Position numbers and translations under genes: made by a program
Shown: positions 1 to 64,000 of the stretch, one piece after another
How positions within the stretch are numbered: position 1 is the first letter of the stretch
How the letters are laid out: each line of letters starts with the position of its first letter
Notes under the pieces: model-generated
Database searches by the model: none
Seen by the model: only the letters and a program-made list of their open reading frames with translations
What the model was told of the DNA's origin: nothing
Source: Flavobacterium sp.
Lineage (GTDB): Bacteria; Bacteroidota; Bacteroidia; Flavobacteriales; Flavobacteriaceae
NCBI GenBank assembly: GCA_036386895.1
Contig: DASVUR010000002.1
Location: 243-64,242 of the forward strand
DNA length: 64,000 nucleotides
Direction: 5' to 3'

Positions 1-5
1 ACAAA

Positions 6-1196
6 CTACGAATTATATTTGTTAATTGCCTCACCCAAAATTTGAACTGATCGAACAAGGTCTTCCTTCTTCAAAACATACGCAATCCGCACTTCATTCA
101 AGCCCACCCCCGGTGTGGAGTAAAACCCTGCTGCAGGCGCTACCATGACCGTTTCGCCATTTGAATCAAAAGATTCCAGTAGCCATTGTGCAAACGTATC
201 GGCGTTATCTACGGGCAATTGCGCAATACAATAAAATGCGCCTTTCGGTACCGCGACTTTAACGTCAGAAATTTTTCGAAGTTCACTGACCAATACATCC
301 CGTCGGTCACGATATTCTGTTATGACTTCTTCAAAATACGAAGCAGGCGTGTCCAACGCAGCCTCACTAGCAATTTGCGCAAAAGTAGGCGGGCTCAATC
401 GTGCTTGCGCAAACTTCATGGCAGTCGACATTACTTCTTTGTTTTTAGAGACAATGCATCCGATTCTCGCGCCACACATACTATACCGCTTTGACACCGA
501 ATCAATCATAATAGCATTCTCTTCTAATCCAACTATATTTAGAACTGAATGATGCACATCGCCATCATAGGTAAATTCACGATAAACTTCATCGGCAACT
601 AAAAACAGATCGTGTTTTTTTACCAAAGCTGCCAATTGCATCATTTCTTCATGAGAATATAAATATCCGGTAGGATTGCCGGGATTGCAGATCAAAATAG
701 CCTTGGTTCGATTCGTTATAAGCTTCTCGAATTCGGCAATCGGAGGAAGTGCAAAACCTGTTTCAATAGAAGAAATTACCGGGACAACTTTAATTCCCGA
801 TGCCGTTGCAAAACCATTGTAGTTCGCATAAAAGGGTTCAGGGATTATAATCTCGTCACCATGATCCATCACGCTTCCCATCGCAAAGAGCAACGCTTCT
901 GAACCGCCGGTAGTAATAATAATTTCTGAGACCTCGACCGGAAGCCCATGTAATTTATAATATTGCGAAAGCTTGGTACGGTAGCTTTCAAACCCTGCGG
1001 AGTGACTGTACTCCAAAACCTCAATGTTCAGATTTTTAATTGAGTTAAGTGCGACTTCAGGTGTTTTAATATCAGGTTGACCGATATTTAAATGATAGAC
1101 TTTGTGACCTTTTTTCTTGGCGATTTCTGCATAGGGCACTAACTTTCGGATAGGCGACTCAGGCATCTGCTGCCCTTTATTGGAAACTTTCGGCAT
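6..1196 (-). CDS. PLP-dependent class I/II aminotransferase (aspartate aminotransferase-like)
   Basis: Motifs HLNIGQPD, NPGNPTG, ADEVY and DSVSKRYSMCGARIG (PLP lysine); 396 aa. Confidence 0.9.
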   Translation of the reverse strand: MPKVSNKGQQMPESPIRKLVPYAEIAKKKGHKVYHLNIGQPDIKTPEVALNSIKNLNIEVLEYSHSAGFESYRTKLSQYYKLHGLPVEVSEIIITTGGSEALLFAMGSVMDHGDEIIIPEPFYANYNGFATASGIKVVPVISSIETGFALPPIAEFEKLITNRTKAILICNPGNPTGYLYSHEEMMQLAALVKKHDLFLVADEVYREFTYDGDVHHSVLNIVGLEENAIMIDSVSKRYSMCGARIGCIVSKNKEVMSTAMKFAQARLSPPTFAQIASEAALDTPASYFEEVITEYRDRRDVLVSELRKISDVKVAVPKGAFYCIAQLPVDNADTFAQWLLESFDSNGETVMVAPAAGFYSTPGVGLNEVRIAYVLKKEDLVRSVQILGEAINKYNS

Positions 1197-1314
1197 GGTA
1201 TATTTTTTAGGTTACAAAAGTGCGACAATTTTCAGGATTATTCAAGGTGTTGAGTTCCAAAGCACATCGTATTTTTATAAGGTATTTTTTATAACTTTAT
1301 AAAAAAGTCTGATA

Positions 1315-2637
1315 ATGAAGTCGCTGTGGATAATTGTTTTAGCAACCGTTCTTCCTCTTGGCGGAGTGGCGCAGGAGACATGGCAATTTGATCATGGAAG
1401 AACTAAGGCCGTGATCCCGTTTCAGTTAATCAACAATCTTATTATTGTACCGTTAACTGTCAATGGCGTTCCGCTGAATTTTCTACTCGATTCGGGCGTG
1501 GAGGAAACCGTGCTATTCAGTCTTGATGATACCAATGAGATTACATTTTCAAATGTCGAAACACTTCGCCTCAGAGGGCTTGGCAGCCAAAACTATATTG
1601 AATGTATGAAATCCACAGGCAATCACCTCCGGATATCCGGCATGTCTACCCGAAACCATAACATCTATATTGTGCTTGATCCAAATTTCAACTTCTCCTC
1701 GCACATTGGAATCCCGGTAAATGGAATAATCGGCTACCATTTTTTTAAGGATAACCTGGTGCAGATTGACTACGATAAGAGGAAACTTATCGTTTTTAAA
1801 AACGATAAGAGGATCAGAAAGAAGCTTAAGGCTCAATATCAAACGCTTCCAATGTCGGTAGAAGCACAGAAGCCATATATTATCGCCGATATTCTTCAAG
1901 ATAAACAAAAGTTGCCGGCTAAGTTGCTTATCGACACCGGCAGTAGCGACGCGGTATGGATCTTCGACCAGCGTACGGATCTTATTGAAATACCTGCTAA
2001 GAGCTTCGACGATTTCCTTGGCCGCGGTTTCAGTGGCGACATCAATGGTAAACGCGCGCGTATAGCTGAACTTCATCTGCTAAATTTCAAGTTTGACCAA
2101 CCAATTGCCGCGTTTCCTGATTCTGCTTCAACAGCTAATGCTAAAATGGTGGAGAACAGGGCGGGATCAGTAGGAGGAGAGATTCTAAGGAGGTTTAACC
2201 TCGTGTTCGACTATAAGAACAATGCGTTATATATGAAAAAAGGCATCCGCTACAGCGATCCTTTCCGATACAACATGAGCGGAATGGAGCTGCATCATGA
2301 CGGATTACAATGGGTTCAGGAGACCGTCCAGCTGAGCACGGCCCGAATTACTTCAGCCTTGGACATTGACGGTACGAAGGCACGTGACTATAAGTACAAG
2401 TTCGCTTTAAAGCCCGTGTATTGTGTATCTAGCGTCAGAAAAGGCTCGCCCGCAGATCTTGCCGGGCTGCAAACGGGCGACATAATTAGGTCGATCAACA
2501 ACACAAATGCATTCAAGTATACACTGCAGGAAATTGGCATGCTTCTGAAGTCCGAAGAGGGACGGACGCTGGAATTCGAGATTGAGCGCGAGAATCAGCG
2601 GCTAAAGGTAAAGTTCCAACTCCAAAGTATTTTATAA
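1315..2637 (+). CDS. Secreted two-domain retropepsin-like aspartyl protease with C-terminal PDZ domain
   Basis: Signal peptide; two Asp motifs FLLDSG and LLIDTGS; PDZ-like SPADLAGLQTGDIIRSIN. Confidence 0.8.
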   Translation: MKSLWIIVLATVLPLGGVAQETWQFDHGRTKAVIPFQLINNLIIVPLTVNGVPLNFLLDSGVEETVLFSLDDTNEITFSNVETLRLRGLGSQNYIECMKSTGNHLRISGMSTRNHNIYIVLDPNFNFSSHIGIPVNGIIGYHFFKDNLVQIDYDKRKLIVFKNDKRIRKKLKAQYQTLPMSVEAQKPYIIADILQDKQKLPAKLLIDTGSSDAVWIFDQRTDLIEIPAKSFDDFLGRGFSGDINGKRARIAELHLLNFKFDQPIAAFPDSASTANAKMVENRAGSVGGEILRRFNLVFDYKNNALYMKKGIRYSDPFRYNMSGMELHHDGLQWVQETVQLSTARITSALDIDGTKARDYKYKFALKPVYCVSSVRKGSPADLAGLQTGDIIRSINNTNAFKYTLQEIGMLLKSEEGRTLEFEIERENQRLKVKFQLQSIL

Positions 2638-2667
2638 AAGAAAACCCTTCAAAGAAGGGCCTTTTTT
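2638..2667. terminator. Bidirectional intrinsic terminator
   Basis: AAAA-CCCTTC-aaa-GAAGGG-cc-TTTTTT between convergent genes. Confidence 0.75.
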
Positions 2668-2668
2668 A

Positions 2669-3103
2669 TTATTGCATCGGAGTTGTCTTTTTCTTCTCCA
2701 GCGGGTTGACTTCCTGTCTTACGGCAACTTCACCTTTTATTTTTAGAGCTACGCGGCCACCTTCATAATTAACTGCATTCGATTCAACGGTCAACGTTTT
2801 ACGGATGGGCCCCGGGTTCATATTGTACTTAACATCAATTTTACCTGTTTTTCCGGGCATTACAGGCTCCGTAGGCTTCGATGGCACTGTACATCCGCAA
2901 GTGGATTGGACATTGGTGATAATCAATGGCGCGTCGCCCGTATTTTTGAACTCAAAAGTTCTTAAGCCATTATCGGAGTCTTTATAAACTGTTCCGTAAT
3001 CAATTGTATTGTCTTTGTCTTTGAACTCTATTTTTGGGCCAGTTTGTGCAAATGTGCTGGCGCTCAAGACGGTAAAAGCGAGTAAGAATAAAAGTTTTTT
3101 CAT
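2669..3103 (-). CDS. DUF1573 (Ig-like) secreted protein
   Basis: Signal peptide; FEFKNTGDAPLIITNVQSTCGCTVP motif. Confidence 0.85.
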   Translation of the reverse strand: MKKLLFLLAFTVLSASTFAQTGPKIEFKDKDNTIDYGTVYKDSDNGLRTFEFKNTGDAPLIITNVQSTCGCTVPSKPTEPVMPGKTGKIDVKYNMNPGPIRKTLTVESNAVNYEGGRVALKIKGEVAVRQEVNPLEKKKTTPMQ

Positions 3104-3261
3104 TTGGGTTGATTTTGTTGGATGTAAATTTAATTTGTTTTAAAGAACGTGCAAATATTTAAATCTTAATTTTTTATCCTGTACAGATTATCTATTTTTG
3201 TACTCCGCCTGATTTACAAGAATCAGACCAAAATAAATTACTGCCTAATCAGATAAGATCC

Positions 3262-5892
3262 ATGAGCATTCCAACGCAATTTGACGCCAAAAACATCGAG
3301 GAAAAATGGTACGACTACTGGATGAAAAACAATTACTTTCATTCAGAGCCCGACCACCGTACACCATATACAATCGTAATTCCGCCGCCGAACGTTACCG
3401 GGGTGCTGCATATGGGCCACATGCTCAACAACACGCTTCAGGATGTGCTCATCAGACGGGCGCGGCTAAAAGGTTTTAATGCGTGCTGGGTTCCTGGAAC
3501 CGACCATGCCTCCATTGCCACCGAAGCAAAAGTAGTAGCAAAGCTAAAGGCAGAAGGAATAAACAAAAACGATCTAACCCGCGAGGAATTCCTTCAACAC
3601 GCATGGGAGTGGACTGACAAATACGGCGGCGTAATCCTGGACCAACTCAAAAAGTTAGGCGCTTCTTGCGATTGGGAACGAACAAAGTTTACAATGGACC
3701 CTGATATGTCGGCTTCTGTCATCCGGTCTTTTGTCGACCTTTATAACAAAGGTTTGATTTACCGCGGCTATCGCATGGTGAATTGGGATCCCGAAGCAAA
3801 AACAACACTATCCGACGAAGAAGTTATCTACGAAGAACAACAGGGGAAACTGTATTTTTTAAAGTATAAAATAGAAAATACCGAAGAATACCTGACCGTA
3901 GCAACCACACGTCCGGAAACTATTTTGGGCGATACTGCAATCTGCATCAACCCGGATGATGAGCGATATTTTCACCTGAAAGGGAGAAAAGCGATCGTCC
4001 CCATAGCGAACCGGATTATCCCTATTATCGAAGATGATTATGTCGACATGGAATTCGGTACCGGATGCCTGAAAGTTACCCCGGCGCACGATATGAACGA
4101 CAAAATGCTCGGAGAAAAACACAATCTTGAAATTATTGATATTTTTAATGATGACGCCACGCTTAACTCATTCGGACTTCACTACTCCGGGAAAGACCGT
4201 TTTGTGGTACGTGACGAAATCGCCATAGAACTTGAATCTCTCGGGTATCTAACGAAAGTGGAAACGCACATCAATAAAGTAGGCACTTCCGAACGTACCA
4301 AAGCGGTAATAGAACCGCGGTTGTCGGATCAGTGGTTCCTCAAAATGGAAGACCTGGTAAAGCCCGCAATTAAAGCGGTTCTCGAAGATGATGAGATAAA
4401 GTTATATCCGAAAAAATTTGAAAACACGTACCGCCACTGGCTTGAAAATATACGTGACTGGAATATCTCGCGCCAGCTTTGGTGGGGACAACAGATTCCG
4501 GCGTACTATTTTGGTGATGGAAAAGAAGATTTTGTCGTAGCCGAAACGAAAGAAGAAGCCCTCGGGCTGGCACGCCAAAGAACAGGCAACAGCAACCTTC
4601 AGGCTTCCGACCTAAAACAAGATGCCGATGCGCTCGATACATGGTTTTCGTCCTGGCTCTGGCCCATGGCAGTTTTCGGTGGAATCATGGATCCGAAAAG
4701 CGCTGACTACAAATACTATTATCCCACTAACGACCTTGTTACCGGTCCGGATATCTTATTTTTCTGGGTCGCGCGGATGATAATTGCAGGTTATGAATAC
4801 GCGGGTGAGAAGCCATTTTCGAATGTGTACCTCACGGGACTCGTTCGCGACAAACAACGCCGTAAGATGTCAAAATCACTCGGAAATTCGCCGGATCCGC
4901 TTGATTTGATTGATAAATTCGGTGCTGATGGTGTTCGCGTCGGATTGTTATTGAGCGCTTCGGCTGGAAATGACATTATGTTCGACGAAGAACTTTGTGC
5001 CCAAGGCCGTGCATTTTCACACAAGATATGGAATGCCTTCCGCCTTATCCAAGGTTGGGAAGTTGCCGATACTGCCCAGCCGGGATCCTCAAAAATTGCT
5101 ATTGAGTGGTTTGAAGCAAAACTTCAGCAAACGTTGGTCGAGATTGAAGATCACTTTGCGAAATATCGTATTTCAGACGCGTTAATGGCGATTTATAAGC
5201 TGGTTTGGGACGACTTCTGTTCGTGGTTCCTTGAGATGATAAAGCCGGCTTATCAGCAGCCGATCGACCGGGCAACGTTCGACAAAGCCATCGAAATGCT
5301 TGAGAATAATTTGAAGTTGCTGCATCCCTTTATGCCATTCCTGACCGAAGAGATCTGGCAGCACATCGCAACGCGAACACCGGAAGAAGCTTTAATCGTC
5401 TCCACTTGGCCGCAGCAAAAAGAATTCGATCAGTCATTAATAGCTAACTTTGAAAGTGCTGCTGAAGTCATTTCAGCAATACGCTCAGTTCGAAAAGAGA
5501 AGAACATTCCGTTCCGGGACGCAATCGAACTTAAAGTGATAAACAGGGAAAACACATCAACTTATTTTGATGCTGTAGTTACAAAACTCGGCAATATTGA
5601 CGCCGTAGAATACCTAACTGAGAAAGTCGATGGCGCCTTGTCATTCCGCGTGGGTTCAAACGAATACTTCATTCCGGTTGCAGGTGCAGTCAACCTCGAA
5701 GAGGAGATTGCGAAACTTAAAGAAGAACTGGAATACACGCAAGGATTTTTAAGGTCGGTCCGAGGCAAACTTTCCAACGAACGCTTTGTTGCCGGTGCAC
5801 CGCCGAAAGTTCTCGAAACGGAACGCAAAAAAGAAGCCGACGCGCTTGCGAAGATAGAAACGCTAGAGCAGAGTCTTTCAAGTCTTAAATAA
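3262..5892 (+). CDS. valS: Valine--tRNA ligase
   Basis: [13 protein letters not shown] (HIGH), [18 protein letters not shown]-terminal coiled coil. Confidence 0.98.
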
Positions 5893-5971
5893 CGAAATTC
5901 CGAATAAACGCGAACAAGTTCCTACAGCAATGCTGTGACTAGCACACAAAAAGCGCAATAAAGAGTATTTC

Positions 5972-6757
5972 TCAATATTTCTTTCGCACTGCATCCTCGT
6001 ATTTTTCAGAAACCTTTTCCCAGTTTATCACGTTAAAGAACGCCTGGATGTAGTTGCTGCGTTTGTACTTATAGCCTAAGTAATAGGCGTGCTCCCAAAG
6101 ATCAAGTCCCAGAATAGGGGTTCCGGGAACGGGCGACTGCGGCATCAGCGGATTGTCCTGGTTCTGCGTCGAAGCAACTTTAAGTTTGCCGGAACGGTCC
6201 ACAACAAGCCATGTCCATCCAGAACCGAAGTGCCGATTTGCAGTGCCTTCAAATTCTGTCTTAAAATTTTCGTAGGACCCGAAATCGCGCACTATTACAG
6301 CAGCTAAGGTGTCTTTTGGCTGGCCGCCGCCTTTCGGACTCATAATTTCGAAGAACAAGGAGTGGTTATAATATCCGCCGGCGTTGTTCCGCAAATTCGC
6401 GTCCGACATGTCGAGCTTCGTCAGGATTTCGTTCAGGGGCAGGTTTTGCCTTTCGGTGCCATCAAGCGCGCGGTTAAAATTATTTGTGTAGGTAAGATAA
6501 TGTTTGGAGTAATGCGTCTCCATCGTAAGTGCATCAATGTGCGGTGATAAGGCATCGTAAGCATACGGAAGTTTTATCATTTCAAAAGCGCCCGGATCGG
6601 CTTGTACATCGTCCGGATGCCCGATTGTTTGCTTTTCTTCGGCCGCCGGCAATGGCACTTCTACAACTTCAGTAAGTTTTTTTTTGTTGCACGACTGCAG
6701 TGCAAGGGTTAATGAAAAACACAACATAATCACTTTTGCCTTTTTCATGGTCGTCAT
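5972..6757 (-). CDS. Mn/Fe superoxide dismutase with N-terminal lipoprotein signal
   Basis: HYSKH, NHSLF and DLWEHAYY metal ligands; NNAGG and NQD are Mn/cambialistic-type signatures; lipobox LALQSC (start may be 6748). Confidence 0.88.
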   Translation of the reverse strand: MTTMKKAKVIMLCFSLTLALQSCNKKKLTEVVEVPLPAAEEKQTIGHPDDVQADPGAFEMIKLPYAYDALSPHIDALTMETHYSKHYLTYTNNFNRALDGTERQNLPLNEILTKLDMSDANLRNNAGGYYNHSLFFEIMSPKGGGQPKDTLAAVIVRDFGSYENFKTEFEGTANRHFGSGWTWLVVDRSGKLKVASTQNQDNPLMPQSPVPGTPILGLDLWEHAYYLGYKYKRSNYIQAFFNVINWEKVSEKYEDAVRKKY

Positions 6758-6758
6758 T

Positions 6759-7019
6759 TTAGGTAATTGAATTGATTGCTTCTATGTAAAGTTGTTTGGC
6801 CTCATCGGGAGTGAGGTGGCTGATTTGCATCCACGCATTTGTCTTAAATGCATTTCGCAGATCAAAAGAATTATTGAAGTTCGCTTCAGGCGTACCAAAT
6901 GTCGCTTGCTTGTAATAAGCATACAGTCGGAGCTGCACATCCTGTGGCAGATCTGATTGCGCCATCTTCGAAGCACGTTCAACGGCTTGTGCAAAAGCGA
7001 TATCTAAATCTTCAGGCAT
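6759..7019 (-). CDS. Acyl-CoA-binding protein (ACBP)
   Basis: LYAYYKQATFG and KTNAW motifs; 86 aa. Confidence 0.85.
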   Translation of the reverse strand: MPEDLDIAFAQAVERASKMAQSDLPQDVQLRLYAYYKQATFGTPEANFNNSFDLRNAFKTNAWMQISHLTPDEAKQLYIEAINSIT

Positions 7020-7672
7020 TATTCCTTTACTGCAATTACGGTTTTTCCACCAATGGCCTTTTGTCCCAATTTAACGCTGACCTCAGTACCGATAGGCAAA
7101 AATAAATCCACCCTCGAACCGAACTTGATAAATCCGGCATCTTCTCCCTGTATAGCACGATCGCCGACTTTCGCATAATTAACGATCCGTCTTGCAAGGG
7201 CACCGGCTATTTGACGGTAAAGCACTTCACCAAAAGCATTATTTTCCACTACAACGGTAGTACGTTCGTTTTCCGTGCTTGCTTTAGGATGCCATGCAAC
7301 GAGATATTTTCCGGGATGATACTTGCTGAACTTCACTGTTCCACTTACCGGGTACCGCGTAACGTGAACGTTGATTGGCGACATGAAAATCGACACCTGA
7401 AGGCGTTTTTCCTTAAAATATTCCTCTTCAAACACCTCTTCAATTACAACCACTTTTCCGTCAACCGGAGCAATTACATGATGGTCGGCCGTATCGACCA
7501 AACGTTTTGGGTTTCTGAAGAACTGCAGTATCATGATCAGGAAAAACAATATGGCGAGTTGCACCGTTTTCTGCAGCCAGAATATTTCGATGAAGTTATC
7601 GGCCAGAAGTAATACTGCTACGGTTACCGTTGTTGCTATCAGAATAATTTTTCCACCTTCTTTATGAAACAT
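7019..7672 (-). CDS. psd: Phosphatidylserine decarboxylase proenzyme
   Basis: IFMSPINVH and GFIKFGSRVD (pyruvoyl self-cleavage site); start reset to MFHKEG. Confidence 0.93.
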   Translation of the reverse strand: MFHKEGGKIILIATTVTVAVLLLADNFIEIFWLQKTVQLAILFFLIMILQFFRNPKRLVDTADHHVIAPVDGKVVVIEEVFEEEYFKEKRLQVSIFMSPINVHVTRYPVSGTVKFSKYHPGKYLVAWHPKASTENERTTVVVENNAFGEVLYRQIAGALARRIVNYAKVGDRAIQGEDAGFIKFGSRVDLFLPIGTEVSVKLGQKAIGGKTVIAVKE

Positions 7673-8465
7673 AATATAAAATTTGATAAAATAAAAATAC
7701 CATCGGAACCGCAAAAATCACACTGTCAAGCCTGTCGAGTATCCCGCCATGTCCCGGCATAATGCTACCGCTGTCTTTTGCTCCCGCTATGCGTTTGAAC
7801 TTCGACTCAACCAAATCGCCCAACGTTCCGAAAACCGAGCACAAAAACGCGATGAAAATCCAATGCGACACGGGTTGTCCAATGTAATACTCGGCGATCA
7901 AGTATCCGGCGAGAAGCGCAAATAGGAGTCCGCCTACAAAACCCTCAAACGTTTTTTTTGGCGATATCCGCTCAAGCAATTTGGTCTTTCCAAACGACTT
8001 CCCGACTATAAATGCAAAGGTATCATTTGTCCAGATAAGTATAAAAATACTGATGATAATTTTTGGGTTATAACCAATCTTTCCAAGTGGCAATTTCGTG
8101 ATCAGGATGAACGGTAAAATAATGTAACCAATGAGATACACGTATTTTGAGGTAAGGTCTGTACGTTGCTTTCGGTCATTGAAAAGGAAAATGAGGCACT
8201 TGGCTGATATGAATAGCGTTGCGCCCAGCAAGAGTAGAACAGTGGTTTGGGAGGTGTAGAAGAAAGAAAACAGCGCATACGACGCAACGGCGAAAATAAC
8301 CGGAAGCGCTTTTTTTAGCTGCACCAGATTACAGAACTCTGCTACGCAAATAGCAAGGAATATCCCGAAAAGGAGCAGAAAACTGTTGAAGGAAAAGGAA
8401 GTTGCCGCTATTAACAGGATTACGTAAACTACGCCTGAAAGTAATCTCGTCAGCGTTTCTTTCAT
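7662..8465 (-). CDS. cdsA: Phosphatidate cytidylyltransferase
   Basis: ISPKKTFEG, GDLVESKFKR, KDSGSIMPGHGGILDRLDS. Confidence 0.95.
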   Translation of the reverse strand: MKETLTRLLSGVVYVILLIAATSFSFNSFLLLFGIFLAICVAEFCNLVQLKKALPVIFAVASYALFSFFYTSQTTVLLLLGATLFISAKCLIFLFNDRKQRTDLTSKYVYLIGYIILPFILITKLPLGKIGYNPKIIISIFILIWTNDTFAFIVGKSFGKTKLLERISPKKTFEGFVGGLLFALLAGYLIAEYYIGQPVSHWIFIAFLCSVFGTLGDLVESKFKRIAGAKDSGSIMPGHGGILDRLDSVIFAVPMVFLFYQILYYVS

Positions 8466-8467
8466 TA

Positions 8468-9067
8468 TTAAAGATCTTCTAAAAGCAGCAAATATAAGTT
8501 TTTTGCCGAACTCCCATACTGAAGGAAGTCCTCTTCTTTTGCTTTTTCGAAGTATTTTATTGTTGTGATATTGGTTGGATAATCTTTTTCGTACTTCTTT
8601 TTGATTGTACGCAGGCCATCGCTTTTGGTTTCCAATATCTGGCTTGTAGTGGCAAGGATCACAATGTTTGCGGGAAGGTCATTCGGTTTGTTCTGCTTGA
8701 TTTGATTCGATGAAAATAAAACAGATCCTTCATCAGCAATTAGGTTCTCGCAGCTTGCAAGCAGAAACTTCGGATTCCTCGGATTGGTATAATTCAGTTT
8801 ATTTTCGTCGAGCATGCTGTAAAGTTTCGGCTCAAAGCAAACCGCTTCCGATTCAAACCAGTCGTTCTCCTCCAGGATGTTCTCGAACTGGTCCTTGACC
8901 TCTGAAAGGTTTTCACAGTACAGGAATTTTCCACCGTTCTTCTTGAAATTGAACGTGAATAACTCGTCAACCGGCAACGAAACGTCGGAGCGGCGTAACT
9001 CGTTGTCTTTGTCCTCACCTTGTGAAGATTCATTTCCCGTACCAAAAAATTTTCTGAAAAGGCTCAT
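8468..9067 (-). CDS. LUD-domain (lactate utilization B/C-like) conserved protein
   Basis: Conserved Flavobacteriaceae gene between ftsH and cdsA; FKKNGGKFLYC and LIADEGSVLFSS; start reset to MSLFRK. Confidence 0.65.
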   Translation of the reverse strand: MSLFRKFFGTGNESSQGEDKDNELRRSDVSLPVDELFTFNFKKNGGKFLYCENLSEVKDQFENILEENDWFESEAVCFEPKLYSMLDENKLNYTNPRNPKFLLASCENLIADEGSVLFSSNQIKQNKPNDLPANIVILATTSQILETKSDGLRTIKKKYEKDYPTNITTIKYFEKAKEEDFLQYGSSAKNLYLLLLEDL

Positions 9068-9111
9068 AGCGGCGCAAATACTGGATTTGTAATATGGAAT
9101 CATCCAAAGAT

Positions 9112-9153
9112 AAAAAAATCTTAATTCAAAAGTGTTTTTGAATTAAGATTTTT
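9112..9153 (-). terminator. AT-rich intrinsic terminator of ftsH
   Basis: Perfect 18-bp inverted repeat (9114-9131 / 9136-9153) with 4-nt loop and a T-run on the minus strand. Confidence 0.65.
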
Positions 9154-9174
9154 AGAAAAAAACGGTGCTGTTAT

Positions 9175-11109
9175 TTACAGTGAAGTTTCTTCCTGTAAGT
9201 TCTTGTCAAAAGGCCTTTTACCGAATATAGTCTCAAGGTCATCTTTAAATATAACTTCCTTATCTATCAGTATGCCGGCCAACTGATTAAGCTTGTCTTT
9301 GTTCTCGTTTAGGATCGCAATTGCACGTTGATACTGACCTTCGATCAACGCCGAAATCTCCTGATCAATTACTCTTGCCGTTTCTTCCGAATAGGGCTTC
9401 GCGAAGTTATATTCGCTTTGACCTGTCGAATCGTAATAGGTGACGTTTCCAAGTTTTTCGTTTAATCCGTAAATGGTAACCATGGCCCGTGCCTGTTTTG
9501 TTACCTTTTCAAGATCGCTCAGTGCTCCTGTGGAAATGCGTCCGAAGGTTACATGTTCAGCAGCACGTCCGCCCATGGTGGCGCACATCTCGTCCAGCAT
9601 CTGGTCCGGGCGCACAATAAGCCGCTCTTCCGGTAAATACCAAGCGGCCCCAAGGCTTTGTCCGCGTGGAACGATGGTGACTTTTACCAGCGGCGCTGCG
9701 TGCTCAAGCATCCAGCTTACAGTTGCGTGGCCTGCTTCGTGAATCGCAATGGCTTTTTTCTCTTCAGGCGTGACGATCTTATTTTTCTTTTCGAGTCCGC
9801 CAACGATCCTGTCAACTGCATCAAGAAAATCCTGTTTGTCAACTGCTTTCTTGTCGTTTCGCGCTGCAATTAAAGCAGCTTCATTGCAAACATTTGCAAT
9901 ATCGGCACCGGAAAAACCAGGTGTTTGTTTCGCAAGAAAATCCGTGTCAAGGCCTTCAACCTTTTTAAGTGGTGCCAAGTGGACTTCAAAAATTTCCTTT
10001 CGCTCACGGATGTCCGGAAGATCAACGAAAATTTGTCGGTCAAACCGACCTGCACGCATCAACGCTTTGTCGAGTACATCGGCACGGTTGGTTGCTGCGA
10101 GAACAATCACATTCGAATTTGTACCGAAGCCGTCCATCTCAGTCAGCAACTGGTTCAGCGTATTTTCGCGCTCATCGTTTGATCCTGAGAAATTATTTTT
10201 TCCACGTGCACGCCCCACGGCATCAATTTCATCGATAAATATAATGGCAGGCGATTTTTCCTTGGCCTGCTTAAACAAGTCACGCACTCTTGAGGCTCCA
10301 ACACCAACAAACATCTCGACAAAGTCAGATCCTGAAAGTGAAAAGAACGGCACACGCGCTTCACCCGCAACTGCTTTCGCAAGCAACGTTTTTCCCGTTC
10401 CCGGAGGTCCTACCAGAAGCGCTCCTTTTGGAATTTTACCTCCGAGAGTAGTATATTTTTCGGGATTTTTCAGGAACTCAACGATCTCCTGAATTTCTTC
10501 TTTTGCACCTTCAAGTCCGGCAACATCTTTAAAAGTTGTTTTAATATCGTTCTTTTCGTCAAACAATTTTGCTTTTGATTTTCCGATGTTGAATAACTGT
10601 CCGCCGCCACCGCCTGCGCCACCGCCCGACATTCTGCGCATAATGAAGAACCACAATCCAATTATAAAAATAAACGGAAGTAGCGTCATCAACAGGTCGG
10701 TCCAGTTGCTTTTAGGCTGGAAGTTGAAGTCTTTTAGTTTGCCCTCGTCAATTGCTGTTTCAAGTTTTTTCTGAAAAAGTTCGTCGTTACCAATGTCGAA
10801 AACGTAATGCGGACCTTTTAAATTCTCGCGGTCCAACATGTCTTTAGAAACTTCTTTATGCTCCTTTTCTTTCAGCGCGTCGGCCTTCAAATAGACTTCA
10901 CCTTCAGTTTTATTGTAGACGATAACACGCTCAACCTGCCCTTTTTCAAGAAATGCGTCGAACTTCGGCGGACTTATTTTAACGGGCTCCTGAAATGACG
11001 AACCGCCGGTGGCAACGCTGATAATGATAAAGATCATCGCAACTGCTCCGTAAAGCAGCCACGGATTCATCTTTAATTTGTTTGGATTAGGGTTATTATC
11101 TTTAGCCAT
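9175..11109 (-). CDS. ftsH: ATP-dependent zinc metalloprotease FtsH
   Basis: Two TM helices, Walker A GPPGTGKT, Walker B IIFIDE, SRH, HEAGH. Confidence 0.98.
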
Positions 11110-11117
11110 TTGTATGT

Positions 11118-11489
11118 TTAATATTTGTTTTGGATGGTAGTGATTTTAGCATCACCCCAAAGGCTCTCGATATTATAATATTCCCTGATGTGTTTCTGGA
11201 AAACGTGCACAACAATATTGACATAGTCCATCAGCACCCATTCAGCGTTTTCAGCGCCTTCCACGTGCCATGGCTTGTCTTTTAATTCTTTCGATACCGT
11301 TTTTTGGACTGAGGTTACAATCGCGTTAACCTGTGTATTTGAATTTCCGTTGCAAATGATAAAGTAATCACATGCTGAATTGTCTATTTCCCTTAAATCT
11401 AGAATATCTATATCGTTACCTTTTACTTCTTCAATTCCTTTGATAATGTTAGCCAATAAGACATCATTATTCACTGTTTTTTTAGCCAT
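11118..11489 (-). CDS. rsfS: Ribosome silencing factor
   Basis: WVLMDYVNIVVHVF and REYYNIESLW. Confidence 0.95.
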   Translation of the reverse strand: MAKKTVNNDVLLANIIKGIEEVKGNDIDILDLREIDNSACDYFIICNGNSNTQVNAIVTSVQKTVSKELKDKPWHVEGAENAEWVLMDYVNIVVHVFQKHIREYYNIESLWGDAKITTIQNKY

Positions 11490-11583
11490 TTAAAAATTTT
11501 ATATAGTTCGCAAAGTTACCATTTTTTGTGTTTAATTTTGAACCTTAACAAAAGATTAAATTTCTGACACAAATTCATTTCCG

Positions 11584-12312
11584 GTGCAATTAATCAAACT
11601 CGATGCCATAGATTCTACTAACGATTTTCTCAAGAAAATGGCACGGGAATCTGAGCTTGCAGACTTTACCGTGGTAACTGCGAAAACACAAACGAATGGC
11701 CGCGGACAAATGGGTGCCAGGTGGTACTCAGAAGCAGGTAAGAACCTGATTACCAGTATATATATTAAAGATTCAGTTCCCGGCTTATCGCAATTACATC
11801 TTCTAAACATCGCTGTAGCAATTTCAGTGGCCGAAGTTCTTGAGGCTCAATCCGTAGAAGATCTCAGCGTAAAATGGCCGAACGACATTATGGCAGCCAA
11901 CAAAAAATGCGGCGGGATCCTGATCGAAAACAACATCCGTCCTAACGGCAGAATTGACTGTGTGATTGGCATCGGATTAAACGTAAATCAGCAAGGCTTT
12001 GAAGACCTTCCCGGAGCAACCTCGCTGGGAGTTGTGACAGGCAAAAGCTTCGACATTGATGAGCTCCTGACAGCCATCCTAAACAGCATTCAGAAAAACA
12101 CGATAGCGATCGCAGATGGAAAAGAACGTTTGCTTCGTGAGTATTACAAACGACTGTTTAAAAAGGATATTCCGATGTCGTTCAAAAGCAGCAATGACGG
12201 GATTTTCGTCGGAATAATCCGCGGAATAGACGAATCCGGTTCGTTGCTTGTCGAGCTTGAAGATCAATCTGTCAGTTCTTTTCGGTTGAAAGAAATTACA
12301 ATGCTGTATTAG
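11584..12312 (+). CDS. birA: Biotin--acetyl-CoA-carboxylase ligase (no HTH)
   Basis: IDSTN, QTNGRGQMG, VKWPNDI, KCGGILIE, IGIGLNVN; GTG start. Confidence 0.93.
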   Translation: MQLIKLDAIDSTNDFLKKMARESELADFTVVTAKTQTNGRGQMGARWYSEAGKNLITSIYIKDSVPGLSQLHLLNIAVAISVAEVLEAQSVEDLSVKWPNDIMAANKKCGGILIENNIRPNGRIDCVIGIGLNVNQQGFEDLPGATSLGVVTGKSFDIDELLTAILNSIQKNTIAIADGKERLLREYYKRLFKKDIPMSFKSSNDGIFVGIIRGIDESGSLLVELEDQSVSSFRLKEITMLY

Positions 12313-14560
12313 CCGAGTCTATAGGGAAATACAGTCGAAACTCAGCCCCGATACCAGGTTTGCCCTTTGCGGAGATATAGCCGTTGTGCGCTTTCATGAT
12401 CTTCTTGCATAAAGCCAGGCCAATACCCGAACCCTCGCTTTGCGCTTCCCCATTTAGCTTTTTGAAGATGTTAAAAATAGATTTTTCATACTGCGCTTCA
12501 AAGCCGATCCCATTGTCGGCGATTACAATAACTTCAAATAGCGGAGCTGCATCTGGCAGGCCCTCCAAAGGTTGTGGAACGCCCGCTGATCGCACCGTAA
12601 TTTCCATATCGCGCCGAACGTCTGAAAATTTAATAGCGTTGTTCAGCAAGTTCGAAAACAGCTGCTTTAATAAAAAGGGTATCGCATTTATTTTCGGAAG
12701 TGCTCCCACATCAATCCGTGTGGCTTTTTCGGCAGCGTATTCTGCTATTTCGGATATGACTTCCCTTAGAATGGGGGTAGGATCAAGCTTTTCTGGTTCG
12801 TTCTCCGTATGCGGTATTTTCGTGTACTTTAAAATATCTGTCAATAACCGGCGCATTCGCTGGGCAGAGTTACTCATCCGCATTACATCATGAACTACTT
12901 TCTCGGGAAGATTTTCGTTCTGAATCAATAGCCGCGACGCATGAAGTTGAATTTTACGGAGCGGCTCCTGAAGGTCATGCGTGCTGATCCAGTTGATATT
13001 TTCAAGTTCCGAATTCGTTTCTGTCAGGATTTGATTCAGTTCGTTATTTTGTTTTTCTTTTTCTGTTAGCAAAATCAAGTTTGTCCTGATCCTTAGTGAA
13101 TAGGCAAAATTTGCAGCGGAATGAAGTTCAGGCTGAAGCCATGGTTTACTCTGGCATTTCACAAGTTCCTTCCAAAGGGCAAACGAATTTCTCGGCGAAA
13201 GCCCTTTTTCATCTTTAATGATCGCCTTGCCTGGATCGCCGCCCCAATGTACTTCATTAACGGTTTCTGGTCGGAACCAGATGATAAAATTCCCGCTTCC
13301 CAGCGGATGAAAGATCACTCCTGCTATTTCTGTACAGTCGATGTCAGTCAAATAATCCATCACCTTGTCTGTTGAAAAACCGTCGCCTTTACGATTTGCT
13401 TCATTTCCAACTTCCCGGATCTGTTTGTCTGACGGTGCATCGCCACATTTATAAACCTGTCCGTCAAAAACGATCGCCACTCCCGAAGCATTGCATAAAC
13501 GCAGCAAGTCGGGGTTGTTCGCAATCATCTCCAACGATGCACGTGATGGCGAAAGGTCATCCGAATTCAAACGGTTCACAGCTGCATCCGTAACACGGGC
13601 GATCTCATATTCTTCGTTTTTCTGGCGCACTTCAATCTGGGAGGTAATAAAATGCCCCTGAAGCTGTGCCGCAAGCCTGACTTCGGGCGCAATGTTTTTG
13701 GCTGAGTAATGATGGCATGCAATGAGTCCCCAAAGCCTTTTTTGATGGAGTAAAGAAATGGTAAGCGTAGCGCCAACACCCATGTTTTGAAGGTATTGCA
13801 TGTGAATGGGCGACGAGCTTCGAAGAACCGACAGACTAAGATCGAGCGAGTTGTTGTCTTTGTTTCCGATTGCGTATATCGGAACCGGAACATAGTTGAC
13901 GTCTGAAATCAGCCGCAGCAGGTTTCTCATATAAAGTTCGCGCGCCTGAACCGGAATATCGGTATGTGGATAATGCAACCCTAAAAAGGGTTCAATTTCG
14001 TCGTTGCGACTTTCTGCAAACACCTCGCCGTTATAATCGTTGTCGAATCTATAAATCATAACGCGATCATAGCCCGTGAGTTGGCGTGTACCTTCGGCGA
14101 CAAGCTGACAAAGCTGCTGCAGCGTATGCGTCTCGTGCATGTACGACAAAAATTGTGACGTCTGTTCATAAATTGTTGTTGGAGCTTCTTCCGATTGGGG
14201 TGCCGGCTCGAGTTCAACAACGTAAACCGTTCCAGCTAGATGAACTGTAGCTGTGAAGCAAACCTCAGAAAGCGTCAAACCAAGCGGTGAGGCCGACAGC
14301 ATTTTCTTGTTCGAAATGTAATCAAGCAATATTTGGTGCTGGGCATCGCCAAACAAATCGGCTGCAGGCCTTCCAAGCAACGTTGAATGGGTTATCTGAA
14401 TGAATTCATGGATATTTCCACTGCAAAATTCGATATGGAAACTTTCTGAATTCAGTCCAATCAGGAAACCGTGGGGCTGAATGCTACCCGGAATATGAAT
14501 GGGTTCACTCTCGCAATTTTGAAGGTTAACCAAATCGCGGTTCAGGATATCCTTAATCAT
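12296..14560 (-). CDS. bphP: Bacteriophytochrome (PAS-GAF-PHY-HisKA-HATPase)
   Basis: N-terminal bilin-binding Cys in NCESEPIHIPGSIQPHG; DRVMIYRF, HTDIP, SPIHMQY, WGGDP and PRNSF; H-box THDLQEPLRK plus N/G1/G2 boxes. Confidence 0.95.
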   Translation of the reverse strand: MIKDILNRDLVNLQNCESEPIHIPGSIQPHGFLIGLNSESFHIEFCSGNIHEFIQITHSTLLGRPAADLFGDAQHQILLDYISNKKMLSASPLGLTLSEVCFTATVHLAGTVYVVELEPAPQSEEAPTTIYEQTSQFLSYMHETHTLQQLCQLVAEGTRQLTGYDRVMIYRFDNDYNGEVFAESRNDEIEPFLGLHYPHTDIPVQARELYMRNLLRLISDVNYVPVPIYAIGNKDNNSLDLSLSVLRSSSPIHMQYLQNMGVGATLTISLLHQKRLWGLIACHHYSAKNIAPEVRLAAQLQGHFITSQIEVRQKNEEYEIARVTDAAVNRLNSDDLSPSRASLEMIANNPDLLRLCNASGVAIVFDGQVYKCGDAPSDKQIREVGNEANRKGDGFSTDKVMDYLTDIDCTEIAGVIFHPLGSGNFIIWFRPETVNEVHWGGDPGKAIIKDEKGLSPRNSFALWKELVKCQSKPWLQPELHSAANFAYSLRIRTNLILLTEKEKQNNELNQILTETNSELENINWISTHDLQEPLRKIQLHASRLLIQNENLPEKVVHDVMRMSNSAQRMRRLLTDILKYTKIPHTENEPEKLDPTPILREVISEIAEYAAEKATRIDVGALPKINAIPFLLKQLFSNLLNNAIKFSDVRRDMEITVRSAGVPQPLEGLPDAAPLFEVIVIADNGIGFEAQYEKSIFNIFKKLNGEAQSEGSGIGLALCKKIMKAHNGYISAKGKPGIGAEFRLYFPIDSANTAL

Positions 14561-15149
14561 GTTTCAGATGTTCGTAAATTGATTGGAACGCAAACCGGGC
14601 GCCACTAACAATAGCATCCTGATGTTCTTCAGACGAGAATTGGAACATTGCGGCTAAAAAGTTTTTCCAGTAGCTGCCGGTGGCATTTTGGTAACCTGCA
14701 AAGTACGATGCCCCATTTTGTGGATCTAGCGCCAGTACATCCGTTACGTTGTTCAGGATAAAGCGTCCGCCCAGGGTCGAGCCTTCAATCACATAGGCGA
14801 TACCCATGGCAAATTGGATGTCAATCGTTTTAGGTAAATCAAGTACTTCGAGTCTTTGTGGAACCTCAGCCGATAGAAACAAAAGATCATTTTCGATCAG
14901 GTGCAATTTGTAACGCAGGTCCATGTCGGGAACAACGTCGCGCAAAACAGGAAATACGGTTCGTTCCACCTGTTCGACAACATTGTACATTAACCGAAGA
15001 TATCTTATGTAGTCAGAAGCTGAAAGATCTTTGCTGACAATGGCCTTTGAAAGAGGCAAAGTTTCAAGCTTAGTGTGTTCCTGACGGGTTTTGGAACGTA
15101 AATTTTCGAGAAACAAAGGAGTTTCCCCAAGAGCGATAATTGAATTCAT
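14553..15149 (-). CDS. bphO: Biliverdin-producing heme oxygenase
   Basis: TRQEH proximal His; YVIEGSTLGG distal helix; overlaps the bphP start. Confidence 0.92.
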   Translation of the reverse strand: MNSIIALGETPLFLENLRSKTRQEHTKLETLPLSKAIVSKDLSASDYIRYLRLMYNVVEQVERTVFPVLRDVVPDMDLRYKLHLIENDLLFLSAEVPQRLEVLDLPKTIDIQFAMGIAYVIEGSTLGGRFILNNVTDVLALDPQNGASYFAGYQNATGSYWKNFLAAMFQFSSEEHQDAIVSGARFAFQSIYEHLKHD

Positions 15150-15304
15150 TGCAATCAGGCGGAATAAACAGTTAATGACGCGGATGTATGATTTAAGCCC
15201 GGGGCGTGCTCAAGCAGATTTGTCCGTGCGGCACCATGGGAATGGTACTCCTGATCAAAAATAGAAAAAACTTCCCGAGCGCTGAAGCTTCTTAACAGTT
15301 TATA

Positions 15305-15332
15305 TAAAAAAGCCTCTCCGGCGGGAAAGGCT
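15305..15332 (-). terminator. Intrinsic terminator after the SRPBCC gene
   Basis: Minus strand AGCCTTTCC-cgcc-GGAGAGGCT-TTTTT. Confidence 0.8.
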
Positions 15333-15354
15333 GATGGAACTACATATTTTCGAG

Positions 15355-15747
15355 TTATAATTTGACCATGTTAGCGGCCAGTGTTTCAATAAACTTGCTG
15401 ATAGGGCCCTTAACCATCATCGCCATCATCGCATTAAATTCTCCTTGAAAAAAAAGTTGCACCTGCGATCGATTTTCAGACAATTCCTGAATATCTGCCG
15501 TTAACGTAAACGGAAGCTTATCGCTCGCAGCGCCGAGTACGATCTTATTGGGCGCCATTTTCTGCTTTGTTACCAGCTTTATCTCGGGCATGCCTGCTAA
15601 TCCGAAAACAAAGGAATCCGGAGCTGTAACTTCAAACTTGGCGGTGTTTTCAGGCATCAGCGTCTTGAAGTTGCCAATATCGGAAAGAGAATCAAATAAT
15701 TGTTGTGCCGATTTTTCGACTGTAACTTTCTGGCTTTCGAGGTTCAT
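15355..15747 (-). CDS. SRPBCC/CoxG-like protein
   Basis: 130 aa START-like pattern, C-terminal MAMMVKGPISKFIETLA helix; co-oriented with pyrE. Confidence 0.75.
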   Translation of the reverse strand: MNLESQKVTVEKSAQQLFDSLSDIGNFKTLMPENTAKFEVTAPDSFVFGLAGMPEIKLVTKQKMAPNKIVLGAASDKLPFTLTADIQELSENRSQVQLFFQGEFNAMMAMMVKGPISKFIETLAANMVKL

Positions 15748-15771
15748 GCGTTTTATTTTGAATTACTGCAG

Positions 15772-16416
15772 CTATTCTGCATTCCATGTTTCAGGATTCG
15801 CGCTCCATTGTTGAAGTACCGCCTGTTCTTTTTCAGTAATGTATTTTTTAGAGACCGCGAGGTTTAGCAAATGCTCATAATTTGCCAATGTACATAAATC
15901 GATTCCGGATTGTTTGAAATTTTCTTCGGCGACCGCAAATCCGTACGTAAAGATCGCGACCATTCCCTTAACATTTGCCCCGGCTTCGCGCAGTGCGGTA
16001 ACTGCCTGCAGACTGCTGTTTCCTGTGCTGATCAGGTCTTCAACCACCACAACATTTTGGCCGCGTTGTAGAAATCCTTCAACCTGGTTCTGCTTACCGT
16101 GTTTTTTCGGCTCCGGCCGAACGTACACAAACGGAAGTCCCATATATTCGGCCACAAGCACGCCAATTCCGATTGCTCCGGTTGCAACGCCGGCAATAAC
16201 ATCAGGCTTTCCGAATTTTTTTTCTATGTTTTTTGAAAACTCCTCACGAATATAATTTCTGATAGGCGGAAACGACAAAACCAGCCGGTTGTCGCAGTAA
16301 ATCGGCGATTTCCAACCCGATGCCCATGTAAACGGATTTTTGGGATTCAATTTAATTGCATTTATTTGTAAAAGCAATTCGGCGGTCTTTTCAGCTGTAT
16401 CTTTATTAAAAATCAT
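15772..16416 (-). CDS. pyrE: Orotate phosphoribosyltransferase
   Basis: WASGWKSPIYCDNR, VVVVEDLISTGNS (PRPP site); start reset to MIFNKD. Confidence 0.95.
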   Translation of the reverse strand: MIFNKDTAEKTAELLLQINAIKLNPKNPFTWASGWKSPIYCDNRLVLSFPPIRNYIREEFSKNIEKKFGKPDVIAGVATGAIGIGVLVAEYMGLPFVYVRPEPKKHGKQNQVEGFLQRGQNVVVVEDLISTGNSSLQAVTALREAGANVKGMVAIFTYGFAVAEENFKQSGIDLCTLANYEHLLNLAVSKKYITEKEQAVLQQWSANPETWNAE

Positions 16417-16420
16417 ACTA

Positions 16421-16450
16421 CAAATGTATAAAGTTTTTGTAAACGACAAA
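16421..16450 (-). promoter_or_regulatory. sigma-ABfr-type promoter of pyrE (probably leaderless)
   Basis: Minus strand TTTG-N18-TACATTTG-tagt-ATG. Confidence 0.65.
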
Positions 16451-17017
16451 CCTCTTTTCCTGACAAATGAGATACAAAAAGAGACCGACTTCCAGCTGTT
16501 TTTACTTGAGAGTGTTGACATAAAGCAGCTTATTGTAAAAATGTTTCAGAACAAGATCCAACAGGCCTATTTATATCATCCGGATGAAAAGGAGATTCTG
16601 AAAACGCTCAAATCGAAGATGCCTGTACAGAAAGCCGGCGGCGGACTGGTTTACAATCTGAAAGGCGAGGTATTGTTTATTTTTCGCAATGGAAAATGGG
16701 ATTTGCCAAAAGGCGGAATCGAGAAAGGCGAGGAAATTGACAGTACAGCTTTGCGCGAAGTGGAAGAAGAAACCGGTGTTGAAGATTTATTTATCACCAG
16801 CAAGCTTCAAAAAACCTATCATATTTTTAAGCGCAACGGACGCTACAAGCTAAAGATTACGCACTGGTTTGAGATGGAAACCAACTACGGTGGCCCGCTG
16901 AATCCGCAGCAAAGCGAAGGCATCGAAAAAGCGCAATGGCTGAATCCGGCGCAGGTGAAAATGGCCCTTCAAAACTCGTATGAAAATATCAAACTGCTGT
17001 TCGAAGAAAAAAAATAA
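16424..17017 (+). CDS. NUDIX hydrolase
   Basis: Nudix box GGIEKGEEIDSTALREVEEETG; start reset to MYKVFV. Confidence 0.9.
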   Translation: MYKVFVNDKPLFLTNEIQKETDFQLFLLESVDIKQLIVKMFQNKIQQAYLYHPDEKEILKTLKSKMPVQKAGGGLVYNLKGEVLFIFRNGKWDLPKGGIEKGEEIDSTALREVEEETGVEDLFITSKLQKTYHIFKRNGRYKLKITHWFEMETNYGGPLNPQQSEGIEKAQWLNPAQVKMALQNSYENIKLLFEEKK

Positions 17018-18751
17018 TCAGTGCATTTTACGATACACCGGATATTGCAAATGCGACTTCTCGTAATATTCCGAATGCCGGTAAACCCAATCCAATTGTG
17101 CCTCTCCCGATTCGGCAAACGCATTATCATCCCGTTTTAGTTTGTCGAATTCCGCTTTTAACGCCAAATCTTTATCAAGAATTTCACGCGCCAGGTCTTC
17201 AAAAACATAAGCCGAATAATGTTCTTTCTGTTGCAGGATCGAGTCGAAGAAATTCCATGAGAAATAAGAATCGGCAGCCTGTGGCTCAAGTGTTTCAAGT
17301 AAGTATTTAATTCCCGGCTGCTGCGTATCGATTAGAAGATCACCGGTGTGGAACAATACTTTTTCAGTTGTCGGAATAACCTCCACGTTAGTATGCGGAT
17401 AATGTCCTTCGTAAGCATACGTCGCGGTTTTATACGTTCCGATGCGGTAGCTTTCCACGATGAATTCAGCGTCTTTAGTAAGCGGAGTCATTTCAATGTT
17501 ATTCAGCTTTAAGAGGTCGACAACGTTCCACCACGACTTCGGAATAATATACGCCTGCGGAATAGTGACCCGGACCTTTGGCTTAAACTCTGTGTAATAC
17601 GAAACCTGCTTTTTAAACGGCTTTGTACGATCATAGTACAGCCGCGGTTTGCCAGAAATGTCGCTTGCTTTGTATCCGCCTTCATATCCCAAAAATGGAA
17701 TTTCTGATCGTTGGTCACGGTCGATCTCCCACTGCAATGTATATCTGGAACCAACCGAATGCTCCTGATTATTTTGCTGTTTCAGTGCTTTAACCTGTTT
17801 ATAGTTTTGGTCGAGATAGTCTAGAGATTCAAGCATGAACTCGTATGTTACATGTACGCGTGAAGCATAATTTTTCAACATGTGCGTCTCGGGCATCGCC
17901 CCCATAACATTAAACATCGACGCATAGCCGGTTGAATAACGTGGCGAATCCATAAAAGCTTCAAAGCCGTCGTCGGGTTTCTCATCATGAATGTTCACAT
18001 ATGGAACCGCATCAATTTGCTTTTTGTTCAAACGCCGCAAAATGGCCGGAAGTAGCTCGTCTTTCCAATACGTTCCGAGTGCGCCGCCAAGTTTCTGATA
18101 CTGCGTTGCGATATACGTGAACGTATACTGATAATCTGCGCCATTGCTAACGTGGTTGTCGATGAGCAAATCGGGTTTTACAAGATGGAAAATTTCAGCA
18201 AAGCTGCGGGCATTTCGTGTATCGGATTTTAGAAAATCGCGATTTAGATCGTAGTTTCTCGCATTTCCGCGGAAACCATAGCTCTCAGGCCCATTTTGAT
18301 TTGCGCGCGAATGCGAGTTACGGTTTAGCGCGCCGCCAATATTGTAAATGGGAATGTTAACGATTACGACGTTTTTTGGAACCTCCGTCTTTTTCATTGC
18401 CAGATCGCGATAAAGCATCATAGTCGCATCAATGCCGTCTGGTTCACCCGGATGAATTCCGTTGTTGATCAGCAAGACTGCCTTTTTCGCTGTAATTTTA
18501 TCAAAATTAACCTTTCCTTCGGCGTTAAAAATTACGATGTGCAACGGCTCGCCACTATCGGTTTGCCCCATTTCACGCACTTCAACCGACTCGAAATGTT
18601 CGTCCAGATCTTGAAAATATGCAATCGTTTCCTCGTAAGTTGCCGTTTGGTTGCCGTTGCCGTTTTCAAACGGAGTCTTGAAGTCGTTCTGAGCGTTGGT
18701 CATCATCGAAAAAAGTATAAGAATTGATAGATAAATCTTCATCGGAGGCAT
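17018..18751 (-). CDS. Secreted M14 zinc carboxypeptidase family protein
   Basis: GIHPGEPDG (HxxE), DLNRDF, IDNHVSNG; signal peptide; start reset to 18751. Confidence 0.85.
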   Translation of the reverse strand: MPPMKIYLSILILFSMMTNAQNDFKTPFENGNGNQTATYEETIAYFQDLDEHFESVEVREMGQTDSGEPLHIVIFNAEGKVNFDKITAKKAVLLINNGIHPGEPDGIDATMMLYRDLAMKKTEVPKNVVIVNIPIYNIGGALNRNSHSRANQNGPESYGFRGNARNYDLNRDFLKSDTRNARSFAEIFHLVKPDLLIDNHVSNGADYQYTFTYIATQYQKLGGALGTYWKDELLPAILRRLNKKQIDAVPYVNIHDEKPDDGFEAFMDSPRYSTGYASMFNVMGAMPETHMLKNYASRVHVTYEFMLESLDYLDQNYKQVKALKQQNNQEHSVGSRYTLQWEIDRDQRSEIPFLGYEGGYKASDISGKPRLYYDRTKPFKKQVSYYTEFKPKVRVTIPQAYIIPKSWWNVVDLLKLNNIEMTPLTKDAEFIVESYRIGTYKTATYAYEGHYPHTNVEVIPTTEKVLFHTGDLLIDTQQPGIKYLLETLEPQAADSYFSWNFFDSILQQKEHYSAYVFEDLAREILDKDLALKAEFDKLKRDDNAFAESGEAQLDWVYRHSEYYEKSHLQYPVYRKMH

Positions 18752-18833
18752 TTTGTCAAAAGTACTCAAATTCTAATGCGCTTGGTTGGGTTTTGATGAC
18801 TCCCAAAAGCATATTTTTGCAAAAAATTCTCAG

Positions 18834-19646
18834 ATGTTAGCCGAACTCTTAGCCGATTATTCACTTTGGACAATCATCGGCCTCGCGTTTTTATGCCTCA
18901 TTGCAGGCTTCCTGGACGCGGTTGTGGGCGGCGGCGGATTAATTACCGTGCCAACACTGCTGATAAATTTTCCGTCGAGTTCGCTTCCAACGCTCTTCGG
19001 AACAAACAAAATTGCTGCACTTTCAGGCACATCGGTCTCGGCCTATCATTATTCGAAGAAGATTACATTCAATTACAAGCTTTTGCTGACCGTGGCATTG
19101 GCTGCGGCCGGAGCTTCTTTTCTAGGCGCACGCGTTGTGAGCTTGTTGAACGCGAACCTGCTGAAGCCGCTTATACTCATAATTCTGATCGTCATTGCGA
19201 TTTACACTTACGTTAAGAAAGAGCTTGGCGCTGTCCACACAAAGGCGCTTCCCGTTCAGCGACAAATGCTGTTGGGTGCGATAATCGGACTTGTAGCCGG
19301 ATTTTACGATGGCTTCTTCGGACCCGGAACGGGAAGTTTCCTGATCATGGGCTTTGTGGCCGTGCTTGGTTTTGATTTCCTGAGCGCGTCGGCGTATTCG
19401 AAGGTGATCAACTGCGTCACCAACTTTTCGGCGCTGACCGTGTTCGTCCGCAACGGAGACTATATTATCGAAATTGCTGTTTTAATGGCGATTTGCCTGG
19501 TTATAGGAAATTTTGCAGGGACGAAAATAGCGTTACGGCGCGGCAGTGGTTTTGTAAGGAGCATTTTCCTGTTCATTGTCCTGATCATGATTGTTCGCTA
19601 TGGCTACGACGTTATCGAATCTTTAGGCATTCTCCAACATTTTTAA
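18834..19646 (+). CDS. TauE/SafE (TSUP) family membrane transporter
   Basis: AGFLDAVVGGGGLI and GFYDGFFGPGTGSF; start reset to MLAELL. Confidence 0.88.
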   Translation: MLAELLADYSLWTIIGLAFLCLIAGFLDAVVGGGGLITVPTLLINFPSSSLPTLFGTNKIAALSGTSVSAYHYSKKITFNYKLLLTVALAAAGASFLGARVVSLLNANLLKPLILIILIVIAIYTYVKKELGAVHTKALPVQRQMLLGAIIGLVAGFYDGFFGPGTGSFLIMGFVAVLGFDFLSASAYSKVINCVTNFSALTVFVRNGDYIIEIAVLMAICLVIGNFAGTKIALRRGSGFVRSIFLFIVLIMIVRYGYDVIESLGILQHF

Positions 19647-19664
19647 ATGCGTTACCTTTGCCCG

Positions 19665-21014
19665 ATGAAACACCATCATTCGAATAATATACTGCTGAAT
19701 CTGGGCATCGATAGCCTGAATGAAATGCAACACGCGGCACACGAAGCAATCCTGAACGAGCCAAACGTTTTATTGCTCTCGCCAACCGGTTCCGGAAAGA
19801 CACTCGCTTTTCTAATGCCGATATTCGAAGTTATCGATACCGATGCAACCGGCGTCCAGTGCCTGGTTTTAGTTCCCTCACGCGAGCTTGCACTTCAGAT
19901 TGAACACGTTTGGAAGAAAATGGGAACAGGAAGTAAAGTAAATGTTTGTTATGGCGGACATTCGATAGATACGGAAATCAAGAACCTAAGCAATCCGCCT
20001 GCCGTTTTAATTGGGACACCTGGAAGAATAGCCGATCATCTCGAAAGGAGAACTTTTGATCCGGGAAATATCGAGACACTTGTACTTGACGAGTTCGACA
20101 AGTCGCTTCAGCTTGGCTTTCACCAAGAAATGTCGTTTATCATCCGGCAATTGCCAAAAATTAATAAACGAATTTTAGTTTCAGCGACTGCTTCAATAGA
20201 GATTCCGCGCTTCACACAAGTTTCAAACCCACATGTCCTGGATTTTATTCCGACTGAAGAAGAAACTTCGAACCTTACGATCCGGCTTGTGAGGGCAGAG
20301 TCAAAAGACAAGCTTGAAACGCTGTTCAAATTGTTGTGTTCATTAAAATCGGAATCGGCGATCATTTTCTGCAATCATCGTGAAGCGGTAGAACGCGTCA
20401 GCGAGCTGCTGAACGCAAAAGGGATCCTGGCAACATACTATCACGGCGGAATGGATCAGGAGGAACGGGAGCGCGCGCTGATCCAGTTTAGAAACGGAAG
20501 CGTCCGTTATTTGATAACCACTGATCTTGCGGCACGCGGACTCGATATTCCTGAGATAAAACATGTAATCCATTACCATCTTCCGGCAAAAGAAGACGAA
20601 TTCACGCACCGAAACGGTCGAACAGCCCGAATGTTAGCCTCAGGAACAGCTTACCTGCTTATTCACGAAACCGAAAAGAAACTTGATTATATCGATTATT
20701 CGACGCCCGAATTTAAGCTGGATGCGAACGCAAAACTGCCTAAAACGCCTGACTTCAAAACGATCTACATCAGCGGCGGAAAGAAAAATAAGCTCAACAA
20801 GATCGATATAGTGGGGTTCTTTTCGCAAAAAGGCAAACTTGACAAAACCGATCTCGGCTTAATCGAAGTCAAGGACTTTATCTCATTTGCAGCGGTAAAA
20901 TCAAGCAAAGTGGGCGATTTGCTGAAGAATGTCCGCGAAGAAAAAATGAAAGGAAAGAAATTCAAGATTGAAGTCGCACGCAACGTTGTCAAAAAAGAAG
21001 AAGGCGAGAGATAA
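19665..21014 (+). CDS. DEAD-box RNA helicase with DbpA-type C-terminal RNA-binding domain
   Basis: SPTGSGKT, PSRELA, TPGR, DEFD, SAT, ARGLD and HRNGRTAR; start reset to 19665. Confidence 0.92.
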   Translation: MKHHHSNNILLNLGIDSLNEMQHAAHEAILNEPNVLLLSPTGSGKTLAFLMPIFEVIDTDATGVQCLVLVPSRELALQIEHVWKKMGTGSKVNVCYGGHSIDTEIKNLSNPPAVLIGTPGRIADHLERRTFDPGNIETLVLDEFDKSLQLGFHQEMSFIIRQLPKINKRILVSATASIEIPRFTQVSNPHVLDFIPTEEETSNLTIRLVRAESKDKLETLFKLLCSLKSESAIIFCNHREAVERVSELLNAKGILATYYHGGMDQEERERALIQFRNGSVRYLITTDLAARGLDIPEIKHVIHYHLPAKEDEFTHRNGRTARMLASGTAYLLIHETEKKLDYIDYSTPEFKLDANAKLPKTPDFKTIYISGGKKNKLNKIDIVGFFSQKGKLDKTDLGLIEVKDFISFAAVKSSKVGDLLKNVREEKMKGKKFKIEVARNVVKKEEGER

Positions 21015-21473
21015 TTAGTTCACCTTCACTGACGGCGGGACCAAAATTGAATAATTGCCGCCATTTCTGATCACATCGCGAACAATACTTGAACTGATAA
21101 ACGCTGTATCGGCAGCAGTCAGTAAAAACACCGTTTCAATTTTTGACAGTTTCCGGTTGGTATGTGCGATTGCTTTTTCAAACTCGAAGTCGGCAGGATT
21201 TCTTAATCCTCGCAAAATAAACTGAGCATCCATTTTTTTACAGATATCAATTGTCAATCCTTCATAGGTTATTACGCAAACCGATGGCTGGTCTTTAAAA
21301 CTGTCTTCAATAAATTTCTTTCGATCTTCCAGTGGGAACATGTATTTCTTTTCCGCATTAATTCCGATAGCCACGATGATCTGGTCAAATAGTGGAATGC
21401 TACGTTTGATGATATCGAAATGGCCTAACGTGATCGGATCGAACGAGCCAGGAAAAACTGCTATTTTTGCCAT
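21015..21473 (-). CDS. coaD: Phosphopantetheine adenylyltransferase
   Basis: FPGSFDPITLGH, LRGLR, DFEFE, ISSSIVR. Confidence 0.96.
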   Translation of the reverse strand: MAKIAVFPGSFDPITLGHFDIIKRSIPLFDQIIVAIGINAEKKYMFPLEDRKKFIEDSFKDQPSVCVITYEGLTIDICKKMDAQFILRGLRNPADFEFEKAIAHTNRKLSKIETVFLLTAADTAFISSSIVRDVIRNGGNYSILVPPSVKVN

Positions 21474-22447
21474 AATGGTTTTCTTTTAAGCGCCAGTTCG
21501 ATCTCATTGTCGAGCAGATCGCTGAATTCAAGCTGCGCATGTCGGGCCTGTTGGGGAAAAATGCTGGCCGGCGATAATCCAGGATTTGTGTTCATTTCGA
21601 TAAAATGAGGAACATCCTCCATAATGATAAAGTCGGTACGTGTAAAACCTGTCATTCCAAGAGCCTCGTATACTTTGGAAGCGGTTTCCTTCACACGCTG
21701 CTCAACTTCCGGCGTGAGTCGGGCAGGAGTAATCTCTTCTGATTTTCCCAGGTATTTTGCTTCATAATCGAAGAACTCGTTTTGCGGAACAATCTCAGTA
21801 ATTCCCAAAACCGTTGTATGTCCTCTAAAATTAAGTACCCCGACAGACACTTCAGTTCCATTCAAGAATGATTCTATTAAAATTTCATTGTCTTCAGCAA
21901 ATGCGAACTCAAGTGCCTGGTTAAATTCGGCAAGGTCACTCACTTTTGAAACACCGAGGCTGCTTCCCGATTGATTGGGCTTTACGAAAAACGGCAGCCC
22001 AAGTTGATTTGCGACATCTTCGGCGGATATCGGATCGCCTTTTGAAAGATAAACAGACTTTGCTTTTGGGATATTAAATTTCGATAAAACAGACAATGTA
22101 TCGCGCTTATTAAACGTGAGTGCCGACTGATAGAAACTGCATCCGGCATACGGGATTTCAAGAAGTTCCCAATATGCCTGCATGTGTCCGTCTTCGCCCG
22201 GAGTTCCATGGATTGTGTTCAGGATCACGTCGAAGGTTATTACTTCGAGTTCCGTCTGAAACGAAAAATCGGCTTTATCAATAGGATAATATTGCCCTTC
22301 AACAATAGCATTCCATCCATCGGGAAGTATGTGTACTTCAAAAGATTTATATTTTGCCTTGTCGAGGTTATTCAGGATCAACTGGCCGCTTCGCAAGGAT
22401 ATCACCGACTCATCGGAATATCCGCCCATAACAACAGCTACGTTCAT
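21461..22447 (-). CDS. ddl: D-alanine--D-alanine ligase
   Basis: GGYSDESVISLRSG, HGTPGEDG, GSSLGV, FFDYEAKY, EMNTNPG. Confidence 0.95.
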   Translation of the reverse strand: MNVAVVMGGYSDESVISLRSGQLILNNLDKAKYKSFEVHILPDGWNAIVEGQYYPIDKADFSFQTELEVITFDVILNTIHGTPGEDGHMQAYWELLEIPYAGCSFYQSALTFNKRDTLSVLSKFNIPKAKSVYLSKGDPISAEDVANQLGLPFFVKPNQSGSSLGVSKVSDLAEFNQALEFAFAEDNEILIESFLNGTEVSVGVLNFRGHTTVLGITEIVPQNEFFDYEAKYLGKSEEITPARLTPEVEQRVKETASKVYEALGMTGFTRTDFIIMEDVPHFIEMNTNPGLSPASIFPQQARHAQLEFSDLLDNEIELALKRKPLWQK

Positions 22448-22624
22448 TCAAATTGGTTTTTGTTCCAACAAAATTACATTTTTTTTCGAAGCTGCAGCCG
22501 AATCGGAATATATCGCACGAGTTTAAAGTTGGCCGCATCGGTGTCCAAATTCGCCGTAGTATTTATATCTTTGCGGCACCCGAAACCTTAACGGCCTACG
22601 GAACCAAGTTTAAATAAATTTTTT

Positions 22625-23257
22625 ATGAGCTTAAAGAATTACCTGCGCAGCCGTGTGTTTCTGTACCAGATCCTTGCCGCTGTCGCTATTATTGCAGTTC
22701 TCGCCTTTTTGATGATGCACTGGCTGACGTTTAAGACGAATCACGGCGAAGAAATTACTGTTCCCGATCTCAGTAAACTTAGTGAAGAACAGGTAGAGGA
22801 AAAGCTGGATGCAATCGATCTTGATTATGTACTGCTGGATACAGTTGATTACGAAAAAGGCTATCCGAAGTATAGTGTTGTAACGCAAGACCCGTTGCCG
22901 GGCGCAAAAGTGAAAGAAGACCGAAAAATTTACATCAAGATCAATTCGGCTGGTTATACATCAGTCCGCGTTCCCGATTTGATTGAAAAAACCTATCGTC
23001 AGGCTGTTCCAACATTAAAAGCGCTTGGATTGGTTGAAGGAAAAGTCACCTATAAACCGTACCTGGGTAAGGATATGGTGCTTGAAATGTGGATGAAAGG
23101 CAAAAAGCTGAAACCCGGCGATAAAGTCTGGAAGTCATCGGTGATCGACCTTGTTCTTGGCGACGGAAAAGTCGGATTTGAAGAAGAAGTTGATTCAACC
23201 GACACAATTGAAACGCCGATTGAAGAAATTGAAGAAGTTCCCGCAGATGGAGAATAA
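22625..23257 (+). CDS. PASTA-domain membrane protein
   Basis: One TM helix then two PASTA repeats (VPDLSKL..., VPDLIEKT...); acidic tail. Confidence 0.88.
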   Translation: MSLKNYLRSRVFLYQILAAVAIIAVLAFLMMHWLTFKTNHGEEITVPDLSKLSEEQVEEKLDAIDLDYVLLDTVDYEKGYPKYSVVTQDPLPGAKVKEDRKIYIKINSAGYTSVRVPDLIEKTYRQAVPTLKALGLVEGKVTYKPYLGKDMVLEMWMKGKKLKPGDKVWKSSVIDLVLGDGKVGFEEEVDSTDTIETPIEEIEEVPADGE

Positions 23258-24296
23258 TATTGAGACAGCCGAACTGGATGATGATCTGTTTGAACATTTT
23301 AGGTTTGAAGTCCCACGCGGACAAGCGCTATTGCGGATAGATAAATTCCTGATGGGATTGCTGCCAAATGCCACGCGGAACAAAATTCAGAATGCAGCTT
23401 CAAATGGTGATATTTATGTCAATGATGTTCCGGTAAAATCCAATTACCGCGTAAAGCCGCTTGACATCGTGCGCATACTACTTGCACATCCGCCATTCGA
23501 AAATCGGGTTGACCCCGAAAATATTCCGCTCGATATTGTTTACGAAGACGATTCGCTACTGCTGATAAACAAGCCACCCGGACTTGTAGTACATCCGGGA
23601 CACGGAAATTATACTGGCACACTTGTAAACGCGCTGGCGTACCATTTTGAAAACCTTCCCTTGAACAGCAGCGACCGGCCCGGACTTGTGCATAGGATCG
23701 ACAAGGATACTTCGGGATTATTGGTCATTGCAAAAACCGAAGCCGCGCTTTCACATCTAGCCAAGCAATTTGAATTTAAGACTTCCGAGCGCGAATATGT
23801 TGCGCTGGTTTGGGGAAATGTAAAGGAAGACGAAGGTACTATTGAAGGCAATATCGCGCGACATGTGAAAGATCGCATGTTGATGTCGGTTTTTGCTGAT
23901 CCGGAGATTGGAAAACCTGCCATTACACATTATAAAGTACTTGAACGTTTTGGCTATGTGACGCTGGTTTCTTGCAAACTTGAAACAGGAAGGACGCACC
24001 AGATCAGGGTTCACATGAAGCACATCGGCCACACGTTGTTCAACGATTCAAGATATGGCGGCGATCAGATCCTTAAAGGCACCACATTTTCGAAATACAA
24101 ACAATTTGTCGAAAACTGCTTCAAAATTTTGCCGAGACAGGCGCTTCATGCGAAGACACTCGGGTTTGTTCATCCTGTAACCGGCGAAATGATGCGTTTT
24201 GACACCGAACTTCCGCAGGACATGCAGGCAGTAATCGAAAAATGGCGTGGCTATTCCGTCTCCAACGCCGCAGCAGAAGAAGACGAAGAACCATGA
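23247..24296 (+). CDS. rluD: RluA-family 23S rRNA pseudouridine synthase
   Basis: S4 domain RIDKFL, INKPPGLVVHP, VHRIDKDTSG, GRTHQIRVH; start reset to MENNIE. Confidence 0.92.
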   Translation: MENNIETAELDDDLFEHFRFEVPRGQALLRIDKFLMGLLPNATRNKIQNAASNGDIYVNDVPVKSNYRVKPLDIVRILLAHPPFENRVDPENIPLDIVYEDDSLLLINKPPGLVVHPGHGNYTGTLVNALAYHFENLPLNSSDRPGLVHRIDKDTSGLLVIAKTEAALSHLAKQFEFKTSEREYVALVWGNVKEDEGTIEGNIARHVKDRMLMSVFADPEIGKPAITHYKVLERFGYVTLVSCKLETGRTHQIRVHMKHIGHTLFNDSRYGGDQILKGTTFSKYKQFVENCFKILPRQALHAKTLGFVHPVTGEMMRFDTELPQDMQAVIEKWRGYSVSNAAAEEDEEP

Positions 24297-25051
24297 AGAT
24301 AGTAATCTCACCCGCGAAATCACTCGATTACGAACGCCAGTTGCCGACCGGGGATTTTACTATTCCGATGTTTCTAAGCAAGTCGCGTAAAATCCATAAA
24401 GTGCTGAAACAGCAAAAACCTTCGGATTTGTCATCGCTGATGGATATCTCCGATAAACTTGCCGACCTGAACTGGCAGCGCAACAAGAAATGGAAAACGC
24501 CTTTTACCCCGCAAAACGCGCGACAGGCACTGTTTGCTTTTAATGGCGATGTTTATGTAGGGATGGATGCCTATACGATTCCGGTTGAGAAAATTGAAAT
24601 AATTCAGGAGAAGCTTCGGATACTTTCAGGCTTACACGGATTGCTGAAACCATTGGATCTGATCCAGCCCTACCGACTCGAGATGGGAACGCAACTAGCC
24701 GTGGAAGACAGCAGGAATTTATATGACTTCTGGCGCGATACCGTTACGAAAGCGCTGAATAAAGAACTGAAAAAAGGCGAGCTGTTTGTAAATCTTGCGA
24801 GCAAAGAATACTTTGACGTCATCGATACGAAGAAGCTGAAAGTTCCCGTGATCACTCCTGAATTTAAGGATTATAAAGACGGTGACTTACGAATCGTGAG
24901 TTTTTATGCAAAGAAAGCACGCGGAATGATGGTGCGTTACATTATCGAATCGGGAGCAGAAACAGTTGATGATCTAAAAGGATTTAATTACGAAGGCTAT
25001 TTCTTTGATGCAAACTTATCAAACGACAAGCATCTGATCTTTACCAGGTAA
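24293..25051 (+). CDS. yaaA: Peroxide stress protein YaaA (DUF328)
   Basis: ISPAKSLD, LKPLDLIQPYRLEMG, NLASKEY, AKKARG; ATGA overlap with rluD. Confidence 0.92.
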   Translation: MKIVISPAKSLDYERQLPTGDFTIPMFLSKSRKIHKVLKQQKPSDLSSLMDISDKLADLNWQRNKKWKTPFTPQNARQALFAFNGDVYVGMDAYTIPVEKIEIIQEKLRILSGLHGLLKPLDLIQPYRLEMGTQLAVEDSRNLYDFWRDTVTKALNKELKKGELFVNLASKEYFDVIDTKKLKVPVITPEFKDYKDGDLRIVSFYAKKARGMMVRYIIESGAETVDDLKGFNYEGYFFDANLSNDKHLIFTR

Positions 25052-25396
25052 TTAATACTCATACTCTTCGTAGTATCGAAGACTTTCAGATGTAAGTTTC
25101 CGTTGGTTCCGCGAGAGTTCATGCATTGCCTCGACACCTTTCCTGGCGCTTTGGTTCAGTCTCAAAAGGCGGGCTGAAAATGCCTCTAATTTCGCCACAT
25201 CCGCCGAATCAAGTTTGTGCTTCAAATCCTTTACCATTTCGGAAAACTCAGGTACGGCCAAACTGCTTTCATCGTAATCCGACTTCAGGTCTTCAAACGA
25301 TTCGTTAATTTCACGGCTTAAGTCGTTCGAGTAATACTCGCTGATCTTTTTAAGCTCGCGGATAACCTTTTTAATATTCCTTCCGAAAAGTCCCAT
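25052..25396 (-). CDS. Hypothetical alpha-helical protein
   Basis: 114 aa ORF filling the gap, amphipathic helices, no recognised motif. Confidence 0.6.
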   Translation of the reverse strand: MGLFGRNIKKVIRELKKISEYYSNDLSREINESFEDLKSDYDESSLAVPEFSEMVKDLKHKLDSADVAKLEAFSARLLRLNQSARKGVEAMHELSRNQRKLTSESLRYYEEYEY

Positions 25397-25490
25397 AGTG
25401 ATAGCGATAGGTTACGTAACTGCTTTGAATTCAGTCAAATGTAATAAAAGAATACAGAAGTATACGGTTCGCACCATTATTTTAAAGTTA

Positions 25491-27083
25491 TCAATGCATC
25501 GCATCAGCCGGATTAATCTTGTTCTTTCCGCGCCGCACAAACAGCATGATCGGGATACAACACAAAAACAGGATGCCAAGGTAAAGAAAAATATCCATGT
25601 ACGACATCACGGTGCTTTGGGTGCCAACAGAGTAATCAATCAACTGATGTGCCTTAGCTAAAGCTTCGTTAGGCGAATAGCCTTTTGCCATAAACCCGGC
25701 TTGCATTTGCTGAATCCGCTGCTGGACTTCAAGGCGCGTAACATCAAGATGAGAAATCATGTTCACACGGTGTTCCTGACTGAACCGCGTAATGAAGGTT
25801 GTAATAATCGCGATACCGAACGAGCCGCCTAACTGTCGCATCATGCCTGTAAAAGCAGCGCCCTCGCCAATATGTTTCCCTTTCAAAGTGGATAGCGACA
25901 ATGTTGTAATCGGCACAAACAACAACCCCAACCCGACACCACGCAGGATCAGCGGCCAAAACATGTGCTCAACTCCGGTGTCCGGTGTCATAATGTTGTG
26001 CATCCAGAACGTAAAGATGAAGAAAATCAGAAATCCGGCGCTAACCATGTATGCCTGCGGTACTCCTTTTTGGATCATTGTGCCTACAAAAGGCATCATG
26101 CACGCGGTTGTTATCGAACCGGGAATTAACAACATTCCGGCGTCGGTTGCGGTCCAGCCTAAGATCGATTGGGTATAGATCGGGATGATTAGCGTTGAAC
26201 CGTAAAGTCCGAAGCCGAGAATAAAGCACATGACCGTTCCGATTCGAAGGTTTGCATCTTTTAGAACGCTGAGGTTTACAATTGGGTGTTTGTACGTAAG
26301 TTCCCGCCAGATGAATGCCAGCAACCCAAATACAGTTACGATACTCAATATGACAATTATTTTATCATTGAACCAATCATCCTGCTGGCCGTGTTCGAGA
26401 ACAAATTGCAGCGATCCGATCCACGAGGCAAGGAAGAGTATTCCCCACCAGTCGACTTGGTTTGCTTTTAGCTTCTCGCCGTATTTCGGACTTTTTACGA
26501 ACGTGATCGCCAAAAATGTAGCAATAATTCCAAGCGGAATGTTGATATAAAAGATGTAAGGCCACGAAAAATTGTCGACAAGGTAACCTCCAAGTGGCGG
26601 GCCTAATGTGGGTCCCACAATGACGCCCATTCCGTAAATTGCCTGTGCCATTCCGCGTTTTGCAATCGGATAACTTTCGGTAATGATAGTTTGTGCCGTT
26701 ACCAGCAGCGCGCCGCCGCCCAATCCCTGGACGAACCTAAAAGCGACAAGCTCCCAAATATTTGTAGCGTTTCCGCAGAGGAACGATGAAACGGTGAATA
26801 TTACAATAGATGTCGCGAAGTAATTTCGTCGCCCGAACTGCTGCGAAAGCCAGCTTGTCATCGGAATAACAATTACGTTTGCAATAGCGTATGCGGTAAT
26901 TACCCACGCAACATCGGTTAACGTTGCACCAAGGCTTCCGCGAATGTCGTTCAGCGCAACGTTTACAATAGTGGTATCGACGATTTCAAGCAGCGCGCAA
27001 AGTACGGCTGTTATGGTGACGATGACGCGACGGAAGCCGTACTCGACCAAGTCGTCATCTCCTGCAATAGCAACTCCTGCCAT
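25491..27083 (-). CDS. DHA2 (EmrB/QacA) 14-TM MFS efflux permease
   Basis: LEIVDTTIVNVAL, FRFVQGLGGG, GPTLGPPLGG. Confidence 0.92.
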   Translation of the reverse strand: MAGVAIAGDDDLVEYGFRRVIVTITAVLCALLEIVDTTIVNVALNDIRGSLGATLTDVAWVITAYAIANVIVIPMTSWLSQQFGRRNYFATSIVIFTVSSFLCGNATNIWELVAFRFVQGLGGGALLVTAQTIITESYPIAKRGMAQAIYGMGVIVGPTLGPPLGGYLVDNFSWPYIFYINIPLGIIATFLAITFVKSPKYGEKLKANQVDWWGILFLASWIGSLQFVLEHGQQDDWFNDKIIVILSIVTVFGLLAFIWRELTYKHPIVNLSVLKDANLRIGTVMCFILGFGLYGSTLIIPIYTQSILGWTATDAGMLLIPGSITTACMMPFVGTMIQKGVPQAYMVSAGFLIFFIFTFWMHNIMTPDTGVEHMFWPLILRGVGLGLLFVPITTLSLSTLKGKHIGEGAAFTGMMRQLGGSFGIAIITTFITRFSQEHRVNMISHLDVTRLEVQQRIQQMQAGFMAKGYSPNEALAKAHQLIDYSVGTQSTVMSYMDIFLYLGILFLCCIPIMLFVRRGKNKINPADAMH

Positions 27084-27123
27084 GGTAGATTATTTTGAAA
27101 AGCCGAATTAACGGCGTGGGTCC

Positions 27124-28209
27124 TTAGTTTAAATGCACATCAACTTCCACGTTCATTCCCGGGCGAAGCAGTCTCAGTTTTTCCTTTTCGTTGTTCTTGC
27201 TGAGGCTGATTTTCACCGGAAGGCGCTGGATCGTTTTCACGAAATTTCCGGTCGCGTTATCCGGCGGAAGCAACGAAAACCGTGATCCGGTTGCCGGAGA
27301 AAACGAGGTGATTTCGCCCTCGAATTCGGTGTCAGGGAAAGCGTCGACCTTAAGTGTTGCCTTCTGACCCATTGTCATTTTATTCAACTGCGTTTCTTTG
27401 AAGTTGGCGATAACCCAGACTTCGTCATCGTTGATGATGTAGAACAATGATTGTCCCGGCTGCACCAATTGTCCCGGCTGGATGCCAATTTTTGACACTT
27501 GCCCGTTAACCGAAGCCGTTACAACGGTGTAGCTGAGATTTAACAACGCTGCATCAAGCGCCGCACGTGCTCGTTCAATATTTGCGGCGGCAACGTCGGC
27601 TTGTTTTCCGGTAAAATTCGATCTTGACGCGGCAACCGACTTTTGGTAAGCACTTGCTTTTTGTTGTTGCTGAAGTACACGAAGCTGGGATTCGGCTTCA
27701 AGTTTAGCGGCCTCCGCCTGCTCAAATTGCTGCTTGGTGATCGAGTGGTTTTTATATAGATTACTATAGCGCTCAAAATCGTTTGTGGCGCGTGTGAGTC
27801 GGACTCGTGCTGTTTCAATGTTTCCGCCGGCAGCCTGAATATTTGATTCGGACACAGAAACGTTCGCTATTGCGCTTCCAATATCTGCCTTTGAGGCCGC
27901 GTAAGTTCCTTGGGCAGCAGCCAAAGCCGCACGTGCATCAGCAACTTTAACAACATAATCCTTGTTGTCGATGGTAAAGAGCGTGTCGCCAACTTTCACA
28001 AAGTCATTGTCTTTTACATAAACTTTTGTGATGTAGCCCGTTACGCGCGGGATAATGGGGTTCATGTTTTTCTCAACCTGCGCATCATCTGTACCTTCAT
28101 GGGAAAGTGAGTGAACGTATTTGTAGATGCCGTACGTGGCGCCAAGAATAATTAGGACGGCGAAAATCAGTATAAATTTTTTGTTCGTTTTTGCTTTTTT
28201 CTTTTCCAT
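27124..28209 (-). CDS. HlyD/EmrA membrane fusion protein
   Basis: TDDAQV, ANFKETQL, FSLLPPDNATGNFVKTIQRLPVKI. Confidence 0.93.
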   Translation of the reverse strand: MEKKKAKTNKKFILIFAVLIILGATYGIYKYVHSLSHEGTDDAQVEKNMNPIIPRVTGYITKVYVKDNDFVKVGDTLFTIDNKDYVVKVADARAALAAAQGTYAASKADIGSAIANVSVSESNIQAAGGNIETARVRLTRATNDFERYSNLYKNHSITKQQFEQAEAAKLEAESQLRVLQQQQKASAYQKSVAASRSNFTGKQADVAAANIERARAALDAALLNLSYTVVTASVNGQVSKIGIQPGQLVQPGQSLFYIINDDEVWVIANFKETQLNKMTMGQKATLKVDAFPDTEFEGEITSFSPATGSRFSLLPPDNATGNFVKTIQRLPVKISLSKNNEKEKLRLLRPGMNVEVDVHLN

Positions 28210-28213
28210 GATT

Positions 28214-29554
28214 TTATTTCTGCGTTAGATTGAATGATTCCGTTAACTGACCTGCGGCTTCTAGCAGTTCGTAATATTTTAGTACACGGTTTGCATCAGC
28301 GTAAGCCTGGTTGATTCGTGCCGAAAGATCTTCAACATCAGCCTCAAGCAGGTCGTTTGTGTTGGCTAAGCCGTTTTCATATTTATCTTTTACGATGCGA
28401 TAGTTTTCGTCTGCTTGCGTGACCGCTTCGTTGTAAACTGTGCTTTGTTTTACCGACAAATCGTAGTCTTCGCGGGCACGGACAATCCAAGCCCGGATGT
28501 TATCTGCGAGGATTGCCTGCTGTTGTTCCAGTTCAAGTGCACGGCTTTTTGCGGCATCGACATCCTTTTTGTTTTTGAAGATTGAACTTAAGTTATAGGA
28601 AACCCCAACACCAAGGTTCATCGCGTTTTGTACCGTTACAACATTTTGAAGATCAAGTGCCGTGTAACCGCCAACGATTGCAAGCGAAGGAAAATACCCT
28701 GATTTGGCCACTTTAATGTTGGCGTCGGCTGCCGCCTTGCTGTATTGCAGGGATTCAAAATCTTTTCGGTTACCTATCGCGTCTGCTTCCGATCGGGCGA
28801 CAGTGGAGAACAAGTCTTTGCTGATCGACTCAGGTGTGACTAGAATTTGCGTATCAGGCGACAGTTTTAATAATGTTATTAGATAATAATTTACGAGCCG
28901 GACGTTCTTTTCGGCTTCATCGAGCGACAATTGCACATTCGACAACTGAAGCTGCGCACGTAAAAGGTCATTACGCGGAATCAGTCCGTTCTTTTCCATT
29001 GCTATAAAATCGGTGACCCGCTGCTGGCTGCTTTTGAGGCTTTCGCGGAAGAGTTCGACCGATTTCTGGGCTTTGTATAAATCGGCATAATAATGTACGA
29101 CACGCAGTGCGATCTGTTCTTTGGTAAAGCCGGCGTTGGACAACTCAGCTTTGTATAAATTTTCTGATGCGATGATGCTGTTCTTCAATTTAAAGCCCGA
29201 GAATATAGGCATGTTCACATTCGCCTGTCCGAGCATCAGCCGGTTTACTTTTGGCGATGGCGCAGGTTCGGCTTCAGGATCCGTCGCCGCTTCCTGGGTC
29301 GATTTCAGGTTAACATCGGCATTCGCCAGCCGAAGGTATTGTCCGGAAACCTTTACATCGGGATAGCGGTTGTTTTTGAGCGTTTCGAGTTCGTGGTTTC
29401 TGGTAACGGCGCGCGTGTTTGCCAAATTGACTTCATCGCTCTGCAACAGCGCTATTGAAACAGCTTCCTGAAGTGTAAGTGGATTTGTTTGTTGGGCCTG
29501 CGACTGAAAAATGTACAGGAATGGCAGTAAAAGCAAAAGTTTACTTGCTCTCAT
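28214..29554 (-). CDS. TolC-family outer membrane efflux protein
   Basis: Signal peptide and OEP repeats; in operon with HlyD/MFS. Confidence 0.9.
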   Translation of the reverse strand: MRASKLLLLLPFLYIFQSQAQQTNPLTLQEAVSIALLQSDEVNLANTRAVTRNHELETLKNNRYPDVKVSGQYLRLANADVNLKSTQEAATDPEAEPAPSPKVNRLMLGQANVNMPIFSGFKLKNSIIASENLYKAELSNAGFTKEQIALRVVHYYADLYKAQKSVELFRESLKSSQQRVTDFIAMEKNGLIPRNDLLRAQLQLSNVQLSLDEAEKNVRLVNYYLITLLKLSPDTQILVTPESISKDLFSTVARSEADAIGNRKDFESLQYSKAAADANIKVAKSGYFPSLAIVGGYTALDLQNVVTVQNAMNLGVGVSYNLSSIFKNKKDVDAAKSRALELEQQQAILADNIRAWIVRAREDYDLSVKQSTVYNEAVTQADENYRIVKDKYENGLANTNDLLEADVEDLSARINQAYADANRVLKYYELLEAAGQLTESFNLTQK

Positions 29555-30164
29555 AGGTTAGAAGGGCTTTTATAGTTAGTTGAATATGGAGTGTAAGTTC
29601 ATTTGCTATGTAGGCGTCGAACGCATCCTCATTTTTAAGGTCCAGCAATTGCATATAGAAAGGCTTGTTCGTCTGGAAGTTGAAAAACGTTCCCAGGATC
29701 GTGGGCGATAGTAGCGCGATATTCACATCAGTGCGAAATAGGCCCTGCTTTTGGCCTTCGCCGATGATTTGCTCCACAAGCTTCAGGTTGTTGCGCTTAA
29801 CTTCAACAAATGCCTCAAGGTTAAGCGTACGTTTTCTAAGCGAGAGTTCGGTGTGCACAATCTGGTAGATGCACTTGTTTTTGTTGAGTCGGCGAATGTA
29901 GAGTTCCACCAGCTTGTTGATCTTTTCAAGCGGCTGAAGGTCCTCACTGATCAGGCTCTCGAGCTGCATTTTCAGATCCGACGTACGATAAAGGATTAAG
30001 GACTCAAGCATTTTTTCCTTCGATCCGAAGTAGTACGATACCATCGCGATGTTGATCCCGGCTTCTTTTGCAATATCACGTATCGAAGTACCGTCGAATC
30101 CTTTATCGGCAAACAAACGTTCGGCAACCTGTAGAATCTGAATCTGTTTATCGTTAAAATTCAT
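29541..30164 (-). CDS. TetR/AcrR-family regulator
   Basis: LFADKGFDGTSIRDIAKEAGINIAMVSYYFGSKE HTH. Confidence 0.93.
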   Translation of the reverse strand: MNFNDKQIQILQVAERLFADKGFDGTSIRDIAKEAGINIAMVSYYFGSKEKMLESLILYRTSDLKMQLESLISEDLQPLEKINKLVELYIRRLNKNKCIYQIVHTELSLRKRTLNLEAFVEVKRNNLKLVEQIIGEGQKQGLFRTDVNIALLSPTILGTFFNFQTNKPFYMQLLDLKNEDAFDAYIANELTLHIQLTIKALLTYESK

Positions 30165-30186
30165 TGCATTAAATTTCGGTGCAAAA

Positions 30187-30219
30187 TTAAACAGTTGTTT
30201 AAATTAAACATCTGTTTAA
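30187..30219. promoter_or_regulatory. Tandem palindromic operators (putative TetR sites)
   Basis: TTAAACA-gt-TGTTTAA (30187-30202) and TTAAACA-tc-TGTTTAA (30204-30219), overlapping the minus-strand TAATTTTG box. Confidence 0.75.
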
Positions 30220-30253
30220 TGCGAGATTAACATTTCCTTAACCTATGACGTTT

Positions 30254-30823
30254 TTAATGGAGTAGCCAGTTCGCTAAAACGGTTTTCCCGTGTGGCGTCA
30301 ACACGCTTTCGGGATGAAACTGTACGCCGCGCACATCGAAAGTTTTGTGTCGGAGCGACATAATTTCCGTGTTGGCGTCGGTTGAAGTTACCTGAAGCGC
30401 CTCGGGAAAGTTATCCTTGCAAACACTCCAGGAATGATAGCGACCGACGCTTATCTGAGATGGCAATCCGAAAAACAAAGGTTCGTCATCAACAGTTATG
30501 TTAATTGAAGATGCAACGCCGTGGTAGACTTGCTGCAAATTGATAAGGGTTGCACCAAAGACTTCGGCAATTGCCTGTTGCCCCAGACAAATACCGAGAA
30601 TGCTTTTTGTGGCCGCGTACGTCTTTATAACCTGTTTTAGAAGTCCGGCTTCATCGGGAATTCCGGGACCGGGCGACAATAGGATTTTGTCGAATGTGTC
30701 AATTTCACCGATTTCGAAGTTGTCGTTTCGCATCACAGTTACGTCGGCTCCGAGTGCTTCGAGGTAATGCACGAGGTTGTACGTAAAGCTATCGTAATTG
30801 TCAATGACGACTGTTTTTTTCAT
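30254..30823 (-). CDS. Class I glutamine amidotransferase (anthranilate/aminodeoxychorismate synthase component II, TrpG/PabA-like)
   Basis: IDNYDSFTYNL, SPGPG, GICLG, QFHPES; no TrpE/PabB partner in window. Confidence 0.9.
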   Translation of the reverse strand: MKKTVVIDNYDSFTYNLVHYLEALGADVTVMRNDNFEIGEIDTFDKILLSPGPGIPDEAGLLKQVIKTYAATKSILGICLGQQAIAEVFGATLINLQQVYHGVASSINITVDDEPLFFGLPSQISVGRYHSWSVCKDNFPEALQVTSTDANTEIMSLRHKTFDVRGVQFHPESVLTPHGKTVLANWLLH

Positions 30824-30884
30824 CGGCTCAAAGTTACAGAAGTTGGAAGCAATTACTCAATTTTGTATATTCATAAATAAAAGT

Positions 30885-31421
30885 ATGGATCAAACTTATA
30901 TTCATCTTGTAATTACGCACCTGCCCATTTTTGGAAGCATGCTTGGCGGGCTCGTTCTTGCGTATGGCATCTGGTTCAAGAGCCGCAGCACGAAAATAGC
31001 CGCCTATAATGTTTTGATTGTGTCGGCTGTAGGCGGATTGGTCGCTTATTTTACTGGTGAATCAGCTGAAGAAACAGCTGAACATCTCGAAGGTGTTTCG
31101 GAAGCTGCCATTCATGCTCATGAGGAATTTGCGGAATTGACCGTCTTTGCAATAGGAATTTTAGGCGCATTGGCGTTAGCCGGTTTGTTGCGGGCGTGGC
31201 GCAATGGCGCAAGCGGGAATGGGTTTGGTTATTTGGTGCTTTCAGCGTCTCTGGTATGTTTCGCAATGACATCGTATACAGGCTATTTAGGCGGTTTTAT
31301 TCGGCATACAGAAGTCCACGGCGGAACGGCTGCCGCGAATGATGGAGATGAAGAATCTGAAGACGAAAAGGAGAATGACAACGAAAAGCGCGGAAGGAAT
31401 AGGCGAGGGAAACACAATTAA
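30885..31421 (+). CDS. DUF2231-like 4-TM membrane protein with conserved histidines
   Basis: HLVITHLP, HAHEE, TGYLGGFIRH; charged C-tail; start reset to MDQTYI. Confidence 0.6.
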   Translation: MDQTYIHLVITHLPIFGSMLGGLVLAYGIWFKSRSTKIAAYNVLIVSAVGGLVAYFTGESAEETAEHLEGVSEAAIHAHEEFAELTVFAIGILGALALAGLLRAWRNGASGNGFGYLVLSASLVCFAMTSYTGYLGGFIRHTEVHGGTAAANDGDEESEDEKENDNEKRGRNRRGKHN

Positions 31422-31480
31422 TAATTAACAATTGGTACTAACGAGCGCTGCCAGACTTGCCAGTTCAAACTTCATATAAA

Positions 31481-31507
31481 ACAAAAACCCCGGCCTTACC
31501 GAGGTTT
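31481..31507 (-). terminator. Intrinsic terminator after the YceI gene
   Basis: Minus strand AAACCTCGG-taagg-CCGGGGTTT-TTGTTT. Confidence 0.75.
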
Positions 31508-31526
31508 CATATAGGAGTGGATATTC

Positions 31527-32096
31527 TTAGAAGACCAAAGTCACTTTAATTTCGAAATCGTCGTAGATCGCTTTGTCGCCAATGCTTTCAAAGAAGCTTT
31601 TTGAACCGTATCGAATATCGTATTTGGTACGGTCGATCGTTACATCGGCAGTCGCAGTATTTTTGTTAACCGTCATATCGAAAGTAACCGGTTTAGTTAT
31701 TCCTTTAATAGTCAGGTCGCCTGTTACTGTATAAACGTTAGCTGTTTTCGGGGTAACTTTTGTAAAGACCAATCTTGATGTGGCGAATTTGTCAGTTCCG
31801 AAAAAGTCATCTGCCTTTAGGTGGCCTTCCAGTTTTTCTTTTCCCTGGCCGGCTTTCAAATCGGTTACGGCAATCGAGTTCATATCGATTGTAAAGCTTC
31901 CGCCGGTAAGTTTTTTGCTTTTGAATGTCAGAACTCCATCCTGAAGTTTCACGGTTCCATCGTGTTTTCCGGTCACTTTTTTACCTTCCCAAGTGATGGT
32001 GCTCTTGTTCACGTCGACTTTTTTAGTCTGTGCCGAAGCAGTTGCGGTTCCGAACGCAATCAAAAATGCGATTGCAATTGTCTTAAGATTCTTCAT
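31527..32096 (-). CDS. YceI-family secreted polyisoprenoid-binding protein
   Basis: Signal peptide; WEGKKVTGKH, LEGHLKADDFF, IDRTKYDIRYGS. Confidence 0.9.
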   Translation of the reverse strand: MKNLKTIAIAFLIAFGTATASAQTKKVDVNKSTITWEGKKVTGKHDGTVKLQDGVLTFKSKKLTGGSFTIDMNSIAVTDLKAGQGKEKLEGHLKADDFFGTDKFATSRLVFTKVTPKTANVYTVTGDLTIKGITKPVTFDMTVNKNTATADVTIDRTKYDIRYGSKSFFESIGDKAIYDDFEIKVTLVF

Positions 32097-32116
32097 TGTT
32101 TAAAATTGATTATTGG

Positions 32117-32746
32117 TTATAAATTGATAAATAATTCTGCATTTGGTTTTCGCACCTTTTTCAGATGTTGTGCGGCATCTTCGTTATGACGGTAGCCTAG
32201 CGTTGCAATTACAGCCGTATTCAGGCCCATTCCGTCAAGCTTAAGGATTTCGTTAAATCTTTTTGCGTCGAAACCTTCCATTGGGGTTGCATCGATCTTC
32301 AAAAAGGCTGCGGTATTAATTAACGTCGACAGCGCAATGTAGGTTTGCCGCCTTGTCCAGTGTTCGTTGTCTTCATTCGACAACCTGCCCACGAATCCGG
32401 TGATGCTTTTACTGAAACCCGACAAGCTCTCGACTTCAATGCCCCGGGTCGCGGCAATGTTCTTCATATAGGCTTCAATTTGCGGCTGACCGACATTCGT
32501 CTCGTTCGCAAAGATAAACAAATGGGACGCCTCGGTAACTGCAGATTGGTCGAAGGCTGCGGCTCGAAGCTGATCGCGAAGTTCAGGATTTTCTACAATT
32601 AGTACCTTGTAGGGCTGTAAACCCATTGATGACACGCTGAGTTTAACCGCTTCTTTTAACGTTTCAATATCTTCGGCAGAAATTTTCCTCGTCGGATCGT
32701 ATTTTTTCGTGGCATAGCGCCAGTTCAGGCTTTCAAGTATATTCAT
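32117..32746 (-). CDS. Nitroreductase (NfsB-like)
   Basis: WRYATKKYD, SSMGLQP, IDATPMEGFD, LGYR; start reset to MNILES. Confidence 0.9.
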   Translation of the reverse strand: MNILESLNWRYATKKYDPTRKISAEDIETLKEAVKLSVSSMGLQPYKVLIVENPELRDQLRAAAFDQSAVTEASHLFIFANETNVGQPQIEAYMKNIAATRGIEVESLSGFSKSITGFVGRLSNEDNEHWTRRQTYIALSTLINTAAFLKIDATPMEGFDAKRFNEILKLDGMGLNTAVIATLGYRHNEDAAQHLKKVRKPNAELFINL

Positions 32747-32750
32747 AATT

Positions 32751-33224
32751 TCAATTGTCGTGGTTATTTTTAATTTGCCGGAACTTTTCAAGAAGCCGGT
32801 TCAGCGTTTCAAGTTCTGTGCCGCTAAGATTGGAGGCAAAATATTGTTCGTATTCGTCGACCCTCGGATCCAGTTCCTGAAGAAGCGCGAGGCCGGCGCC
32901 TGTAATGCAAACTTCAATTTTACGACGGTTATTCGGACATACCTCGCGCGTCACGAGCCCTTTCAATAATAACTTATCAACGAGGCGCGTGGTGTTACTG
33001 GTGCGCGCAAGCATGCGTTCCTGAATCAGGCTCATGTTCGCCGGACAACCTTTTTGGCCCCGCAAAATGCGAAGAACATTAAACTGCTCGCCCGAAATAT
33101 CAAATGGCTTCAAAACTTCGTTGAACTTCTCGGCGATAATATTTTGCGTGAACAGAATATTCAATACCGTTTTCTTGCAGGTCGGCAATTCCGTTGATGA
33201 CTTTATAATGGTTTCAATCTTCAT
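32751..33224 (-). CDS. MarR-family regulator
   Basis: QFNVLRILRG, TTRLVDKLLLKGLVTR, RRKIEVCIT; start reset to MKIETI. Confidence 0.9.
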   Translation of the reverse strand: MKIETIIKSSTELPTCKKTVLNILFTQNIIAEKFNEVLKPFDISGEQFNVLRILRGQKGCPANMSLIQERMLARTSNTTRLVDKLLLKGLVTREVCPNNRRKIEVCITGAGLALLQELDPRVDEYEQYFASNLSGTELETLNRLLEKFRQIKNNHDN

Positions 33225-33240
33225 AACCCGTTGCGACATT

Positions 33241-33286
33241 ATTTGTAGGTACAAATGTATGGATGTTTTTATTTGTATCTACAAAT
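33241..33286. promoter_or_regulatory. Two palindromic operators (putative MarR sites)
   Basis: ATTTGTA-gg-TACAAAT (33241-33256) and ATTTGTA-tc-TACAAAT (33271-33286); the first overlaps the minus-strand TACATTTG box. Confidence 0.75.
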
Positions 33287-33391
33287 GTTCTGTTATTTTT
33301 TTGTTAAAAGAAAAATTGAAGGCTTTTAGAATGGTTAATTTTAAGGCTTCTGCGCAAGCATAAATGCCTGCGCAATCCGAACATAAAACTA

Positions 33392-33724
33392 ATGGAACGC
33401 CATACTATGAACCTATCGCAACAAGAATGGGCTTCGAAACTGAAGGAAGACGACAACGCTGTGATCTTGGATGTACGCACAGAAGATGAGGTTAACGAAG
33501 GAATGATACCGAACGCTATCAATCTTGATATCTATAAAGGCCAGGGTTTTATTTACGCTGTCGACGAACTCGATAAATCGCGTAACTATTATGTGTATTG
33601 CAAAGCAGGCGGCCGAAGCGAACAAGCTTGTAAGATCATGAACCAGCTTGGGTTTGAAAACACCTACAACCTTATTGGCGGAATGACCGACTGGCGTGGC
33701 GAAGTAGTGCTGCCGGAAAAATAA
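33392..33724 (+). CDS. Rhodanese-like domain protein
   Basis: ILDVRT and YVYCKAGGRS active-site loop. Confidence 0.88.
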   Translation: MERHTMNLSQQEWASKLKEDDNAVILDVRTEDEVNEGMIPNAINLDIYKGQGFIYAVDELDKSRNYYVYCKAGGRSEQACKIMNQLGFENTYNLIGGMTDWRGEVVLPEK

Positions 33725-33725
33725 C

Positions 33726-33747
33726 GAGAGGCTTGGCCTCTTTTTTT
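33726..33747 (+). terminator. Short intrinsic terminator after the rhodanese gene
   Basis: GAGGC-ttg-GCCTC followed by 7 T. Confidence 0.6.
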
Positions 33748-33766
33748 GTGCATTAATATTCGATAT

Positions 33767-35347
33767 ATGGCTACAATTCCTGAAAAATATAGTATTGCCT
33801 GTCTTACACACCAACGCTCCTGGCTTGTAAATGGCGAGTTGAGGCGATGGACAGGTGAAACGACCGAGGTTTTCTCTACAATTTCATCAACTGCTGAATA
33901 CGCACCCACGCTGCTCGGAACGATTCCCGCAATGGGCGCCACAGAAGCGGCTGAGGCGGTGCAATCAGCTGCCGATGCCTACGCCAAAGGTCAGGGCATG
34001 TGGCCAACAATGAAGGTTGCAGCCCGAATAAGATGCATGGTTCAGTTTGTAGAGCAAATGAAAACCAAGCGTGAAGAGGTTGTAAAATTCCTGATGTGGG
34101 AAATCGGTAAGTCACTAGCCGAATCCGAAAAGGAGTTTGATCGCACCGTGGACTATATATACGATACAATTGAGGATTACAAAAAAATCGACCATGAAGG
34201 CGCGCATTTCGTTAAGAGCCAAGGCATCAATGCGATGATACGCCGCGGTCCGCTTGGGGTTGTGTTGTGTCTGGGTCCTTATAATTATCCGCTGAACGAA
34301 ACCTTTGCGTTGCTAATTCCTGCGCTCATTATGGGAAACACGGTAATCTTTAAGCCCGCTAAGCTCGGAATTTTACTGTTGTCGCCATTGCTTGAACCGT
34401 TTGCAAACAGCTTTCCAAAAGGCGTCTTAAATGTCGTTTACGGACGCGGTAGGGAAGTGGCAGGACCCATAATGCAATCAGGGAAGATCGACGTACTCGC
34501 GCTGATCGGTAACAGTAAATCGGCTGTCGCGCTACAGGACCAACATCCGAACAAGAACCGGCTGCGGCTTGTGCTGGGTTTGGAAGCCAAGAATCCTGCT
34601 ATTATATTGCCGGATGCCGATCTTGATCTCGCCATCGAGGAATGCCTCGCCGGAACACTATCGTTCAATGGCCAGCGCTGCACCGCTTTAAAAATTATAT
34701 ATGTTCATGAAGATATTGTAGCGGAGTTTAACCAACGTTTTTCTGAACGTGTCGATGCAATGCCTTTCGGAAATCCGTGGGATCCCGGAGTAAAACTGAC
34801 GCCGCTTCCAGAACCGGACAAACCTGCATTTATTCAAGGATTAATTGACGACGCTACGGCAAAAGGAGCGTCAATTTTAAATAAGAAGGGCGCACACCGA
34901 TCAGAAAATTATATTTTTCCAGCCGTGCTCTATCCTGTTTCGAGAGCTATGCGCATTTATTCAGAAGAGCAGTTTGGACCGGTGATTCCGATCCTGAGTT
35001 TTTCGAATATACAAGAACCCCTGGACGATATGGCAGAGTCGAATTATGGTCAGCAGGTAAGCCTTTTCGGAAACAACATCAGGACACTCGCACCATTAAT
35101 CGATACTTTGGTGAACTTGGTCTGTCGCGTCAATCTGAACAGCTCGTGCCAACGCGGCCCCGATGTCTTTCCGTTCACAGGACGAAAAGATTCTGCTGTG
35201 GCCACACTCAGTATACACGATGCGCTGAGGTCGTTTTCGATCCGTACGCTTGTTGCCGCAAAAGATAACGAAACAAACAACGCGATATTCAATGATCTGC
35301 TGCAAAGCAAGGATTCTAATTTTATTAACACCGATTATATTTTATAG
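33767..35347 (+). CDS. gapN: NADP-dependent non-phosphorylating glyceraldehyde-3-phosphate dehydrogenase (ALDH family)
   Basis: [18 protein letters not shown] (catalytic Glu), FNGQRCTA (catalytic Cys), EEQFGP, GRKDSA; start reset to MATIPE. Confidence 0.8.
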
Positions 35348-35349
35348 CC

Positions 35350-35652
35350 ATGAGCAAATTCCATGAACTGATAAATACCGGGAAGCCGGTGCTCATCGAC
35401 TTTTTCGCCGACTGGTGCGGACCATGTAAAATGCTGGCGCCGGTGCTGAAAGAAGTAAAGTCGGAATTGGGCGATTCGGTCTCAATCCTGAAGATCGACG
35501 TTGATAAGAATCAGCCGCTTGCGGCACAGTTCGACGTTCGTGGCGTACCCACGATGATACTGTTCAAAGACGGGAAGCAGATTTGGCGACAGTCCGGAGT
35601 TGTTCCGAAAGACGAAATCGTAAAGGTTATAAAACCGCATACTTCAAATTAA
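35350..35652 (+). CDS. trxA: Thioredoxin
   Basis: WCGPC; VRGVPT. Confidence 0.93.
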   Translation: MSKFHELINTGKPVLIDFFADWCGPCKMLAPVLKEVKSELGDSVSILKIDVDKNQPLAAQFDVRGVPTMILFKDGKQIWRQSGVVPKDEIVKVIKPHTSN

Positions 35653-35711
35653 AAGTATAATTTTTCGCTGCAAATGTGTAATGGCGAAAAGGGCCATTTG
35701 TTGCACTTTTG
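35651..35711 (+). promoter_or_regulatory. Island regulon promoter (21-bp tandem sites plus -7 box)
   Basis: aaaagtataa-N11-aaatgtgtaa-N22-CACTTTTG. Confidence 0.55.
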
Positions 35712-35727
35712 TTTAAAATCGAAACCA

Positions 35728-36027
35728 ATGAATACAAAAAACGAACATTTGAACAAAGATCAGCACAATCAGCTACGTGATGATCTTGCTGTAAACGATG
35801 GGATGACCGCGTCTTCAGCACGCCATACGAAAGACGATCCGGAAAGCGCTGAACATCCGGATCATTACGATCCGGCGACCAAACCGGGCGGCAAATACAA
35901 CATCAACGACCAGGCGCATTCGCAGAGTAGCAAGGAGGATTTTATAAAAACGGTGTCGAATTTCGAACATTCAGACGGCACAACGCCGCCTTCGCAGATC
36001 GACAGCAAAAATCTGAGTCCCGACTAA
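35728..36027 (+). CDS. Small hydrophilic, probably disordered hypothetical protein
   Basis: 99 aa rich in D/H/K/N/S; start reset to MNTKNE downstream of the promoter. Confidence 0.65.
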   Translation: MNTKNEHLNKDQHNQLRDDLAVNDGMTASSARHTKDDPESAEHPDHYDPATKPGGKYNINDQAHSQSSKEDFIKTVSNFEHSDGTTPPSQIDSKNLSPD

Positions 36028-36045
36028 ACTGCTGCAGGTTTCTAT

Positions 36046-37326
36046 ATGGAGAATGAAAACCCCGTGCCTGAACCCAAAGGCTTTTTTGGCAAGAACCCGT
36101 CCATCCGCATTCGCGAGTTTCAGCATTACCTAAGCATTCGCTTCGGGCTGATTTTCGCCCTGAACATGCAGTCGACCATAATCTATTACTGGGTGTACGA
36201 CATTACCCGCGATAAGCTTGCATTAGGATTTGTGGGCTTGGCGGAAGTAATTCCTGCGTTGACTTTTTCTTTATTCGCGGGCCATTTTGTTGATTTGAAC
36301 GAAAAACGCAAGATGGTGTTGCTGTGTCTTTCAGGTTATATTATACTTGGACTCGGACTCGCCTCGCTTACACTTCCGTTTACCGAACATTTCGCGCTGA
36401 ACACCAAGTTATACCTAATATATTTTCTCGTGTTTATTGGCGGAATCCTGAGGTCATTTTATAGTCCGTCGATGTTTTCTCTGTTCGGACTCGTCGTGCC
36501 GCGCGTTAATTACGCGAATGCCACAAGCTGGAGCAGCATGGCGTGGCAACTTGGCGCAGTATTAGGTCCGCTCACCGCGGGATTCCTGATTGCATTGATC
36601 GACATCGGTGCAGCGATGCTAACGGTAGTTGCAGTTGAACTGGTACTGCTGATTCCGTTGTTTTCAATTTCAGTAAAGCCCATTCTCAAAAAAGAAAAAG
36701 AACCGATCCTGAAAAGCCTTACCGAAGGATTACGTTTTGTATGGAACACCCCGGCATTGCTTGGAGCACAAATGCTCGATATGTTTTCAGTCTTGTTTGG
36801 TGGCGCGGTTGCCTTACTGCCGGTTTTTCAAAAGGAGATACTGCATGTAGATGAAATGGGATTTGGGATATTACGATCGGCACCGGGAATTGGCGCATTA
36901 CTGACACTTGGACTGCTCGCGTTTCTTCCGCTGCAGCGAAATCCGGGGCGCAAACTATTCTTGTGTGTGACAGGATTTGCGCTTTCGATAATTGTGTTCG
37001 GTTTATCGCGAAACTTCCTGCTATCGTTCTTTATGTTGCTGCTGTCGGGTATGTTCGATGCGGTAAGTGTCGTGATTCGAAGCACGATTTTACAATTGGT
37101 TACTCCAGATGCTATGCGTGGCAGAGTTGCTTCGGTGAATACAATGTTTGTTAGTTCTTCGAACGAACTCGGCGATTTCGAAAGTGGTGTTATGGCTCAC
37201 TGGCTGGGTGCCTCACGGGCTGTTGTTGCCGGAGGCTGTATTACATTGGCCGTCATAGCCTTTACTTACTTTAAGGCGCCGCAGTTACGACGTTTTAAGT
37301 TTGAAGATCAACAGGCGGCGAATTGA
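36046..37326 (+). CDS. MFS transporter (DHA3/EntS-like)
   Basis: About 12 TM; AGHFVDLNEKR; MLDMFSVLFGGAVALLPVF; GRVASVN. Confidence 0.85.
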   Translation: MENENPVPEPKGFFGKNPSIRIREFQHYLSIRFGLIFALNMQSTIIYYWVYDITRDKLALGFVGLAEVIPALTFSLFAGHFVDLNEKRKMVLLCLSGYIILGLGLASLTLPFTEHFALNTKLYLIYFLVFIGGILRSFYSPSMFSLFGLVVPRVNYANATSWSSMAWQLGAVLGPLTAGFLIALIDIGAAMLTVVAVELVLLIPLFSISVKPILKKEKEPILKSLTEGLRFVWNTPALLGAQMLDMFSVLFGGAVALLPVFQKEILHVDEMGFGILRSAPGIGALLTLGLLAFLPLQRNPGRKLFLCVTGFALSIIVFGLSRNFLLSFFMLLLSGMFDAVSVVIRSTILQLVTPDAMRGRVASVNTMFVSSSNELGDFESGVMAHWLGASRAVVAGGCITLAVIAFTYFKAPQLRRFKFEDQQAAN

Positions 37327-37348
37327 TATTGTTGCACAATTATACTTT

Positions 37349-37408
37349 AATAGTACAAACTTAGGTGCGAATTGTGTAAACAGCAACAATGTTTAATGCC
37401 CGATATTG
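37349..37408 (+). promoter_or_regulatory. Tandem regulon sites with a degenerate -7 box
   Basis: aatagtacaa-N11-aattgtgtaa-N21-cgatattg. Confidence 0.45.
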
Positions 37409-37566
37409 CACCTATCAACAACCGTTAACAGATTGGAAGCCTATGGTATAGCAATTACTTACCCTTAAATGACGCGTTCGTCACAACGCTATGCATTAAC
37501 AACCAACAACTCAGCTTCTTATTCAACAACTTTCGGATTCGTATCTAATAATTTATAGCTATTTTT

Positions 37567-37605
37567 AATTAAGTAACTATCAGATGATTATTTTTTTTAA
37601 CTTTA
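37567..37605 (+). promoter_or_regulatory. AraC gene promoter with a single regulon site
   Basis: aattaagtaa-N21-TAACTTTA. Confidence 0.45.
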
Positions 37606-37630
37606 ATCCGTAAAAAAAAACTCACAGGAC

Positions 37631-38191
37631 ATGAAATTTAATGTGACTTTTCAGAACGTTACCCCGATGACAATTGTGCAGGAACAATTAGATCGGTTCA
37701 ATATTAATTACAAACTCCTGAATGCGGGGGAAATCGAAATACAGGATGAGCTCACTCCTGATCGGTATTCCCAACTTGAAACTTCGCTTAGCAGATACAG
37801 CATACAAATCTTAAATGACCAAAAGAGCCAATTGGTTCAAAAGATTAAAAACATACTGATTGAACTTGCGCATGACGACAAGCCGTTGCAGATGACCTTA
37901 TCTTGCTATCTCGCAAAAGAACTCAATCTGAGTTACGGGTACATCTCGTATGTCTTTACCATGCATACCTATACATCGATTGAGAATTATATCATCATGG
38001 TGAAGATTGAGCGTGCGAAGAAACTTATTATGGAAGACTTGCTTACCCTTAAGGAAATCAGCTATAAATTAAATTACAGCAGCGTTGGCCACTTCTCACG
38101 TCAATTTAAGAAAACGACAGGCCTTACAATTTCTACTTTTAAAAAAATTATCAGTAATAAAAGACGCCGTCCAACCGTATTAAAAGCTTAA
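37631..38191 (+). CDS. AraC-family transcriptional regulator
   Basis: IERAKKLI...LKEISYKLNYSSVGHFSRQFKKTTG HTH; short N-terminal domain without Cys. Confidence 0.92.
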   Translation: MKFNVTFQNVTPMTIVQEQLDRFNINYKLLNAGEIEIQDELTPDRYSQLETSLSRYSIQILNDQKSQLVQKIKNILIELAHDDKPLQMTLSCYLAKELNLSYGYISYVFTMHTYTSIENYIIMVKIERAKKLIMEDLLTLKEISYKLNYSSVGHFSRQFKKTTGLTISTFKKIISNKRRRPTVLKA

Positions 38192-38199
38192 AATTTTAA

Positions 38200-38655
38200 A
38201 TGAATACCTCCACAAACAGCCCGATGAACATTCTATTGGCAGATGATGATGCAGATGACAGGGCGCTTTTTAAGGCCGCCTTGGACGAGATGAATGTTGA
38301 TTCCGATCTTACGATGGTGAAAGACGGCAAGGAACTGATGAATTTTCTGGAAAACCAGGGAAATGCTTTACCGCACATCCTTTTTCTGGATTTGAACATG
38401 CCGGGCAAAAGCGGTACCAGTTGTCTCAACGAAATCAGGTCACAGTCACGCTTCAGGGACGTATCGGTTGCCATTTATTCTACTTCAAACTCTGAAAAGG
38501 ACATCGAGGAAACGTTATCAGGAGGTGCGAACGTTTATATCCACAAGCCCGACGATTTTGAAAAGCTGAAGCAAATCATCAAACATGTACTGAAGATCAA
38601 CTGGCAGTACCACACTTCAGGTTTGGATAAAGAAACTTTCTTCTTAAGCATATAA
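38200..38655 (+). CDS. Single-domain response regulator (receiver)
   Basis: ILLADDD, LFLDLNMP (phospho-Asp), YSTS, YIHKP. Confidence 0.93.
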   Translation: MNTSTNSPMNILLADDDADDRALFKAALDEMNVDSDLTMVKDGKELMNFLENQGNALPHILFLDLNMPGKSGTSCLNEIRSQSRFRDVSVAIYSTSNSEKDIEETLSGGANVYIHKPDDFEKLKQIIKHVLKINWQYHTSGLDKETFFLSI

Positions 38656-38683
38656 AAAAAGCGGAGCTTACGAGCTCCACTTT
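38654..38683. terminator. Intrinsic terminator between convergent genes
   Basis: AAAAAAA-GCGGAGCT-tacg-AGCTCCAC-TTT. Confidence 0.78.
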
Positions 38684-38711
38684 CTTCTAACCAACAATAA
38701 AATTTCTTCGG

Positions 38712-39095
38712 TTAATCATTTCCTCTGGCGAACCCGTTGCCACTATCGGGGTTCCGGTTGTTCGCGCCAGTGTTATCATTATCGTCAAATTCAGAATTAA
38801 ACCTTTTTCCTTCAGTAGAATTTTCATCTGTACCAAATTCTGCGTCAAGATCGTTGTCGTTATCCAAACTATCCATGTCGGAGGTTTGCGAGCCGCCGCT
38901 TCCGGCAAGCCTTTCATGGCCTTCATCAGTATTAAAACCTTCTTTGTTGCTAAATCCGTTCTCGTCGTTGCTTAACGCATCCGAAAGTCCGCTTAGGTTC
39001 TTAAGATGACTTTTGTCGCCACTGTGCATTGCGTCCGCGTCTCGTGAGCCACGCTGCGGATCTGTATTTCCAAAACTATCGTGTTGTGTTGCCAT
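38712..39095 (-). CDS. Hydrophilin-like disordered protein
   Basis: 127 aa dominated by D/N/S/G/E; directly downstream of the DUF892 gene. Confidence 0.7.
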   Translation of the reverse strand: MATQHDSFGNTDPQRGSRDADAMHSGDKSHLKNLSGLSDALSNDENGFSNKEGFNTDEGHERLAGSGGSQTSDMDSLDNDNDLDAEFGTDENSTEGKRFNSEFDDNDNTGANNRNPDSGNGFARGND

Positions 39096-39111
39096 GGGTT
39101 CTGTAATTTAG

Positions 39112-39771
39112 TTATTCTTCGTCTTCTGCCGCAGCATCAAAATTAATTGTGTTGTACGCAGCATCGGTAAGCAATTGATCTGCTTCTTTTTCTTCGGCTA
39201 AGGTTTGTTGTAAAAGTTCTACGACTTCATTTTCGCCGAGCGTTTTACCAAATGCGCAGATTGTGCCATATGTTGCAATCTCATAATGTTCAATTTTCTG
39301 TGAAGCTGCAATGATTCCGGCGTCACGAACTGGTCCGACTTCAGTTTCCTGCATAATCTCTTCACCTTCTTTAATCAGGCCGTCCATTGCCTCGCATTTT
39401 TTAGCGACTGCTTTCTTGCCGATAATTTCAAATACTTTTTCAAGCCGTTTAATCTGTTCTTCTGTAACCTTGATATGATCTTCGATCGTGGTTTTTAGAT
39501 TTTCAGATGAAGCGTTTTTCATCATTTTCGGCATCGCTTTGGTCAATGCTTTTTCGGCCCAGTAAATATCTTTAAGCGAGTCAACAAATAGTTCTCTCAG
39601 TCCGTCGGCCGCTGACGATTTTGCTTTTATTTTTCCACCCACTGTTTTTGGTGCTGAACTCTTCGAAGCTGTACTTTTCGAAGCTGTACTTTTCGAGGCC
39701 GTGCTTTTTGAGGCAGTGCTTTTTTTAGCAGCTGACGATTTAGCAGCTGTAGTTGTACCTGAATTTTTCAT
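39112..39771 (-). CDS. DUF892/YciF ferritin-like protein with basic N-terminal repeat tail
   Basis: LKDIYWAEK, HIKVTEEQIKRL, KCEAMDGLIKEG, QKIEHYEIATYGT, EEKEADQLLT. Confidence 0.92.
   Translation of the reverse strand: MKNSGTTTAAKSSAAKKSTASKSTASKSTASKSTASKSSAPKTVGGKIKAKSSAADGLRELFVDSLKDIYWAEKALTKAMPKMMKNASSENLKTTIEDHIKVTEEQIKRLEKVFEIIGKKAVAKKCEAMDGLIKEGEEIMQETEVGPVRDAGIIAASQKIEHYEIATYGTICAFGKTLGENEVVELLQQTLAEEKEADQLLTDAAYNTINFDAAAEDEE
39661..39750 (-). repeat. 15-bp degenerate tandem repeat encoding (S/K)KS(T/S)A pentapeptides
   Basis: Six units such as TTTCGAAGCTGTACT; protein AAKSSAAKKSTASKSTASKSTASKSTASKS. Confidence 0.85.
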
Positions 39772-39803
39772 ACGATATTGATTTTATTGTTTTACTAGAT
39801 TCA

Positions 39804-39864
39804 CAAAGTTCATCTACCGACTAATTTTTTTGCTTACAGAATTAGTACTTTCTATTACATTATT
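39804..39864 (-). promoter_or_regulatory. Island regulon promoter of the DUF892 operon
   Basis: Minus strand aataatgtaa-N11-aattctgtaa-N22-GAACTTTG. Confidence 0.6.
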
Positions 39865-40013
39865 TGGATATAACGCAGAAGCACTGTGCGTAAAGGAGTT
39901 ATGGTGCGGGTATTTCCGCAGTTCTTAAGGCCACGGTCACAAGTGAAGGAACTGGAGGCGGATGCTTAATGCCAAGTGTCGAATTCGGAGACGCGAATCG
40001 TTCTTGCGATGCA

Positions 40014-43000
40014 CTACCTTCCGTCAGGTACGTAAATATAGAAGGTTGCGCCTTGTCCGTCCTGGCCTTCGGCAAAGATAAAGCCTTTGTGGTTCAGCAA
40101 GATTTTTTTGCATATGGCCAGGCCGATTCCGGTACCAGAGTATTCATCCTTTCCGTGTAAACGCTGAAACGGCTCGAAAATTCGCGTCCTGAACTCCTCT
40201 GCAAAGCCAATTCCGTTATCGGAAACAACCACTTTCAGGTAGCTTATCGAGGTATCGCCGTCAATTGCCGCTATTTCTTTTCGCGAGGTTTTTTCGGTAT
40301 ATATCCGGATATGGGGAAGCGCATCGGCACGGCTGTATTTGATCGCATTTGAGATCAGGTTCAGGAAAAGCTGCCGGAACTGCGAAGGGATTACGGGTGC
40401 AAAAGGCATTTCTGCAATATCGATCTTCGTTTTGGATTCGACCAGTAGTTCCTTTATATCGTCAAGGACTTCATCAAGTATCTTGTTCAGGTCCGACTCG
40501 ACAAAAACGATTTTTTGGCTGCTTGTACGTGAATAGCTTATCAAGTCGTCTATGAGTTGCTGCATCCGGTTTGCCGAAATAATAACACGGTCGAGAAAGT
40601 CCTGCGATTCGGCAGAAACATTGGCTTTGTCTTTTGCAAGGACAAGTTTACTGAAGACTTGAATCTTTCGAAGCGGCTCCTTAAGGTCATGACTGGCAAT
40701 CGAACTGAAAGAAGCTAATTCGGTATTGCTGTATTCAAGTTCCTGATTTTTGGCGGTAAGTTGTTCGTTAGCGTTTTTGATCTCACTAATATCGGTTGCT
40801 ACACCGATGTACTGTATTACGTTACCGTTGCGGTCCCGTTTGAAGACAACATCCCGCGAAAGCTGGCACGTCCAGTCGCCGTCTTTGTTTTTCAGCCGGA
40901 ATTCTATTGTCGACATTTTTGCGTCTGACGAACCCTTGAGCGTACGCCGGTGTTCATAGACCTGCGCAAGATCGAACGGGTGGATAAGGGGTGAGAACAG
41001 ATCTATATCCGACTCTTCAATTTCTTCGGAAGTATAGCCGGTGGCTTCCAATGATTTTTTATTGATGAACACTATTTTTTCCTTTTGAAAATCGTACAGG
41101 TAGATCAGGTTTTGCGTAGTGTTCAATATCGATTGCAGGAATTCTTCCGATTCGCGAAGTTCTTTTGTGCGCTTTTCTACTTTTTCTTCAAGCGATGCAT
41201 AGAAGTTTTTCTGCTCGTGCATGTCCATACAACCGCCTGCAAATCCGGTAAAAGTGCCTGTAGAAGAGAGTCTCGGTACGGCTTTGGCAGTAATCCATCT
41301 GTATTCCGAATCGTATCTTCTTAAGCGGAATTCAAATGTAAATTCTATTTTAGCAGCAAAACCCTCGTATAACAATTCCACCATTTTTTGACGGTCGTCC
41401 GGGTGGACGTTCTCAATCCAGCCTTGCCCTTTTTCCTGTTCAATACTGCGACCGGTATAGTCAAGCCAGCTTTGGTTGAAAAAGGTTACTTCTTTTTTGT
41501 CGTTCGCCAGCCATAGCAATGCTGGAGCTGTGTTAGCCATGATGCGGAAGTTCTCATCACGGTCGGTTAACATGTTCGAGATTTTCCGTTCAGTTACATC
41601 TTCAAAAGCCAGCAGTACAAATTGCTCAGGATTGCGCTTGTTGATGATTTGGCGGGCGTTGACGATCAATGTCCGCTGACCGAGATTGTTGAAAGTTCCC
41701 GAAATTTCATGATCGACGACCTTTGATTTGTCGGGCAGGATATGCTCCATGAGCTCGCGCAGCTCCGGACTGCTCCATCGCCCGTTACCAATGTCGAATA
41801 TGGAGACGCCTTCCATCTCCTTTTCATCTATCTGAAAATAGTTATAAAACGACGTGTTGGCGCTTTTTATCCTCATTGCGCTGTTCAAAATTACGATCGG
41901 TTCCCGAATTGTGTCGATAATTGCCTCCGCTTCAATCCTGGCGCTAATCAATTGATCCTGTCGGTCTACAAGTTCATCATTAACACTGGAAAGTTCTTCG
42001 TTGTTCGACTGCAGTTCTTCTGCCGAGGTTTCAAGTTCCTCATTCAGCGTCCGTAGTTCTTCACTCGCCGTAAGCAGTTCTTCATTCGCGTTCTGAAGTT
42101 TTTCGTGGACCGCTTCCTGATTGGCGGTCACCTTCCTAATGTCGGCATGAATACGCGTCAGTTCGCTTTCGAGTTCCAAGATCCGATCTGAGTCCGGTTG
42201 CTCCCCGACCCCGTTTTGCGAAGTTGACGGCGCTATTTTATGAAAAACAACAAGCAAATGCTGAGCCTCTGGTGTTAACGGACTAATATCAAAATCAACA
42301 GTGTAGGTACATCTCGCACACTTAATTCCTTTGACAGCTATTACGGATTTTGTTTCGCGCTGTTTCAGCAGGGCGCGTTGCAGTTCAAATTCGAGCCCTT
42401 CGCGCGCCATCCGTATCAGGTTAAGGTTCGTTTTTGCGGCAGAATGTACCAGGAACGGAGCAGTATCACCATGAATATGCAGTATCTGATGTTCCCCATC
42501 TATGATAACCGCTGCAGGCGAATACCGCGTCAGCAAAGCCGACTGGGCTAAACCGGCGAGCGTGTTAGTATCGGTCTTGATGTTCTTTAAATCAGGTAAG
42601 TTGTTCAGGTTAGAGCGGTTCGCAGGCATTGGCGGTTCAAACCTTCGCTTTCCTGCAGCACGGGTTCGGATATAAATCTTATGTTGTTTGCTTACCGGCT
42701 CAAAAAGGCCTTCTGCTTGTTCTGTAGATTCTGATTTCCCGAGAAAAAGCATTCCAGTATCCTTCAAGGCATAGTGGAACGAACTCAGCACTTTCTTCTG
42801 TAGCGGTTGATCGAAGTAAACCAGGACGTTGCGACACGTTAGCAGGTCGATTCGTGAAAATGGCGGATCTTTTATCAGATCGTGGATTGCGAAAATGCAC
42901 ATCTCTCGGATGACTTTACTGACGTGATAGGTGTTGTTGATCTTGTCGAAGTAATTGTGCAGCCGCGTTTCTGATACGTTTTGAAGTTCTTCACGCGCAT

Positions 43001-44102
43001 ATTTTCCGGCACGTGCTTTTGTTATGACCTTCTCGGTAAGATCGGTCGCGAAAATCTGCGCTTTGACTCCCGGCGCTTCCGCGCGAAGGAACTCGTGGAG
43101 GCAGATAGCAACTGAATAGGCTTCTTCCCCGGTAGAGCAACCGGCAATCCATACCCGGATCATGTCGCCGGGCTGCTTATGTGACAGGATATGTGGAAAA
43201 ACCGTCTTCGAAAGCGCATCAAAGGACTCCGAATCGCGAAAGAAGAAGCTTACCGGTATAAGTAAGTCGTTAAACAACAATTCCTGCTCATCTGTTGACT
43301 GACGCAGGTGTTTTAGGTAATGGGTGGGTTCTTCGTTTTTGGTAGCAACCATACGCCTTGCCATTCTACGCCGTAAAGTCACTTGTTTGTAGTGGCTAAA
43401 ATCGGTTCCGCTTCGCGAGCCGATCACCTTTAAAATTTGCCGGAAGATTTCTTCGCTATCAGGAGCAAGCGGCAAATCCGAATACGCGTTTGCTATCGTG
43501 TAAGCGCGTCGCACGGTCAACAGGTGGTTTGGCATCTCTTCGGGAAGCAGGACAAAGTCGACTGCTCCTGAATCAATCGCGTTCTGTGGCATCGCGCTAA
43601 AAACAGCGTCATCTGTCGACTGTGCGTATGTTATCGCGCCTGATTCCTTGAGTTTTTTCAGACCACTGGTACCATCGAATCCTGTTCCTGAAAGTACGAT
43701 TCCGAGTGCAAAACTTTGATGCACTTCAGCTAACGAACCCAAAAAGAGGTCAATGGGCATGTTACTCTTCAGTGAAAGGTCCCGCGGTGCTAATTTAAGC
43801 TTTCCGTCTTCAGCGACAAGAATCTTATTTTCAGGAAGGACATAGATGTGATTAGGAGCGAGTTGGAGATCATCTGTGATCTGATGTACCGGCAATTTCG
43901 TATGCTGCTTGATAATTTGGGGTAGGAGACTTTCGTGATCGGGAGCAAGATGCTGCACCAATACATACGCCATTCCCGAGGTTGCGGTGATTGCGCCTAC
44001 GAACCTCTTAAACGGGTCCAATCCGCCTGCCGAAGCGCCAATGCCAACTACGGGAAATCGTGCAATGGGTTTTAACGGGATATTTTTTTTTACTGCTGAC
44101 AT
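40014..44102 (-). CDS. CheB-CheR-coiled coil-PAS-PAS-PAS histidine kinase fusion
   Basis: CheB triad GASAGG / VQHL / GTGFDG; CheR WIAGCSTGEEAYS and CRNVLVYFD; PAS WIENVHPDDR and LIHPFD; H-box SHDLKEPLRK; start probably MSAVKK (44102). Confidence 0.92.
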   Translation of the reverse strand: MSAVKKNIPLKPIARFPVVGIGASAGGLDPFKRFVGAITATSGMAYVLVQHLAPDHESLLPQIIKQHTKLPVHQITDDLQLAPNHIYVLPENKILVAEDGKLKLAPRDLSLKSNMPIDLFLGSLAEVHQSFALGIVLSGTGFDGTSGLKKLKESGAITYAQSTDDAVFSAMPQNAIDSGAVDFVLLPEEMPNHLLTVRRAYTIANAYSDLPLAPDSEEIFRQILKVIGSRSGTDFSHYKQVTLRRRMARRMVATKNEEPTHYLKHLRQSTDEQELLFNDLLIPVSFFFRDSESFDALSKTVFPHILSHKQPGDMIRVWIAGCSTGEEAYSVAICLHEFLRAEAPGVKAQIFATDLTEKVITKARAGKYAREELQNVSETRLHNYFDKINNTYHVSKVIREMCIFAIHDLIKDPPFSRIDLLTCRNVLVYFDQPLQKKVLSSFHYALKDTGMLFLGKSESTEQAEGLFEPVSKQHKIYIRTRAAGKRRFEPPMPANRSNLNNLPDLKNIKTDTNTLAGLAQSALLTRYSPAAVIIDGEHQILHIHGDTAPFLVHSAAKTNLNLIRMAREGLEFELQRALLKQRETKSVIAVKGIKCARCTYTVDFDISPLTPEAQHLLVVFHKIAPSTSQNGVGEQPDSDRILELESELTRIHADIRKVTANQEAVHEKLQNANEELLTASEELRTLNEELETSAEELQSNNEELSSVNDELVDRQDQLISARIEAEAIIDTIREPIVILNSAMRIKSANTSFYNYFQIDEKEMEGVSIFDIGNGRWSSPELRELMEHILPDKSKVVDHEISGTFNNLGQRTLIVNARQIINKRNPEQFVLLAFEDVTERKISNMLTDRDENFRIMANTAPALLWLANDKKEVTFFNQSWLDYTGRSIEQEKGQGWIENVHPDDRQKMVELLYEGFAAKIEFTFEFRLRRYDSEYRWITAKAVPRLSSTGTFTGFAGGCMDMHEQKNFYASLEEKVEKRTKELRESEEFLQSILNTTQNLIYLYDFQKEKIVFINKKSLEATGYTSEEIEESDIDLFSPLIHPFDLAQVYEHRRTLKGSSDAKMSTIEFRLKNKDGDWTCQLSRDVVFKRDRNGNVIQYIGVATDISEIKNANEQLTAKNQELEYSNTELASFSSIASHDLKEPLRKIQVFSKLVLAKDKANVSAESQDFLDRVIISANRMQQLIDDLISYSRTSSQKIVFVESDLNKILDEVLDDIKELLVESKTKIDIAEMPFAPVIPSQFRQLFLNLISNAIKYSRADALPHIRIYTEKTSRKEIAAIDGDTSISYLKVVVSDNGIGFAEEFRTRIFEPFQRLHGKDEYSGTGIGLAICKKILLNHKGFIFAEGQDGQGATFYIYVPDGR

Positions 44103-44376
44103 TGAGAGCACAAGAAAATTGAAGGGCAAAGGTAAGAAAGCGATCTGCACCCGCCGTTGTTTATGTTACAGTTTATGCCACAATATAGAAATTGCCATTA
44201 AATCGTCCAAAAAATGTGGAGTGAAAACATTAAAATGGGACTTGTCTGTCAGATATTTCTTCTAGCGCGGAAACCCGTGCCGATGCAGATTTAAAGCGGG
44301 GTTAATTTTATGCTAACATTTAGCCATTATCGCGTATTTGGCGTTGGTTTTCATAACTTTAAGTAAACAAAAACAG

Positions 44377-44634
44377 ATGAAAACAATTTTGGCTTTCGCG
44401 GTGTTTTTTACTTTCGCAGCTGCATCCGCACAGGACTCTACTTATACGACGACCAAGGTAAAAACCGAAAAGAAGACAGAACGTGTGGTAAAAAAGAAGC
44501 GCCCGGCCAATACAGCGACGCGTACAACTACAAACACAGGCAACGATACACTCAACCGATCGACCGATCCGGTACGCAAACAACCAGATCCTGCAACGAC
44601 ACCTGTAATTACAGATCCCGTTCAAACCAGATAA
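44377..44634 (+). CDS. Small secreted Thr/Lys/Pro-rich disordered protein
   Basis: Signal peptide MKTILAFAVFFTFAAASA|QDST; D-S/T-x putative Bacteroidota O-glycosylation sites (DST, DTL). Confidence 0.7.
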   Translation: MKTILAFAVFFTFAAASAQDSTYTTTKVKTEKKTERVVKKKRPANTATRTTTNTGNDTLNRSTDPVRKQPDPATTPVITDPVQTR

Positions 44635-44656
44635 CGTAAATAATCAATTATAAGCT

Positions 44657-45550
44657 ATGAAAGAAAACAACAACAAACACGCATTGATAACCGGTGCGAC
44701 AAGTGGAATAGGCTACGAACTCGCAAAGCTTTTTGCAGCCGATAATTACAACCTGATACTGGTGGCGCGTAACCGCGAAAATCTTGAGATTACGGCTCGT
44801 GAAATGGAAGCATTGGCTAAGGAGAATCATGTTCACATTATAGAGTCGGATTTGTTTGAGCCGGGCGCTGCCGAAGAAATTTACGCCAAAACAACAGCAT
44901 TGGGCGTAACGGTTGATGTGCTGGTAAACAATGCAGGGCAGGGCGAATGGGGGAAATTCTCTACAACCGACCTACAACGCGAGATTGACATCGTTCAGCT
45001 GAATATTATTGCGATGATGAGCCTGACGAAGCTGTATCTGAAAGACATGCTGGCACGGAACGAGGGTAAGATTCTTCAACTCGCATCATCCGCTTCCAAA
45101 GCGCCTTCTCCGTACCTTTCGGTTTATGCTGCGACAAAGGCATTTGTCCTTTCTCTGTCGGAAGCGCTGATGAAAGAGATTGAAGATACCAATGTTACGA
45201 TAACCGTCTTACGTCCGGGGCCAACCGATACAGATTTCTTTCACAAAGCAAAAGGTGAGAATTCCACCGTCTACAAAGAAATGCCAATGTATACGCCTGA
45301 AGAAGTTGCTAAAGCGGGTTTTAAAGGTTTAATGGACGGTGACGCCGTTGTTATGCCGGGAATGATGAACAAAATGCAGGAAGCCGCAAATTTGGTGATG
45401 CCCGACAGTATGGTTGCCGGGACTATGAAAAAACAGATGGAACCAAGCGATAAGGCCGACGGCAAGACCAAGATCGATCATCCTGCGTCGGCACGTGAAC
45501 GCGAAAGCATTAATGAATTGAATGAAGATACGAATGGCGATTATGCCTGA
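44657..45550 (+). CDS. Short-chain dehydrogenase/reductase
   Basis: TGATSGIG, NNAG, YAATK, PGPTDT. Confidence 0.92.
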   Translation: MKENNNKHALITGATSGIGYELAKLFAADNYNLILVARNRENLEITAREMEALAKENHVHIIESDLFEPGAAEEIYAKTTALGVTVDVLVNNAGQGEWGKFSTTDLQREIDIVQLNIIAMMSLTKLYLKDMLARNEGKILQLASSASKAPSPYLSVYAATKAFVLSLSEALMKEIEDTNVTITVLRPGPTDTDFFHKAKGENSTVYKEMPMYTPEEVAKAGFKGLMDGDAVVMPGMMNKMQEAANLVMPDSMVAGTMKKQMEPSDKADGKTKIDHPASARERESINELNEDTNGDYA

Positions 45551-45555
45551 GAAGG

Positions 45556-46230
45556 CTAGTGCCACATAATCTCATCTACTGATGGCAGCGAGTGGAGTTC
45601 CGACACCATTGCTGCCATTACTGTTTTATTGAGCGTGGTAAATGAAATTTCCATTGCGCAGCCTTTATCTATCTTTTCTATCGTAAAACCGCTGACTTCA
45701 ACACTCTGAACACTCCATAGCTTTTGAAGTACCTCTGTTGTCATTAGCTGCTCACTGCCGCTAATGCGTAAAGTTTTCATCGTTCCCTTGAGCGCAAATT
45801 TTTTCTGAACAATTTGAAGTCCCCAAAGGATAATGATCGCAATCAGCGTTGCTGCGACCGCCGCAAAGTACATCCCGCCTCCTGTTGCAAGACCAATCCC
45901 AGCTATTGTCCATAACCCTGAAGCCGTTGTCAATCCCTTTACGGTTGCCGGTTTGAGGAACAATATTGTTCCGGCACCCAGGAATCCTATCCCGCTTACA
46001 ACCTGAGCCGCAACGCGTGATGGATCGAGGCTCACATGTGGATGATTAATAATATCTGAAAAGCCAAAAGAGGACACCATCATTGCCAGGCAAGCGCCAA
46101 GGCACACCATCATGTGGGTTCGCATTCCGGCGCCAACAGCCCATTCCTTACGTTCGCGTTCCAGTCCGACTGCAGCTCCAAATACAGCTGCCAATAGTAA
46201 TCTTAATAAAATTTCTGTCCAGTCAAGCAT
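45556..46230 (-). CDS. MgtC/SapB family membrane protein
   Basis: GLERE, AGMRTH, DPSRVAAQVVSGIGFLGAG, GLTTASGLW. Confidence 0.92.
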   Translation of the reverse strand: MLDWTEILLRLLLAAVFGAAVGLERERKEWAVGAGMRTHMMVCLGACLAMMVSSFGFSDIINHPHVSLDPSRVAAQVVSGIGFLGAGTILFLKPATVKGLTTASGLWTIAGIGLATGGGMYFAAVAATLIAIIILWGLQIVQKKFALKGTMKTLRISGSEQLMTTEVLQKLWSVQSVEVSGFTIEKIDKGCAMEISFTTLNKTVMAAMVSELHSLPSVDEIMWH

Positions 46231-46249
46231 AGTGTAAAGTTAATTAATT

Positions 46250-46278
46250 AAAAATCCCCACAGTTACGCGGGGATTTT
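46250..46278. terminator. Intrinsic terminator after the Gly/Thr lipoprotein gene
   Basis: AAAATCCCC-N10-GGGGATTTT. Confidence 0.65.
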
Positions 46279-46324
46279 CTTAAGCAAAATAGTTTAACCA
46301 ATAATCTAAAGAGTGCTTAAGTTA

Positions 46325-46699
46325 TTACATTCCAGTTCCAGTTCCACCAGTTCCAGTTCCGCCGGTTCCGCCACCACCAGTTCCGCCGGTAGTACCACCA
46401 GTTCCACCAGTTCCACCAGTTCCGCCAGTTCCACCTGTTCCAGAACCGCTACCTGTTGTTCCACCCGTTCCTCCAGTTCCTGTTGTTCCTGATCCTGTAC
46501 CCATACCTGTGGTATCAGTTGCAGTTCCGCCACCCATGTCGGTTCCATTTTGATCCGTTTCAGTTGAATACGTGTCAGTTGTTGTTGTTTCTGTGTCTGT
46601 TCCTTCAGCATCCTTGTTTTGATCTTTACAAGATCCAAGAGAAGCCACAGCGAAAGCAGCTACAACCAGCATGCTTCCTAATTTCATTGATTTTTTCAT
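46325..46699 (-). CDS. Gly/Thr-repeat lipoprotein
   Basis: Lipobox ASLGSC; C-terminal (GGT)n repeats. Confidence 0.8.
   Translation of the reverse strand: MKKSMKLGSMLVVAAFAVASLGSCKDQNKDAEGTDTETTTTDTYSTETDQNGTDMGGGTATDTTGMGTGSGTTGTGGTGGTTGSGSGTGGTGGTGGTGGTGGTTGGTGGGGTGGTGTGGTGTGM
46330..46480 (-). repeat. 9-bp ACCAGTTCC-type tandem repeats encoding GTG/GGT
   Basis: ccagttccaccagttccaccagttccgccagttcc... on the plus strand. Confidence 0.85.
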
Positions 46700-46731
46700 A
46701 ATTTCAGATTTAATAGAATTAATAACTCAAT

Positions 46732-46791
46732 CAAAATTAGGTTAACACCCCGTTATTTTTTTATATAATTTTTACTGATTCTTGTACTATC
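46732..46791 (-). promoter_or_regulatory. Island regulon promoter of the lipoprotein gene
   Basis: Minus strand gatagtacaa-N11-aattatataa-N21-TAATTTTG. Confidence 0.6.
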
Positions 46792-46801
46792 TCCAACCCA
46801 T

Positions 46802-46862
46802 GATTGTACAAGAATTTTATGGTTAATTATAAAGCGTCTGAATTTGGGTTTTTCCATCTTTA
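46802..46862 (+). promoter_or_regulatory. Degenerate island regulon promoter of the 46880 membrane gene
   Basis: gattgtacaa-N11-ttaattataa-N22-CATCTTTA. Confidence 0.4.
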
Positions 46863-46879
46863 GGACAAATAAAATTCAG

Positions 46880-47323
46880 ATGGATATCATTAAAATCCTT
46901 GCAGCTACTGTCGTAGCGACTTCTCTCATGACTATGTGCAGCTACTATTTTTCAGAGAAATTTCAGGAACTGTATAAAGAGCCTGTGTTGTTGAAGAAAA
47001 TTTTACAGCGGCTTAAGGTAAATCTCTCTGAGGGTTGGCAAAAAGCCGCGGGCTGGCTGATTCATTACTCGATTGGGCTGCTGTTTATAATAGCATACAA
47101 CCTGATATGGACCTACACGTACCTGGACCCCACATGGTTTTGCGGAATCGTGTTTGGTATAATCAGCGGAGGCATCGGGATAGCAGGCTGGATGGTCATC
47201 TTCAGACTACCAAAAGACGCTCCGAGAATTGATTTTCGCGGCTATTACCTGCAGCTTTTCGTAGTGCACATCGTATTTGCGCTGGCGGCTGTTGCCGTCT
47301 ACAAATTGTGGGACATATTGTAA
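46880..47323 (+). CDS. Hypothetical 4-TM membrane protein
   Basis: Four hydrophobic segments, GWLIHYSIG and QLFVVHIVF; start reset to MDIIKI. Confidence 0.7.
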   Translation: MDIIKILAATVVATSLMTMCSYYFSEKFQELYKEPVLLKKILQRLKVNLSEGWQKAAGWLIHYSIGLLFIIAYNLIWTYTYLDPTWFCGIVFGIISGGIGIAGWMVIFRLPKDAPRIDFRGYYLQLFVVHIVFALAAVAVYKLWDIL

Positions 47324-48046
47324 TTAACACTTTTCCCTGCCCCAGATAAGCACCTGCTGCAGGGTTGAAAAATGTTTGTCCTCGGTTTTTCGATTGCTTA
47401 GGCGGAGTGCGCCTTTTTGGTAGTGAATCACAAGCTTTTTCATTTTCATGTTCTTCAGCGGCCATGGGCAGTGGTGTATTACAATCCTGTAAAGCTGTTT
47501 GCGGCGTTTTTGGTAGACACAATACCTTTCTGTCAGCCAACGGTCGAGCCCTGTTCGGTTTTGGATGTATTCCAGTGGAAGAAATTTTGTAAACAGAAAG
47601 TGCCGTTCTTTTGCATTAGTTAAAACAAATTCGTTCAGCTTCCGGATAATATCCGCTTTTTTGTAGCTGAACCCGAGGAAGGTCCGACTCAACAACATCG
47701 GCGCGAGCCGGTCTGATTCTATAGATAGAAAATATATTCCCGGAACTCCGTCTTTGATAACATACGTCCGGAGATTTACCTCATTAAATTCTGAAAGCGG
47801 TTTGACCGAGGGGAGAAATCGCATCCGTGTACGCTTAACCGTGAAGGCTACCAGCGAAACATAGACGTTTCCTTCGAACGTATCGAGAGCAAGATCTTTT
47901 GGAATCAATGGCGCAATGACATCTTCAGGGAAAACCCAGTGAAAGAACAACGTGTCATGCCATTCCTGATAATATTTCCACGGCTTACCCGGCATCGGAA
48001 ATGGGCGGTGCAATGTATATTGTAAAATTTCGGAAATTGAGTTCAT
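47324..48046 (-). CDS. DUF2071 / YqjF family protein
   Basis: YQEWHDTLFFHW, FNEVNLRTYV, PGIYFLS, WLTERY. Confidence 0.85.
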   Translation of the reverse strand: MNSISEILQYTLHRPFPMPGKPWKYYQEWHDTLFFHWVFPEDVIAPLIPKDLALDTFEGNVYVSLVAFTVKRTRMRFLPSVKPLSEFNEVNLRTYVIKDGVPGIYFLSIESDRLAPMLLSRTFLGFSYKKADIIRKLNEFVLTNAKERHFLFTKFLPLEYIQNRTGLDRWLTERYCVYQKRRKQLYRIVIHHCPWPLKNMKMKKLVIHYQKGALRLSNRKTEDKHFSTLQQVLIWGREKC

Positions 48047-48063
48047 CGTAAATATTGATATAC

Positions 48064-48094
48064 AAACAAAGACCCATCAGAAAACTGACGGGCC
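48064..48094 (-). terminator. Intrinsic terminator after glf
   Basis: Minus strand GGCCCGTCAG-tttt-CTGATGGGTC-TTTGTTTG. Confidence 0.75.
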
Positions 48095-48117
48095 TGAAGT
48101 TGTTGGTAAAATAGGAG

Positions 48118-49263
48118 TTATATTGCTTCTTTCGTCAGCTCGTGCTGCATCGGTGCCTTTTCAAGTTCGTAGAAAAGATCGATCGCATTTTTAAATGCCT
48201 GGTCCATGTTGAAGTATTTATAGTTGGCTAGCCTTCCCACGAAATAAACATCGGTCAGCGTATCAGCCTCGGCCTTATATTTCTCGTAGATCTCCTGGTT
48301 TCTGGAGTTCGGAACCGGATAATAGGGCTCGCCTTCATCTACCGTATATTCACGAACGATCGTCGTCTTGTCGGATTGCTGATTTCCGAAGTGCTTGTAT
48401 TCCACGATACGTGTAAAATCGACTTCGGTTCCCGGATAGTTAACTACAGAATTTTCCTGGAAGAATTCAGCGTCAACAGTTTCTGACACGAAATTGATCG
48501 AACGGTATTCCAGCTTCTCAACAAGGCTGTGCTTGAATTCAAAATAACGATCAACCGGGCCGGTATAAAACAGTTTATCGAAACCCGTAATGGTATCTTT
48601 GATATCGAAAAAATCAGTGTTTAGTTGTATAGTAATATTTGGGTGGTCGAGCAGGTTCTCAAACAGTTGTGTATAGCCACCTTTTGGCAATGCCTGATAT
48701 TTGTCGGAAAAGTAACGGTCATCGAAATTCGTCCGCACCGGAATTCGTTCCAAAACGGAGGCATGCAACTCTTCAGGATATTTATCCCACTGTTTTTTAG
48801 TGTAGTGACGGAACATCTTTTCGTAAAGTTCATTTCCGACTTTGCTGATAACGGCTTCGCGCCCATCTTTCGGACTGTCTATCTTTACGCGGTTTTCTTC
48901 AAGCCACGCCTTCATCTCGTCTTCGGTTTGGAGATTCTGTCCGAAGAGTTCGTTAACAGTAGTGATATTCACCGGAATCGGTACAAGCTTCTCATCCACT
49001 TTTGCAATTACCTTGTGTTCCCACGGATACCATTCTGAAAACCGGTTCACATATTCCCAAACATCTTCTTCATTGGTATGGAATAGGTGAGCGCCATATT
49101 TCGATACGAGGATACCGTTTTCATCGATATAATCATAGCAGTTTCCCGCAATATGATCGCGTTTCTCAATAATTAATACTTTCTTTCCTATCGCCGCATA
49201 ATGTTGCGCCAGTACTGCTCCGGAAATTCCGGCGCCAATAACTATTATATCGTAATTTTTCAT
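48118..49263 (-). CDS. glf: UDP-galactopyranose mutase
   Basis: IGAGISG, HIAGNCYD, YGAHLFHT, FTRIVEYKHF, EPYYP, GRLANYKYFNMDQ; ATGA overlap with the GT gene. Confidence 0.96.
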   Translation of the reverse strand: MKNYDIIVIGAGISGAVLAQHYAAIGKKVLIIEKRDHIAGNCYDYIDENGILVSKYGAHLFHTNEEDVWEYVNRFSEWYPWEHKVIAKVDEKLVPIPVNITTVNELFGQNLQTEDEMKAWLEENRVKIDSPKDGREAVISKVGNELYEKMFRHYTKKQWDKYPEELHASVLERIPVRTNFDDRYFSDKYQALPKGGYTQLFENLLDHPNITIQLNTDFFDIKDTITGFDKLFYTGPVDRYFEFKHSLVEKLEYRSINFVSETVDAEFFQENSVVNYPGTEVDFTRIVEYKHFGNQQSDKTTIVREYTVDEGEPYYPVPNSRNQEIYEKYKAEADTLTDVYFVGRLANYKYFNMDQAFKNAIDLFYELEKAPMQHELTKEAI

Positions 49264-50405
49264 AGTTCGGCCGTTTTGCTGATGATTTGGCTCATTTGGC
49301 TGACCGTGTTGTTCCATGATGTCTTTTCGAGAATTTCGCGATAGTCTGCGTCCAAGGCCAGTTTGTCGGTTTTGCCCAAGGCTTTGTCGATCGCTTCAGT
49401 AAAGTTTTCGGCAGAGTCAACGATAGACACACAGTGGCTGTAATCACGAACTACATCTTTAATTGCTGTAGAAATAATAGGCTTTCCTGCGGCAATGTAT
49501 TCAAGGGTCTTCGTCGGACTGATAAATTTCGTCGCATCGTTTAGTGCAAAAGGCATCATGGCTACTGAAAATGCTTTAAGGTAGTTTGGAAGCACGTTGT
49601 ACGACTTCATACCGAGGTAATGGATATTTTCTAATCTTGGCAGATCATGGTCGCCGATTTTCGCCAAAGGACCAATCATTACAAAGGATACTTCAGGGTT
49701 GATTTTCGCAGTTTGCTCAAGCAACTGAAGATCGATCCGTTCGTCGATTACACCAAAATAACCTACGATAGGCGAAGGAATGTTCGCGATATCGTCCGGA
49801 ATCGACACGCCGTTGAGGGCTTTTGCAAAATGCTCCTGATCGACCGAGCTTGGGAAGCAGTAAACATGGTCATGCAATTGCTTTTTGGACTCATATAACG
49901 ATTTACCACCCGTGAAAATGATATCGGCATTTGAAATTAGAAACTTTTCCTGCTCAAGAAGTTCAGCCGGCGCGCCCTTAAACAAGGTAAGTTCGTCCAT
50001 GCAATCGTAAATAATCGTTCCGAAATTGAATTCAGGTAGCAACGAAACAAACGAAGGCGAATAAAACCAGCCGATATTGATGCTCGTATCGGATACAAAC
50101 TGTGGCAACACGTTCTTAATTTCCGCGATAGACGCTGTCTTTGGCTGCAGAATATGCAAATTTTCGCTAATCTTGTGAAGATTCCCGGTATTGGCTTCTT
50201 CCGGACTATGGGGTATTGGTTCCTCAATAAGAAGTATTTTAAAGTTTTTTGCAAGTCGGCTGATAATGTGCTGCGGGCGTTGGTAAACAAATTCCCATCT
50301 CAGATGGCAAAACACCACCATATCGTAGCCTTCTTTTGAAGAACCTGTTGCGGAAATGCTGTCGTTTTTTGCTGTGATTTTCTCACTGGTTTTGATCTTT
50401 TCCAT
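49260..50405 (-). CDS. GT-B glycosyltransferase (glf-associated)
   Basis: HLRWEFVYQRPQH, YDCMDEL, GYFGVIDERID, SPTKTLEYIAAGKPIIST. Confidence 0.88.
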   Translation of the reverse strand: MEKIKTSEKITAKNDSISATGSSKEGYDMVVFCHLRWEFVYQRPQHIISRLAKNFKILLIEEPIPHSPEEANTGNLHKISENLHILQPKTASIAEIKNVLPQFVSDTSINIGWFYSPSFVSLLPEFNFGTIIYDCMDELTLFKGAPAELLEQEKFLISNADIIFTGGKSLYESKKQLHDHVYCFPSSVDQEHFAKALNGVSIPDDIANIPSPIVGYFGVIDERIDLQLLEQTAKINPEVSFVMIGPLAKIGDHDLPRLENIHYLGMKSYNVLPNYLKAFSVAMMPFALNDATKFISPTKTLEYIAAGKPIISTAIKDVVRDYSHCVSIVDSAENFTEAIDKALGKTDKLALDADYREILEKTSWNNTVSQMSQIISKTAEL

Positions 50406-50502
50406 GTTTGTCTTTTAATTAATATAGTTCGTCGGAGCAGCCTCAAAGGGAACGAGAAGAAGAAGATGGAAATTCGGTTTCTCAAATTACGGCGTCCGAC
50501 TA

Positions 50503-50563
50503 CAAATTTTGGATATTTAACAAAAAATCGGTTTATACAATTCCGTTAAATCCTTGCATTATT
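50503..50563 (-). promoter_or_regulatory. Island regulon promoter of GT-glf
   Basis: Minus strand aataatgcaa-N11-aattgtataa-N22-AAAATTTG. Confidence 0.55.
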
Positions 50564-50619
50564 TTAAGGCTGATGTGCGATTCGCGCGATGTTTACTACT
50601 AAATCCGCGGGAAAGTTGA

Positions 50620-50680
50620 AATTGTACAATGCCACATCATAATTCTATAACTTCTACTTCCTACAAAAAAGCCACTTTTG
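50620..50680 (+). promoter_or_regulatory. Island regulon promoter of the leader/cytidylyltransferase
   Basis: aattgtacaa-N11-aattctataa-N22-CACTTTTG. Confidence 0.6.
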
Positions 50681-50684
50681 TAAA

Positions 50685-50826
50685 GACGCTGCCAGTGCTC
50701 CCGGAAGCGAATCAAAATGCCATAAAATCGAAAAGTTTCAGAGAAAACGGTAGTGCATTCTCGTTACACGGATATCGGAAGCTTTTCACAAGTGGAGTAA
50801 TAAGTCGTTTATTACTCCACTTTTTA
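50685..50826 (+). ncRNA. Candidate ~140-nt structured sRNA or attenuator leader
   Basis: Bounded by a promoter and a 14-bp terminator; internal stem GAAAAGTTTC (50730-39) / GAAGCTTTTC (50778-87) enclosing GAGAA/TTCTC. Confidence 0.4.
50790..50826 (+). terminator. Intrinsic terminator 25 nt upstream of the cytidylyltransferase start
   Basis: AAGTGGAGTAATAA-gtcgt-TTATTACTCCACTT-TTT, perfect 14-bp stem. Confidence 0.75.
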
Positions 50827-50850
50827 TCCAAGAACAATAAACCAACTTAT

Positions 50851-51312
50851 ATGCAAGCAGAAACTACTAAAATAGGAATTACTTTCAGCGCGTTCGACCT
50901 GCTACACGCCGGCCACATTCGGATGCTGGAAGAGGCAAAGACGGTGTGCGACTATCTTATCGTCGGGCTCCAGACTGATCCAACCCTTGACCGCCCGGAG
51001 AAGAACATGCCCACACAATCAGTCGTTGAACGTTATATCCAGCTAAAAGGGTGCAAATTTGTAGATGAAATTGTTCCTTACGCTACCGAGCAGGATCTTG
51101 AAGACATTCTGAAGTCTTTTACCATTCATGTTCGAATAATCGGCGACGAGTATAAAAGCAAGAATTTTACAGGCCGTTCGTACTGTGAAGAAAAAGGAAT
51201 TGAACTTTATTACAACAAAAGAGATCACCGTTTTTCAAGTAGCGGGCTTCGGCGTGAAGTGTATGAGCGAGAGTGCGAAAAACTCAATACCAAACTTACT
51301 ATGGTAAAATAA
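50851..51312 (+). CDS. Glycerol-3-phosphate cytidylyltransferase-like (TagD-like HxGH nucleotidyltransferase)
   Basis: SAFDLLHAGH, IVGLQTD, IIGDEY, RDHRFSSS; start reset to MQAETT. Confidence 0.85.
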   Translation: MQAETTKIGITFSAFDLLHAGHIRMLEEAKTVCDYLIVGLQTDPTLDRPEKNMPTQSVVERYIQLKGCKFVDEIVPYATEQDLEDILKSFTIHVRIIGDEYKSKNFTGRSYCEEKGIELYYNKRDHRFSSSGLRREVYERECEKLNTKLTMVK

Positions 51313-51332
51313 TTATTGATGAATACTATTTG

Positions 51333-51361
51333 AAACGGCGTCCCATGGATGCCGTTTTTTT
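51333..51361 (+). terminator. Intrinsic terminator
   Basis: AAACGGCGTCC-cat-GGATGCCGTTT-TTTT. Confidence 0.8.
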
Positions 51362-51405
51362 ATGCGTCTATGTCAGGTTTTACAGGCTAAACCAATCAAA
51401 ATTGA

Positions 51406-51465
51406 CTTTGTGCAAATTTTGACAAAAATTATGTAAAGCATGGAATACAACGTCATCTAAATTTG
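51406..51465 (+). promoter_or_regulatory. Island regulon promoter of the 11-gene glyco operon
   Basis: ctttgtgcaa-N11-aattatgtaa-N21-TAAATTTG. Confidence 0.6.
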
Positions 51466-51540
51466 TAAGAGAACTAATAATAATTGCTGTTTCGGCTATT
51501 TTTTCTGCATTCGATTGTAGGATTTTTTTGAATCAAAGTA

Positions 51541-52269
51541 ATGCGAAAGCAAATAAACACCATGGCGCAAATTGGCTATAGCGGAATCGCATTGGTAACG
51601 GGTGCGTCAAACGGAATTGGAAAGGCAATTGCGGCACGGCTTGCAGAAGCGGATTTTAATGTGGCTGCGGCCGATGTTGTTCCATTCGAAAATCCACCAC
51701 GGAACATCAATCATTATCAATGCGATGTTTCGGACGGTAAACAGGTAGACGAACTCTACGCCAGAATGAACAGCGAGATCGGACTGCCTGATGTATTGGT
51801 TTTGAATGCCGGAATCGGGATCCACGAGATGCTCACAGAAGGTGATCCCGAAAAATGGTTCAGGGTTATCAATACAAATCTGATTGGTCCGCTGCGGTTC
51901 GTACGTGCATTTGTTCCGCCAATGGTTCAGAAGAAAAGAGGCCATGTCGTCTTTATTTCTTCAGTCGCTGCCGATCAGCCTTATACATATGGCGGAGTCT
52001 ACAGCGCGACCAAAGCAGGATTGGAGCGTATTGCTGAAACACTCCGGCTGGAAACAGCTCCCGATATCAGTGTCACAGTGGTTTCAGCTGGTGTAACCGA
52101 CACAAATTTTTTTGAAAATCAAGTATCGGCAGGAAATACTGTTGAAAGTATCGGAATGGGTGCCATTAAGGCGAAACAAATTGCCGAAGACGTGTTTTAT
52201 GCAATTTCCCGACCGCAGGGCACTGCACTTAATAAAATTATTATCCGTCCGTCAGGACAAACTTTTTAA
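51541..52269 (+). CDS. Short-chain dehydrogenase/reductase
   Basis: TGASNGIG, LNAG, YSATK; start may be 51562. Confidence 0.9.
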   Translation: MRKQINTMAQIGYSGIALVTGASNGIGKAIAARLAEADFNVAAADVVPFENPPRNINHYQCDVSDGKQVDELYARMNSEIGLPDVLVLNAGIGIHEMLTEGDPEKWFRVINTNLIGPLRFVRAFVPPMVQKKRGHVVFISSVAADQPYTYGGVYSATKAGLERIAETLRLETAPDISVTVVSAGVTDTNFFENQVSAGNTVESIGMGAIKAKQIAEDVFYAISRPQGTALNKIIIRPSGQTF

Positions 52270-52280
52270 AACCAAACAAT

Positions 52281-53396
52281 ATGAAAAAAAGAATATTAAT
52301 TACCGGTGGAGCGGGGTTTATAGGATCGCACCTTGCCGATGAACTAATTGAGAAAGGATATGAAGTCCGTGCGCTTGACAATCTCTCGGAACAAGTTCAC
52401 GGTCCGGCGGCGCAACGTCCTGAATATCTAAATCCGCAAGTGGAGCTTATTGTTGGCGATGTGCGCGATAAAGACACTGTAATCGAAGCATTACAGGATG
52501 TAGACGCAGTATTTCACTTTGCAGCAATGGTCGGCGTAGGCCAAAGTATGTACCAGATAAGAGATTATACCGATGTAAACAATGTCGGCACCGCAGTTTT
52601 GCTTGAGGCGCTAACAGAGAATCCTGTCAGCAAACTTGTTGTTGCATCCAGCATGAGCATTTATGGTGAAGGCTTGTACACCAATGGCCATGGCGAATTT
52701 GTTCATGAATGCGATCGTAGGCTGGAAGATCTGAAATCGCAGCGATGGGAACTGTATGATGATGAGCGAGGTATTCTGAAACCGCTTGCAACTCCTGAAA
52801 CGAAAAAGCCAAACCTTTCGTCGGTTTATGCATTGTCGAAGTACGACCAGGAGCGACTTTGCCTGATTACAGGAAAAGCATATAATATCCCGACTACTGC
52901 ATTGCGGTTTTTCAACGTTTACGGAACACGTCAGGCGCTGTCAAACCCATACACAGGCGTGCTAGCGATTTTCGCGTCTCGTCTGTTGAACAATAACGCT
53001 CCGCTAATATTTGAAGACGGCTGTCAGAAGCGCGATTTCGTTCATGTGAAAGATGTTGCCCGGGCGTGCCGTCTGGCGCTCGAAACTCCTGAAGCCGACG
53101 GCGAAGTGTTCAACGTTGGAAGCGGAAACCAATATACGATAGTTGAGATTGCCGAAAAACTTGCAAAAGTCATGGGTAAGAATATAAACGCGCAGCTGAC
53201 AGCAAAATACAGAGTTGGCGATATCCGTCACTGCTTTGCCAACCTTGATAAAGCGAAAGCGATTCTTGGATATGAACCTCAGGTTAATTTTGAAGAAGGC
53301 CTTACCGAACTTGCCGAATGGCTTGAAGGGCAGATTGCTGTTGACAGCGTTTCGCAGGCAACTGAGGAACTTGCAGCGCGAGGTTTAACTGTTTAA
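52281..53396 (+). CDS. NAD-dependent NDP-sugar epimerase/dehydratase (WbiB-like 4-epimerase)
   Basis: TGGAGFIGSH, LDNLSEQVHG, SSMSIYGEG, YALSK, RFFNVYG, RDFVHV. Confidence 0.88.
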   Translation: MKKRILITGGAGFIGSHLADELIEKGYEVRALDNLSEQVHGPAAQRPEYLNPQVELIVGDVRDKDTVIEALQDVDAVFHFAAMVGVGQSMYQIRDYTDVNNVGTAVLLEALTENPVSKLVVASSMSIYGEGLYTNGHGEFVHECDRRLEDLKSQRWELYDDERGILKPLATPETKKPNLSSVYALSKYDQERLCLITGKAYNIPTTALRFFNVYGTRQALSNPYTGVLAIFASRLLNNNAPLIFEDGCQKRDFVHVKDVARACRLALETPEADGEVFNVGSGNQYTIVEIAEKLAKVMGKNINAQLTAKYRVGDIRHCFANLDKAKAILGYEPQVNFEEGLTELAEWLEGQIAVDSVSQATEELAARGLTV

Positions 53397-53405
53397 TTCG
53401 CTACT

Positions 53406-55433
53406 ATGAGAAAAATTTCTGTTAAACCTGATACTTCAAAAATTGGAATAGTCGAGTGGTTCAGGCCGGGCCAATACGATGAAGTGAAACAAACAATAGC
53501 GGATTTTAACGTACTGGGTGTTAGTAAAATACGCACTGGCGTTTCATGGGCGGAATGGCATGTAGAAGGCACGCCGGAATGGTACGATTGGCTGTTTCCC
53601 GAGCTCGCAAAGCACGTCGAGATCCTGCCATGCGTTCTGTACACGCCACCTTCATTGGGCGAAGCCGAACGTGTGTCGGCGCCGCCAAAATACTTAAAAG
53701 CGTATGCCGATTTTATTGACGTGATGATCACGAGATATGGCGACTATTTTGAGTGGATCGAACTATGGAATGAGCCGAACAACATCGTAGAATATGATTT
53801 CACGCTTGATTATTCCTGGAACAAATTTGCAGAAATGATTGGAAACGCTGCCTATTGGGCGCAGCATCGTGGCAAGAAAACGCTATTGGGCGGAATGAGC
53901 CCGATCGATCCCAATTGGCTGCAAACTATGGCGGAAAAGGGGGCATTAACCTGCATCGATGCGATCGGTATACATGGTTTTCCAGAAGTATTCGATCAGC
54001 AATGGTCGGGATGGGAGCTAAATCTTAGGGCGGTCCGCGAAGTACTGGAGCGGAACAACCTGAAGAAAGAACTATGGATTTCTGAAGTGGGTTTCTCGAC
54101 CTGGCAAGGCGACGAAGTCAAGCAATGGGAAGAGTTCAAGAAGGTCATCAATACCGACGCCGACAGAATTTACTGGTACGGGCTTAACGATCTCGATCCA
54201 CAATATCCAACGGTCGCCGGATTCCACCTTGACGATCGAGAGTACTACTTCGGAATGAAAAAATATGATGGGACAGAGAAGCTATTGTATAAATTATTAG
54301 CAAAAGAAGGAATGGAAAATATCAGCAAACACGACTACATCAACAAACAATATTCAGTCGAAACTGACCAAAAATATACACTGATAACCGGCGGCGCAGG
54401 CTTTATAGGAACAAATCTCGCCAGCCGTTTGCTCAGTGAAGGGAAACGGGTGATGGTCTATGATAACCTGTCGCGCGCAGGAGTCGAGCAAAATCTTCAG
54501 TGGCTGAAGGAACAATACGGCGATCGCCTTATCGTCCAGATCGCCGACATCCGTGAGAAGCGTATCCTTGAGGAATCGGTAAAGAATGCCGACCAGGTGT
54601 TCCATTTCTCCGCACAGGTTGCCGTTACGTCGTCACTGACAAACCCGACGCACGATTTTGAGGTAAACATACTGGGGACTTTCAATCTGCTTGAAGCAAT
54701 TCGCAACTCACCAAACCAACCACCGCTTGTGTTTACGTCAACAAACAAAGTGTATGGCGATTTAATGGATCTCGGCCTTCGTACCGACAGCACGCGCTAT
54801 TATCCGGAAAGCGATTACTTTAGAAAACATGGCATAGATGAGTCGCGTCCGTTGGATTTTCACAGTCCGTACGGTTGTTCAAAAGGTGCAGCCGATCAGT
54901 ACGTGCTTGACTACTCCCGTTCATACGGATTAAAAACGGCTGTGTTCAGGATGAGTTGCATCTACGGGCCGCATCAGTTTGGTACGGAAGATCAAGGCTG
55001 GGTCGCACATTTCCTGATCCATGCGCTTGAGGACCGGGCAATTACAATCTATGGCAATGGCAAGCAGGTACGCGATATTCTGTTTGTAGATGATCTTGTG
55101 AATGCATTTGTCCTTGCTCAGCAGAATATCGACAAGATTGCAGGCAATGCGTTCAACATCGGCGGCGGACCAGAAAATACAACCAGCCTGATTGAGATAC
55201 TCGACACCATTAAAGCTAAAACCGGCAAGCAAATGCAGATTTCTTATGAAGAATGGCGTACCGGAGATCAACAGTACTATGTTTCGGATACTACGAAATT
55301 TTCAAAAGCGACCGGCTGGTCTGCGCAGTATTCAGTTTCTGAAGGTGTGGAAGCATTGATGAACTGGCTCTGCGAGTCGCGCGGCATTGAGCTGCCTGAA
55401 AGAAATTCCGTAACTAAAGCTATTGCGATATAA
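53406..55433 (+). CDS. Fusion of a clan GH-A TIM-barrel glycoside hydrolase-like domain and a CDP-paratose 2-epimerase (RfbE)-like extended SDR
   Basis: N-terminal ELWNEP and WISEVG (acid/base and nucleophile Glu); C-terminal TGGAGFIG, DFHSPYGCSKGAADQY, DQGWVAHF; single uninterrupted ORF. Confidence 0.82.
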   Translation: MRKISVKPDTSKIGIVEWFRPGQYDEVKQTIADFNVLGVSKIRTGVSWAEWHVEGTPEWYDWLFPELAKHVEILPCVLYTPPSLGEAERVSAPPKYLKAYADFIDVMITRYGDYFEWIELWNEPNNIVEYDFTLDYSWNKFAEMIGNAAYWAQHRGKKTLLGGMSPIDPNWLQTMAEKGALTCIDAIGIHGFPEVFDQQWSGWELNLRAVREVLERNNLKKELWISEVGFSTWQGDEVKQWEEFKKVINTDADRIYWYGLNDLDPQYPTVAGFHLDDREYYFGMKKYDGTEKLLYKLLAKEGMENISKHDYINKQYSVETDQKYTLITGGAGFIGTNLASRLLSEGKRVMVYDNLSRAGVEQNLQWLKEQYGDRLIVQIADIREKRILEESVKNADQVFHFSAQVAVTSSLTNPTHDFEVNILGTFNLLEAIRNSPNQPPLVFTSTNKVYGDLMDLGLRTDSTRYYPESDYFRKHGIDESRPLDFHSPYGCSKGAADQYVLDYSRSYGLKTAVFRMSCIYGPHQFGTEDQGWVAHFLIHALEDRAITIYGNGKQVRDILFVDDLVNAFVLAQQNIDKIAGNAFNIGGGPENTTSLIEILDTIKAKTGKQMQISYEEWRTGDQQYYVSDTTKFSKATGWSAQYSVSEGVEALMNWLCESRGIELPERNSVTKAIAI

Positions 55434-56446
55434 TGGAAACAGTCATTTTTCCAAAAACTACTGAAAGTAATTTTCCAGAAATTCAAACGATAAAAGCCGC
55501 TGTTCTCGTTGCCCCGAAGCAAATTGAGGTGCGCGATGTGGCAATGCCTGCACCCAAAACCGGCGAAATTCGTGTAAAACTTGAAGGCTGCGGCGTTTGT
55601 GCATCAAACATCCCCGTTTGGGAAGGCCGTGAATGGTTTTCATATCCTGTTTCCGGGGGAAATCCCGGACATGAAGGCTGGGGAACTGTCGAGGCAATAG
55701 GCGAGGGCGTAATTGGAGTCACCGTGGGTGAACGGATAGCCTGTTTGTCGTACAACGCCTACGCTGAATATGACATTGCAAAGGCTTCCGAAATTGTAAA
55801 ACTTCCGGCTTTTCTTGATGGCAAGCCTTTTCCGGGCGAGCCTTTAGGCTGTGCAATGAATATTTTTAATCGATGCGACATTCAACCCGGACAAACGGTA
55901 GCCATTATCGGCGCCGGATTTTTAGGCGTGCTTCTTGTCCAGCTTGCTAAATCGGCTGGAGCCAATGTAATTGCAGTATCGCAACGGGCGTTTTCACTAG
56001 AAACGGCAGCAAAGGCTGGAGCCGACCATCTTGTGCCAATGGACGATCATTACCGGATTATAGAAAAAGTAGGCGAACTCACAAACGGAAAGTTCTGCGA
56101 ACGCGTGATTGAAGTTACAGGCAAAGAATGGCCGCTGAATTTGTCAATTGAACTTACAGCAGAGCGTGGGCGACTGATCGTGGCAGGATTCCACCAGGAC
56201 GGATTGCGTCAGGTAAATATGCAACTGCTGAACTGGCGGGGAATTGACCTGATTAATGCGCATGAACGCGATCCGAAACAATATGTCCAGGGAATGCGCG
56301 ACGCAATAACAGCAATTGAAGCCGGCAAGATGGATCCATTTCCATTCTTCACGCACAGTTATCCGCTTGAAGACGCGCAGGAGGCATTCGAGCATTTGAG
56401 AAGCAGACCCGACGGATTTATAAAAGCACTTTTAATCAACCAGTAA
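55433..56446 (+). CDS. Zn-dependent medium-chain dehydrogenase (no structural-Zn lobe)
   Basis: GVCAS, GHEG, GEPLGC, GAGFLG; no Cys4 cluster. Confidence 0.85.
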   Translation: METVIFPKTTESNFPEIQTIKAAVLVAPKQIEVRDVAMPAPKTGEIRVKLEGCGVCASNIPVWEGREWFSYPVSGGNPGHEGWGTVEAIGEGVIGVTVGERIACLSYNAYAEYDIAKASEIVKLPAFLDGKPFPGEPLGCAMNIFNRCDIQPGQTVAIIGAGFLGVLLVQLAKSAGANVIAVSQRAFSLETAAKAGADHLVPMDDHYRIIEKVGELTNGKFCERVIEVTGKEWPLNLSIELTAERGRLIVAGFHQDGLRQVNMQLLNWRGIDLINAHERDPKQYVQGMRDAITAIEAGKMDPFPFFTHSYPLEDAQEAFEHLRSRPDGFIKALLINQ

Positions 56447-56447
56447 A

Positions 56448-57473
56448 ATGACATTAACAGATCAGCAACAGGAAACAAAAGCACTGGCACTTGGCTTTAT
56501 AGGTGTGGGATGGATTGGCAGAAACCGTATGGAAGTCCTTGTCAACAGCGGGAAAGCAACGGCGGCGGCAATATCCGAACCCTATACGGAAAACGCAAAT
56601 GCTGCTCTTGAAACTGCTCCTGAAGCACACATTTTGGATAATCCCGAGCTTATTTATTTAAATTCCAGTCTTGATGGCGTGGTAATCGCAACTCCGAGTG
56701 CGCTTCATGCCGAACAATCAAAGAGTGCACTGGATTCAGGAAAAGCGGTGTTTTGCCAGAAGCCTCTTGGCCGTACGGCTGCTGAAGTCCGCGATGTCGT
56801 TAACGCTTCAAAATCGGCAAATAAACTTCTTGGGGTCGATCTTTCTTACCGTTATACTAAAGCCTTCAACTCAGTTTATAATGTTGTTGCAGGTGGTCAG
56901 ATAGGGAAAATATTTGCGGTCGACCTCATATTCCACAATGCCTATGGTCCTGACAAAGAGTGGTTTTACGATATAAAACGATCGGGCGGCGGCTGCGTGA
57001 TGGACCTCGGAATCCATTTAGTTGATTTGGCGCTTTGGTCTTTGGGTTTCCCCGATGTAACTAAAGTCGACAGCCATCTGTTCAGCAAAGGACGTAAGCT
57101 TGCACCGAATGAGGAGCAGGTAGAAGATTTTGCCAAAGTTTCTATGTTGACAGGCGACCACACATCGATCAGCCTTAAATGTTCATGGAACGTATCGGCC
57201 GGACAAGATGCCGTGATCGAAGCACGATTCTACGGAACTGGCGGTGGCGCTGCTTTTAGAAATATCAATGGTTCGTTTTACGACTTTCAAGCTGAAAGAT
57301 ACAACGGAACCCAAACCGAAATACTTGCCTCGCCGCCGGATGACTGGAGTGGCCGTGCAGGAGTTGTTTGGGCCGAAAGAATATTGAACGGAACCGGATT
57401 CGATGCTGAAACAGCAACAGAATTTATAAAAACCGCTGAGGTCATCGACCGCATCTATGGAAGGCGGATTTAA
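56448..57473 (+). CDS. Gfo/Idh/MocA-family oxidoreductase
   Basis: GFIGVGWIG, IATPSALH, FCQKP, GGGCVMDLGIHLVD. Confidence 0.9.
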   Translation: MTLTDQQQETKALALGFIGVGWIGRNRMEVLVNSGKATAAAISEPYTENANAALETAPEAHILDNPELIYLNSSLDGVVIATPSALHAEQSKSALDSGKAVFCQKPLGRTAAEVRDVVNASKSANKLLGVDLSYRYTKAFNSVYNVVAGGQIGKIFAVDLIFHNAYGPDKEWFYDIKRSGGGCVMDLGIHLVDLALWSLGFPDVTKVDSHLFSKGRKLAPNEEQVEDFAKVSMLTGDHTSISLKCSWNVSAGQDAVIEARFYGTGGGAAFRNINGSFYDFQAERYNGTQTEILASPPDDWSGRAGVVWAERILNGTGFDAETATEFIKTAEVIDRIYGRRI

Positions 57474-58551
57474 AATATTGATGACTGCCGATACCGTTGG
57501 TGGTGTCTGGACATATGCCGTTGATTTGTGCCGTGCGTTGCAGTCGCATCAGGTTCACGTCCACTTGGCCACAATGGGCGCTCCGCTGTCGGATGATCAA
57601 AAGCAGCAAGTTCAGCAGTTGCCGAATGTCTTTGTTTACGAAAGCCGCTACAAACTTGAATGGATGCAGGATCCGTGGGAAGATATAGCAGCAGCAAAAG
57701 AATGGCTGAAGCAAATTTTTATGAAGGTGAACCCAGATCTTGTTCACTTCAACAACTTCGGGCAATGTGATGCAGATTGGAAGTGTCCTGTTGTGACGGT
57801 TTTCCACTCTTGCGTGCAAACGTGGTTCCGGGCAGTGAAGAAGTCGGACGCGCCTTCTGAATGGAACGGGTATACAAGTATTGTGAAGAACGCATTGAAC
57901 AGTTCTGACATCATAATTGCTCCGTCGAAATCAATAGCAATTGAAGCAGCCGAAATATACCAATGCGGTAATTTTCAAGTGATTTACAACGGAAGCGACA
58001 AGGTCTCGAATGCTCCTCATAAGCAGCCGTATATACTGGCCGCCGGAAGAATTTGGGATGAGGCGAAGAACATCGCACTTCTGACGAAAATTGCGGACAA
58101 GTTATCCTGGCCGGTGTACGTTGCCGGTGATAACGTTGCACCGCATACACCGGATGCCGCGGATATGGCTAAGGTTTATTTTCTCGGAAAGCTTCCCGCT
58201 GATGAACTTCAGCACTATATGTCGGATGCCGCAATATTTGTGTCGCCTACAAAGTACGAGCCATTCGGACTCGCTATCCTTGAAGCCGCAAATGCAGGAT
58301 GTGCCTTAGCGTTGGCAGATATTCCCACGCTGCGGGAAATCTGGGGCGATTCTGCTGTCTATTTTAGTCCGGAGGACGAAGCTGAGGCTTTGTTGACACT
58401 TCAATATCTGATCGATAATCCTGAATCACGTACCGAACTTGCACACCGGTCTTCGGCACGTGCAAAAACATACAACACGAGCGAAATGGCGAACGCTTAC
58501 AAAGAACTATATACTAAAATAGTCGCTCAAAAATTAAAACCAACCATATGA
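57457..58551 (+). CDS. GT4-family glycosyltransferase
   Basis: TADTVGGVWTY, AGRIWDEAKN, YEPFGLAILEAANAG. Confidence 0.88.
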   Translation: MEGGFKILMTADTVGGVWTYAVDLCRALQSHQVHVHLATMGAPLSDDQKQQVQQLPNVFVYESRYKLEWMQDPWEDIAAAKEWLKQIFMKVNPDLVHFNNFGQCDADWKCPVVTVFHSCVQTWFRAVKKSDAPSEWNGYTSIVKNALNSSDIIIAPSKSIAIEAAEIYQCGNFQVIYNGSDKVSNAPHKQPYILAAGRIWDEAKNIALLTKIADKLSWPVYVAGDNVAPHTPDAADMAKVYFLGKLPADELQHYMSDAAIFVSPTKYEPFGLAILEAANAGCALALADIPTLREIWGDSAVYFSPEDEAEALLTLQYLIDNPESRTELAHRSSARAKTYNTSEMANAYKELYTKIVAQKLKPTI

Positions 58552-59681
58552 AAATTGCTCTTTTTTATCACTCGTTATACTCCGACTGGAATCACGGGAA
58601 CGCCCATTTTTTAAGAGGAACCGTAAAGGAACTTCTAAAGCGTGGCCACGATGTATCGGTTTACGAGCCTGAAGGCGGATGGAGCTTGACCAACCTTGTG
58701 AACGATCACGGACGCGAAAGGCTTGACGAATTCAAAACATATTATCCGGAATTATCAGCGTCATTTTATAATCCGACAAAGCCTCCTTACGAACAAATGC
58801 TTAAAGACGCCGACCTTGTACTCGTACACGAGTGGAATGAGCCGGAGCTTGTTGCAGAAATTGGTCGCCTTAAAGAAACTTTCGGCTATAAACTGCTGTT
58901 TCACGACACGCATCACCGAGCGGTTTCAGAAGTTGAAAGCATGTCTAAGTATGACTTTTCCAATTACGACGGCGCGCTTGTTTTTGGCGACGTCATCAAA
59001 AAAATATATCAGCAGGAAAACTGGATCCAAAATGTATGGACCTGGCATGAAGCTGCTGACCCCGACCTGTTTGCGCCTCAGAAAGACGCCGACAAAATTG
59101 GCGATCTCGTATGGATCGGGAATTGGGGCGATAATGAGCGTACCGAAGAATTGATGGAATTCCTTGTCAAACCCGTAAAAGAGCTCGGGTTAAAAGCGAA
59201 AGTGTACGGAGTTCGTTACCCTGAAGAAGCATTGGCAGCCTTGAAAGATGCCGGAATAGAATACGGCGGCTGGCTCCCGAACTATAAAGCGCCTGAAGTT
59301 TTCGCACAATATAAGGTAACGGTTCATGTTCCGCGCGGACCATATGTAAAATGGCTACCCGGAATTCCGACAATACGCCCCTTTGAAGCATTGTCATGCG
59401 GAATTCCGCTGATCTGCTCGCCGTGGAACGATGCTGAACATTTATTTTCTCCAGGTGAAGATTACCTGACGGCGTCAAACGGTGAAGAAATGAAATCCCA
59501 ATTACAAAAAATCCTTAGCGAGGAAACCTTTGCAAAGGAAATTTCCAAGCGCGGACGACAAACGATATTATGCCGACATACATGTGCGCACCGCGTCGAC
59601 GAACTGGAGGATATCTGTCGGGAACTGGGTTTTTTGGAATCAAAAATAAACGTACTACAGAAAAATATTCTTGAAGCATGA
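58548..59681 (+). CDS. CgeB-like (DUF3880 / Glyco_trans_1_2) glycosyltransferase 1
   Basis: SLYSDWNHGNAHFLRG, HDTHHRA, IPTIRPFEALSCG. Confidence 0.8.
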   Translation: MKIALFYHSLYSDWNHGNAHFLRGTVKELLKRGHDVSVYEPEGGWSLTNLVNDHGRERLDEFKTYYPELSASFYNPTKPPYEQMLKDADLVLVHEWNEPELVAEIGRLKETFGYKLLFHDTHHRAVSEVESMSKYDFSNYDGALVFGDVIKKIYQQENWIQNVWTWHEAADPDLFAPQKDADKIGDLVWIGNWGDNERTEELMEFLVKPVKELGLKAKVYGVRYPEEALAALKDAGIEYGGWLPNYKAPEVFAQYKVTVHVPRGPYVKWLPGIPTIRPFEALSCGIPLICSPWNDAEHLFSPGEDYLTASNGEEMKSQLQKILSEETFAKEISKRGRQTILCRHTCAHRVDELEDICRELGFLESKINVLQKNILEA

Positions 59682-60793
59682 ACAACACCAATTTAAAAAT
59701 AGCATTTTTCGGTTCCAGCATCGTTTCGGCATATTGGAACGGCGCTGCAACCTATTACCGTGGGATCGTGAAAGCGTTGCACGCGATGGGGCATGATGTA
59801 ACCTTTTACGAACCAGACATCTACGAACGGCAGAAACATCGGGACATTGAAGATCCGGCTTATTGCCGTGTTGTTGTATATCAAAGTTCGGAAGAAGAAT
59901 TACGACAGCACCTTGAACAAGCTGCGTTGGCCGACGTTATCATAAAGGCGAGCGGCGTGGGTGCACTGGATGATTTCCTTGAGCAAGAGATCGCCGTTAT
60001 GAAATCGGATGCTAACCTTGTTATCTTCTGGGATGTTGATGCACCGGCAACACTCGACAGGATTGAGAGCGACGCCTTCGATCCATTCAATGCTTTGATT
60101 CCGAAATATGATTACATTCTGACATACGGTGGCGGACAACCTGTGATCGAAGCATATAAGCGAAACGGCGCCCAACAATGTATACCGATTTACAATGCAC
60201 TCGATACCGATACGCACTTTCCGGTGGCACCCGAACCGCGTTTCGAAGGAACCCTTGCCTTTCTTGGAAATCGTTTGCCCGATCGTGAGGCACGTGTTGA
60301 GGAATTTTTTCTGAAACCTGCTGCAAACCTTCCGAATTTCAAGTTTTTACTTGGCGGAAGCGGTTGGGGCGACAAGCACATGCCGTTTAATGTTGATTAC
60401 ATTGGACACGTTTACACAAAAGACCATAACGCGCTGAATTGTACTCCCACGGCAGTCTTGAACATCAGCCGCGACAGCATGGCAAAATATGGTTTTTCGC
60501 CTGCGACAAGGGTATTTGAAGCAGCCGGCGCCGGAGCATGCATTATAACCGATTATTGGGAAGGCATCGAGTTCTTTTTTGAACCCGGAAAAGAAATACT
60601 TGTTGCAAAAGATGGCGACGAAGTAGCTTCGATCATTCGCGACCTAACGCCGGAACAGGCACGCAATATTGGTGATGCTGCTTACAAGAAAGTGCTGGAA
60701 ACGCATACTTACGGTCATCGTGCACAATTGCTTCAATCAATATTTAACAAATCATTATCTGCCTCGCAGGTAGATATAATTGAAAACATATGA
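59678..60793 (+). CDS. CgeB-like glycosyltransferase 2
   Basis: SIVSAYWNGAATYYRG, WDVDAPATL, GNRLPDRE, SPATRVFEAAGAG. Confidence 0.82.
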   Translation: MNNTNLKIAFFGSSIVSAYWNGAATYYRGIVKALHAMGHDVTFYEPDIYERQKHRDIEDPAYCRVVVYQSSEEELRQHLEQAALADVIIKASGVGALDDFLEQEIAVMKSDANLVIFWDVDAPATLDRIESDAFDPFNALIPKYDYILTYGGGQPVIEAYKRNGAQQCIPIYNALDTDTHFPVAPEPRFEGTLAFLGNRLPDREARVEEFFLKPAANLPNFKFLLGGSGWGDKHMPFNVDYIGHVYTKDHNALNCTPTAVLNISRDSMAKYGFSPATRVFEAAGAGACIITDYWEGIEFFFEPGKEILVAKDGDEVASIIRDLTPEQARNIGDAAYKKVLETHTYGHRAQLLQSIFNKSLSASQVDIIENI

Positions 60794-61896
60794 AATTCGT
60801 AGTTATAGGCTTATCGGTCACATCTTCTTGGGGGAATGGCCATGCCACAACGTATCGCGCACTGCTGAAAGAACTGTCGAAGCTGGGGCATGATATTCTT
60901 TTTTTGGAGAAGGATGTTCCCTATTATGCTTCAAACCGCGACCTGCCAAATCCCGACTTTTGTCGGCTGGCGTTGTATCAGTCGAACGACGAGCTAATGC
61001 AGGAATATCGCGATGAAGTCGCAAACGCCGATGTTGTAATTGTGGGCTCGTATGTGCAGCAAGGCGTGGAAGTTGGCAAATGGGTAATAAATACAGCCGG
61101 CGGAATCAAAGCATTTTACGATATCGATACGCCTGTTACACTTGCAAAACTTGAACGTGAGGATTTTGAATATATTACTCCGTCGCTGATTGCGAAATAT
61201 GATCTTTACCTATCCTTCTCAGGTGGGCCTATACTAGACCATATCGAGCGTTACTACGGATCGCCGGCTGCAAGGGCATTGTACTGTTCGGTTGACCCGG
61301 AACATTATTTTCCTGAAGAAGAACTGAAGAAATGGGAGATGGGTTACCTCGGAACGTATAGCGTAGATCGTCAGCCAACGGTTGATTTACTGCTGAACAA
61401 AACGGCCACTTTATATCCTGAGGGAAAGTTTGTTGTTGCCGGACCGCAATATCCATCGCAGATAGAATGGCCGCAAAATGTGGAACGCATCGAACATTTG
61501 CCGCCTGCCGAGCATCGGAAATTTTACAATTCGCAGAAGTATACGTTGAACGTGACGCGCGAGGATATGATTCGCGCGGGCTATTCCCCGAGTGTGCGGC
61601 TGTTTGAAGCGGCAGCGTGCGGCGTTCCCATTATTTCTGATTATTGGGACGGGCTCACATCTTTGTTTGAAGAAGGAACTGAAATACTGATTGCACGTAC
61701 GGCTGAGGATGTTCTAAAATATTTAAATGAAATTGATGATGTTGAACGGAAGCAAATAGGCGAGAAGGCGCGGCAGAAAGTCCTCAAAATCCATACGGCA
61801 GCAGCACGCGCGGCGGAGCTGGTTGGGTATGTGGAAGATATCAAGCAGCTTTCGGAAACGACGGTTGAAGATACAACATCAAAAGCATCTTTATGA
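60790..61896 (+). CDS. CgeB-like glycosyltransferase 3
   Basis: SVTSSWGNGHATTYRA, YDIDTPVTL, SPSVRLFEAAACG. Confidence 0.82.
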   Translation: MKFVVIGLSVTSSWGNGHATTYRALLKELSKLGHDILFLEKDVPYYASNRDLPNPDFCRLALYQSNDELMQEYRDEVANADVVIVGSYVQQGVEVGKWVINTAGGIKAFYDIDTPVTLAKLEREDFEYITPSLIAKYDLYLSFSGGPILDHIERYYGSPAARALYCSVDPEHYFPEEELKKWEMGYLGTYSVDRQPTVDLLLNKTATLYPEGKFVVAGPQYPSQIEWPQNVERIEHLPPAEHRKFYNSQKYTLNVTREDMIRAGYSPSVRLFEAAACGVPIISDYWDGLTSLFEEGTEILIARTAEDVLKYLNEIDDVERKQIGEKARQKVLKIHTAAARAAELVGYVEDIKQLSETTVEDTTSKASL

Positions 61897-62699
61897 ATTT
61901 GAACGAGGAGATAAAAAATCTGGAACCATGGTTTCACAATATCCACCTGCCCGACGGAACGCAAACCTCGCCGCGGCATTTTCTTGGGGATTTCCCAGCT
62001 TTCAAATGGAAAAAAATAAAAGATTCGATTCCGGAAGATCTATCAGGTTGGAAGGTGCTCGACATTGGCTGCAACGCCGGCTTTTACTCGATTGAACTTG
62101 CTAAACGCGGCGCAACCGTGGTCGGAATAGATCTCGACGATCATTATTTGAAACAGGCGAAATGGACGGCAAATCAATTTGGTTTCCAGGACAGAATCAC
62201 ATTTAAAAAGATGCAGGTTTATGATCTGGCGCATATTGATGAGGAGTTTGACCTGGTCTGGTTTATGGGTGTTTTCTACCATTTGCGCTATCCGATGCTC
62301 GCAATGGACATTATCGCGCAGAAAGTAAAGAAGTTGCTGGTTTTTCAGACACTTTCAATACCCGGAACCGAGGAGATGGAAATTCCCAGTGATATCACCT
62401 TTCACGGTCGCGATGTTTTAAAAGAAATCGCATTCCCAAAGATGGCCTTTATTGAAAACAGCCTTGCCGGTGACCATACGAATTGGTGGGTTCCGAACCA
62501 TCAGGGAATTTTATCGATGCTAAGCAGTTGCGGGTTCAAGGTAGAAGCAATGCCGGAAGATGAAACGTACGTGGCGGTTAAGGATCCAAATATTAATACA
62601 GATTTTAATACGTGGAATTATTCCGAATATCTGTCGGCGACAGGTAGTGATTGGCAAAATGAAATCGAGAAGAAGACAAAAAATAAGTACAAAATTTAA
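61893..62699 (+). CDS. CmoB/DUF1698-like class I SAM-dependent methyltransferase (resembles TIGR04290 family)
   Basis: PWFHNIHLPDG, FKW, VLDIGCNAGFY, MGVFYHLRYP, NWWVPN. Confidence 0.82.
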   Translation: MNLNEEIKNLEPWFHNIHLPDGTQTSPRHFLGDFPAFKWKKIKDSIPEDLSGWKVLDIGCNAGFYSIELAKRGATVVGIDLDDHYLKQAKWTANQFGFQDRITFKKMQVYDLAHIDEEFDLVWFMGVFYHLRYPMLAMDIIAQKVKKLLVFQTLSIPGTEEMEIPSDITFHGRDVLKEIAFPKMAFIENSLAGDHTNWWVPNHQGILSMLSSCGFKVEAMPEDETYVAVKDPNINTDFNTWNYSEYLSATGSDWQNEIEKKTKNKYKI

Positions 62700-62708
62700 A
62701 AAAAGATA

Positions 62709-62743
62709 GTAAGAGGGACAAATTTTACTTGTCCCTCCTTTAC
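62709..62743. terminator. Hairpin/terminator between convergent units
   Basis: GAGGGACAA-attttac-TTGTCCCTC. Confidence 0.65.
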
Positions 62744-62752
62744 ATAATTCTA

Positions 62753-62953
62753 TTATAGCGGCCATTCATCGCCGAAACAAATGCACGACTCGCAGTTTTG
62801 GTTATTGGGAATTAGCCCCGCTTTAACCCTGCTTTGGTAGATGAGGTGCATCAGCGAGTCGTTTTGCATGGTGTTATCCGTAGCAGAATTGTCTTTATCT
62901 ACCTGGTTTTCCTGTTTTTCGTGGCGTGGTAATTTGTTGATGAACTTGAACAT
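62753..62953 (-). CDS. 66-aa hypothetical peptide with C-terminal CxxCxC
   Basis: ATG at 62953 in AT-rich context; ends NNQNCESCICFGDEWPL; lies downstream of the ArsR gene. Confidence 0.5.
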   Translation of the reverse strand: MFKFINKLPRHEKQENQVDKDNSATDNTMQNDSLMHLIYQSRVKAGLIPNNQNCESCICFGDEWPL

Positions 62954-63031
62954 AATAGATAGATTTTGATTAAACAATATTTTTACGATATTAATACATT
63001 TAAATATTTCGATGTTTTGTGGTAAATTTTT

Positions 63032-63304
63032 TTACTTCAGCAGTGTCAAATAGGCAATGTACTCATCAAAAACGGGCTTGTTGATCATATAACTCGTGGC
63101 ACGGCCTTCCTTTTCCACTAACACAAGATCGGCGTCGGCAAGCTGTTTCAAATGATGCGATATCGTTGACTGCGACAGATTGCACATCCCCAGTATAGAA
63201 CTGCATGGAAGCCAGGTTTTCTCAACTTTAATAGCCTCAAGGATCTTCAGCCGATATGGATCGCCGAGCGCTTTTGAAATTCTCTCAATTCGTTTTGTTT
63301 CCAT
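63032..63304 (-). CDS. ArsR/SmtB-family regulator
   Basis: KALGDPYRLKIL, SQSTISHHLKQL, LVLVEKEG. Confidence 0.92.
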   Translation of the reverse strand: METKRIERISKALGDPYRLKILEAIKVEKTWLPCSSILGMCNLSQSTISHHLKQLADADLVLVEKEGRATSYMINKPVFDEYIAYLTLLK

Positions 63305-63322
63305 ATTGCTTTGCTAAACTCA

Positions 63323-63354
63323 ACCTTTGAGGTTTAAGACCTTTGAGGTTTAAG
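63323..63354. repeat. Perfect 16-bp tandem duplication in the ArsR 5' leader
   Basis: ACCTTTGAGGTTTAAG x2. Confidence 0.85.
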
Positions 63355-63369
63355 ATACTTTATCTGCTG

Positions 63370-63417
63370 CAAATATACAACATAGATTTAAATATTCAAA
63401 CATTTCGATATTTAAAT
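63370..63417 (-). promoter_or_regulatory. ArsR promoter with overlapping 10-12-10 inverted repeat
   Basis: Minus strand TTG-N19-TATATTTG; ATTTAAATAT (63386-95) / ATATTTAAAT (63408-17) flank the -33 element. Confidence 0.7.
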
Positions 63418-63494
63418 TTGTTTTCTTATTGATAAAGTGAATCAGGACAATAATCGGGGAGCGGAAACTTAGAAAACTAGGTTTATGAGCAAAT

Positions 63495-64000
63495 TTATTT
63501 TCCCATCTCTTCGTCAAACGCACTGAAAGCAGACAAACCACTGAAATCGTCAATGTTCCAGAATTCGTTTTCGAACACTCCGATTACGGCAATGTAGTCG
63601 AGTATTTTCGATTTGAAAGCTTCTTTCATTGATTCGTCAAATGAAATTGCCATGTATCTTGATTGTCGTTTTTCTTTACTGAAGTCGTAGTCCCTGTTTT
63701 CAAATTGCTGTACATAAAACAATACTTCAAAATTCCCCGGTTGTGCCTGTTTTTTAAGTTGTTCTAGCAACGCTCTGTCTTTAGAAATGTAGACTTTATA
63801 GGCTATTTTACTGATCACCTTCGAGCAGACACTTACGTTTTCGTACCGTTCGTGGGAAGTACAGCTATTCTTCACCTTGAAGGCCTCGGTACTTGAAGGA
63901 TCAATATAACTCTGGAACTGCTTTGAACCCGCCTTTTTTATATTATCTGCCGGTTTAATATCCGGCTCATAATAATATAACGGATGTTCGTCTATGCTAA
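63495..64000 (-). CDS. 3' part of a hypothetical protein truncated by the window edge
   Basis: The frame stays open upstream of the GTG at 63875 to the window end (SIDEHPLYYYEPDIKP...). Confidence 0.65.
   Translation of the reverse strand, partial: SIDEHPLYYYEPDIKPADNIKKAGSKQFQSYIDPSSTEAFKVKNSCTSHERYENVSVCSKVISKIAYKVYISKDRALLEQLKKQAQPGNFEVLFYVQQFENRDYDFSKEKRQSRYMAISFDESMKEAFKSKILDYIAVIGVFENEFWNIDDFSGLSAFSAFDEEMGK

Follow-up and report, generated by a model that had tools for sequence, protein, structure and literature searches.

The AraC gene and its surroundings

The window examined here is a 64,000-nt stretch of Flavobacterium sp. DNA originating from biocrust and soil metagenomes. It encodes an AraC/XylS-family protein in which a small N-terminal alpha/beta domain (about 55-60 aa) precedes a two-HTH DNA-binding domain (Table 1). 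The best PDB matches to its AlphaFold2 model (pLDDT 84.5) were the AraT and YesN output domains, Rns, ToxT and MarA. The DNA-binding domain is predicted to adopt the canonical two-HTH fold of the AraC family, and the output domains of AraT/YesN response regulators are nearest to it. The gene for a receiver-only response regulator (REC) follows after an 8-nt gap in the same operon, with a terminator-like hairpin at 38663-38678, and its product has the conserved acidic pocket, phospho-acceptor Asp, Ser/Thr and Lys. A large sensor kinase is encoded nearby, but a scan of 44103-44358 with the foreign model (Table 1) found no tandem site for it. The receiver-only response regulator and the PAS histidine kinase are conserved partners that the preliminary description had missed.

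That description had quoted nine site strings, all of which were found at the coordinates given, on the stated strand and with the N21 or N22 spacer assigned to them. The shared architecture it proposed, paired 10-mers with a 21-bp period at a fixed distance from a -7 box, was confirmed for seven promoters on both strands.

Table 1. Regulatory genes, promoters and transcription units. Scores are from the foreign model (tandem sites plus box, trained solely on 88 sites of other genomes).
Feature	Coordinates	Strand	Score (bits)	Details
P1	35651..35711	+	24.9	distal 35651-35660, proximal 35672-35681, N22, -7 box CACTTTTG 35704-35711
P2, 5' of AraC-REC operon	37349..37408	+	17.6	distal 37349-37358, proximal 37370-37379, N21, weak -7 box CGATATTG
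Claimed single site before AraC gene	37567..37605	+		10-mer unsupported; -7 box TAACTTTA
AraC/XylS-family protein, 186 aa	37631..38191	+		Pfam HTH_18, 61.2 bits (cut-off 33.6)
Receiver-only response regulator, 151 aa	38200..38655	+		Pfam Response_reg
P3	39804..39864	-	29.3	distal 39864-39855, proximal 39843-39834, N22, -7 box GAACTTTG 39811-39804
P3 unit	39771-39112, 39095-38712	-		DUF892, then 127-aa acidic hydrophilic protein
CheB-CheR-PAS(x3-4)-HisKA-HATPase sensor kinase, 1362 aa	40014..44102	-		Pfam
P4	46732..46791	-	18.9	distal 46791-46782, proximal 46770-46761, N21, -7 box TAATTTTG
Doubtful promoter for membrane protein 46880-47323	46802..46862	+	7.2	back-to-back with P4
P5	50503..50563	-	29.3	distal 50563-50554, proximal 50542-50533, N22, -7 box AAAATTTG
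P5 unit	50405-49260, 49317-48118	-		GT1 glycosyltransferase, UDP-galactopyranose mutase (Pfam)
P6	50620..50680	+	31.4	distal 50620-50629, proximal 50641-50650, N22, -7 box CACTTTTG
P7	51406..51465	+	24.2	distal 51406-51415, proximal 51427-51436, N21, -7 box TAAATTTG
P7 unit	51541-62699	+		11-gene operon (Pfam); gene gaps -17 to +11 nt

We assign to P1 a 99-aa hydrophilic protein (35728-36027) and probably an MFS transporter (36046-37326). The first two bases of the P1 site are also the final two of the thioredoxin stop codon. P2 is separated from the AraC start by an unstructured leader of ~220 nt (fold z-score +0.3); its tandem part alone scored 15.6 bits, and a third, inverted 10-mer (AATTGTGCAA) lies close by at 37332-37341. 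The second product of the P3 unit has a GRAVY of -1.45 and 12.6% Gly. P4 is assigned to a Gly/Thr-rich lipoprotein (46699-46325; 34% Gly, with a lipoprotein signal peptide and Cys) and possibly also to MgtC (46230-45556), identified by its Pfam match. The P6 leader (~165 nt; fold z-score -2.87) contains a 14-bp hairpin and U-run at about 50789-50830, and translation and Pfam domain position place the probable true start of the cytidylyltransferase behind it at 50851. Besides four or five glycosyltransferases, the operon behind P7 encodes an SDR, sugar epimerases/dehydratases, oxidoreductases and a methyltransferase.

The earlier proposal placed a whole accessory island in one candidate regulon, and the shared architecture held for these seven promoters. 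It did not extend to the kinase or the SDR gene at 44657, neither of which has a site, and probably not to DUF2071, which lies behind a terminator (48095-48070) after the P5 unit. The term accessory island is itself only half right: 33.7-44.1 kb is syntenic in relatives (AraC 68-82% identical), and GC content showed no anomaly.

Tandem sites in the window and across Bacteroidota

Leave-one-out PWMs ranked each omitted tandem site 1st to 14th of 127,940 positions. With the full PWM the seven sites scored at least 21.4 bits and the site before the 46880 gene 14.4 bits, against a background of no more than 12. The strong sites are all non-coding, each is directed at a gene and they are confined to 35.6-51.5 kb. 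Sites of orthologous promoters were kept in syntenic relatives whose flanks had diverged, as was the case for both P1 and P3 in relatives L202 and L204. The tandem sites before the AraC gene were retained in L204 (28.0 bits); in L202 they could be made out by eye in the alignment, but the model scored them under 12 bits.

Homologues of the AraC protein at E<=1e-30 formed 429 clusters (50% identity). In 80 Bacteroidota loci selected by AraC homology alone, we found 88 tandem matches at the 21-bp period compared with 0-9 at every other spacing from 10 to 35. Exactly N22 downstream of these 88 matches lay an nAnCTTTG box for which there had been no selection (A 74/88, T 85/88, T 88/88, T 67/88), whilst a -33 TTTG was not present in their unconstrained flanks. 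Matches were ten times denser near the AraC gene (0.28 per kb at up to 500 bp) than more than 5 kb away from it (0.028 per kb). AraC-type proteins (HTH_18) made up 17 of the 76 ORFs downstream of tandem sites elsewhere, in several cases the AraC homologue of that same locus.

Applied to the window, the foreign model gave the seven sites 17.6-31.4 bits. No unrelated match in the 64 kb exceeded 3.2 bits, and 20 local shuffles gave a maximum of 9.4 bits (mean 3.0). The claimed fixed spacing was likewise borne out, a foreign 10-mer PWM finding seven pairs at 21 bp and only 0-1 at each of 30 other spacings. Most -7 boxes had been called suboptimal, and a leading T is indeed found in only two of the seven window boxes and 16 of the 88 foreign ones; a suboptimal -7 box is thus a conserved trait.

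Other sites put forward earlier fared worse. The site before the 46880 gene has a good distal 10-mer (8.4 bits) and a degenerate proximal one (-4.6 bits); its score under the foreign model falls within the shuffle range and it remains marginal. The single 10-mer before the AraC gene (37567) scored 6.8 bits in a window with 93 single sites of 6 bits or more, and is not distinguishable from chance. It was not conserved in L202 or L204, where the -7 box is roughly conserved, and this box resembles a standard basal sigma-A promoter. No RNA runs contained the window sequence, hence no start site could be mapped and no induction shown.

The comparison was also run in reverse, with the motif as the sole seed for 120 metagenome contigs; it yielded 125 sites, with the TT of the box in register in 116 of 122. 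The AraC family was encoded in 28-35 of the 120 contigs, making it the most recurrent protein family. Where AraC was present, the distal site often began at the AraC stop codon (class B). In both AraC subfamilies the HTH2 helix and the AATnnTGTAA core are conserved, whilst HTH1 differs between them in step with a TGTG prefix (present in 45/70 versus 1/18). This correlation is essentially one deep split and counts as one event. All motif counts outside the window cover AraC loci and motif-seeded contigs, not whole genomes. The system is found across Bacteroidota and is not confined to Flavobacterium.

Genomic linkage cannot separate a regulator from a target, and the AraC gene carries the motif upstream in a setting where regulon genes cluster. 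It is therefore conceivable that a different, unlinked transcription factor binds the tandem sites and that the AraC gene is a mere member of the clustered regulon. We consider this improbable. No other DNA-binding family was found among the 14 most recurrent in the motif-seeded contigs, where AraC ranked top, the class-specific prefix follows the HTH1 differences, and the class B sites often adjoin the AraC gene itself. Direct repeats with a 21-bp period adjoining the -35-equivalent are, moreover, the hallmark of AraC/XylS binding.

A candidate activator and its putative regulon

We consider it likely that the tandem 10-mers are binding sites of the 186-aa AraC protein and that it is a class-II-type activator of a general-stress-like regulon; no experimental data are available. 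The Flavobacterium -7 box spans -12 to -5 (PMC9723704), and the 10-mers lie at about -65 to -56 and -44 to -35 from the start site. These positions are observed, whereas their occupancy by two protomers, head-to-tail and two helical turns apart, is inferred. The proximal protomer would abut the usual place of the Bacteroidota sigma-A -33 TTTG. The tandem-site promoters lack this element and most of their -7 boxes lack the leading T, from which we infer a class-II-type activator recruiting sigma-A RNA polymerase. The poor -7 box of P2 counts against this explanation.

The AraC protein would activate its own AraC-REC operon and at least six other transcription units. Of these, three serve glycan synthesis; the others encode the ferritin-like DUF892, a pair of hydrophilic, intrinsically disordered proteins, the MFS transporter and the Gly/Thr-rich lipoprotein, possibly together with MgtC. 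The REC orthologue lies directly 3' of the AraC homologue in 33 of the 80 loci, followed in ~25 of these by a PAS histidine kinase; the adjacent REC is missing in ~47 homologues (class B). In most loci a kinase is the third gene of an AraC-REC-HK operon or adjoins AraC, and the CheB-CheR-PAS kinase is the probable signal input. The signal would probably pass from this neighbouring kinase to the co-transcribed receiver-only regulator and on to the AraC protein, which REC would control non-covalently, like a split YesN/AraT-type response regulator. Control of AraC by REC is inferred from conserved gene order alone.

Elsewhere, tandem sites precede the AraC gene itself and genes for CsbD, YtxH, DUF892, DUF5670, glycine-zipper, OmpA-like and ice-binding-like proteins, with DUF892 recurring in other phylum members. 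This gene content, in the window and across the phylum, leads us to infer a general-stress or desiccation-type programme. An origin from biocrust and soil is in keeping with this. For the stress label we depend on Pfam names, and most of the proteins so named have no known function. Three of the seven window units concern glycan synthesis and one a lipoprotein, and surface proteins common elsewhere include OmpA-like, OMP beta-barrel, Big_5 and ice-binding-like ones. The AraC protein might thus bind as a repressor or dual regulator, or serve a narrower envelope or surface-glycan programme. This seems unlikely: sites at -35 to -65 in promoters that lack a -33 element and have only a weakened -7 box favour activation, and CsbD, YtxH, DUF892 and the disordered hydrophilic proteins are of cytoplasmic stress type. 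Very little supports an activator-free alternative-sigma promoter with the proximal TGTAA as -35-like and CTTTG as -10-like element: two conserved blocks at a fixed distance do resemble a bipartite promoter and flavobacteria have variant -7 motifs used by other sigma factors (PMC9723704), but the 21-22-nt gap exceeds what ECF-type or sigma-A -33/-7 spacing allows, sigma recognition has no use for another copy of the block exactly 21 bp further upstream, the box matches sigma-A in both type and position, and no linked sigma gene was found in the AraC loci or motif-seeded contigs.

The earlier proposal that the AraC protein at 37631 acts through tandem repeats on a stress-type regulon is thus supported by comparative evidence obtained independently in each direction, with binding and activation inferred. 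We found no description of such a regulon in the literature searched. The motif and the AraC family probably define an undescribed Bacteroidota stress regulon, in which binding and induction are inferences, and which is now open to direct test.

Relation to known systems

With XylS at Pm, RhaS/RhaR, AraC at I1-I2 and MelR, the system shares the two-HTH domain, head-to-tail sites with a 21-bp period, a proximal site abutting the -35-equivalent, and promoters that are weak without activator. Unlike these regulators, the window AraC protein has no cupin or ligand-binding domain at its N-terminus, its promoters are of the Bacteroidota sigma-A -33/-7 type, and input apparently comes from a separate receiver and kinase instead of a small-molecule effector. 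A receiver domain genetically coupled to a histidine kinase is also found in YesN/AraT-type regulators and Bacteroides hybrid two-component systems. These are defined by a REC-AraC fusion, which is absent here: a gene 3' of the one for the DNA-binding protein encodes the receiver as a polypeptide of its own.

MarA, SoxS and Rob are likewise small AraC-type proteins with dispersed protective regulons, and the tandem sites upstream of the AraC gene suggest that AraC synthesis is probably a control point, as in those systems. Each MarA or SoxS monomer recognises a single asymmetric box of 20 bp, whilst two strict tandem sites are the rule here. In content, the regulon shares CsbD, YtxH, DUF892 (YciE/YciF family) and hydrophilic disordered proteins with the sigma-B, sigma-S and EcfG-NepR-PhyR responses, and its kinase and receiver-domain input recalls PhyR and RsbY. 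In contrast to those responses, it would involve no alternative sigma factor; its proposed promoter selectivity would lie with an activator that acts on the housekeeping one.

Tandem sites and transcription units in the window

All site strings quoted in the preliminary description were located by regular-expression search at the coordinates, strands and spacers claimed for them. Alignment on the -7 box reproduced the described layout of a distal 10-mer, N11, a proximal 10-mer, N21/22 and an 8-mer. Of the nine sites claimed, the seven tandem sites held up (promoters P1 to P7, at 35651, 37349, 39864, 46791, 50563, 50620 and 51406), whilst the 46880 promoter and a single site at 37567 assigned to the AraC gene did not. 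When position weight matrices (PWMs) were built leave-one-out from the other promoters, the omitted tandem site ranked 1st to 14th among 127,940 positions. With the full PWM the seven sites scored at least 21.4 bits and the 46880 site 14.4 bits, against a background of no more than 12 bits. Strong matches were all non-coding, aimed at a gene and confined to 35.6-51.5 kb of the window. The 35651 site overlaps the end of the thioredoxin stop codon by two bases.

A tandem-plus-box model trained exclusively on other genomes (88 sites) gave the seven window sites 17.6-31.4 bits and unrelated matches no more than 3.2 bits. The maximum in 20 locally shuffled windows was 9.4 bits. On the claimed fixed 21-bp spacing, a foreign 10-mer PWM found seven pairs at 21 in the window and 0-1 at each of 30 other spacings. 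The 46880 promoter, with its degenerate proximal site, reached only 7.2 bits with the foreign-trained model. The 37567 site scored 6.8 bits, in a window where 93 single sites reach 6 bits or more, and is not kept in relatives; it was rejected as an AraC-family site. Tandem pairs are the rule in the window, and single sites are not above chance.

Two further 10-mers were seen. One, AATTGTGCAA (14.2 bits; 37332-37341, minus strand), is inverted just 5' of the tandem pair of the AraC operon, and its core TTGTRCAA is nearly palindromic. The other, a perfect but isolated AATTATGTAA (62740-62749, minus strand), lies in the gap 3' of the 11-gene operon; it has neither a partner site nor a gene downstream on that strand and is therefore probably a chance occurrence.

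Genes of the regulatory module and transcription units behind tandem sites in the window
Feature	Coordinates	Strand	Remarks
AraC/XylS protein	37631-38191		186 aa
Receiver-only response regulator (REC)	38200-38655		151 aa; starts 8 nt 3' of AraC gene
CheB-CheR-PAS-HisKA-HATPase kinase	40014-44102	(-)	1362 aa
DUF892	39112-39771	(-)
99-aa hydrophilic protein + MFS transporter			unit behind tandem site; GRAVY of hydrophilic protein -1.48
AraC-REC			unit behind tandem site
DUF892 + 127-aa acidic hydrophilic protein			unit behind tandem site; GRAVY of hydrophilic protein -1.45
Gly/Thr-rich lipoprotein			unit behind tandem site; possibly with MgtC
GT1 + UDP-galactopyranose mutase			unit behind tandem site
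Cytidylyltransferase			unit behind tandem site; long leader
Sugar-modification and glycosyltransferase operon			unit behind tandem site; 11 genes

The proposal that one regulon covers the whole island is supported for these seven units but not for DUF2071, the kinase gene and the SDR gene (at 44657), for which a scan with the foreign-trained model found no tandem site. An 11-bp GC-rich hairpin followed by a T-run (48070-48095, minus strand) lies between the UDP-galactopyranose mutase gene and DUF2071. As this terminator, read 48095-48070, precedes DUF2071, the latter is probably outside the GT1-glf unit.

The leader behind P6 (~165 nt) contains a perfect 14-bp hairpin, GUGGAGUAAUAAGU...AUUACUCCAC, then UUUUUA (50789-50830, plus strand), and has a fold z-score of -2.87. 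The hairpin looks like an intrinsic terminator, so P6 may make an RNA of ~140 nt, or the cytidylyltransferase gene may be attenuated. The mechanically called ORF of that gene (50629-51312, plus strand) begins 5' of its own -7 box; its Pfam domain is not reached until residue 88, and residue 75 is an in-frame Met. Translation probably begins at 50851; the resulting protein has 153 aa and, like TagD, an HxGH motif. The lipoprotein (46325-46699, minus strand) is 34% glycine with long (G-T-G) runs and resembles the PG1828 lipoprotein family only weakly, below threshold; the repeats in its DNA give rise to several overlapping spurious ORFs on both strands. NCBIfam holds no curated family for the AraC protein, the hydrophilic proteins or DUF892.

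The window sequence is present in biocrust and soil metagenomes, and the closest homologues of its AraC protein are from Flavobacterium. Two syntenic relatives, L202 and L204 (AraC identity 82% and 68%), keep the order aldehyde dehydrogenase, thioredoxin, small protein, MFS, AraC, REC, hydrophilic protein, DUF892, kinase, and diverge from the window past the kinase gene. GC content is flat across the region. The term accessory island is therefore overstated: only the right half is variable, whilst the left half is syntenic in relatives. The same flat GC content and conserved left half led us to reject a horizontally acquired island as the cause of site clustering. In the orthologous intergenic regions of L202 and L204 both 10-mers and the box are retained and the flanks cannot be aligned. 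A mobile repeat or MITE was rejected because conservation is limited to short blocks, with dissimilar spacers and flanks, and the genes that follow are not related to one another.

Linkage of the motif to the AraC family in other genomes

The linkage was approached from both sides. Starting from the regulator, an alignment of AraC homologues (A1) was used to retrieve 80 loci from Flavobacteriia, Cytophagia, Chitinophagia and Bacteroidia, plus one contig binned as Ignavibacteriaceae. In these loci the window PWM, with a threshold of 18 bits, found 88 tandem matches spaced by 21; the other spacings between 10 and 35 gave 0-9 each. At positions left free by the scan, a nAnCTTTG box appeared exactly 22 nt 3' of the proximal 10-mer (A in 74, T in 85, T in 88 and T in 67 of the 88 sites). 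An AAnTGTG prefix, also unconstrained by the scan, preceded the distal site. Up to 500 bp from the AraC gene the match density was 0.28 per kb; more than 5 kb away it was 0.028 per kb. AraC-type (HTH_18) proteins made up 17 of 76 downstream ORFs, several being the locus's own AraC homologue; the remainder include YtxH, CsbD, DUF892, DUF5670, cupin and OMP beta-barrel proteins.

In marine Flavobacteriaceae, strong tandem sites each drive a 338-342-aa protein (L027:11194, L029:11041, L031:13158, L047:13713 and L059:13741). In L031, L047 and L059 the site immediately follows the AraC-REC-kinase operon; in L027 and L029 it immediately follows AraC-REC. The L031 copy of the protein shows AraC-like similarity, suggesting a regulatory cascade. 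Four loci (L013, L018, L024 and L026) have an equally strong site, and no ORF of 50 aa or more lies within 300 nt of it.

Starting from the motif, exact matches to AATNATGTAA-N11-AATTGTGTAA were collected from metagenome contigs, giving at least 125 sites on at least 120 contigs. Among the matches listed, the box TT was in register at 116 of 122 sites and nearly all carried a TGTGTG prefix, indicating that these are not chance matches. At least 28 of the contigs, with a median length of ~4 kb, encode an AraC protein of the A1 family (66-203 bits; full-length ORFs 134-203). This amounts to about one such gene per 21 kb. Unsupervised clustering of all ORFs on the motif-seeded contigs returned the AraC family as the most recurrent (at least 35 loci), and no other DNA-binding family was among the top 14 recurrent families in the matches listed. 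Genes downstream of the sites, again among the matches listed, encode CsbD (7), ice-binding-like (7) and OmpA (4) proteins; DUF748, DUF5670, YtxH, glycine-zipper and cupin proteins were also found. Over both approaches, with the motif-seeded counts taken among the matches listed, hallmark proteins of general stress lie behind tandem sites: CsbD (2+7), YtxH (3+2), DUF892 (2, in addition to the window), glycine-zipper proteins and DUF5670.

The distal site starts at the AraC stop codon in at least ten motif-seeded contigs. In class B homologues, those without an adjacent REC gene, the AraC frame ends ...TGTGA and its stop codon overlaps the first base of the next promoter's distal site (L085, L109, L141, L146, L149, L159, L171, L173, L181, L195 and L199). 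Coding sequence and putative binding site are thus interlocked.

The AraC protein, the neighbouring receiver and the kinase

The AraC protein matches HTH_18 (61.2 bits; cut-off 33.6) and HTH_AraC (33.4 bits; cut-off 26.6), and meets the AraC/XylS criterion of a C-terminal domain of ~100 aa with two helix-turn-helix motifs. Its AlphaFold2 model (pLDDT 84.5) has a canonical two-HTH domain at residues ~64-180. This domain superposes on those of AraT, YesN, MarA, AdpA and AraC with TM 0.7-0.8 relative to the target. The top structural matches were the output domains of the response regulators AraT and YesN, followed by Rns, ToxT, MarA and AdpA. AraC, XylS and RhaS have a cupin-type N-terminal domain for effector binding or dimerisation. 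The window protein does not meet this criterion: its N-terminus is only ~55 residues (beta-alpha-beta-beta-alpha), with no Pfam match and nothing significant in PDB sequence or fold searches.

A REC orthologue lies 0-57 nt 3' of the AraC gene in 33 of the 80 loci (class A; E 1e-31 to 1e-59), and a PAS kinase is the next gene in ~25 of these 33. All phospho-acceptor residues (DDDxDD, FLDLNMP, AIYSTS, KP) are kept in the 33 orthologues. REC therefore meets the two-component criteria of an acidic pocket, phospho-acceptor Asp, Ser/Thr and Lys, with a histidine kinase encoded nearby. In the window the kinase gene is 1.4 kb away on the opposite strand, and phosphotransfer is inferred. This kinase combines CheB methylesterase, CheR methyltransferase, a coiled coil, three to four PAS domains and HisKA-HATPase; its orthologues (1129-1544 aa) adjoin an AraC homologue in L030, L046 and L077.

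The 47 class B loci often have a kinase or target gene directly 3' of the AraC gene. A TGTG prefix was present at 45 of 70 class B sites compared with 1 of 18 class A sites. The HTH2 helix is conserved in both classes, as is the AATnnTGTAA core; HTH1 differs between them. This pattern fits bipartite recognition by the AraC protein, but it represents a single phylogenetic split.

Core promoter, proposed mechanism and known systems

The Bacteroidota sigma-A promoter consists of -33 TTTG and -7 TAnnTTTG. A class II activator-dependent promoter has a defective core, and its proximal activator site touches or overlaps the -35 region, here -33; XylS, RhaS and AraC recruit polymerase at such promoters. 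In the tandem-site promoters, the end of the proximal 10-mer is 21-22 nt from the -7 box, and no TTTG is conserved ~19 nt 5' of that box in 88 plus 119 aligned sites. The boxes conserve nAnnTTTG but not the leading T, which is present in 16 of 88 foreign sites. As the preliminary description had it, most window boxes are suboptimal, with canonical TAnnTTTG in only two of seven. The -7 box occupies -12..-5 in Flavobacterium (PMC9723704), which places the tandem 10-mers at about -65..-56 and -44..-35. The class II criterion is satisfied; dependence on an activator is inferred, as no RNA run was found to contain the window sequence.

Neither in the window nor in eight motif-rich loci does any Rfam family coincide with the motif, whether by gathering cut-off or by E-value, so it is not a catalogued RNA motif such as Flavo-1. 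A sigma-70-type promoter scan gave 30 hits where 27.9 were expected and is uninformative for Bacteroidota. Exactly 4 nt 3' of the -7 box, the sequence GTGA[AT]A (often GTGAAAAT) occurs at 17 of 119 motif-seeded sites among the matches listed (e.g. L083, L086, L096, L111, L113 and L124). This element lies at or near the expected start site and resembles the TGTGAAT of the distal site.

The geometry, the absent -33 element, the weakened -7 box, the AraC linkage and the tandem sites before the AraC gene are all observed. From these we propose that two AraC protomers would bind head-to-tail, although there are no binding data, and that the proximal one would substitute for the -33 contact and recruit sigma-A polymerase. 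The kinase is presumed to phosphorylate the free receiver, which would in turn modulate the AraC protein. In the absence of transcript data, the output may be a protective, general-stress or desiccation-type programme. For a general stress regulon, the criterion of hallmark proteins is met; multi-stress induction and resistance have no expression or phenotype data.

Literature searches (most subscription journals were outside their scope), Rfam and NCBIfam returned no description of the motif, the regulon or the AraC subfamily. The same literature searches revealed no master regulator of the general stress response for Bacteroidota, and the F. psychrophilum start-site atlas reports sigma motifs only (PMC9723704). 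It is possible, though we would not yet call it probable, that the role of master regulator is filled by the AraC protein together with the receiver-only partner and the PAS kinase. It would then be the functional counterpart of sigma-S, sigma-B or EcfG. It would rely on the housekeeping sigma factor assisted by an activator, and the response regulator would be "split", with the AraC-type DNA-binding protein controlled by a free receiver domain encoded separately.

Soils, oceans, fresh water and guts are all habitats in which Bacteroidota are dominant. Three things come out of the analysis: a candidate regulator family of 429 clusters (50% identity, E<=1e-30); a sharply defined promoter grammar, 61 nt long, from which regulon members can be predicted directly in any genomic or metagenomic sequence; and a conserved signalling module that comprises kinase, free receiver and AraC protein. 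A computational catalogue of the regulon across the phylum is thus feasible. In the window organism, from biological soil crust, ferritin-like and disordered hydrophilic proteins and surface-glycan synthesis would be under one switch, the type of programme expected for surviving desiccation. The grammar may double as an inducible expression module for Bacteroidota genetics.

In its mechanism the system belongs to a known kind, the AraC/XylS tandem-site activators. The elements that appear to be new are an AraC subfamily with a tiny N-terminal domain, its separate receiver partner, its use at Bacteroidota sigma-A promoters and a phylum-wide stress-type regulon. AraC/XylS proteins bind asymmetric sites, typically direct repeats ~21 bp apart, and the window and phylum sites are likewise direct repeats with a strict 21-bp period, physical binding being inferred. 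MarA, SoxS and Rob act as monomers on a single 20-bp box, whereas tandem pairs are the rule here. In YesN/AraT-type regulators and hybrid two-component systems REC is fused to the output domain, whereas here it is a separate gene. No sigma gene was linked to tandem-site loci among the listed neighbours of AraC-homology loci and motif-seeded contigs. General stress regulons use a dedicated alternative sigma factor; by contrast, the promoters described here carry a sigma-A-type -7 box.

Follow-up and report, generated by a model that had tools for sequence, protein, structure and literature searches.

What do ten neighbouring genes for sugar-modifying enzymes produce, if no gene for export or polymerization accompanies them? 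The question is raised by a stretch of 64,000 nucleotides from a Flavobacterium sp. contig (hereafter the window), for which an original prediction, made from the letters alone, proposed an operon of cytoplasmic enzymes making a methylated oligosaccharide or cyclitol glycoside. An ORF scan places ten co-directional genes on the forward strand between 51541 and 62699 (Table 1), and an independent public gene call for the contig contains the same ten, with gene 1 starting at 51562. Eleven genes, as predicted, are obtained only if the fusion protein encoded by gene 3 is taken as two.

Table 1. Features of the locus in window coordinates, with predicted products and the evidence for them
Feature	Position	Strand	Description	Evidence
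TAAATTTG	51458-51465	+	Candidate -7 promoter element (Bacteroidota type), ~75 nt before gene 1	Pattern search
Gene 1	51541-52269	+	Classical short-chain dehydrogenase/reductase (SDR), 242 aa (235 aa from 51562)	PF00106, 148.7 bits
Gene 2	52281-53396	+	Extended-SDR (GalE-like) NDP-sugar 4-epimerase-like protein, 371 aa	PF01370, 187 bits, two stretches
Gene 3	53406-55433	+	Two-domain fusion, 675 aa	
Gene 3, N-terminal domain	53406-54365	+	PslG-like clan GH-A (beta/alpha)8 glycosidase (GH), predicted cytoplasmic	Motifs, AF2 model, Foldseek
Gene 3, C-terminal domain	54366-55433	+	CDP-tyvelose 2-epimerase-like (TyvE/RfbE-like) NDP-sugar C2-epimerase	PDB matches
Gene 4	55433-56446	+	Medium-chain (MDR, Zn-ADH family) polyol/sugar dehydrogenase, 337 aa	PF00107, PF08240
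Gene 5	56448-57473	+	Gfo/Idh/MocA oxidoreductase, ring-hydroxyl dehydrogenase type, 341 aa	PF01408, PF22725
Gene 6	57457-58551	+	GT4 retaining glycosyltransferase, 364 aa	PF13439, PF00534
Gene 7	58548-59681	+	CgeB-like GT-B, paralogue A, 377 aa	PF13524, 124.9 bits
Gene 8	59678-60793	+	CgeB-like GT-B, paralogue B, 371 aa	PF13524, 138.2 bits
Gene 9	60790-61896	+	CgeB-like GT-B, paralogue C, 368 aa	PF13524, 130.2 bits
Gene 10	61893-62699	+	TIGR04290-family class I methyltransferase, CmoB-related, 268 aa; marker gene of the system	TIGR04290
Stem-loop	62709-62743	+	10 nt past gene 10 stop; 13-pair stem; -15.8 kcal/mol, z = -4.4	RNA fold

The genes are closely packed. Gaps of 11 nt (genes 1/2) and 9 nt (genes 2/3) are followed by junctions that are exactly as predicted, namely a 1-nt overlap at 55433, a 1-nt gap at 56447, a 17-nt overlap at 57457-57473 and 4-nt ATGA overlaps at 58548, 59678, 60790 and 61893. 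Upstream, the candidate -7 element is the sole forward-strand match in the spacer 51313-51540; the motif occurs in the window at chance frequency (58 found, 53 expected), and a sigma-70 promoter scan yielded scores at background. Downstream, the predicted hairpin is present, with a weak U-tract behind the stem, and probably marks the end of the operon. The notion of a genomic island with its own regulon found no support, as the flanks consist of core housekeeping genes and the GC content of the cassette (0.46-0.475) lies inside the range of the window (0.39-0.48). Just upstream, on the opposite strand, lie divergent genes for a UDP-galactopyranose mutase (Glf) and a TuaH-like glycosyltransferase (GT), neither of which is conserved with the cassette in related loci.

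None of the ten proteins has a signal-like N-terminus or a transmembrane segment in a Kyte-Doolittle scan. Genes for Wzx, Wzy, Wza, an ABC exporter or a priming transferase are missing from the 64 kb as well as from the next 10 kb, and the same is true of radical SAM genes. Likewise, no transporter, exporter or priming glycosyltransferase emerged as conserved when every ORF from 80 related loci was clustered. Junctions, transmembrane scan and gene-content search together bear out the original picture of one tight operon without export machinery: the ten genes are a real operon of soluble sugar-modifying enzymes.

Pfam and NCBIfam searches agree with the proposed classes of the individual enzymes (SDR, extended SDR, zinc-dependent dehydrogenase, Gfo/Idh/MocA, GT4 and CgeB-like), and the predicted fusion of a glycosidase with an RfbE-like epimerase in gene 3 is genuine. 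Its glycosidase half has no Pfam match and no match to the GH39 HMM; its AlphaFold (AF2) model (pLDDT 93.4) is most similar in Foldseek to PslG (5bx9, 4zn2, 9g17; E ~1e-16, TM 0.73). The predicted catalytic residues, Glu123 in an NEP and Glu227 in an SEVG motif, are each at least 90% conserved among 40 homologs, and the domain lacks a signal peptide even in those lineages where it is encoded by a stand-alone gene. The C-terminal half matches the CDP-tyvelose 2-epimerases 9rl0 (E = 2.6e-95) and 1orr (E = 6.4e-87), with its STNK and YGCSK catalytic motifs aligned to those of the TyvE structures. To judge from these conserved glutamates and aligned catalytic residues, both domains look active.

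Relatives were also found for the remaining redox and epimerase enzymes. Gene 2, which has an insertion of ~40 residues, has UDP-glucose, UDP-GlcNAc and UDP-GlcA 4-epimerases, i.e. UDP-hexose and UDP-uronate enzymes, as its nearest solved relatives, and orthologs of 52-53% identity in Sinorhizobium and Azospirillum. Gene 4 weakly resembles Tdh, IolM and sorbitol dehydrogenases, and the closest relatives of gene 5 are inositol 2-dehydrogenase, 1,5-anhydrofructose reductase and glycoside 3-dehydrogenases. Gene 1 is a lineage-specific extra gene, present in 8 of the 56 loci with a full upstream flank and there only in Flavobacteriaceae-type copies.

Four glycosyltransferases follow. Gene 6 has weak sequence matches in the PDB (E ~1e-5), including the sucrose-phosphate synthase Tll1590, PimA (E = 7e-5) and GlgM, and we propose that it is a priming transferase acting on a soluble acceptor. 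The three predicted CgeB-like enzymes all belong to PF13524, with scores of 125-138 bits at a cut-off of 25; a Pfam search detected no DUF3880 N-terminal domain in any of them. Foldseek places the AF2 model of gene 8 (pLDDT 90.8) next to sucrose-phosphate synthase, the mannosyltransferase of methylmannose polysaccharide (MMP) synthesis (7qsg, second-best), MshA and BshA, and also GlgM and PimA. Such GT-B-to-GT4 matches are generic. These neighbors, PimA aside, are GT4 enzymes using soluble acceptors. The paralogs are mutually 26-32% identical, whereas each has a one-to-one ortholog of 50-60% identity in Sinorhizobium and Azospirillum (51% for gene 7, 50-60% for gene 9); gene 8 shares 72-74% with its Legionella orthologs. 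The old triplication and the one-to-one orthology are in keeping with a product of fixed structure, not with a serotype-variable polymer.

The predicted membership of gene 10 in TIGR04290 holds, with 335.2 bits against a curated cut-off of 300 over model positions 2-225 of 226. Among solved structures, CmoB is the closest (E = 8e-10). Since CmoB transfers a carboxymethyl group, the nature of the group moved by gene 10 is an assumption on our part.

This methyltransferase marks a far larger family of loci, being at least 51% identical in all 80 related loci. Genes 2-10 are collinear at 50-77% identity in Bacteroidota, Cyanobacteria, Planctomycetota, Verrucomicrobiota, Acidobacteriota, Gemmatimonadota, Actinomycetota, Bacillota, Desulfobacterota and Proteobacteria, the latter including Legionella and rhizobial chromids. 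Overall, carriers come from at least 14 phyla, among them the monoderm-type Actinomycetota, Bacillota and Chloroflexota, with median identities of 43-66%. Among the 56 loci whose sequence extends 9 kb or more upstream of the methyltransferase gene, the order 7-8-9-10 is kept in 45, with the GT4 gene added in 44, and all of genes 2-10 are collinear in 28; the four glycosyltransferases are one-to-one orthologous across phyla at 36-60% identity. The presumed confinement to soil and rhizosphere does not hold, as the cassette also occurs in Legionella, marine and saline Flavobacteriaceae, cyanobacteria and a skin Roseomonas. By contrast, the suspected link to the 'rhizo-twelve' family TIGR04295 is real: Azospirillum has both families in one cluster, together with orthologs of window genes 2, 6, 7, 8, 9 and 10 and of the glycosidase (31-60% identity). 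In some versions, the TIGR04295 B12-radical-SAM enzyme takes the place of the two dehydrogenases (genes 4-5), its gene occupying the slot of gene 4. We read the window copy as the form that Flavobacteriaceae have of this cassette, which is ancient, has been shared horizontally and is recognized by its TIGR04290 methyltransferase. We found no paper on this cassette, experimental ones included; its collinearity across phyla is the new result here.

A clue to the acceptor comes from fuller versions of the cassette, which add inositol-3-phosphate synthase, a histidine phosphatase, UDP-xylose genes and a pyruvyl transferase. The synthase adjoins in 11 loci and the phosphatase in 16; a second, non-orthologous, eukaryote-like synthase adjoins in a Desulfomonilales MAG and in Legionella jordanis. 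Both genes lie beside the methyltransferase or the cassette in Sinorhizobium, Azospirillum, Legionella, Ramlibacter, Variovorax, Verrucomicrobiota and several MAG lineages, and minimal loci consist of synthase, glycosidase, phosphatase and methyltransferase alone. In Legionella, the proteins adjoining these genes are 69-72% identical to those of the window. Variant loci in Fibrobacterota and Chitinispirillia furthermore add a PIG-L/MshB-family deacetylase, a GT4 and an acyltransferase, resembling a mycothiol- or GPI-like front end; their GT4 and that of the window are not orthologous (21% identity). Synthase, phosphatase and a 584-aa protein are absent within 10 kb of the window copy, as they are within 10 kb of all Bacteroidota copies except that of Flavisolibacter. 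Because the window copy has neither synthase nor phosphatase, a cyclitol acceptor is assigned to it solely through orthology with other phyla. The cyclitol part of the original prediction has gained independent support from the synthase and phosphatase neighbors in these other lineages.

Gene content, solubility, orthology and neighborhood can be read from the loci directly; on catalytic roles, sequence of reactions and acceptor, we offer the following proposal. We see about an even chance that the cassette assembles, entirely in the cytoplasm, a single O-methylated oligoglycoside of defined structure, probably on myo-inositol or its phosphate. The two extended SDRs would reshape common NDP-hexoses, gene 2 as a 4-epimerase type and the TyvE-like domain by epimerization at C2 (Glc to Man type). 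The GT4 enzyme would then glycosylate a soluble acceptor, for which myo-inositol phosphate supplied from elsewhere in the genome is the likeliest candidate, and the anciently diverged CgeB-like enzymes would add one further residue each. The dehydrogenases of genes 4-5 and the SDR of gene 1 may oxidize and reduce a ring hydroxyl, either on a sugar or on the cyclitol, the TIGR04290 enzyme would add a methyl cap, and the PslG-like domain may trim, size or recycle the product in the cytoplasm. If so, the product would be a conserved small glycoside or short glycan rather than a variable surface polysaccharide, possibly serving as a stress or desiccation protectant, a storage compound or a cofactor-like metabolite.

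Alternatively, the cassette could be a module for a surface or secreted polysaccharide (EPS, CPS or an O-antigen side branch), built on a lipid carrier, with priming transferase, flippase, polymerase and exporter encoded elsewhere and the PslG-like domain processing the polymer, as such hydrolases usually do. Exopolysaccharide loci classically contain genes for PslG-like glycosidases and pyruvyl transferases, which speaks against the cytoplasmic proposal: the best structural match of the glycosidase comes from the Psl locus, the cassettes of Legionella, Sinorhizobium and Flavisolibacter come with a polysaccharide pyruvyl transferase and an FrhB-like partner protein, and Glf and a TuaH-like transferase flank it in the window. 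We nevertheless regard such a module as doubtful. The cassette encodes no membrane protein, an exporter or priming transferase is conserved in none of the 80 loci and absent from the window, and the glycosidase is fused to a cytoplasmic SDR and lacks a signal peptide. One-to-one orthology of four glycosyltransferases is unlike hypervariable surface-glycan loci, monoderm-type carriers fit poorly, the repeated link to inositol-phosphate synthase, phosphatase and PIG-L deacetylase would be unexpected, and Glf and the TuaH-like transferase do not travel with the cassette.

Less probable still is a glycolipid, in which the GT4 and CgeB-like enzymes, as peripheral proteins, would decorate phosphatidylinositol or another inositol lipid at the cytoplasmic leaflet to form a PIM-like methylated glycolipid or lipoglycan anchor. 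Because PimA-type enzymes are soluble and peripheral, this is compatible with the lack of transmembrane segments, as it is with the inositol synthase association, and the phosphatidylinositol mannosyltransferase PimA appears both among the weak matches of gene 6 and among the structural neighbors of gene 8. However, phosphatidylinositol synthase, acyltransferase and flippase are not conserved in the loci, and the histidine phosphatase beside the synthase suggests that glycosyl-inositol-phosphate occurs as a free intermediate, as it does on the routes to mycothiol and compatible solutes. Inositol lipid synthesis is not known in rhizobia and Legionella.

We judge a cytoplasmic methylated polysaccharide of the MMP/MGLP kind similarly improbable. 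Here, the transferases would extend a polymer that does not require inositol, the methyltransferase would decorate it, and the glycosidase would set its length and make primers. Four distinct, anciently diverged transferases instead suggest four linkages rather than a homopolymer, a PDB search found no similarity of gene 10 to any labeled MMP methyltransferase, and the synthase, phosphatase and deacetylase of related loci would go unexplained, even though the window copy itself lacks inositol genes, its TyvE-like epimerase could supply NDP-mannose, the MMP mannosyltransferase ranks second among the neighbors of gene 8, and the cluster logic of GT4, methyltransferase and hydrolase without export genes is shared. 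Finally, a system that glycosylates a protein, whether in the cytoplasm or at the surface, in the way suggested for CgeB of the Bacillus spore crust, is very improbable, since apart from membership of genes 7-9 in a family named for CgeB and YkvP, the loci have no conserved candidate acceptor protein, the hosts do not sporulate, other cge genes were not seen, and the best structural neighbors use small soluble acceptors.

Several known systems invite comparison with the cassette. Its CgeB-like enzymes share PF13524 with Bacillus subtilis CgeB/YkvP, and their homologs are publicly annotated as 'spore maturation protein CgeB', but they occur in non-sporulating Gram-negative hosts, as three paralogs without detectable DUF3880 whose order relative to a GT4 and a methyltransferase gene is fixed. 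The C-terminal half of gene 3 can be aligned over its full length with CDP-tyvelose 2-epimerase (1orr, 9rl0), with Ser/Thr-Tyr-Lys conserved, yet rfbF, rfbG, rfbH and rfbS of the CDP-3,6-dideoxyhexose pathway are all absent from the window and the domain is fused to a glycosidase. That glycosidase shares the two-glutamate machinery of clan GH-A with PslG (GH39) of Pseudomonas aeruginosa Psl; it differs in sequence (17-18% identity), in lacking a signal peptide or membrane anchor, and in being fused to a cytoplasmic SDR or located beside a phosphatase and methyltransferase.

The TIGR04290/TIGR04295 neighborhood ('rhizo-twelve', rhizobia and Azospirillum) is defined by NCBIfam 'hypothetical equivalog' families. 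Compared with it, the window lacks the TIGR04295 radical SAM enzyme, the inositol-3-phosphate synthase, the histidine phosphatase and the 584-aa protein, and instead has the glycosidase-fused TyvE-like epimerase, the MDR and Gfo/Idh/MocA enzymes in the radical-SAM slot, and an extra SDR. The front end of mycothiol and bacillithiol synthesis is echoed in related TIGR04290 loci by MIPS, GT4, phosphatase and, in the variant, PIG-L deacetylase, and in the window by MshA and BshA among the top structural neighbors of gene 8. By contrast, cysteine ligase and MshD are absent, three extra glycosyltransferases and a methyltransferase are present, and the window itself has no synthase, phosphatase or deacetylase. 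Lastly, the mycobacterial MMP cluster (ManT, MeT1, MeT3, MmpH) likewise combines a cytoplasmic GT4-fold transferase, SAM methyltransferase(s) and a glycoside hydrolase without export genes. No sequence-level homology was detected for its methyltransferase or hydrolase, whereas the window has four different glycosyltransferases and four redox/epimerase enzymes, related loci have the inositol link, and the cassette spans many phyla where the MMP cluster is found in one genus.

The ten-gene forward-strand operon, of which genes 2–10 form the cassette and gene 1 is an extra SDR, occupies 51541–62699 in a mechanical ORF scan, exactly as originally predicted, and an independent gene call on a public contig of identical sequence lists the same ten genes. 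The original prediction counted eleven, a number that is reached only if the 675-aa two-domain protein is counted twice. The junctions are as tight as had been claimed: the first two intergenic gaps measure 11 and 9 nt, after which neighbouring genes overlap by 1 nt at 55433, are 1 nt apart at 56447 and overlap by 17 nt at 57457–57473, with four ATGA overlaps completing the series. The anticipated downstream hairpin is likewise present, as a stem-loop at 62709–62743, beyond the stop codon of gene 10 (-15.8 kcal/mol, z = -4.4). Since the cytidylyltransferase-like gene upstream ends in a strong hairpin with a U7 tract of its own (51332–51358, -17.5 kcal/mol, z = -5.1), the cassette constitutes a separate transcription unit. 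A sigma-70 promoter scan returned background numbers (22 found versus 21.8 expected), and a Bacteroidota-type -7 box is found at 51458–51465, yet such boxes occur at chance frequency, and we claim no promoter; an Rfam scan over 47–64 kb yielded nothing close to a gathering score. As for the cytidylyltransferase-like gene itself, its real start is likely 50851 rather than the mechanical one at 50629. Shortly before 50851, and thus still within the ORF as scanned, there is a perfect hairpin with a 14-bp stem and a U-run (50790–50822, z = -7.9).

The same gene order recurs far beyond this genome. We scanned one genome per species with the methyltransferase alignment and confirmed 571 relatives, the best 80 of which form our locus sample, which is thus biased towards close relatives. 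tblastn with the window proteins places genes 2–10 in collinear order in Bacteroidota, Geomonas, Armatimonadota, Planctomycetota, Verrucomicrobiota, Beta- and Gammaproteobacteria, Gemmatimonadota, Solirubrobacterales, a Bacillota MAG and others; altogether, the nine- to ten-gene pathway is collinear at 50–77% protein identity across at least 14 phyla. The cross-phylum neighbourhood comparison that had been suggested bears the arrangement out: the window shares its gene order with 44–45 of the 56 loci that have a full upstream flank, in which the sequence extends 9 kb or more ahead of the methyltransferase gene. Genes 7-8-9-10 stand in order in 45 of these, accompanied by the GT4 gene in 44, and the full set of genes 2–10 is present in 28; median protein identities across loci are 43–66%. 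The window-type cassette is the commonest variant within this sample of mostly close relatives. Gene 1 is confined to the copies in Flavobacteriaceae, and clustering of all ORFs in the 80 loci brought up no further widely shared neighbour and no transporter. Legionella species (Legionella jordanis locus L089; proteins P0102, P0114, P0119 and P0354) have cassette proteins 68–74% identical to those of the window, compared with 57–59% for Pontibacter and other Bacteroidota orders. That Legionella is closer than members of the same phylum indicates a cross-phylum transfer of the whole cassette, which, judging from these identities, appears to have been recent.

The surroundings of the operon are not part of this conserved unit. 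The cytidylyltransferase, Glf, the TuaH-like glycosyltransferase and DUF2071 upstream as well as an ArsR-like gene downstream were considered as conserved parts and rejected, since none of the 80 loci carries an equivalent of them. The notion of an island does not hold either, as the composition profile is without an outlier and the flanking genes are core; outside the operon, the window carries ordinary chromosomal genes, such as those for ValRS, FtsH, Ddl, CdsA, Psd, SOD, a TetR-controlled efflux pump and regulators. Further features of the window are collected in the table. The divergent unit upstream suggests a galactofuranose-containing glycan. Nothing was seen that would connect the large CheB/CheR fusion protein with the cassette. 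Bacteriophytochrome and heme oxygenase are the classic biliverdin-supply pair, and their presence fits a light-exposed biocrust organism; the window sequence is present in biocrust and soil metagenome runs, and in no RNA run.

Coordinates of annotated features outside the cassette
Feature	Coordinates	Strand	Remarks
Bacteriophytochrome histidine kinase (PAS_2-GAF-PHY-HATPase), 754 aa, together with a heme oxygenase gene	12296–15149	-	heme oxygenase gene directly before
1378-aa fusion of CheB methylesterase, CheR methyltransferase, several PAS and histidine kinase	40014–44150	-	7 kb upstream of the cassette
DUF2071	47324–48046	-	divergent unit 47324–50405 upstream of the cassette
UDP-galactopyranose mutase Glf	48118–49317	-	same divergent unit
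TuaH-like GT-B glycosyltransferase	49260–50405	-	same divergent unit
Cytidylyl/adenylyltransferase-like gene (RfaE domain II / TagD-like)	50629–51362	+	upstream of the cassette

On the protein level, the first half of the operon encodes sugar-modifying enzymes and a glycosidase. By Pfam and NCBIfam, gene 1 is a classical SDR; gene 2 is an extended SDR with an internal insertion, nearest to UDP-hexose and UDP-uronate 4-epimerases, gene 4 is an MDR/Zn-ADH and gene 5 belongs to the ring-hydroxyl dehydrogenase type of Gfo/Idh/MocA oxidoreductases. The C-terminal half of the gene 3 fusion aligns end to end with solved CDP-tyvelose 2-epimerases (9rl0, E = 2.6e-95; 1orr, 6.4e-87) and keeps their catalytic residues, with its STNK and YGCSK motifs aligning to the TyvE/RfbE structures; the CDP-3,6-dideoxyhexose genes rfbF, rfbG, rfbH and rfbS are absent from the Pfam-annotated ORFs of the window. 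Residues 1–320 match no Pfam family at E <= 0.1 and no PDB sequence. This N-terminal domain carries the clan GH-A signatures ELWNEPNN and WISEVGFS; its predicted catalytic glutamates, E123 (acid/base, in the NEP motif) and E227 (nucleophile, after strand 7), each recur in 90% or more of 40 homologues. Its AlphaFold model (pLDDT 93.4) is a (beta/alpha)8 barrel with PslG, the GH39 hydrolase of the Psl locus, as the best match (TM 0.73, E about 1e-16). The N-terminus, MRKISVKPDTSKIG..., is hydrophilic (maximum KD19 = 0.84), and the domain has neither a signal peptide nor an anchor. Across related loci, the cytoplasmic GH falls into two subfamilies, one stand-alone and one fused to the TyvE-like epimerase. 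The stand-alone type, of which only some homologues have a precomputed PF00232 match, is 60–75% identical from Legionella to rhizobia and always has the phosphatase nearby; the fused type is only 30–37% identical to it, and two of the related loci, L048 and L050, have two GH copies each.

The second half of the operon encodes four glycosyltransferases and a methyltransferase. Gene 6 is a GT4 by Pfam and NCBIfam, and genes 7, 8 and 9 score 124.9, 138.2 and 130.2 bits against PF13524, for which the gathering cut-off is 25; DUF3880, another profile named in the original prediction, has no match at E <= 0.001 in any of the ten proteins. The AF2 model of gene 8 (pLDDT 90.8) displays a complete GT-B two-Rossmann fold, the top 50 Foldseek matches of which are all GT-B/GT4 enzymes (TM 0.65–0.74). 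The nearest folds are retaining GT4 enzymes that use soluble acceptors: MshA, BshA, GlgM, sucrose-phosphate synthase and the mannosyltransferase of methylmannose-polysaccharide synthesis. Although the three CgeB-like paralogues are mutually only 26–32% identical, each has a one-to-one orthologue in Sinorhizobium and in Azospirillum at 50–60% identity, from which it follows that the triplication is old and that every copy is under a constraint of its own. Gene 10, a class I methyltransferase, had been likened to TIGR04290, and it indeed scores 335.2 bits over model positions 2–225 of 226, against a curated cut-off of 300. A representative-library search with this protein returned only 149 clusters at E <= 1e-30, so that the TIGR04290-type methyltransferase family, as far as sequence comparison goes, shows itself to be compact and highly conserved.

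The accessory genes of related loci point to the kind of product. On a Sinorhizobium medicae chromid, a first block of a GH (‘beta-xylosidase’), a histidine phosphatase and an inositol-3-phosphate synthase is followed by a 583-aa unannotated protein, by a pair of Gfo and MDR and by a last block of epimerase, TyvE-like protein, GT4, three GTs, UDP-xylose synthase and methyltransferase, and the cluster is adjoined by a pyruvyl transferase and an FrhB-like protein. In Azospirillum, one block comprises the epimerase, a TIGR04295 B12-radical SAM protein (705 bits), GT4 and three GTs, and a second one the synthase, the phosphatase, the TIGR04290 methyltransferase, the GH and a 584-aa unannotated protein. 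Legionella jordanis has a window-type cassette and, behind it, UXS, Ugd, pyruvyl transferase, FrhB-like protein, GH, phosphatase and a eukaryote-like inositol-phosphate synthase of 453 aa. The bacterial-type inositol-3-phosphate synthase is adjacent in 11 loci and the phosphatase in 16; the second, eukaryote-like synthase type also lies directly 5' of the methyltransferase in a Desulfomonilales MAG, and minimal loci consist of synthase, GH, phosphatase and methyltransferase only. Finally, a variant seen in Fibrobacterota and Chitinispirillia has in addition a nucleotidyltransferase, a PIG-L/MshB-family deacetylase, a FemAB/GNAT-like acyltransferase and another GT4, which at 21% identity was rejected as an orthologue of gene 6. 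Because two non-orthologous synthases have been recruited, a phosphatase is present and a PIG-L deacetylase occurs in variants, we argue that the cassette family probably acts on inositol (phosphate) glycosides. The combination of a synthase with a phosphatase is typical of compatible-solute and mycothiol pathways.

Other genes vary between loci. In a Planctomycetota locus, a radical SAM gene takes exactly the MDR/Gfo position of window genes 4 and 5, and two cyanobacteria have one along with the GTs. Tailoring seems to rely on either of two modules, the TIGR04295-type B12-radical SAM gene or the MDR + Gfo/Idh/MocA pair; the relevant genes are found in the related loci L035 (4035–5114), L015 (37–1308), L022 (203–1186) and L085 (11505–12812). 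The conserved protein of about 584 aa goes together with the methyltransferase, GH and phosphatase in at least nine loci (among them L085, 17760–19514; L082, 3013–4761; L078, 14482–16248; and four others). It has no Pfam or NCBIfam match, and its profile gives only a weak choline-kinase-like match at a DHHxDHFxPGxQDIAWD motif (E = 0.06); perhaps it acts in the pathway as a kinase-like enzyme. A 583-aa ORF of the window (17018–18769, - strand) was considered as its missing counterpart; it is unrelated (hhalign probability 0.07) and has no Pfam match. A small DUF1003 protein lies beside the cassette in eight loci (L020, L021, L042, L052, L069 and L083–L085) from Flavisolibacter, Variovorax, Verrucomicrobiota, Sinorhizobium and Azospirillum, with 50–60% identity between phyla and no copy in the window.

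From enzyme families and context, the following pathway may be drawn. Gene 2 and the TyvE-like domain would interconvert NDP-hexoses by C4 and C2 epimerization; the GT4 would prime a soluble acceptor, most likely inositol phosphate, to which genes 7–9 would each add one residue. Genes 4 and 5, as well as gene 1, could carry out redox or epimerization of a ring hydroxyl, gene 10 would methylate the product, and the cytoplasmic GH domain would trim or recycle it. A further possibility is that the TyvE-like enzyme uses an NDP-activated inositol rather than a sugar and epimerizes the carbon beside the phosphodiester, from myo- to scyllo-inositol. We tentatively propose, as an idea that may well prove wrong, that the product represents an undescribed class of metabolites: a tetraglycosyl-inositol with a fixed structure that stays in the cytoplasm and is O-methylated and, depending on the lineage, pyruvylated or C-modified as well. 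Organisms as far apart as Flavobacteria, cyanobacteria, rhizobia, Legionella and Actinomycetota would make it, and it would serve as a desiccation or stress protectant or as a mycothiol-like cofactor scaffold. The main weakness of an inositol acceptor is that tblastn, with the proteins of Sinorhizobium, Azospirillum, Legionella and a MAG as queries, found no inositol synthase, phosphatase or 584-aa protein in the window, and that synthase and phosphatase are not within reach of most Bacteroidota copies either.

The main rival reading is that of a surface polysaccharide module with its export genes elsewhere, as the PslG-like fold, the pyruvyl transferase of some lineages and the nearby Glf would suggest. 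However, no membrane component is conserved and the GH is cytoplasmic; hydrophobic segments and signal-like N-termini are absent from all ten proteins. Neither the operon nor the 64-kb window nor the 10 kb that follow contain a priming phosphoglycosyl transferase, flippase, polymerase or exporter, and the 80 loci have none as a conserved element. The strict orthology of the glycosyltransferases across phyla, monoderm-type lineages included, and the inositol, phosphatase and deacetylase modules of related loci also speak against it. We consider it less likely that the product is a PIM-like inositol glycolipid or an MMP-like cytoplasmic polymer, or that the cassette glycosylates proteins.

With its four dedicated glycosyltransferases, the pathway is among the more strongly conserved glycan pathways without a product in the literature searched. 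The comparative map turns an ‘unknown sugar operon’ into a testable hypothesis of an inositol-anchored methylated oligoglycoside. On this map, the methyltransferase, the cytoplasmic GH-A hydrolase, the GT4 and the three CgeB-like GTs make up the core; modules for inositol-phosphate synthase and phosphatase, UDP-xylose, pyruvylation and PIG-L are optional, and the MDR + Gfo pair is exchangeable with the B12-radical SAM enzyme. The cassette also yields an unclassified cytoplasmic GH-A family and a functional context for the CgeB family. Tractable carriers of orthologues include Sinorhizobium meliloti 1021 (pSymB, about 240–258 kb), Azospirillum and Legionella. It is our impression that many carriers appear to come from dry, saline or irradiated habitats, and a role in desiccation tolerance, if true, would be of ecological and applied interest.

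Among known systems, PslG is extracytoplasmic, with a signal peptide or anchor, whereas the GH domain of the window has neither. The MMP cluster (with MeT1, MeT3 and MmpH) likewise combines a GT4-fold transferase, a methyltransferase and a hydrolase without export genes, but this is a likeness of logic; homology to this cluster, as to the mycothiol front end, probably does not extend beyond the GT-B fold, and the 50 PDB matches of gene 10 include no chain named as an MMP methyltransferase. The cassette is a relative of the ‘rhizo-twelve’ neighbourhood of rhizobia and Azospirillum. The suggested link between TIGR04290 and TIGR04295 is real, both families occurring together in the Azospirillum cluster, and the window has orthologues of its epimerase (53% identity), GT4 (34%), CgeB-like GTs (51, 55 and 60%), methyltransferase (48%) and GH (31%). 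As predicted, there is no radical SAM gene in the window, neither as a tblastn match for the Azospirillum TIGR04295 protein nor as a radical SAM Pfam match in the ORFs; and since the synthase and the phosphatase are absent as well, the window cassette is related to rhizo-twelve, but lacks its defining features. The literature searched in full text contains no paper on this cluster, and we rate the cassette as a previously undescribed variant of a computationally known, chemically uncharacterized system.

Follow-up and report, generated by a model that had tools for sequence, protein, structure and literature searches.

A predicted PslG-like glycosidase barrel fused to a CDP-tyvelose 2-epimerase-like SDR in a sugar-assembly cassette of Flavobacterium sp.

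Introduction

PslG of Pseudomonas aeruginosa is a retaining endo-β-glucosidase that is encoded in a glycan-synthesis operon, and the roles of its two Glu residues (acid/base and nucleophile), as well as the substrates of its family, GH39, have been described (PMC11912335). The CDP-tyvelose 2-epimerase of Thermodesulfatator atlanticus (TaTyvE) interconverts CDP-Glc with CDP-Man; within its TNK segment the Thr belongs to the catalytic triad, the Asn positions the sugar and the Lys binds the pyrophosphate (PMC13098431). The mycobacterial MMP cluster encodes ManT, MeT1, MeT3 and the hydrolase MmpH, which MMP production requires and which turns the polymer back into primers (PMC9883506).

Here we describe a gene whose product joins a PslG-like barrel to a TyvE-like SDR. 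It lies in a window of 64,000 nucleotides of Flavobacterium sp. (the whole stretch of DNA that was analyzed; contig DASVUR010000002.1 of assembly GCA_036386895.1). Both halves belong to well-known kinds of enzyme; their combination, the family of the barrel and the gene cassette around them appear unstudied, and literature searches on the fusion, the cassette and the families TIGR04290/TIGR04295 found no relevant paper.

Results

The fused gene is intact and encodes two domains

A sequence-only reading of this DNA had proposed that a glycoside-hydrolase-like barrel and a sugar epimerase are encoded by one gene. We found the reading frame to be intact, with all of the motifs quoted in that reading present in the translation: WNEP at residues 121-124 and WISE at residues 224-227 of the fusion protein, followed by TGGAGFIG at 328-335, YGCSK at 489-493 and DQGWVAHF at 529-536. 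The SDR, previously given a start at about nucleotide 54372, begins at residue 324 (nucleotide 54375) in our analysis. The stop codon of the fused gene overlaps the ATG of the next gene (TAATG at 55433). The gene and its parts are as follows.

53406..55433, + strand: whole fused gene, 675 codons plus TAA, with an ATG start and the TAA at 55431-55433
53406..54371, + strand: PslG-like (β/α)8 barrel of clan GH-A, residues 1-322, assigned by family profile, AF2 and Foldseek, with no Pfam match of its own
54306..54374, + strand: interdomain helical linker, about residues 301-323, with helices at 293-301 and 303-308 followed by coil as far as strand 324-328 of the full-length model
54375..55370, + strand: residues 324-655, an extended SDR from a subfamily resembling CDP-tyvelose 2-epimerase (PDB 9rl0, E = 1.6e-94; 1orr, E = 3.5e-86; Pfam Epimerase and GDP_Man_Dehyd)

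On inspection the N-terminus (MRKISVKPDTSKIG...) was without a hydrophobic stretch, in agreement with the earlier statement that a signal peptide is lacking, and its sequence would fit a cytoplasmic protein with two enzyme activities. The full-length AF2 model had a pTM of 0.86, which hints at a fixed interface between the two domains. The purpose of this predicted interface is not accounted for by the explanation that we favor below.

The N-terminal domain is a PslG-like barrel

When the N-terminal domain was used as a single-sequence query, no Pfam family was found at E ≤ 10, and a PDB search gave at best an E of about 0.006, to GH1. A profile built from 40 family members was needed for the match to PslG (GH39), which then extended end to end across residues 12-303 with E = 3.6e-14. 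The AF2 model of the barrel (pLDDT 93.8, pTM 0.91) contains eight alternating β/α units, and its best Foldseek matches were PslG (E = 3.5e-17), followed by GH39 and GH30 enzymes; the best 500 matches all had E ≤ 0.001, and the matches listed were GH-A-type barrels. Two Glu residues align with the catalytic pair of PslG.

53772..53774, + strand: Glu123 of N-E-P, predicted general acid/base, directly after strand β4 (117-120), aligned to PslG Glu165
54084..54086, + strand: Glu227 of W-I-S-E, predicted nucleophile, which ends strand β7 (222-228), aligned to PslG Glu276

The assignment as a hydrolase-like barrel was borne out, with the two Glu residues after strands 4 and 7 of a confidently modeled barrel, which combines the (β/α)8 fold of clan GH-A with an acid/base Glu in N-E-P (N122-E123-P124) after β4 and a nucleophile Glu ending β7. 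The aligned pair in the PslG chain is spaced by 111 residues (165 to 276). The CAZy GH39 model (Pfam PF01229) gave no significant match, with only 3 of the 40 relatives touching PF01229 (best E 0.0018), and the AF2 model has no GH39-type C-terminal β-sandwich of the sort present in PslG and the β-xylosidases, as residue ~310 is followed by the linker and then the SDR. The barrel resembles GH39, but cannot be filed there.

Both Glu residues were present in 120 of 120 close homologues, all of which have N-E-P and the nucleophile Glu, and an Arg on β2 and a Trp on β8 were kept in family alignments. Among loci with an intact SDR, 73 of 75 retained both Glu residues, and the two domains were equally conserved (median identity 63.2% and 63.9%). 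No Pfam model exists for the family, and its members are as a rule simply named "GDP-mannose 4,6-dehydratase" or "epimerase" in annotations.

The C-terminal domain belongs to a TyvE-like subfamily of its own

The TyvE structures 9rl0 and 1orr were the closest matches of the C-terminal domain, which upholds the resemblance to RfbE/CDP-paratose 2-epimerase that had been noted before. The next family followed at E = 9.4e-38, against 1.6e-94 for 9rl0, and Pfam PF01370 matched with E = 2.5e-50. The domain has the GxxGxxG Rossmann motif and the Ser/Thr-Tyr-Lys triad of an extended SDR.

54390..54410, + strand: NAD-binding GxxGxxG motif, G329-A-G-F-I-G335
54741..54749, + strand: "TNK" segment T446-N447-K448, from the alignment to TaTyvE, with roles from PMC13098431
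54870..54884, + strand: Y489-G-C-S-K493, with the Tyr and Lys of the catalytic SDR triad, from the alignment
54987..55001, + strand: E528-D-Q-G-W532 lid loop, with Glu in place of the cytosine-capping Tyr203 of TaTyvE; a signature of the subfamily

The triad is intact (T446, Y489, K493), the closest sequence relatives are TyvE enzymes, and TNK (446-448), DQGW (529-532) and the equivalent of Arg299 (R618) are kept. Two TyvE features are replaced throughout the subfamily, Tyr203 by Glu528 and VAM by VAV (405-407), and EDQGW was found in 119 of 120 standalone and 116 of 120 fused relatives. Judged by these residues, the SDR is a distinct subfamily marked by EDQGW and VAV rather than YDQGW and VAM. 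It would most likely invert C-2 of a nucleotide-diphospho-hexose, and its nucleotide and sugar probably differ from those of true TyvE.

Database names ("CDP-paratose 2-epimerase") and the strong match to the TyvE structures would favor an ordinary RfbE, that is, a CDP-paratose/tyvelose 2-epimerase of an O-antigen dideoxyhexose pathway to which an irrelevant extra domain is attached. We consider this highly improbable. The subfamily signature speaks against it, no dideoxyhexose genes were present in any cassette inspected, and the genome (99.98% complete) contains neither an RfbF (glucose-1-phosphate cytidylyltransferase) nor a CDP-glucose 4,6-dehydratase above the family cut-offs (TIGR02623, best 31.7 bits against 300; TIGR02622, best 95 bits against 278). 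The classical RfbE role was rejected on the absence of these pathway genes. The earlier suggestion that a rare dideoxy sugar is handled finds no support, given the same absence and the changes in this subfamily, relative to true TyvE, in the VAM segment and at the Tyr that caps cytosine.

The fusion lies in a cassette for sugar assembly

The fused gene is part of a cassette of about ten genes, horizontally spread, all of which encode soluble enzymes of sugar assembly.

51541..62699, + strand: cassette containing the fusion, with genes for an SDR, a GalE-like epimerase, the fusion, a Zn-dehydrogenase, Gfo/Idh/MocA, a GT4, three CgeB-like glycosyltransferases and a TIGR04290 methyltransferase

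The window genes at 52281-62699 show the hallmarks of the cassette, namely the TIGR04290 methyltransferase (encoded by the last gene; 335 bits against a cut-off of 300), the GT4, the tandem CgeB-like glycosyltransferases and the paired GalE-like epimerase. No export, flippase or polymerase gene was found within it. A cytidylyltransferase-like gene lies just upstream in the window; it was rejected as a member of the cassette, being found in only 1 of 80 loci.

Sub-threshold matches led from the Gfo/MocA protein and the Zn-dehydrogenase to inositol 2-dehydrogenase and scyllo-inosose 3-dehydrogenase, and from the GT4 to MshA. Genes for inositol-3-phosphate synthase and a histidine phosphatase were present in the Azospirillum, Roseomonas and Sinorhizobium meliloti cassettes inspected. 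Taken with the cytidylyltransferase-like gene of the window, these observations suggest that the cassette could act on an inositol (or other cyclitol/polyol) core, in which case the SDR would work on a CDP-cyclitol, or on an NDP-sugar to be built into an inositol glycoside, epimerizing the carbon that adjoins the diphosphate, and the glycoside would be the target of the barrel. We find this distinctly unlikely, as no inositol-3-phosphate synthase domain is encoded in the 99.98% complete genome and no gene for it in the 80 fused-type loci, the cytidylyltransferase gene recurs at only one other locus, and the residues with which TyvE positions its hexose (TNK, DQGW) are conserved. For the genome of the window, a link to inositol was rejected on the absence of the synthase.

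Fused, split and decayed forms occur across genomes

Species genomes were scanned with barrel sequence patterns from 10 close sequences, and the best 80 loci were examined. The patterns matched in at least 526 species genomes. A full fused open reading frame was present at 76 of the best 80 species loci, the other four being cut by contig ends, and the fusion loci of these 76 species share the gene order of the cassette with the window. The coupling of the two folds, which the sequence-only reading had called unusual, is so among characterized enzymes but not among genomes, where every complete locus of the best 80 was fused. Homologues of about 675 residues form 120 clusters at 65-86% identity; together with the 76 fused loci they argue against a frameshift or stop between the domains, so the fusion is no frameshift artefact.

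Copies of the cassette are found in several phyla, and Rhizobium carries it on plasmids. The gene order is unchanged in a relative from Gilvimarinus, the barrel of which is only ~32% identical, and p42b of Rhizobium etli carries the same genes, with those for the Zn-dehydrogenase and Gfo/MocA divergently transcribed upstream. When homologues were compared for splitting or fusion of the domains, both forms were found. The split form occurs in Alphaproteobacteria, where the same cassette encodes the barrel as a gene of its own in circularly permuted form; these permuted barrels keep both Glu residues. A standalone TyvE-like gene was accompanied by a homologous barrel gene in or near the same cassette in Azospirillum, Roseomonas, S. 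meliloti and Dyadobacter, and probably also in Legionella. Such co-occurrence of the separate genes argues for a functional link between barrel and SDR in the Rosetta-stone sense. The barrel gene of the split cassettes inspected lay beside a methyltransferase or phosphatase gene, or at the far end, and never adjoined the epimerase gene.

Several other proposals were rejected or proved only partly true. A "naturally split gene" in Adhaeribacter swui consists of two open reading frames that overlap because the G-run of the ITGG junction is one base short, which is a frameshift or sequencing error. A Legionella cassette that seemed to be without a barrel has, at its far end, a 329-residue gene, truncated where the locus ends, that opens with the first strand region of the barrel. 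The proposal that an intact TyvE domain always occurs with Gfo/MocA was only partly true, as two planctomycete loci have an intact SDR without it. A GH5 in Ilyomonas was given no weight as a replacement hydrolase, since it is a single case with no sequence similarity to the barrel. One planctomycete-like cassette had no barrel within 10 kb, which speaks against the explanation that we favor below.

Among representatives of the fused proteins at 50% identity, about 8 of 19 were without one or both catalytic Glu residues, and their fusion and cassette were kept, so hydrolysis is not universally required. The Gilvimarinus barrel has NSL and TTA at the two Glu sites. The reverse decay was also seen: the catalytic Tyr of the SDR is lost in P0129, P0130 and P0220, each with the barrel still fused, and two of these proteins lie in the cassette. 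Decay of this kind in either domain, along with the fixed two-domain body suggested by the pTM of the full-length model, would suit a barrel that is not an enzyme here but a sugar-binding or scaffolding pseudo-glycosidase, holding the epimerase in a multi-enzyme assembly or sensing the product. We regard such a role as unlikely for the protein in the window, because its catalytic residues and those of all 120 close homologues are intact, the separate, permuted barrels likewise retain both Glu residues, and the barrel is as well conserved as the SDR.

Another reading of the fusion, and of the fixed interface predicted between the domains, is a "hydrolyzing epimerase" comparable to the hydrolyzing UDP-GlcNAc 2-epimerases, in which the barrel would hydrolyze the epimerized nucleotide sugar from the adjoining SDR to give free sugar. 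The substrates of clan GH-A enzymes, GH39 among them, are equatorial β-D or α-L glycosides, whereas the common NDP-D-hexoses are α-linked; moreover the barrel gene does not sit beside the epimerase gene in the split cassettes inspected, and the domains decay independently. We know of no precedent for the arrangement, and hold it to be very unlikely. This is the channelling proposed in the sequence-only reading, and it has no support, since the barrel gene of the split cassettes inspected is not beside the epimerase gene and either domain can lose its catalytic residues with the fusion persisting; an intermediate is probably not passed between the two active sites.

Discussion

A proposed donor-supply and trimming module

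The explanation that we prefer, and to which we would give an even chance, is that the SDR supplies a sugar donor as a C-2 epimerase and that the barrel trims or recycles the cytoplasmic glycan made by the cassette. The SDR would use NAD to invert C-2 of a nucleotide-diphospho-hexose of glucose or mannose type, by transient oxidation to a 2-keto sugar, and the product would serve as donor for the GT4 and the three CgeB-like glycosyltransferases. The barrel would be a retaining glycosidase or transglycosylase similar to PslG, in which Glu123 would serve as acid/base and Glu227 as nucleophile; it would cleave or reshape the glycan or glycoside made by these transferases, for length control, release or recycling. 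BcsZ, like PslG and MmpH, has a comparable role in its own biosynthetic operon. The earlier idea of quality control of the operon product comes close to this explanation. The fusion itself most likely couples the dosage and location of two functions of the cassette.

A more far-reaching version, which we think rather unlikely as a whole, is that the cassette encodes an undescribed pathway to a small methylated cytoplasmic oligosaccharide, inositol-primed in some lineages. In Bacteroidota, Pseudomonadota, Planctomycetota, Desulfobacterota and cyanobacteria this pathway would correspond to that of the polymethylated polysaccharides of mycobacteria. The fusion would then be its donor-supply and product-recycling module; the barrel, as an endo-hydrolase or transglycosylase, would generate primers, and the two domains would form a fixed structural unit that outlasts the loss of either active site.

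As the cassette is found on plasmids of genetically tractable model bacteria (R. etli CFN42 p42b, R. leguminosarum, S. meliloti pSymB and Azospirillum), what it makes can be tested directly. Nature offers the forms fused, split, split and circularly permuted, barrel-dead and SDR-dead, a series that provides ready controls for the role of the barrel and is also a neat case of domain evolution. With Glu where true TyvE has the Tyr that caps cytosine, the SDR subfamily may add to the range of nucleotide-sugar C-2 epimerases, a group that currently attracts interest in biocatalysis.

Comparison with known systems

We take the neighborhood of TIGR04290 (methyltransferase) and TIGR04295 (B12-binding radical SAM, B12_rSAM_oligo) to be the "rhizo-twelve system" of TIGRFAMs. 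The same families are present in the Rhizobium, Sinorhizobium, Azospirillum and Roseomonas copies of the cassette, whereas the version in the window is without the radical SAM, inositol-phosphate synthase and phosphatase genes. This neighborhood is recognized by comparative genomics only.

The MMP cluster follows a logic like that proposed for the cassette, with an endo-hydrolase of the cytoplasm alongside soluble glycosyltransferase(s) and methyltransferase(s), and with no export genes. Its enzymes have no homology to those of the cassette, however, and the likeness is one of analogy only. MmpH was rejected as a structural relative of the barrel, as it is an (α/α)6 barrel of unrelated fold.

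PslG (PDB 4zn2, 5bx9, 9g17) was both the best sequence-profile match and the best fold match of the barrel. The two have the (β/α)8 clan GH-A fold in common, with Glu pairs that align residue for residue, and both the known and the predicted hydrolase are encoded among the glycosyltransferases of a glycan-synthesis operon. Their identity is only ~17%, however, and the Pfam GH39 model does not match the barrel. PslG, which acts outside the cytoplasm, carries a C-terminal β-sandwich; the barrel, in contrast, shows no signal peptide and no β-sandwich and has the SDR at its C-terminus.

The SDR shares with TaTyvE (9rl0) and the Salmonella enzyme StTyvE (1orr) the GxxGxxG motif, the Thr/Tyr/Lys triad, TNK, the DQGW lid and an Arg near the phosphates (E = 1e-94 and 1e-86). 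Where the TyvE enzymes have the Tyr203 cytosine cap and VAM, the cassette subfamily has Glu and VAV throughout. Characterized TyvE enzymes are single-domain tetramers, whereas the SDR described here is fused to a barrel, in a genome without the CDP-hexose pathway.

Gene and neighborhood

The fused gene occupies a single open frame, with further sugar-related genes upstream of it:

48118-50405, - strand: UDP-galactopyranose mutase and TuaH-like glycosyltransferase, overlapping ORFs, divergent from the cassette region
50629-51312, + strand: cytidylyltransferase-like ORF, matched by RfaE domain II and TagD over residues 75-210 only
53406-55433, + strand: fused gene, 675 codons, ATG start, TAA stop

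The frame was uninterrupted over its 675 codons, with neither stop nor frameshift between the domains, and every motif named in the sequence-only reading was found in it (WNEP at residues 121-124, WISE at 224-227, TGGAGFIG at 328-335, YGCSK at 489-493 and DQGWVAHF at 529-536). Its start follows the stop codon of the upstream epimerase by 9 nt and its stop overlaps the ATG of the following gene (TAATG), placing it in a tightly packed operon. On inspection, the N-terminus of the fused protein was free of hydrophobic segments, and a cytoplasmic location is most likely. The mutase passed the TIGR00031 cut-off at 369 bits; the genes beside the cassette region probably make a galactofuranose-containing glycan. 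The first ~75 codons of the cytidylyltransferase-like ORF may be non-coding; this gene recurs in just 1 of 80 related loci.

The N-terminal half is a clan GH-A barrel

Residues 1-322, queried alone, had no Pfam match even at E 10 and gave weak matches in the PDB, to GH1 enzymes only. An exhaustive search recovered 1,184 representative relatives at E <= 0.001, in two length classes of about 310-350 aa and about 625-716 aa. A profile of 40 relatives matched PslG, the GH39 enzyme of Pseudomonas aeruginosa, across the entire barrel (E 3.6e-14), aligning Glu123 with the acid/base and Glu227 with the nucleophile; the PslG chain indices matched were 139 and 250, and their spacing of 111 is that between Glu165 (acid/base) and Glu276 (nucleophile) (PMC11912335). 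The AlphaFold model of the barrel (pLDDT 93.8, pTM 0.91) had eight β/α units, with N-E-P immediately after β4 and Glu227 closing β7, bearing out the earlier proposal of a TIM barrel carrying its two Glu at strands 4 and 7. Foldseek ranked PslG first (E 3.5e-17), followed by GH39 and GH30 enzymes. Clan GH-A barrels are expected to carry Arg on β2, His on β6 and Trp on β8, and R43, H190 and W257 were present at these positions and conserved. The N-terminal domain is thus a clan GH-A barrel with GH39 as its nearest family, and is too distant from GH39 to be filed there. It has no β-sandwich of the kind found in PslG.

Strand β4 also carries Glu119 (window 53760-53762), four residues ahead of the acid/base Glu. 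In the family alignment it was conserved in >90% of fused proteins, including most of those lacking Glu123.

The C-terminal half is a TyvE-like SDR

Residues 324-655 matched the NAD-dependent epimerase/dehydratase families of Pfam. Among solved structures CDP-tyvelose 2-epimerases were far ahead (9rl0 from Thermodesulfatator atlanticus, E 1.6e-94; 1orr from Salmonella, E 3.5e-86; next family, E 9.4e-38). Residue roles described for the Thermodesulfatator TyvE served as a guide, covering the triad, TNK segment, DQGW lid, α-phosphate Arg, cytosine-closing Tyr and VAM segment (PMC13098431). Like that enzyme, the window SDR retains the triad (T446, Y489, K493), the TNK segment, the DQGW lid and R618, the Arg near the α-phosphate; unlike it, the window SDR has Glu528 in place of the cytosine-closing Tyr and VAV in place of VAM. 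These changes are common to relatives rather than private, with EDQGW in 119/120 and VAV in 120/120 standalone relatives, and EDQGW in 116/120 fused relatives. By its sequence, therefore, the domain is a member of a distinct TyvE-like subfamily.

Neither a glucose-1-phosphate cytidylyltransferase nor a CDP-glucose 4,6-dehydratase was found above family cut-offs in the genome, which is 99.98% complete, and the classical paratose/tyvelose role was ruled out on these grounds. The earlier description of a CDP-tyvelose-epimerase-like SDR holds; the rare dideoxy sugar suggested with it is not supported. Our best inference is that the SDR is a C-2 epimerase of some nucleotide-hexose.

The fusion belongs to a widespread cassette

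A word-indexed search returned 120 clusters of ~675-aa homologs at 65-86% identity, the named ones being Flavobacteriaceae and Marivirga, and a genome scan found a barrel relative in at least 526 species genomes. The sequence-only reading had asked whether the halves are split or fused elsewhere: among the best 80 loci, 76 carried a full-length fused ORF and the other 4 were cut by contig ends, and split forms exist in other cassettes. The fusion is real and old. Gene neighbors and their order were identical at every one of these loci:

Upstream of the fusion: small SDR (optional), GalE-like epimerase
Fusion
Downstream: Zn-dehydrogenase, Gfo/Idh/MocA oxidoreductase, GT4, three CgeB-like glycosyltransferases, TIGR04290 methyltransferase (usually)

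Taxa with the cassette include Flavobacteriaceae, Cytophagales (Pontibacter, Rufibacter, Hymenobacter, Dyadobacter), Saprospiraceae, the cyanobacterium Coleofasciculus, Planctomycetota and Geomonas. Gene order was unchanged in Gilvimarinus, where the barrel is ~32% identical to that of the window. Plasmid-borne fused copies were found in Rhizobium etli CFN42 (p42b, RHE_RS22270), R. leguminosarum, R. phaseoli, Agrobacterium and Paracoccus; on R. etli p42b all cassette genes were there, the Zn-dehydrogenase and Gfo/MocA genes being divergently transcribed upstream. The cassette-type SDR was present in just 3 of 400 sampled Bacteroidota genomes and in 0/15 congeners, a patchy distribution that fits an accessory, horizontally moved unit. 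No export, flippase or polymerase genes were found in the cassettes.

Public annotation names the fused protein for its SDR half only; both halves are members of known superfamilies, and the barrel family is without a Pfam model. NCBIfam covers the neighborhood, which we take to be the 'rhizo-twelve system' of TIGRFAMs, via TIGR04290 and TIGR04295. No study of the fusion or the cassette was found in the literature searched; the cassette is widespread, apparently unstudied and present in tractable model bacteria.

Some cassettes carry extra genes. In the versions inspected, those of Azospirillum, Roseomonas and S. meliloti had an inositol-3-phosphate synthase and a histidine phosphatase, and those of Azospirillum and Coleofasciculus a TIGR04295 B12-binding radical SAM gene (homologous loci L109:9496-11219 and 5703-6995; L110:4740-6451; L108:15248-16926; L064:8430-9701). 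Together with weak, sub-threshold matches of the cassette oxidoreductases and GT4 to inositol dehydrogenases and MshA, the added synthase hints at an inositol-primed glycoside in the lineages bearing it. Inositol-3-phosphate synthase is absent from the genome of the window, to which this hint therefore does not simply transfer.

Split and permuted forms

In many cassettes the TyvE-like gene stands alone and is 61-70% identical to the window C-terminal domain; four were examined (Legionella clemsonensis, Ilyomonas limi, a planctomycete-like contig and S. meliloti pSymB). Alphaproteobacterial cassettes contain a ~310-aa gene annotated 'beta-xylosidase', beside the methyltransferase or phosphatase gene, which is a circularly permuted homolog of the window barrel. 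Its first 190 residues correspond to residues 115-304 of the window protein (P0001) and its last 100 to residues 10-112, so that it begins at strand β4 (WNEP) and finishes with β1-β3, retaining both catalytic Glu. Permuted genes were located as follows:

L109:11998-12927: Azospirillum lipoferum 4B p5
L110:11998-12945: Roseomonas mucosa
L107:1823-2785 and L108:17010-17888: S. meliloti pSymB
L069:1389-2270: Dyadobacter, alongside the fusion

At the far end of the Legionella cassette, a 329-aa gene that is cut by the locus end opens with the barrel's first strand region; in Ilyomonas a permuted copy with two internal stops lies ~9.5 kb off. The barrel is therefore a near-constant cassette member, fused or separate, which is strong evidence that it shares a pathway with the epimerase; this does not prove that it needs to adjoin the epimerase.

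Three further cases were noted. An apparent natural split in Adhaeribacter swui (complete genome CP055156.1, L103:9960-10010) was rejected, as one base is missing from a G-run at the ITGG/GxxGxxG junction, which reflects either a mistake in the sequence or a frameshift that recently inactivated the gene. Directly upstream of the standalone-TyvE cassette of Ilyomonas limi (L104:6894-8375) lies a 493-aa GH5 (Pfam Cellulase) without a signal peptide and with no sequence similarity to the window barrel; it may lie there by chance or serve as a replacement hydrolase. A phage-like contig carries a standalone 326-aa barrel relative (38% identity; L001:8001-8981 and L002:2497-3477) directly upstream of small and large terminase genes.

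Active-site decay and proposed role

Conservation of the two domains was equal across 79 fused orthologs (median identity 63.2% and 63.9%), and the full-length AlphaFold model (pTM 0.86) suggests that they are packed in a fixed arrangement. Both Glu were retained in 120/120 close homologs and, where the SDR is intact, in 73/75 fused loci. When the fused proteins were reduced to representatives at 50% identity, one or both Glu were missing from about 8/19, as in Gilvimarinus and planctomycete proteins whose SDR motifs are intact. These Glu-less lineages fit a barrel that is a purely structural or binding module; such a reading does not fit the window protein, which retains every catalytic feature. 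A converse class of fused proteins (P0122, P0123, P0125, P0129, P0130 and P0220; loci L099:9001-10878 and L101:5241-7253) kept N-E-P and the nucleophile perfectly, but their SDR was diverged or dead: all had lost the TyvE lid and three representatives the catalytic Tyr, and their cassettes lacked the Gfo/MocA gene.

The sequence-only reading had proposed channelling between the barrel and SDR sites. This is unlikely, since GH-A enzymes cut equatorial glycosides rather than α-linked nucleotide sugars, since in the split cassettes that were inspected the barrel and epimerase genes were not adjacent, and since each active site has been lost separately. Taken together, both folds with their catalytic residues, a cytoplasmic setting, the cassette context and the occurrence of fused, split and permuted versions point to two activities: most likely, the SDR would supply a C-2-epimerised nucleotide sugar as donor for the four cassette glycosyltransferases, and the barrel would cleave or remodel their product.

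A hydrolase encoded inside a glycan-synthesis cluster has precedents. PslG is encoded in the Psl cluster (PMC11912335). MmpH, whose fold is unrelated, is likewise a hydrolase within such a cluster, and recycles mycobacterial methylmannose polysaccharide into primers intracellularly (PMC9883506).
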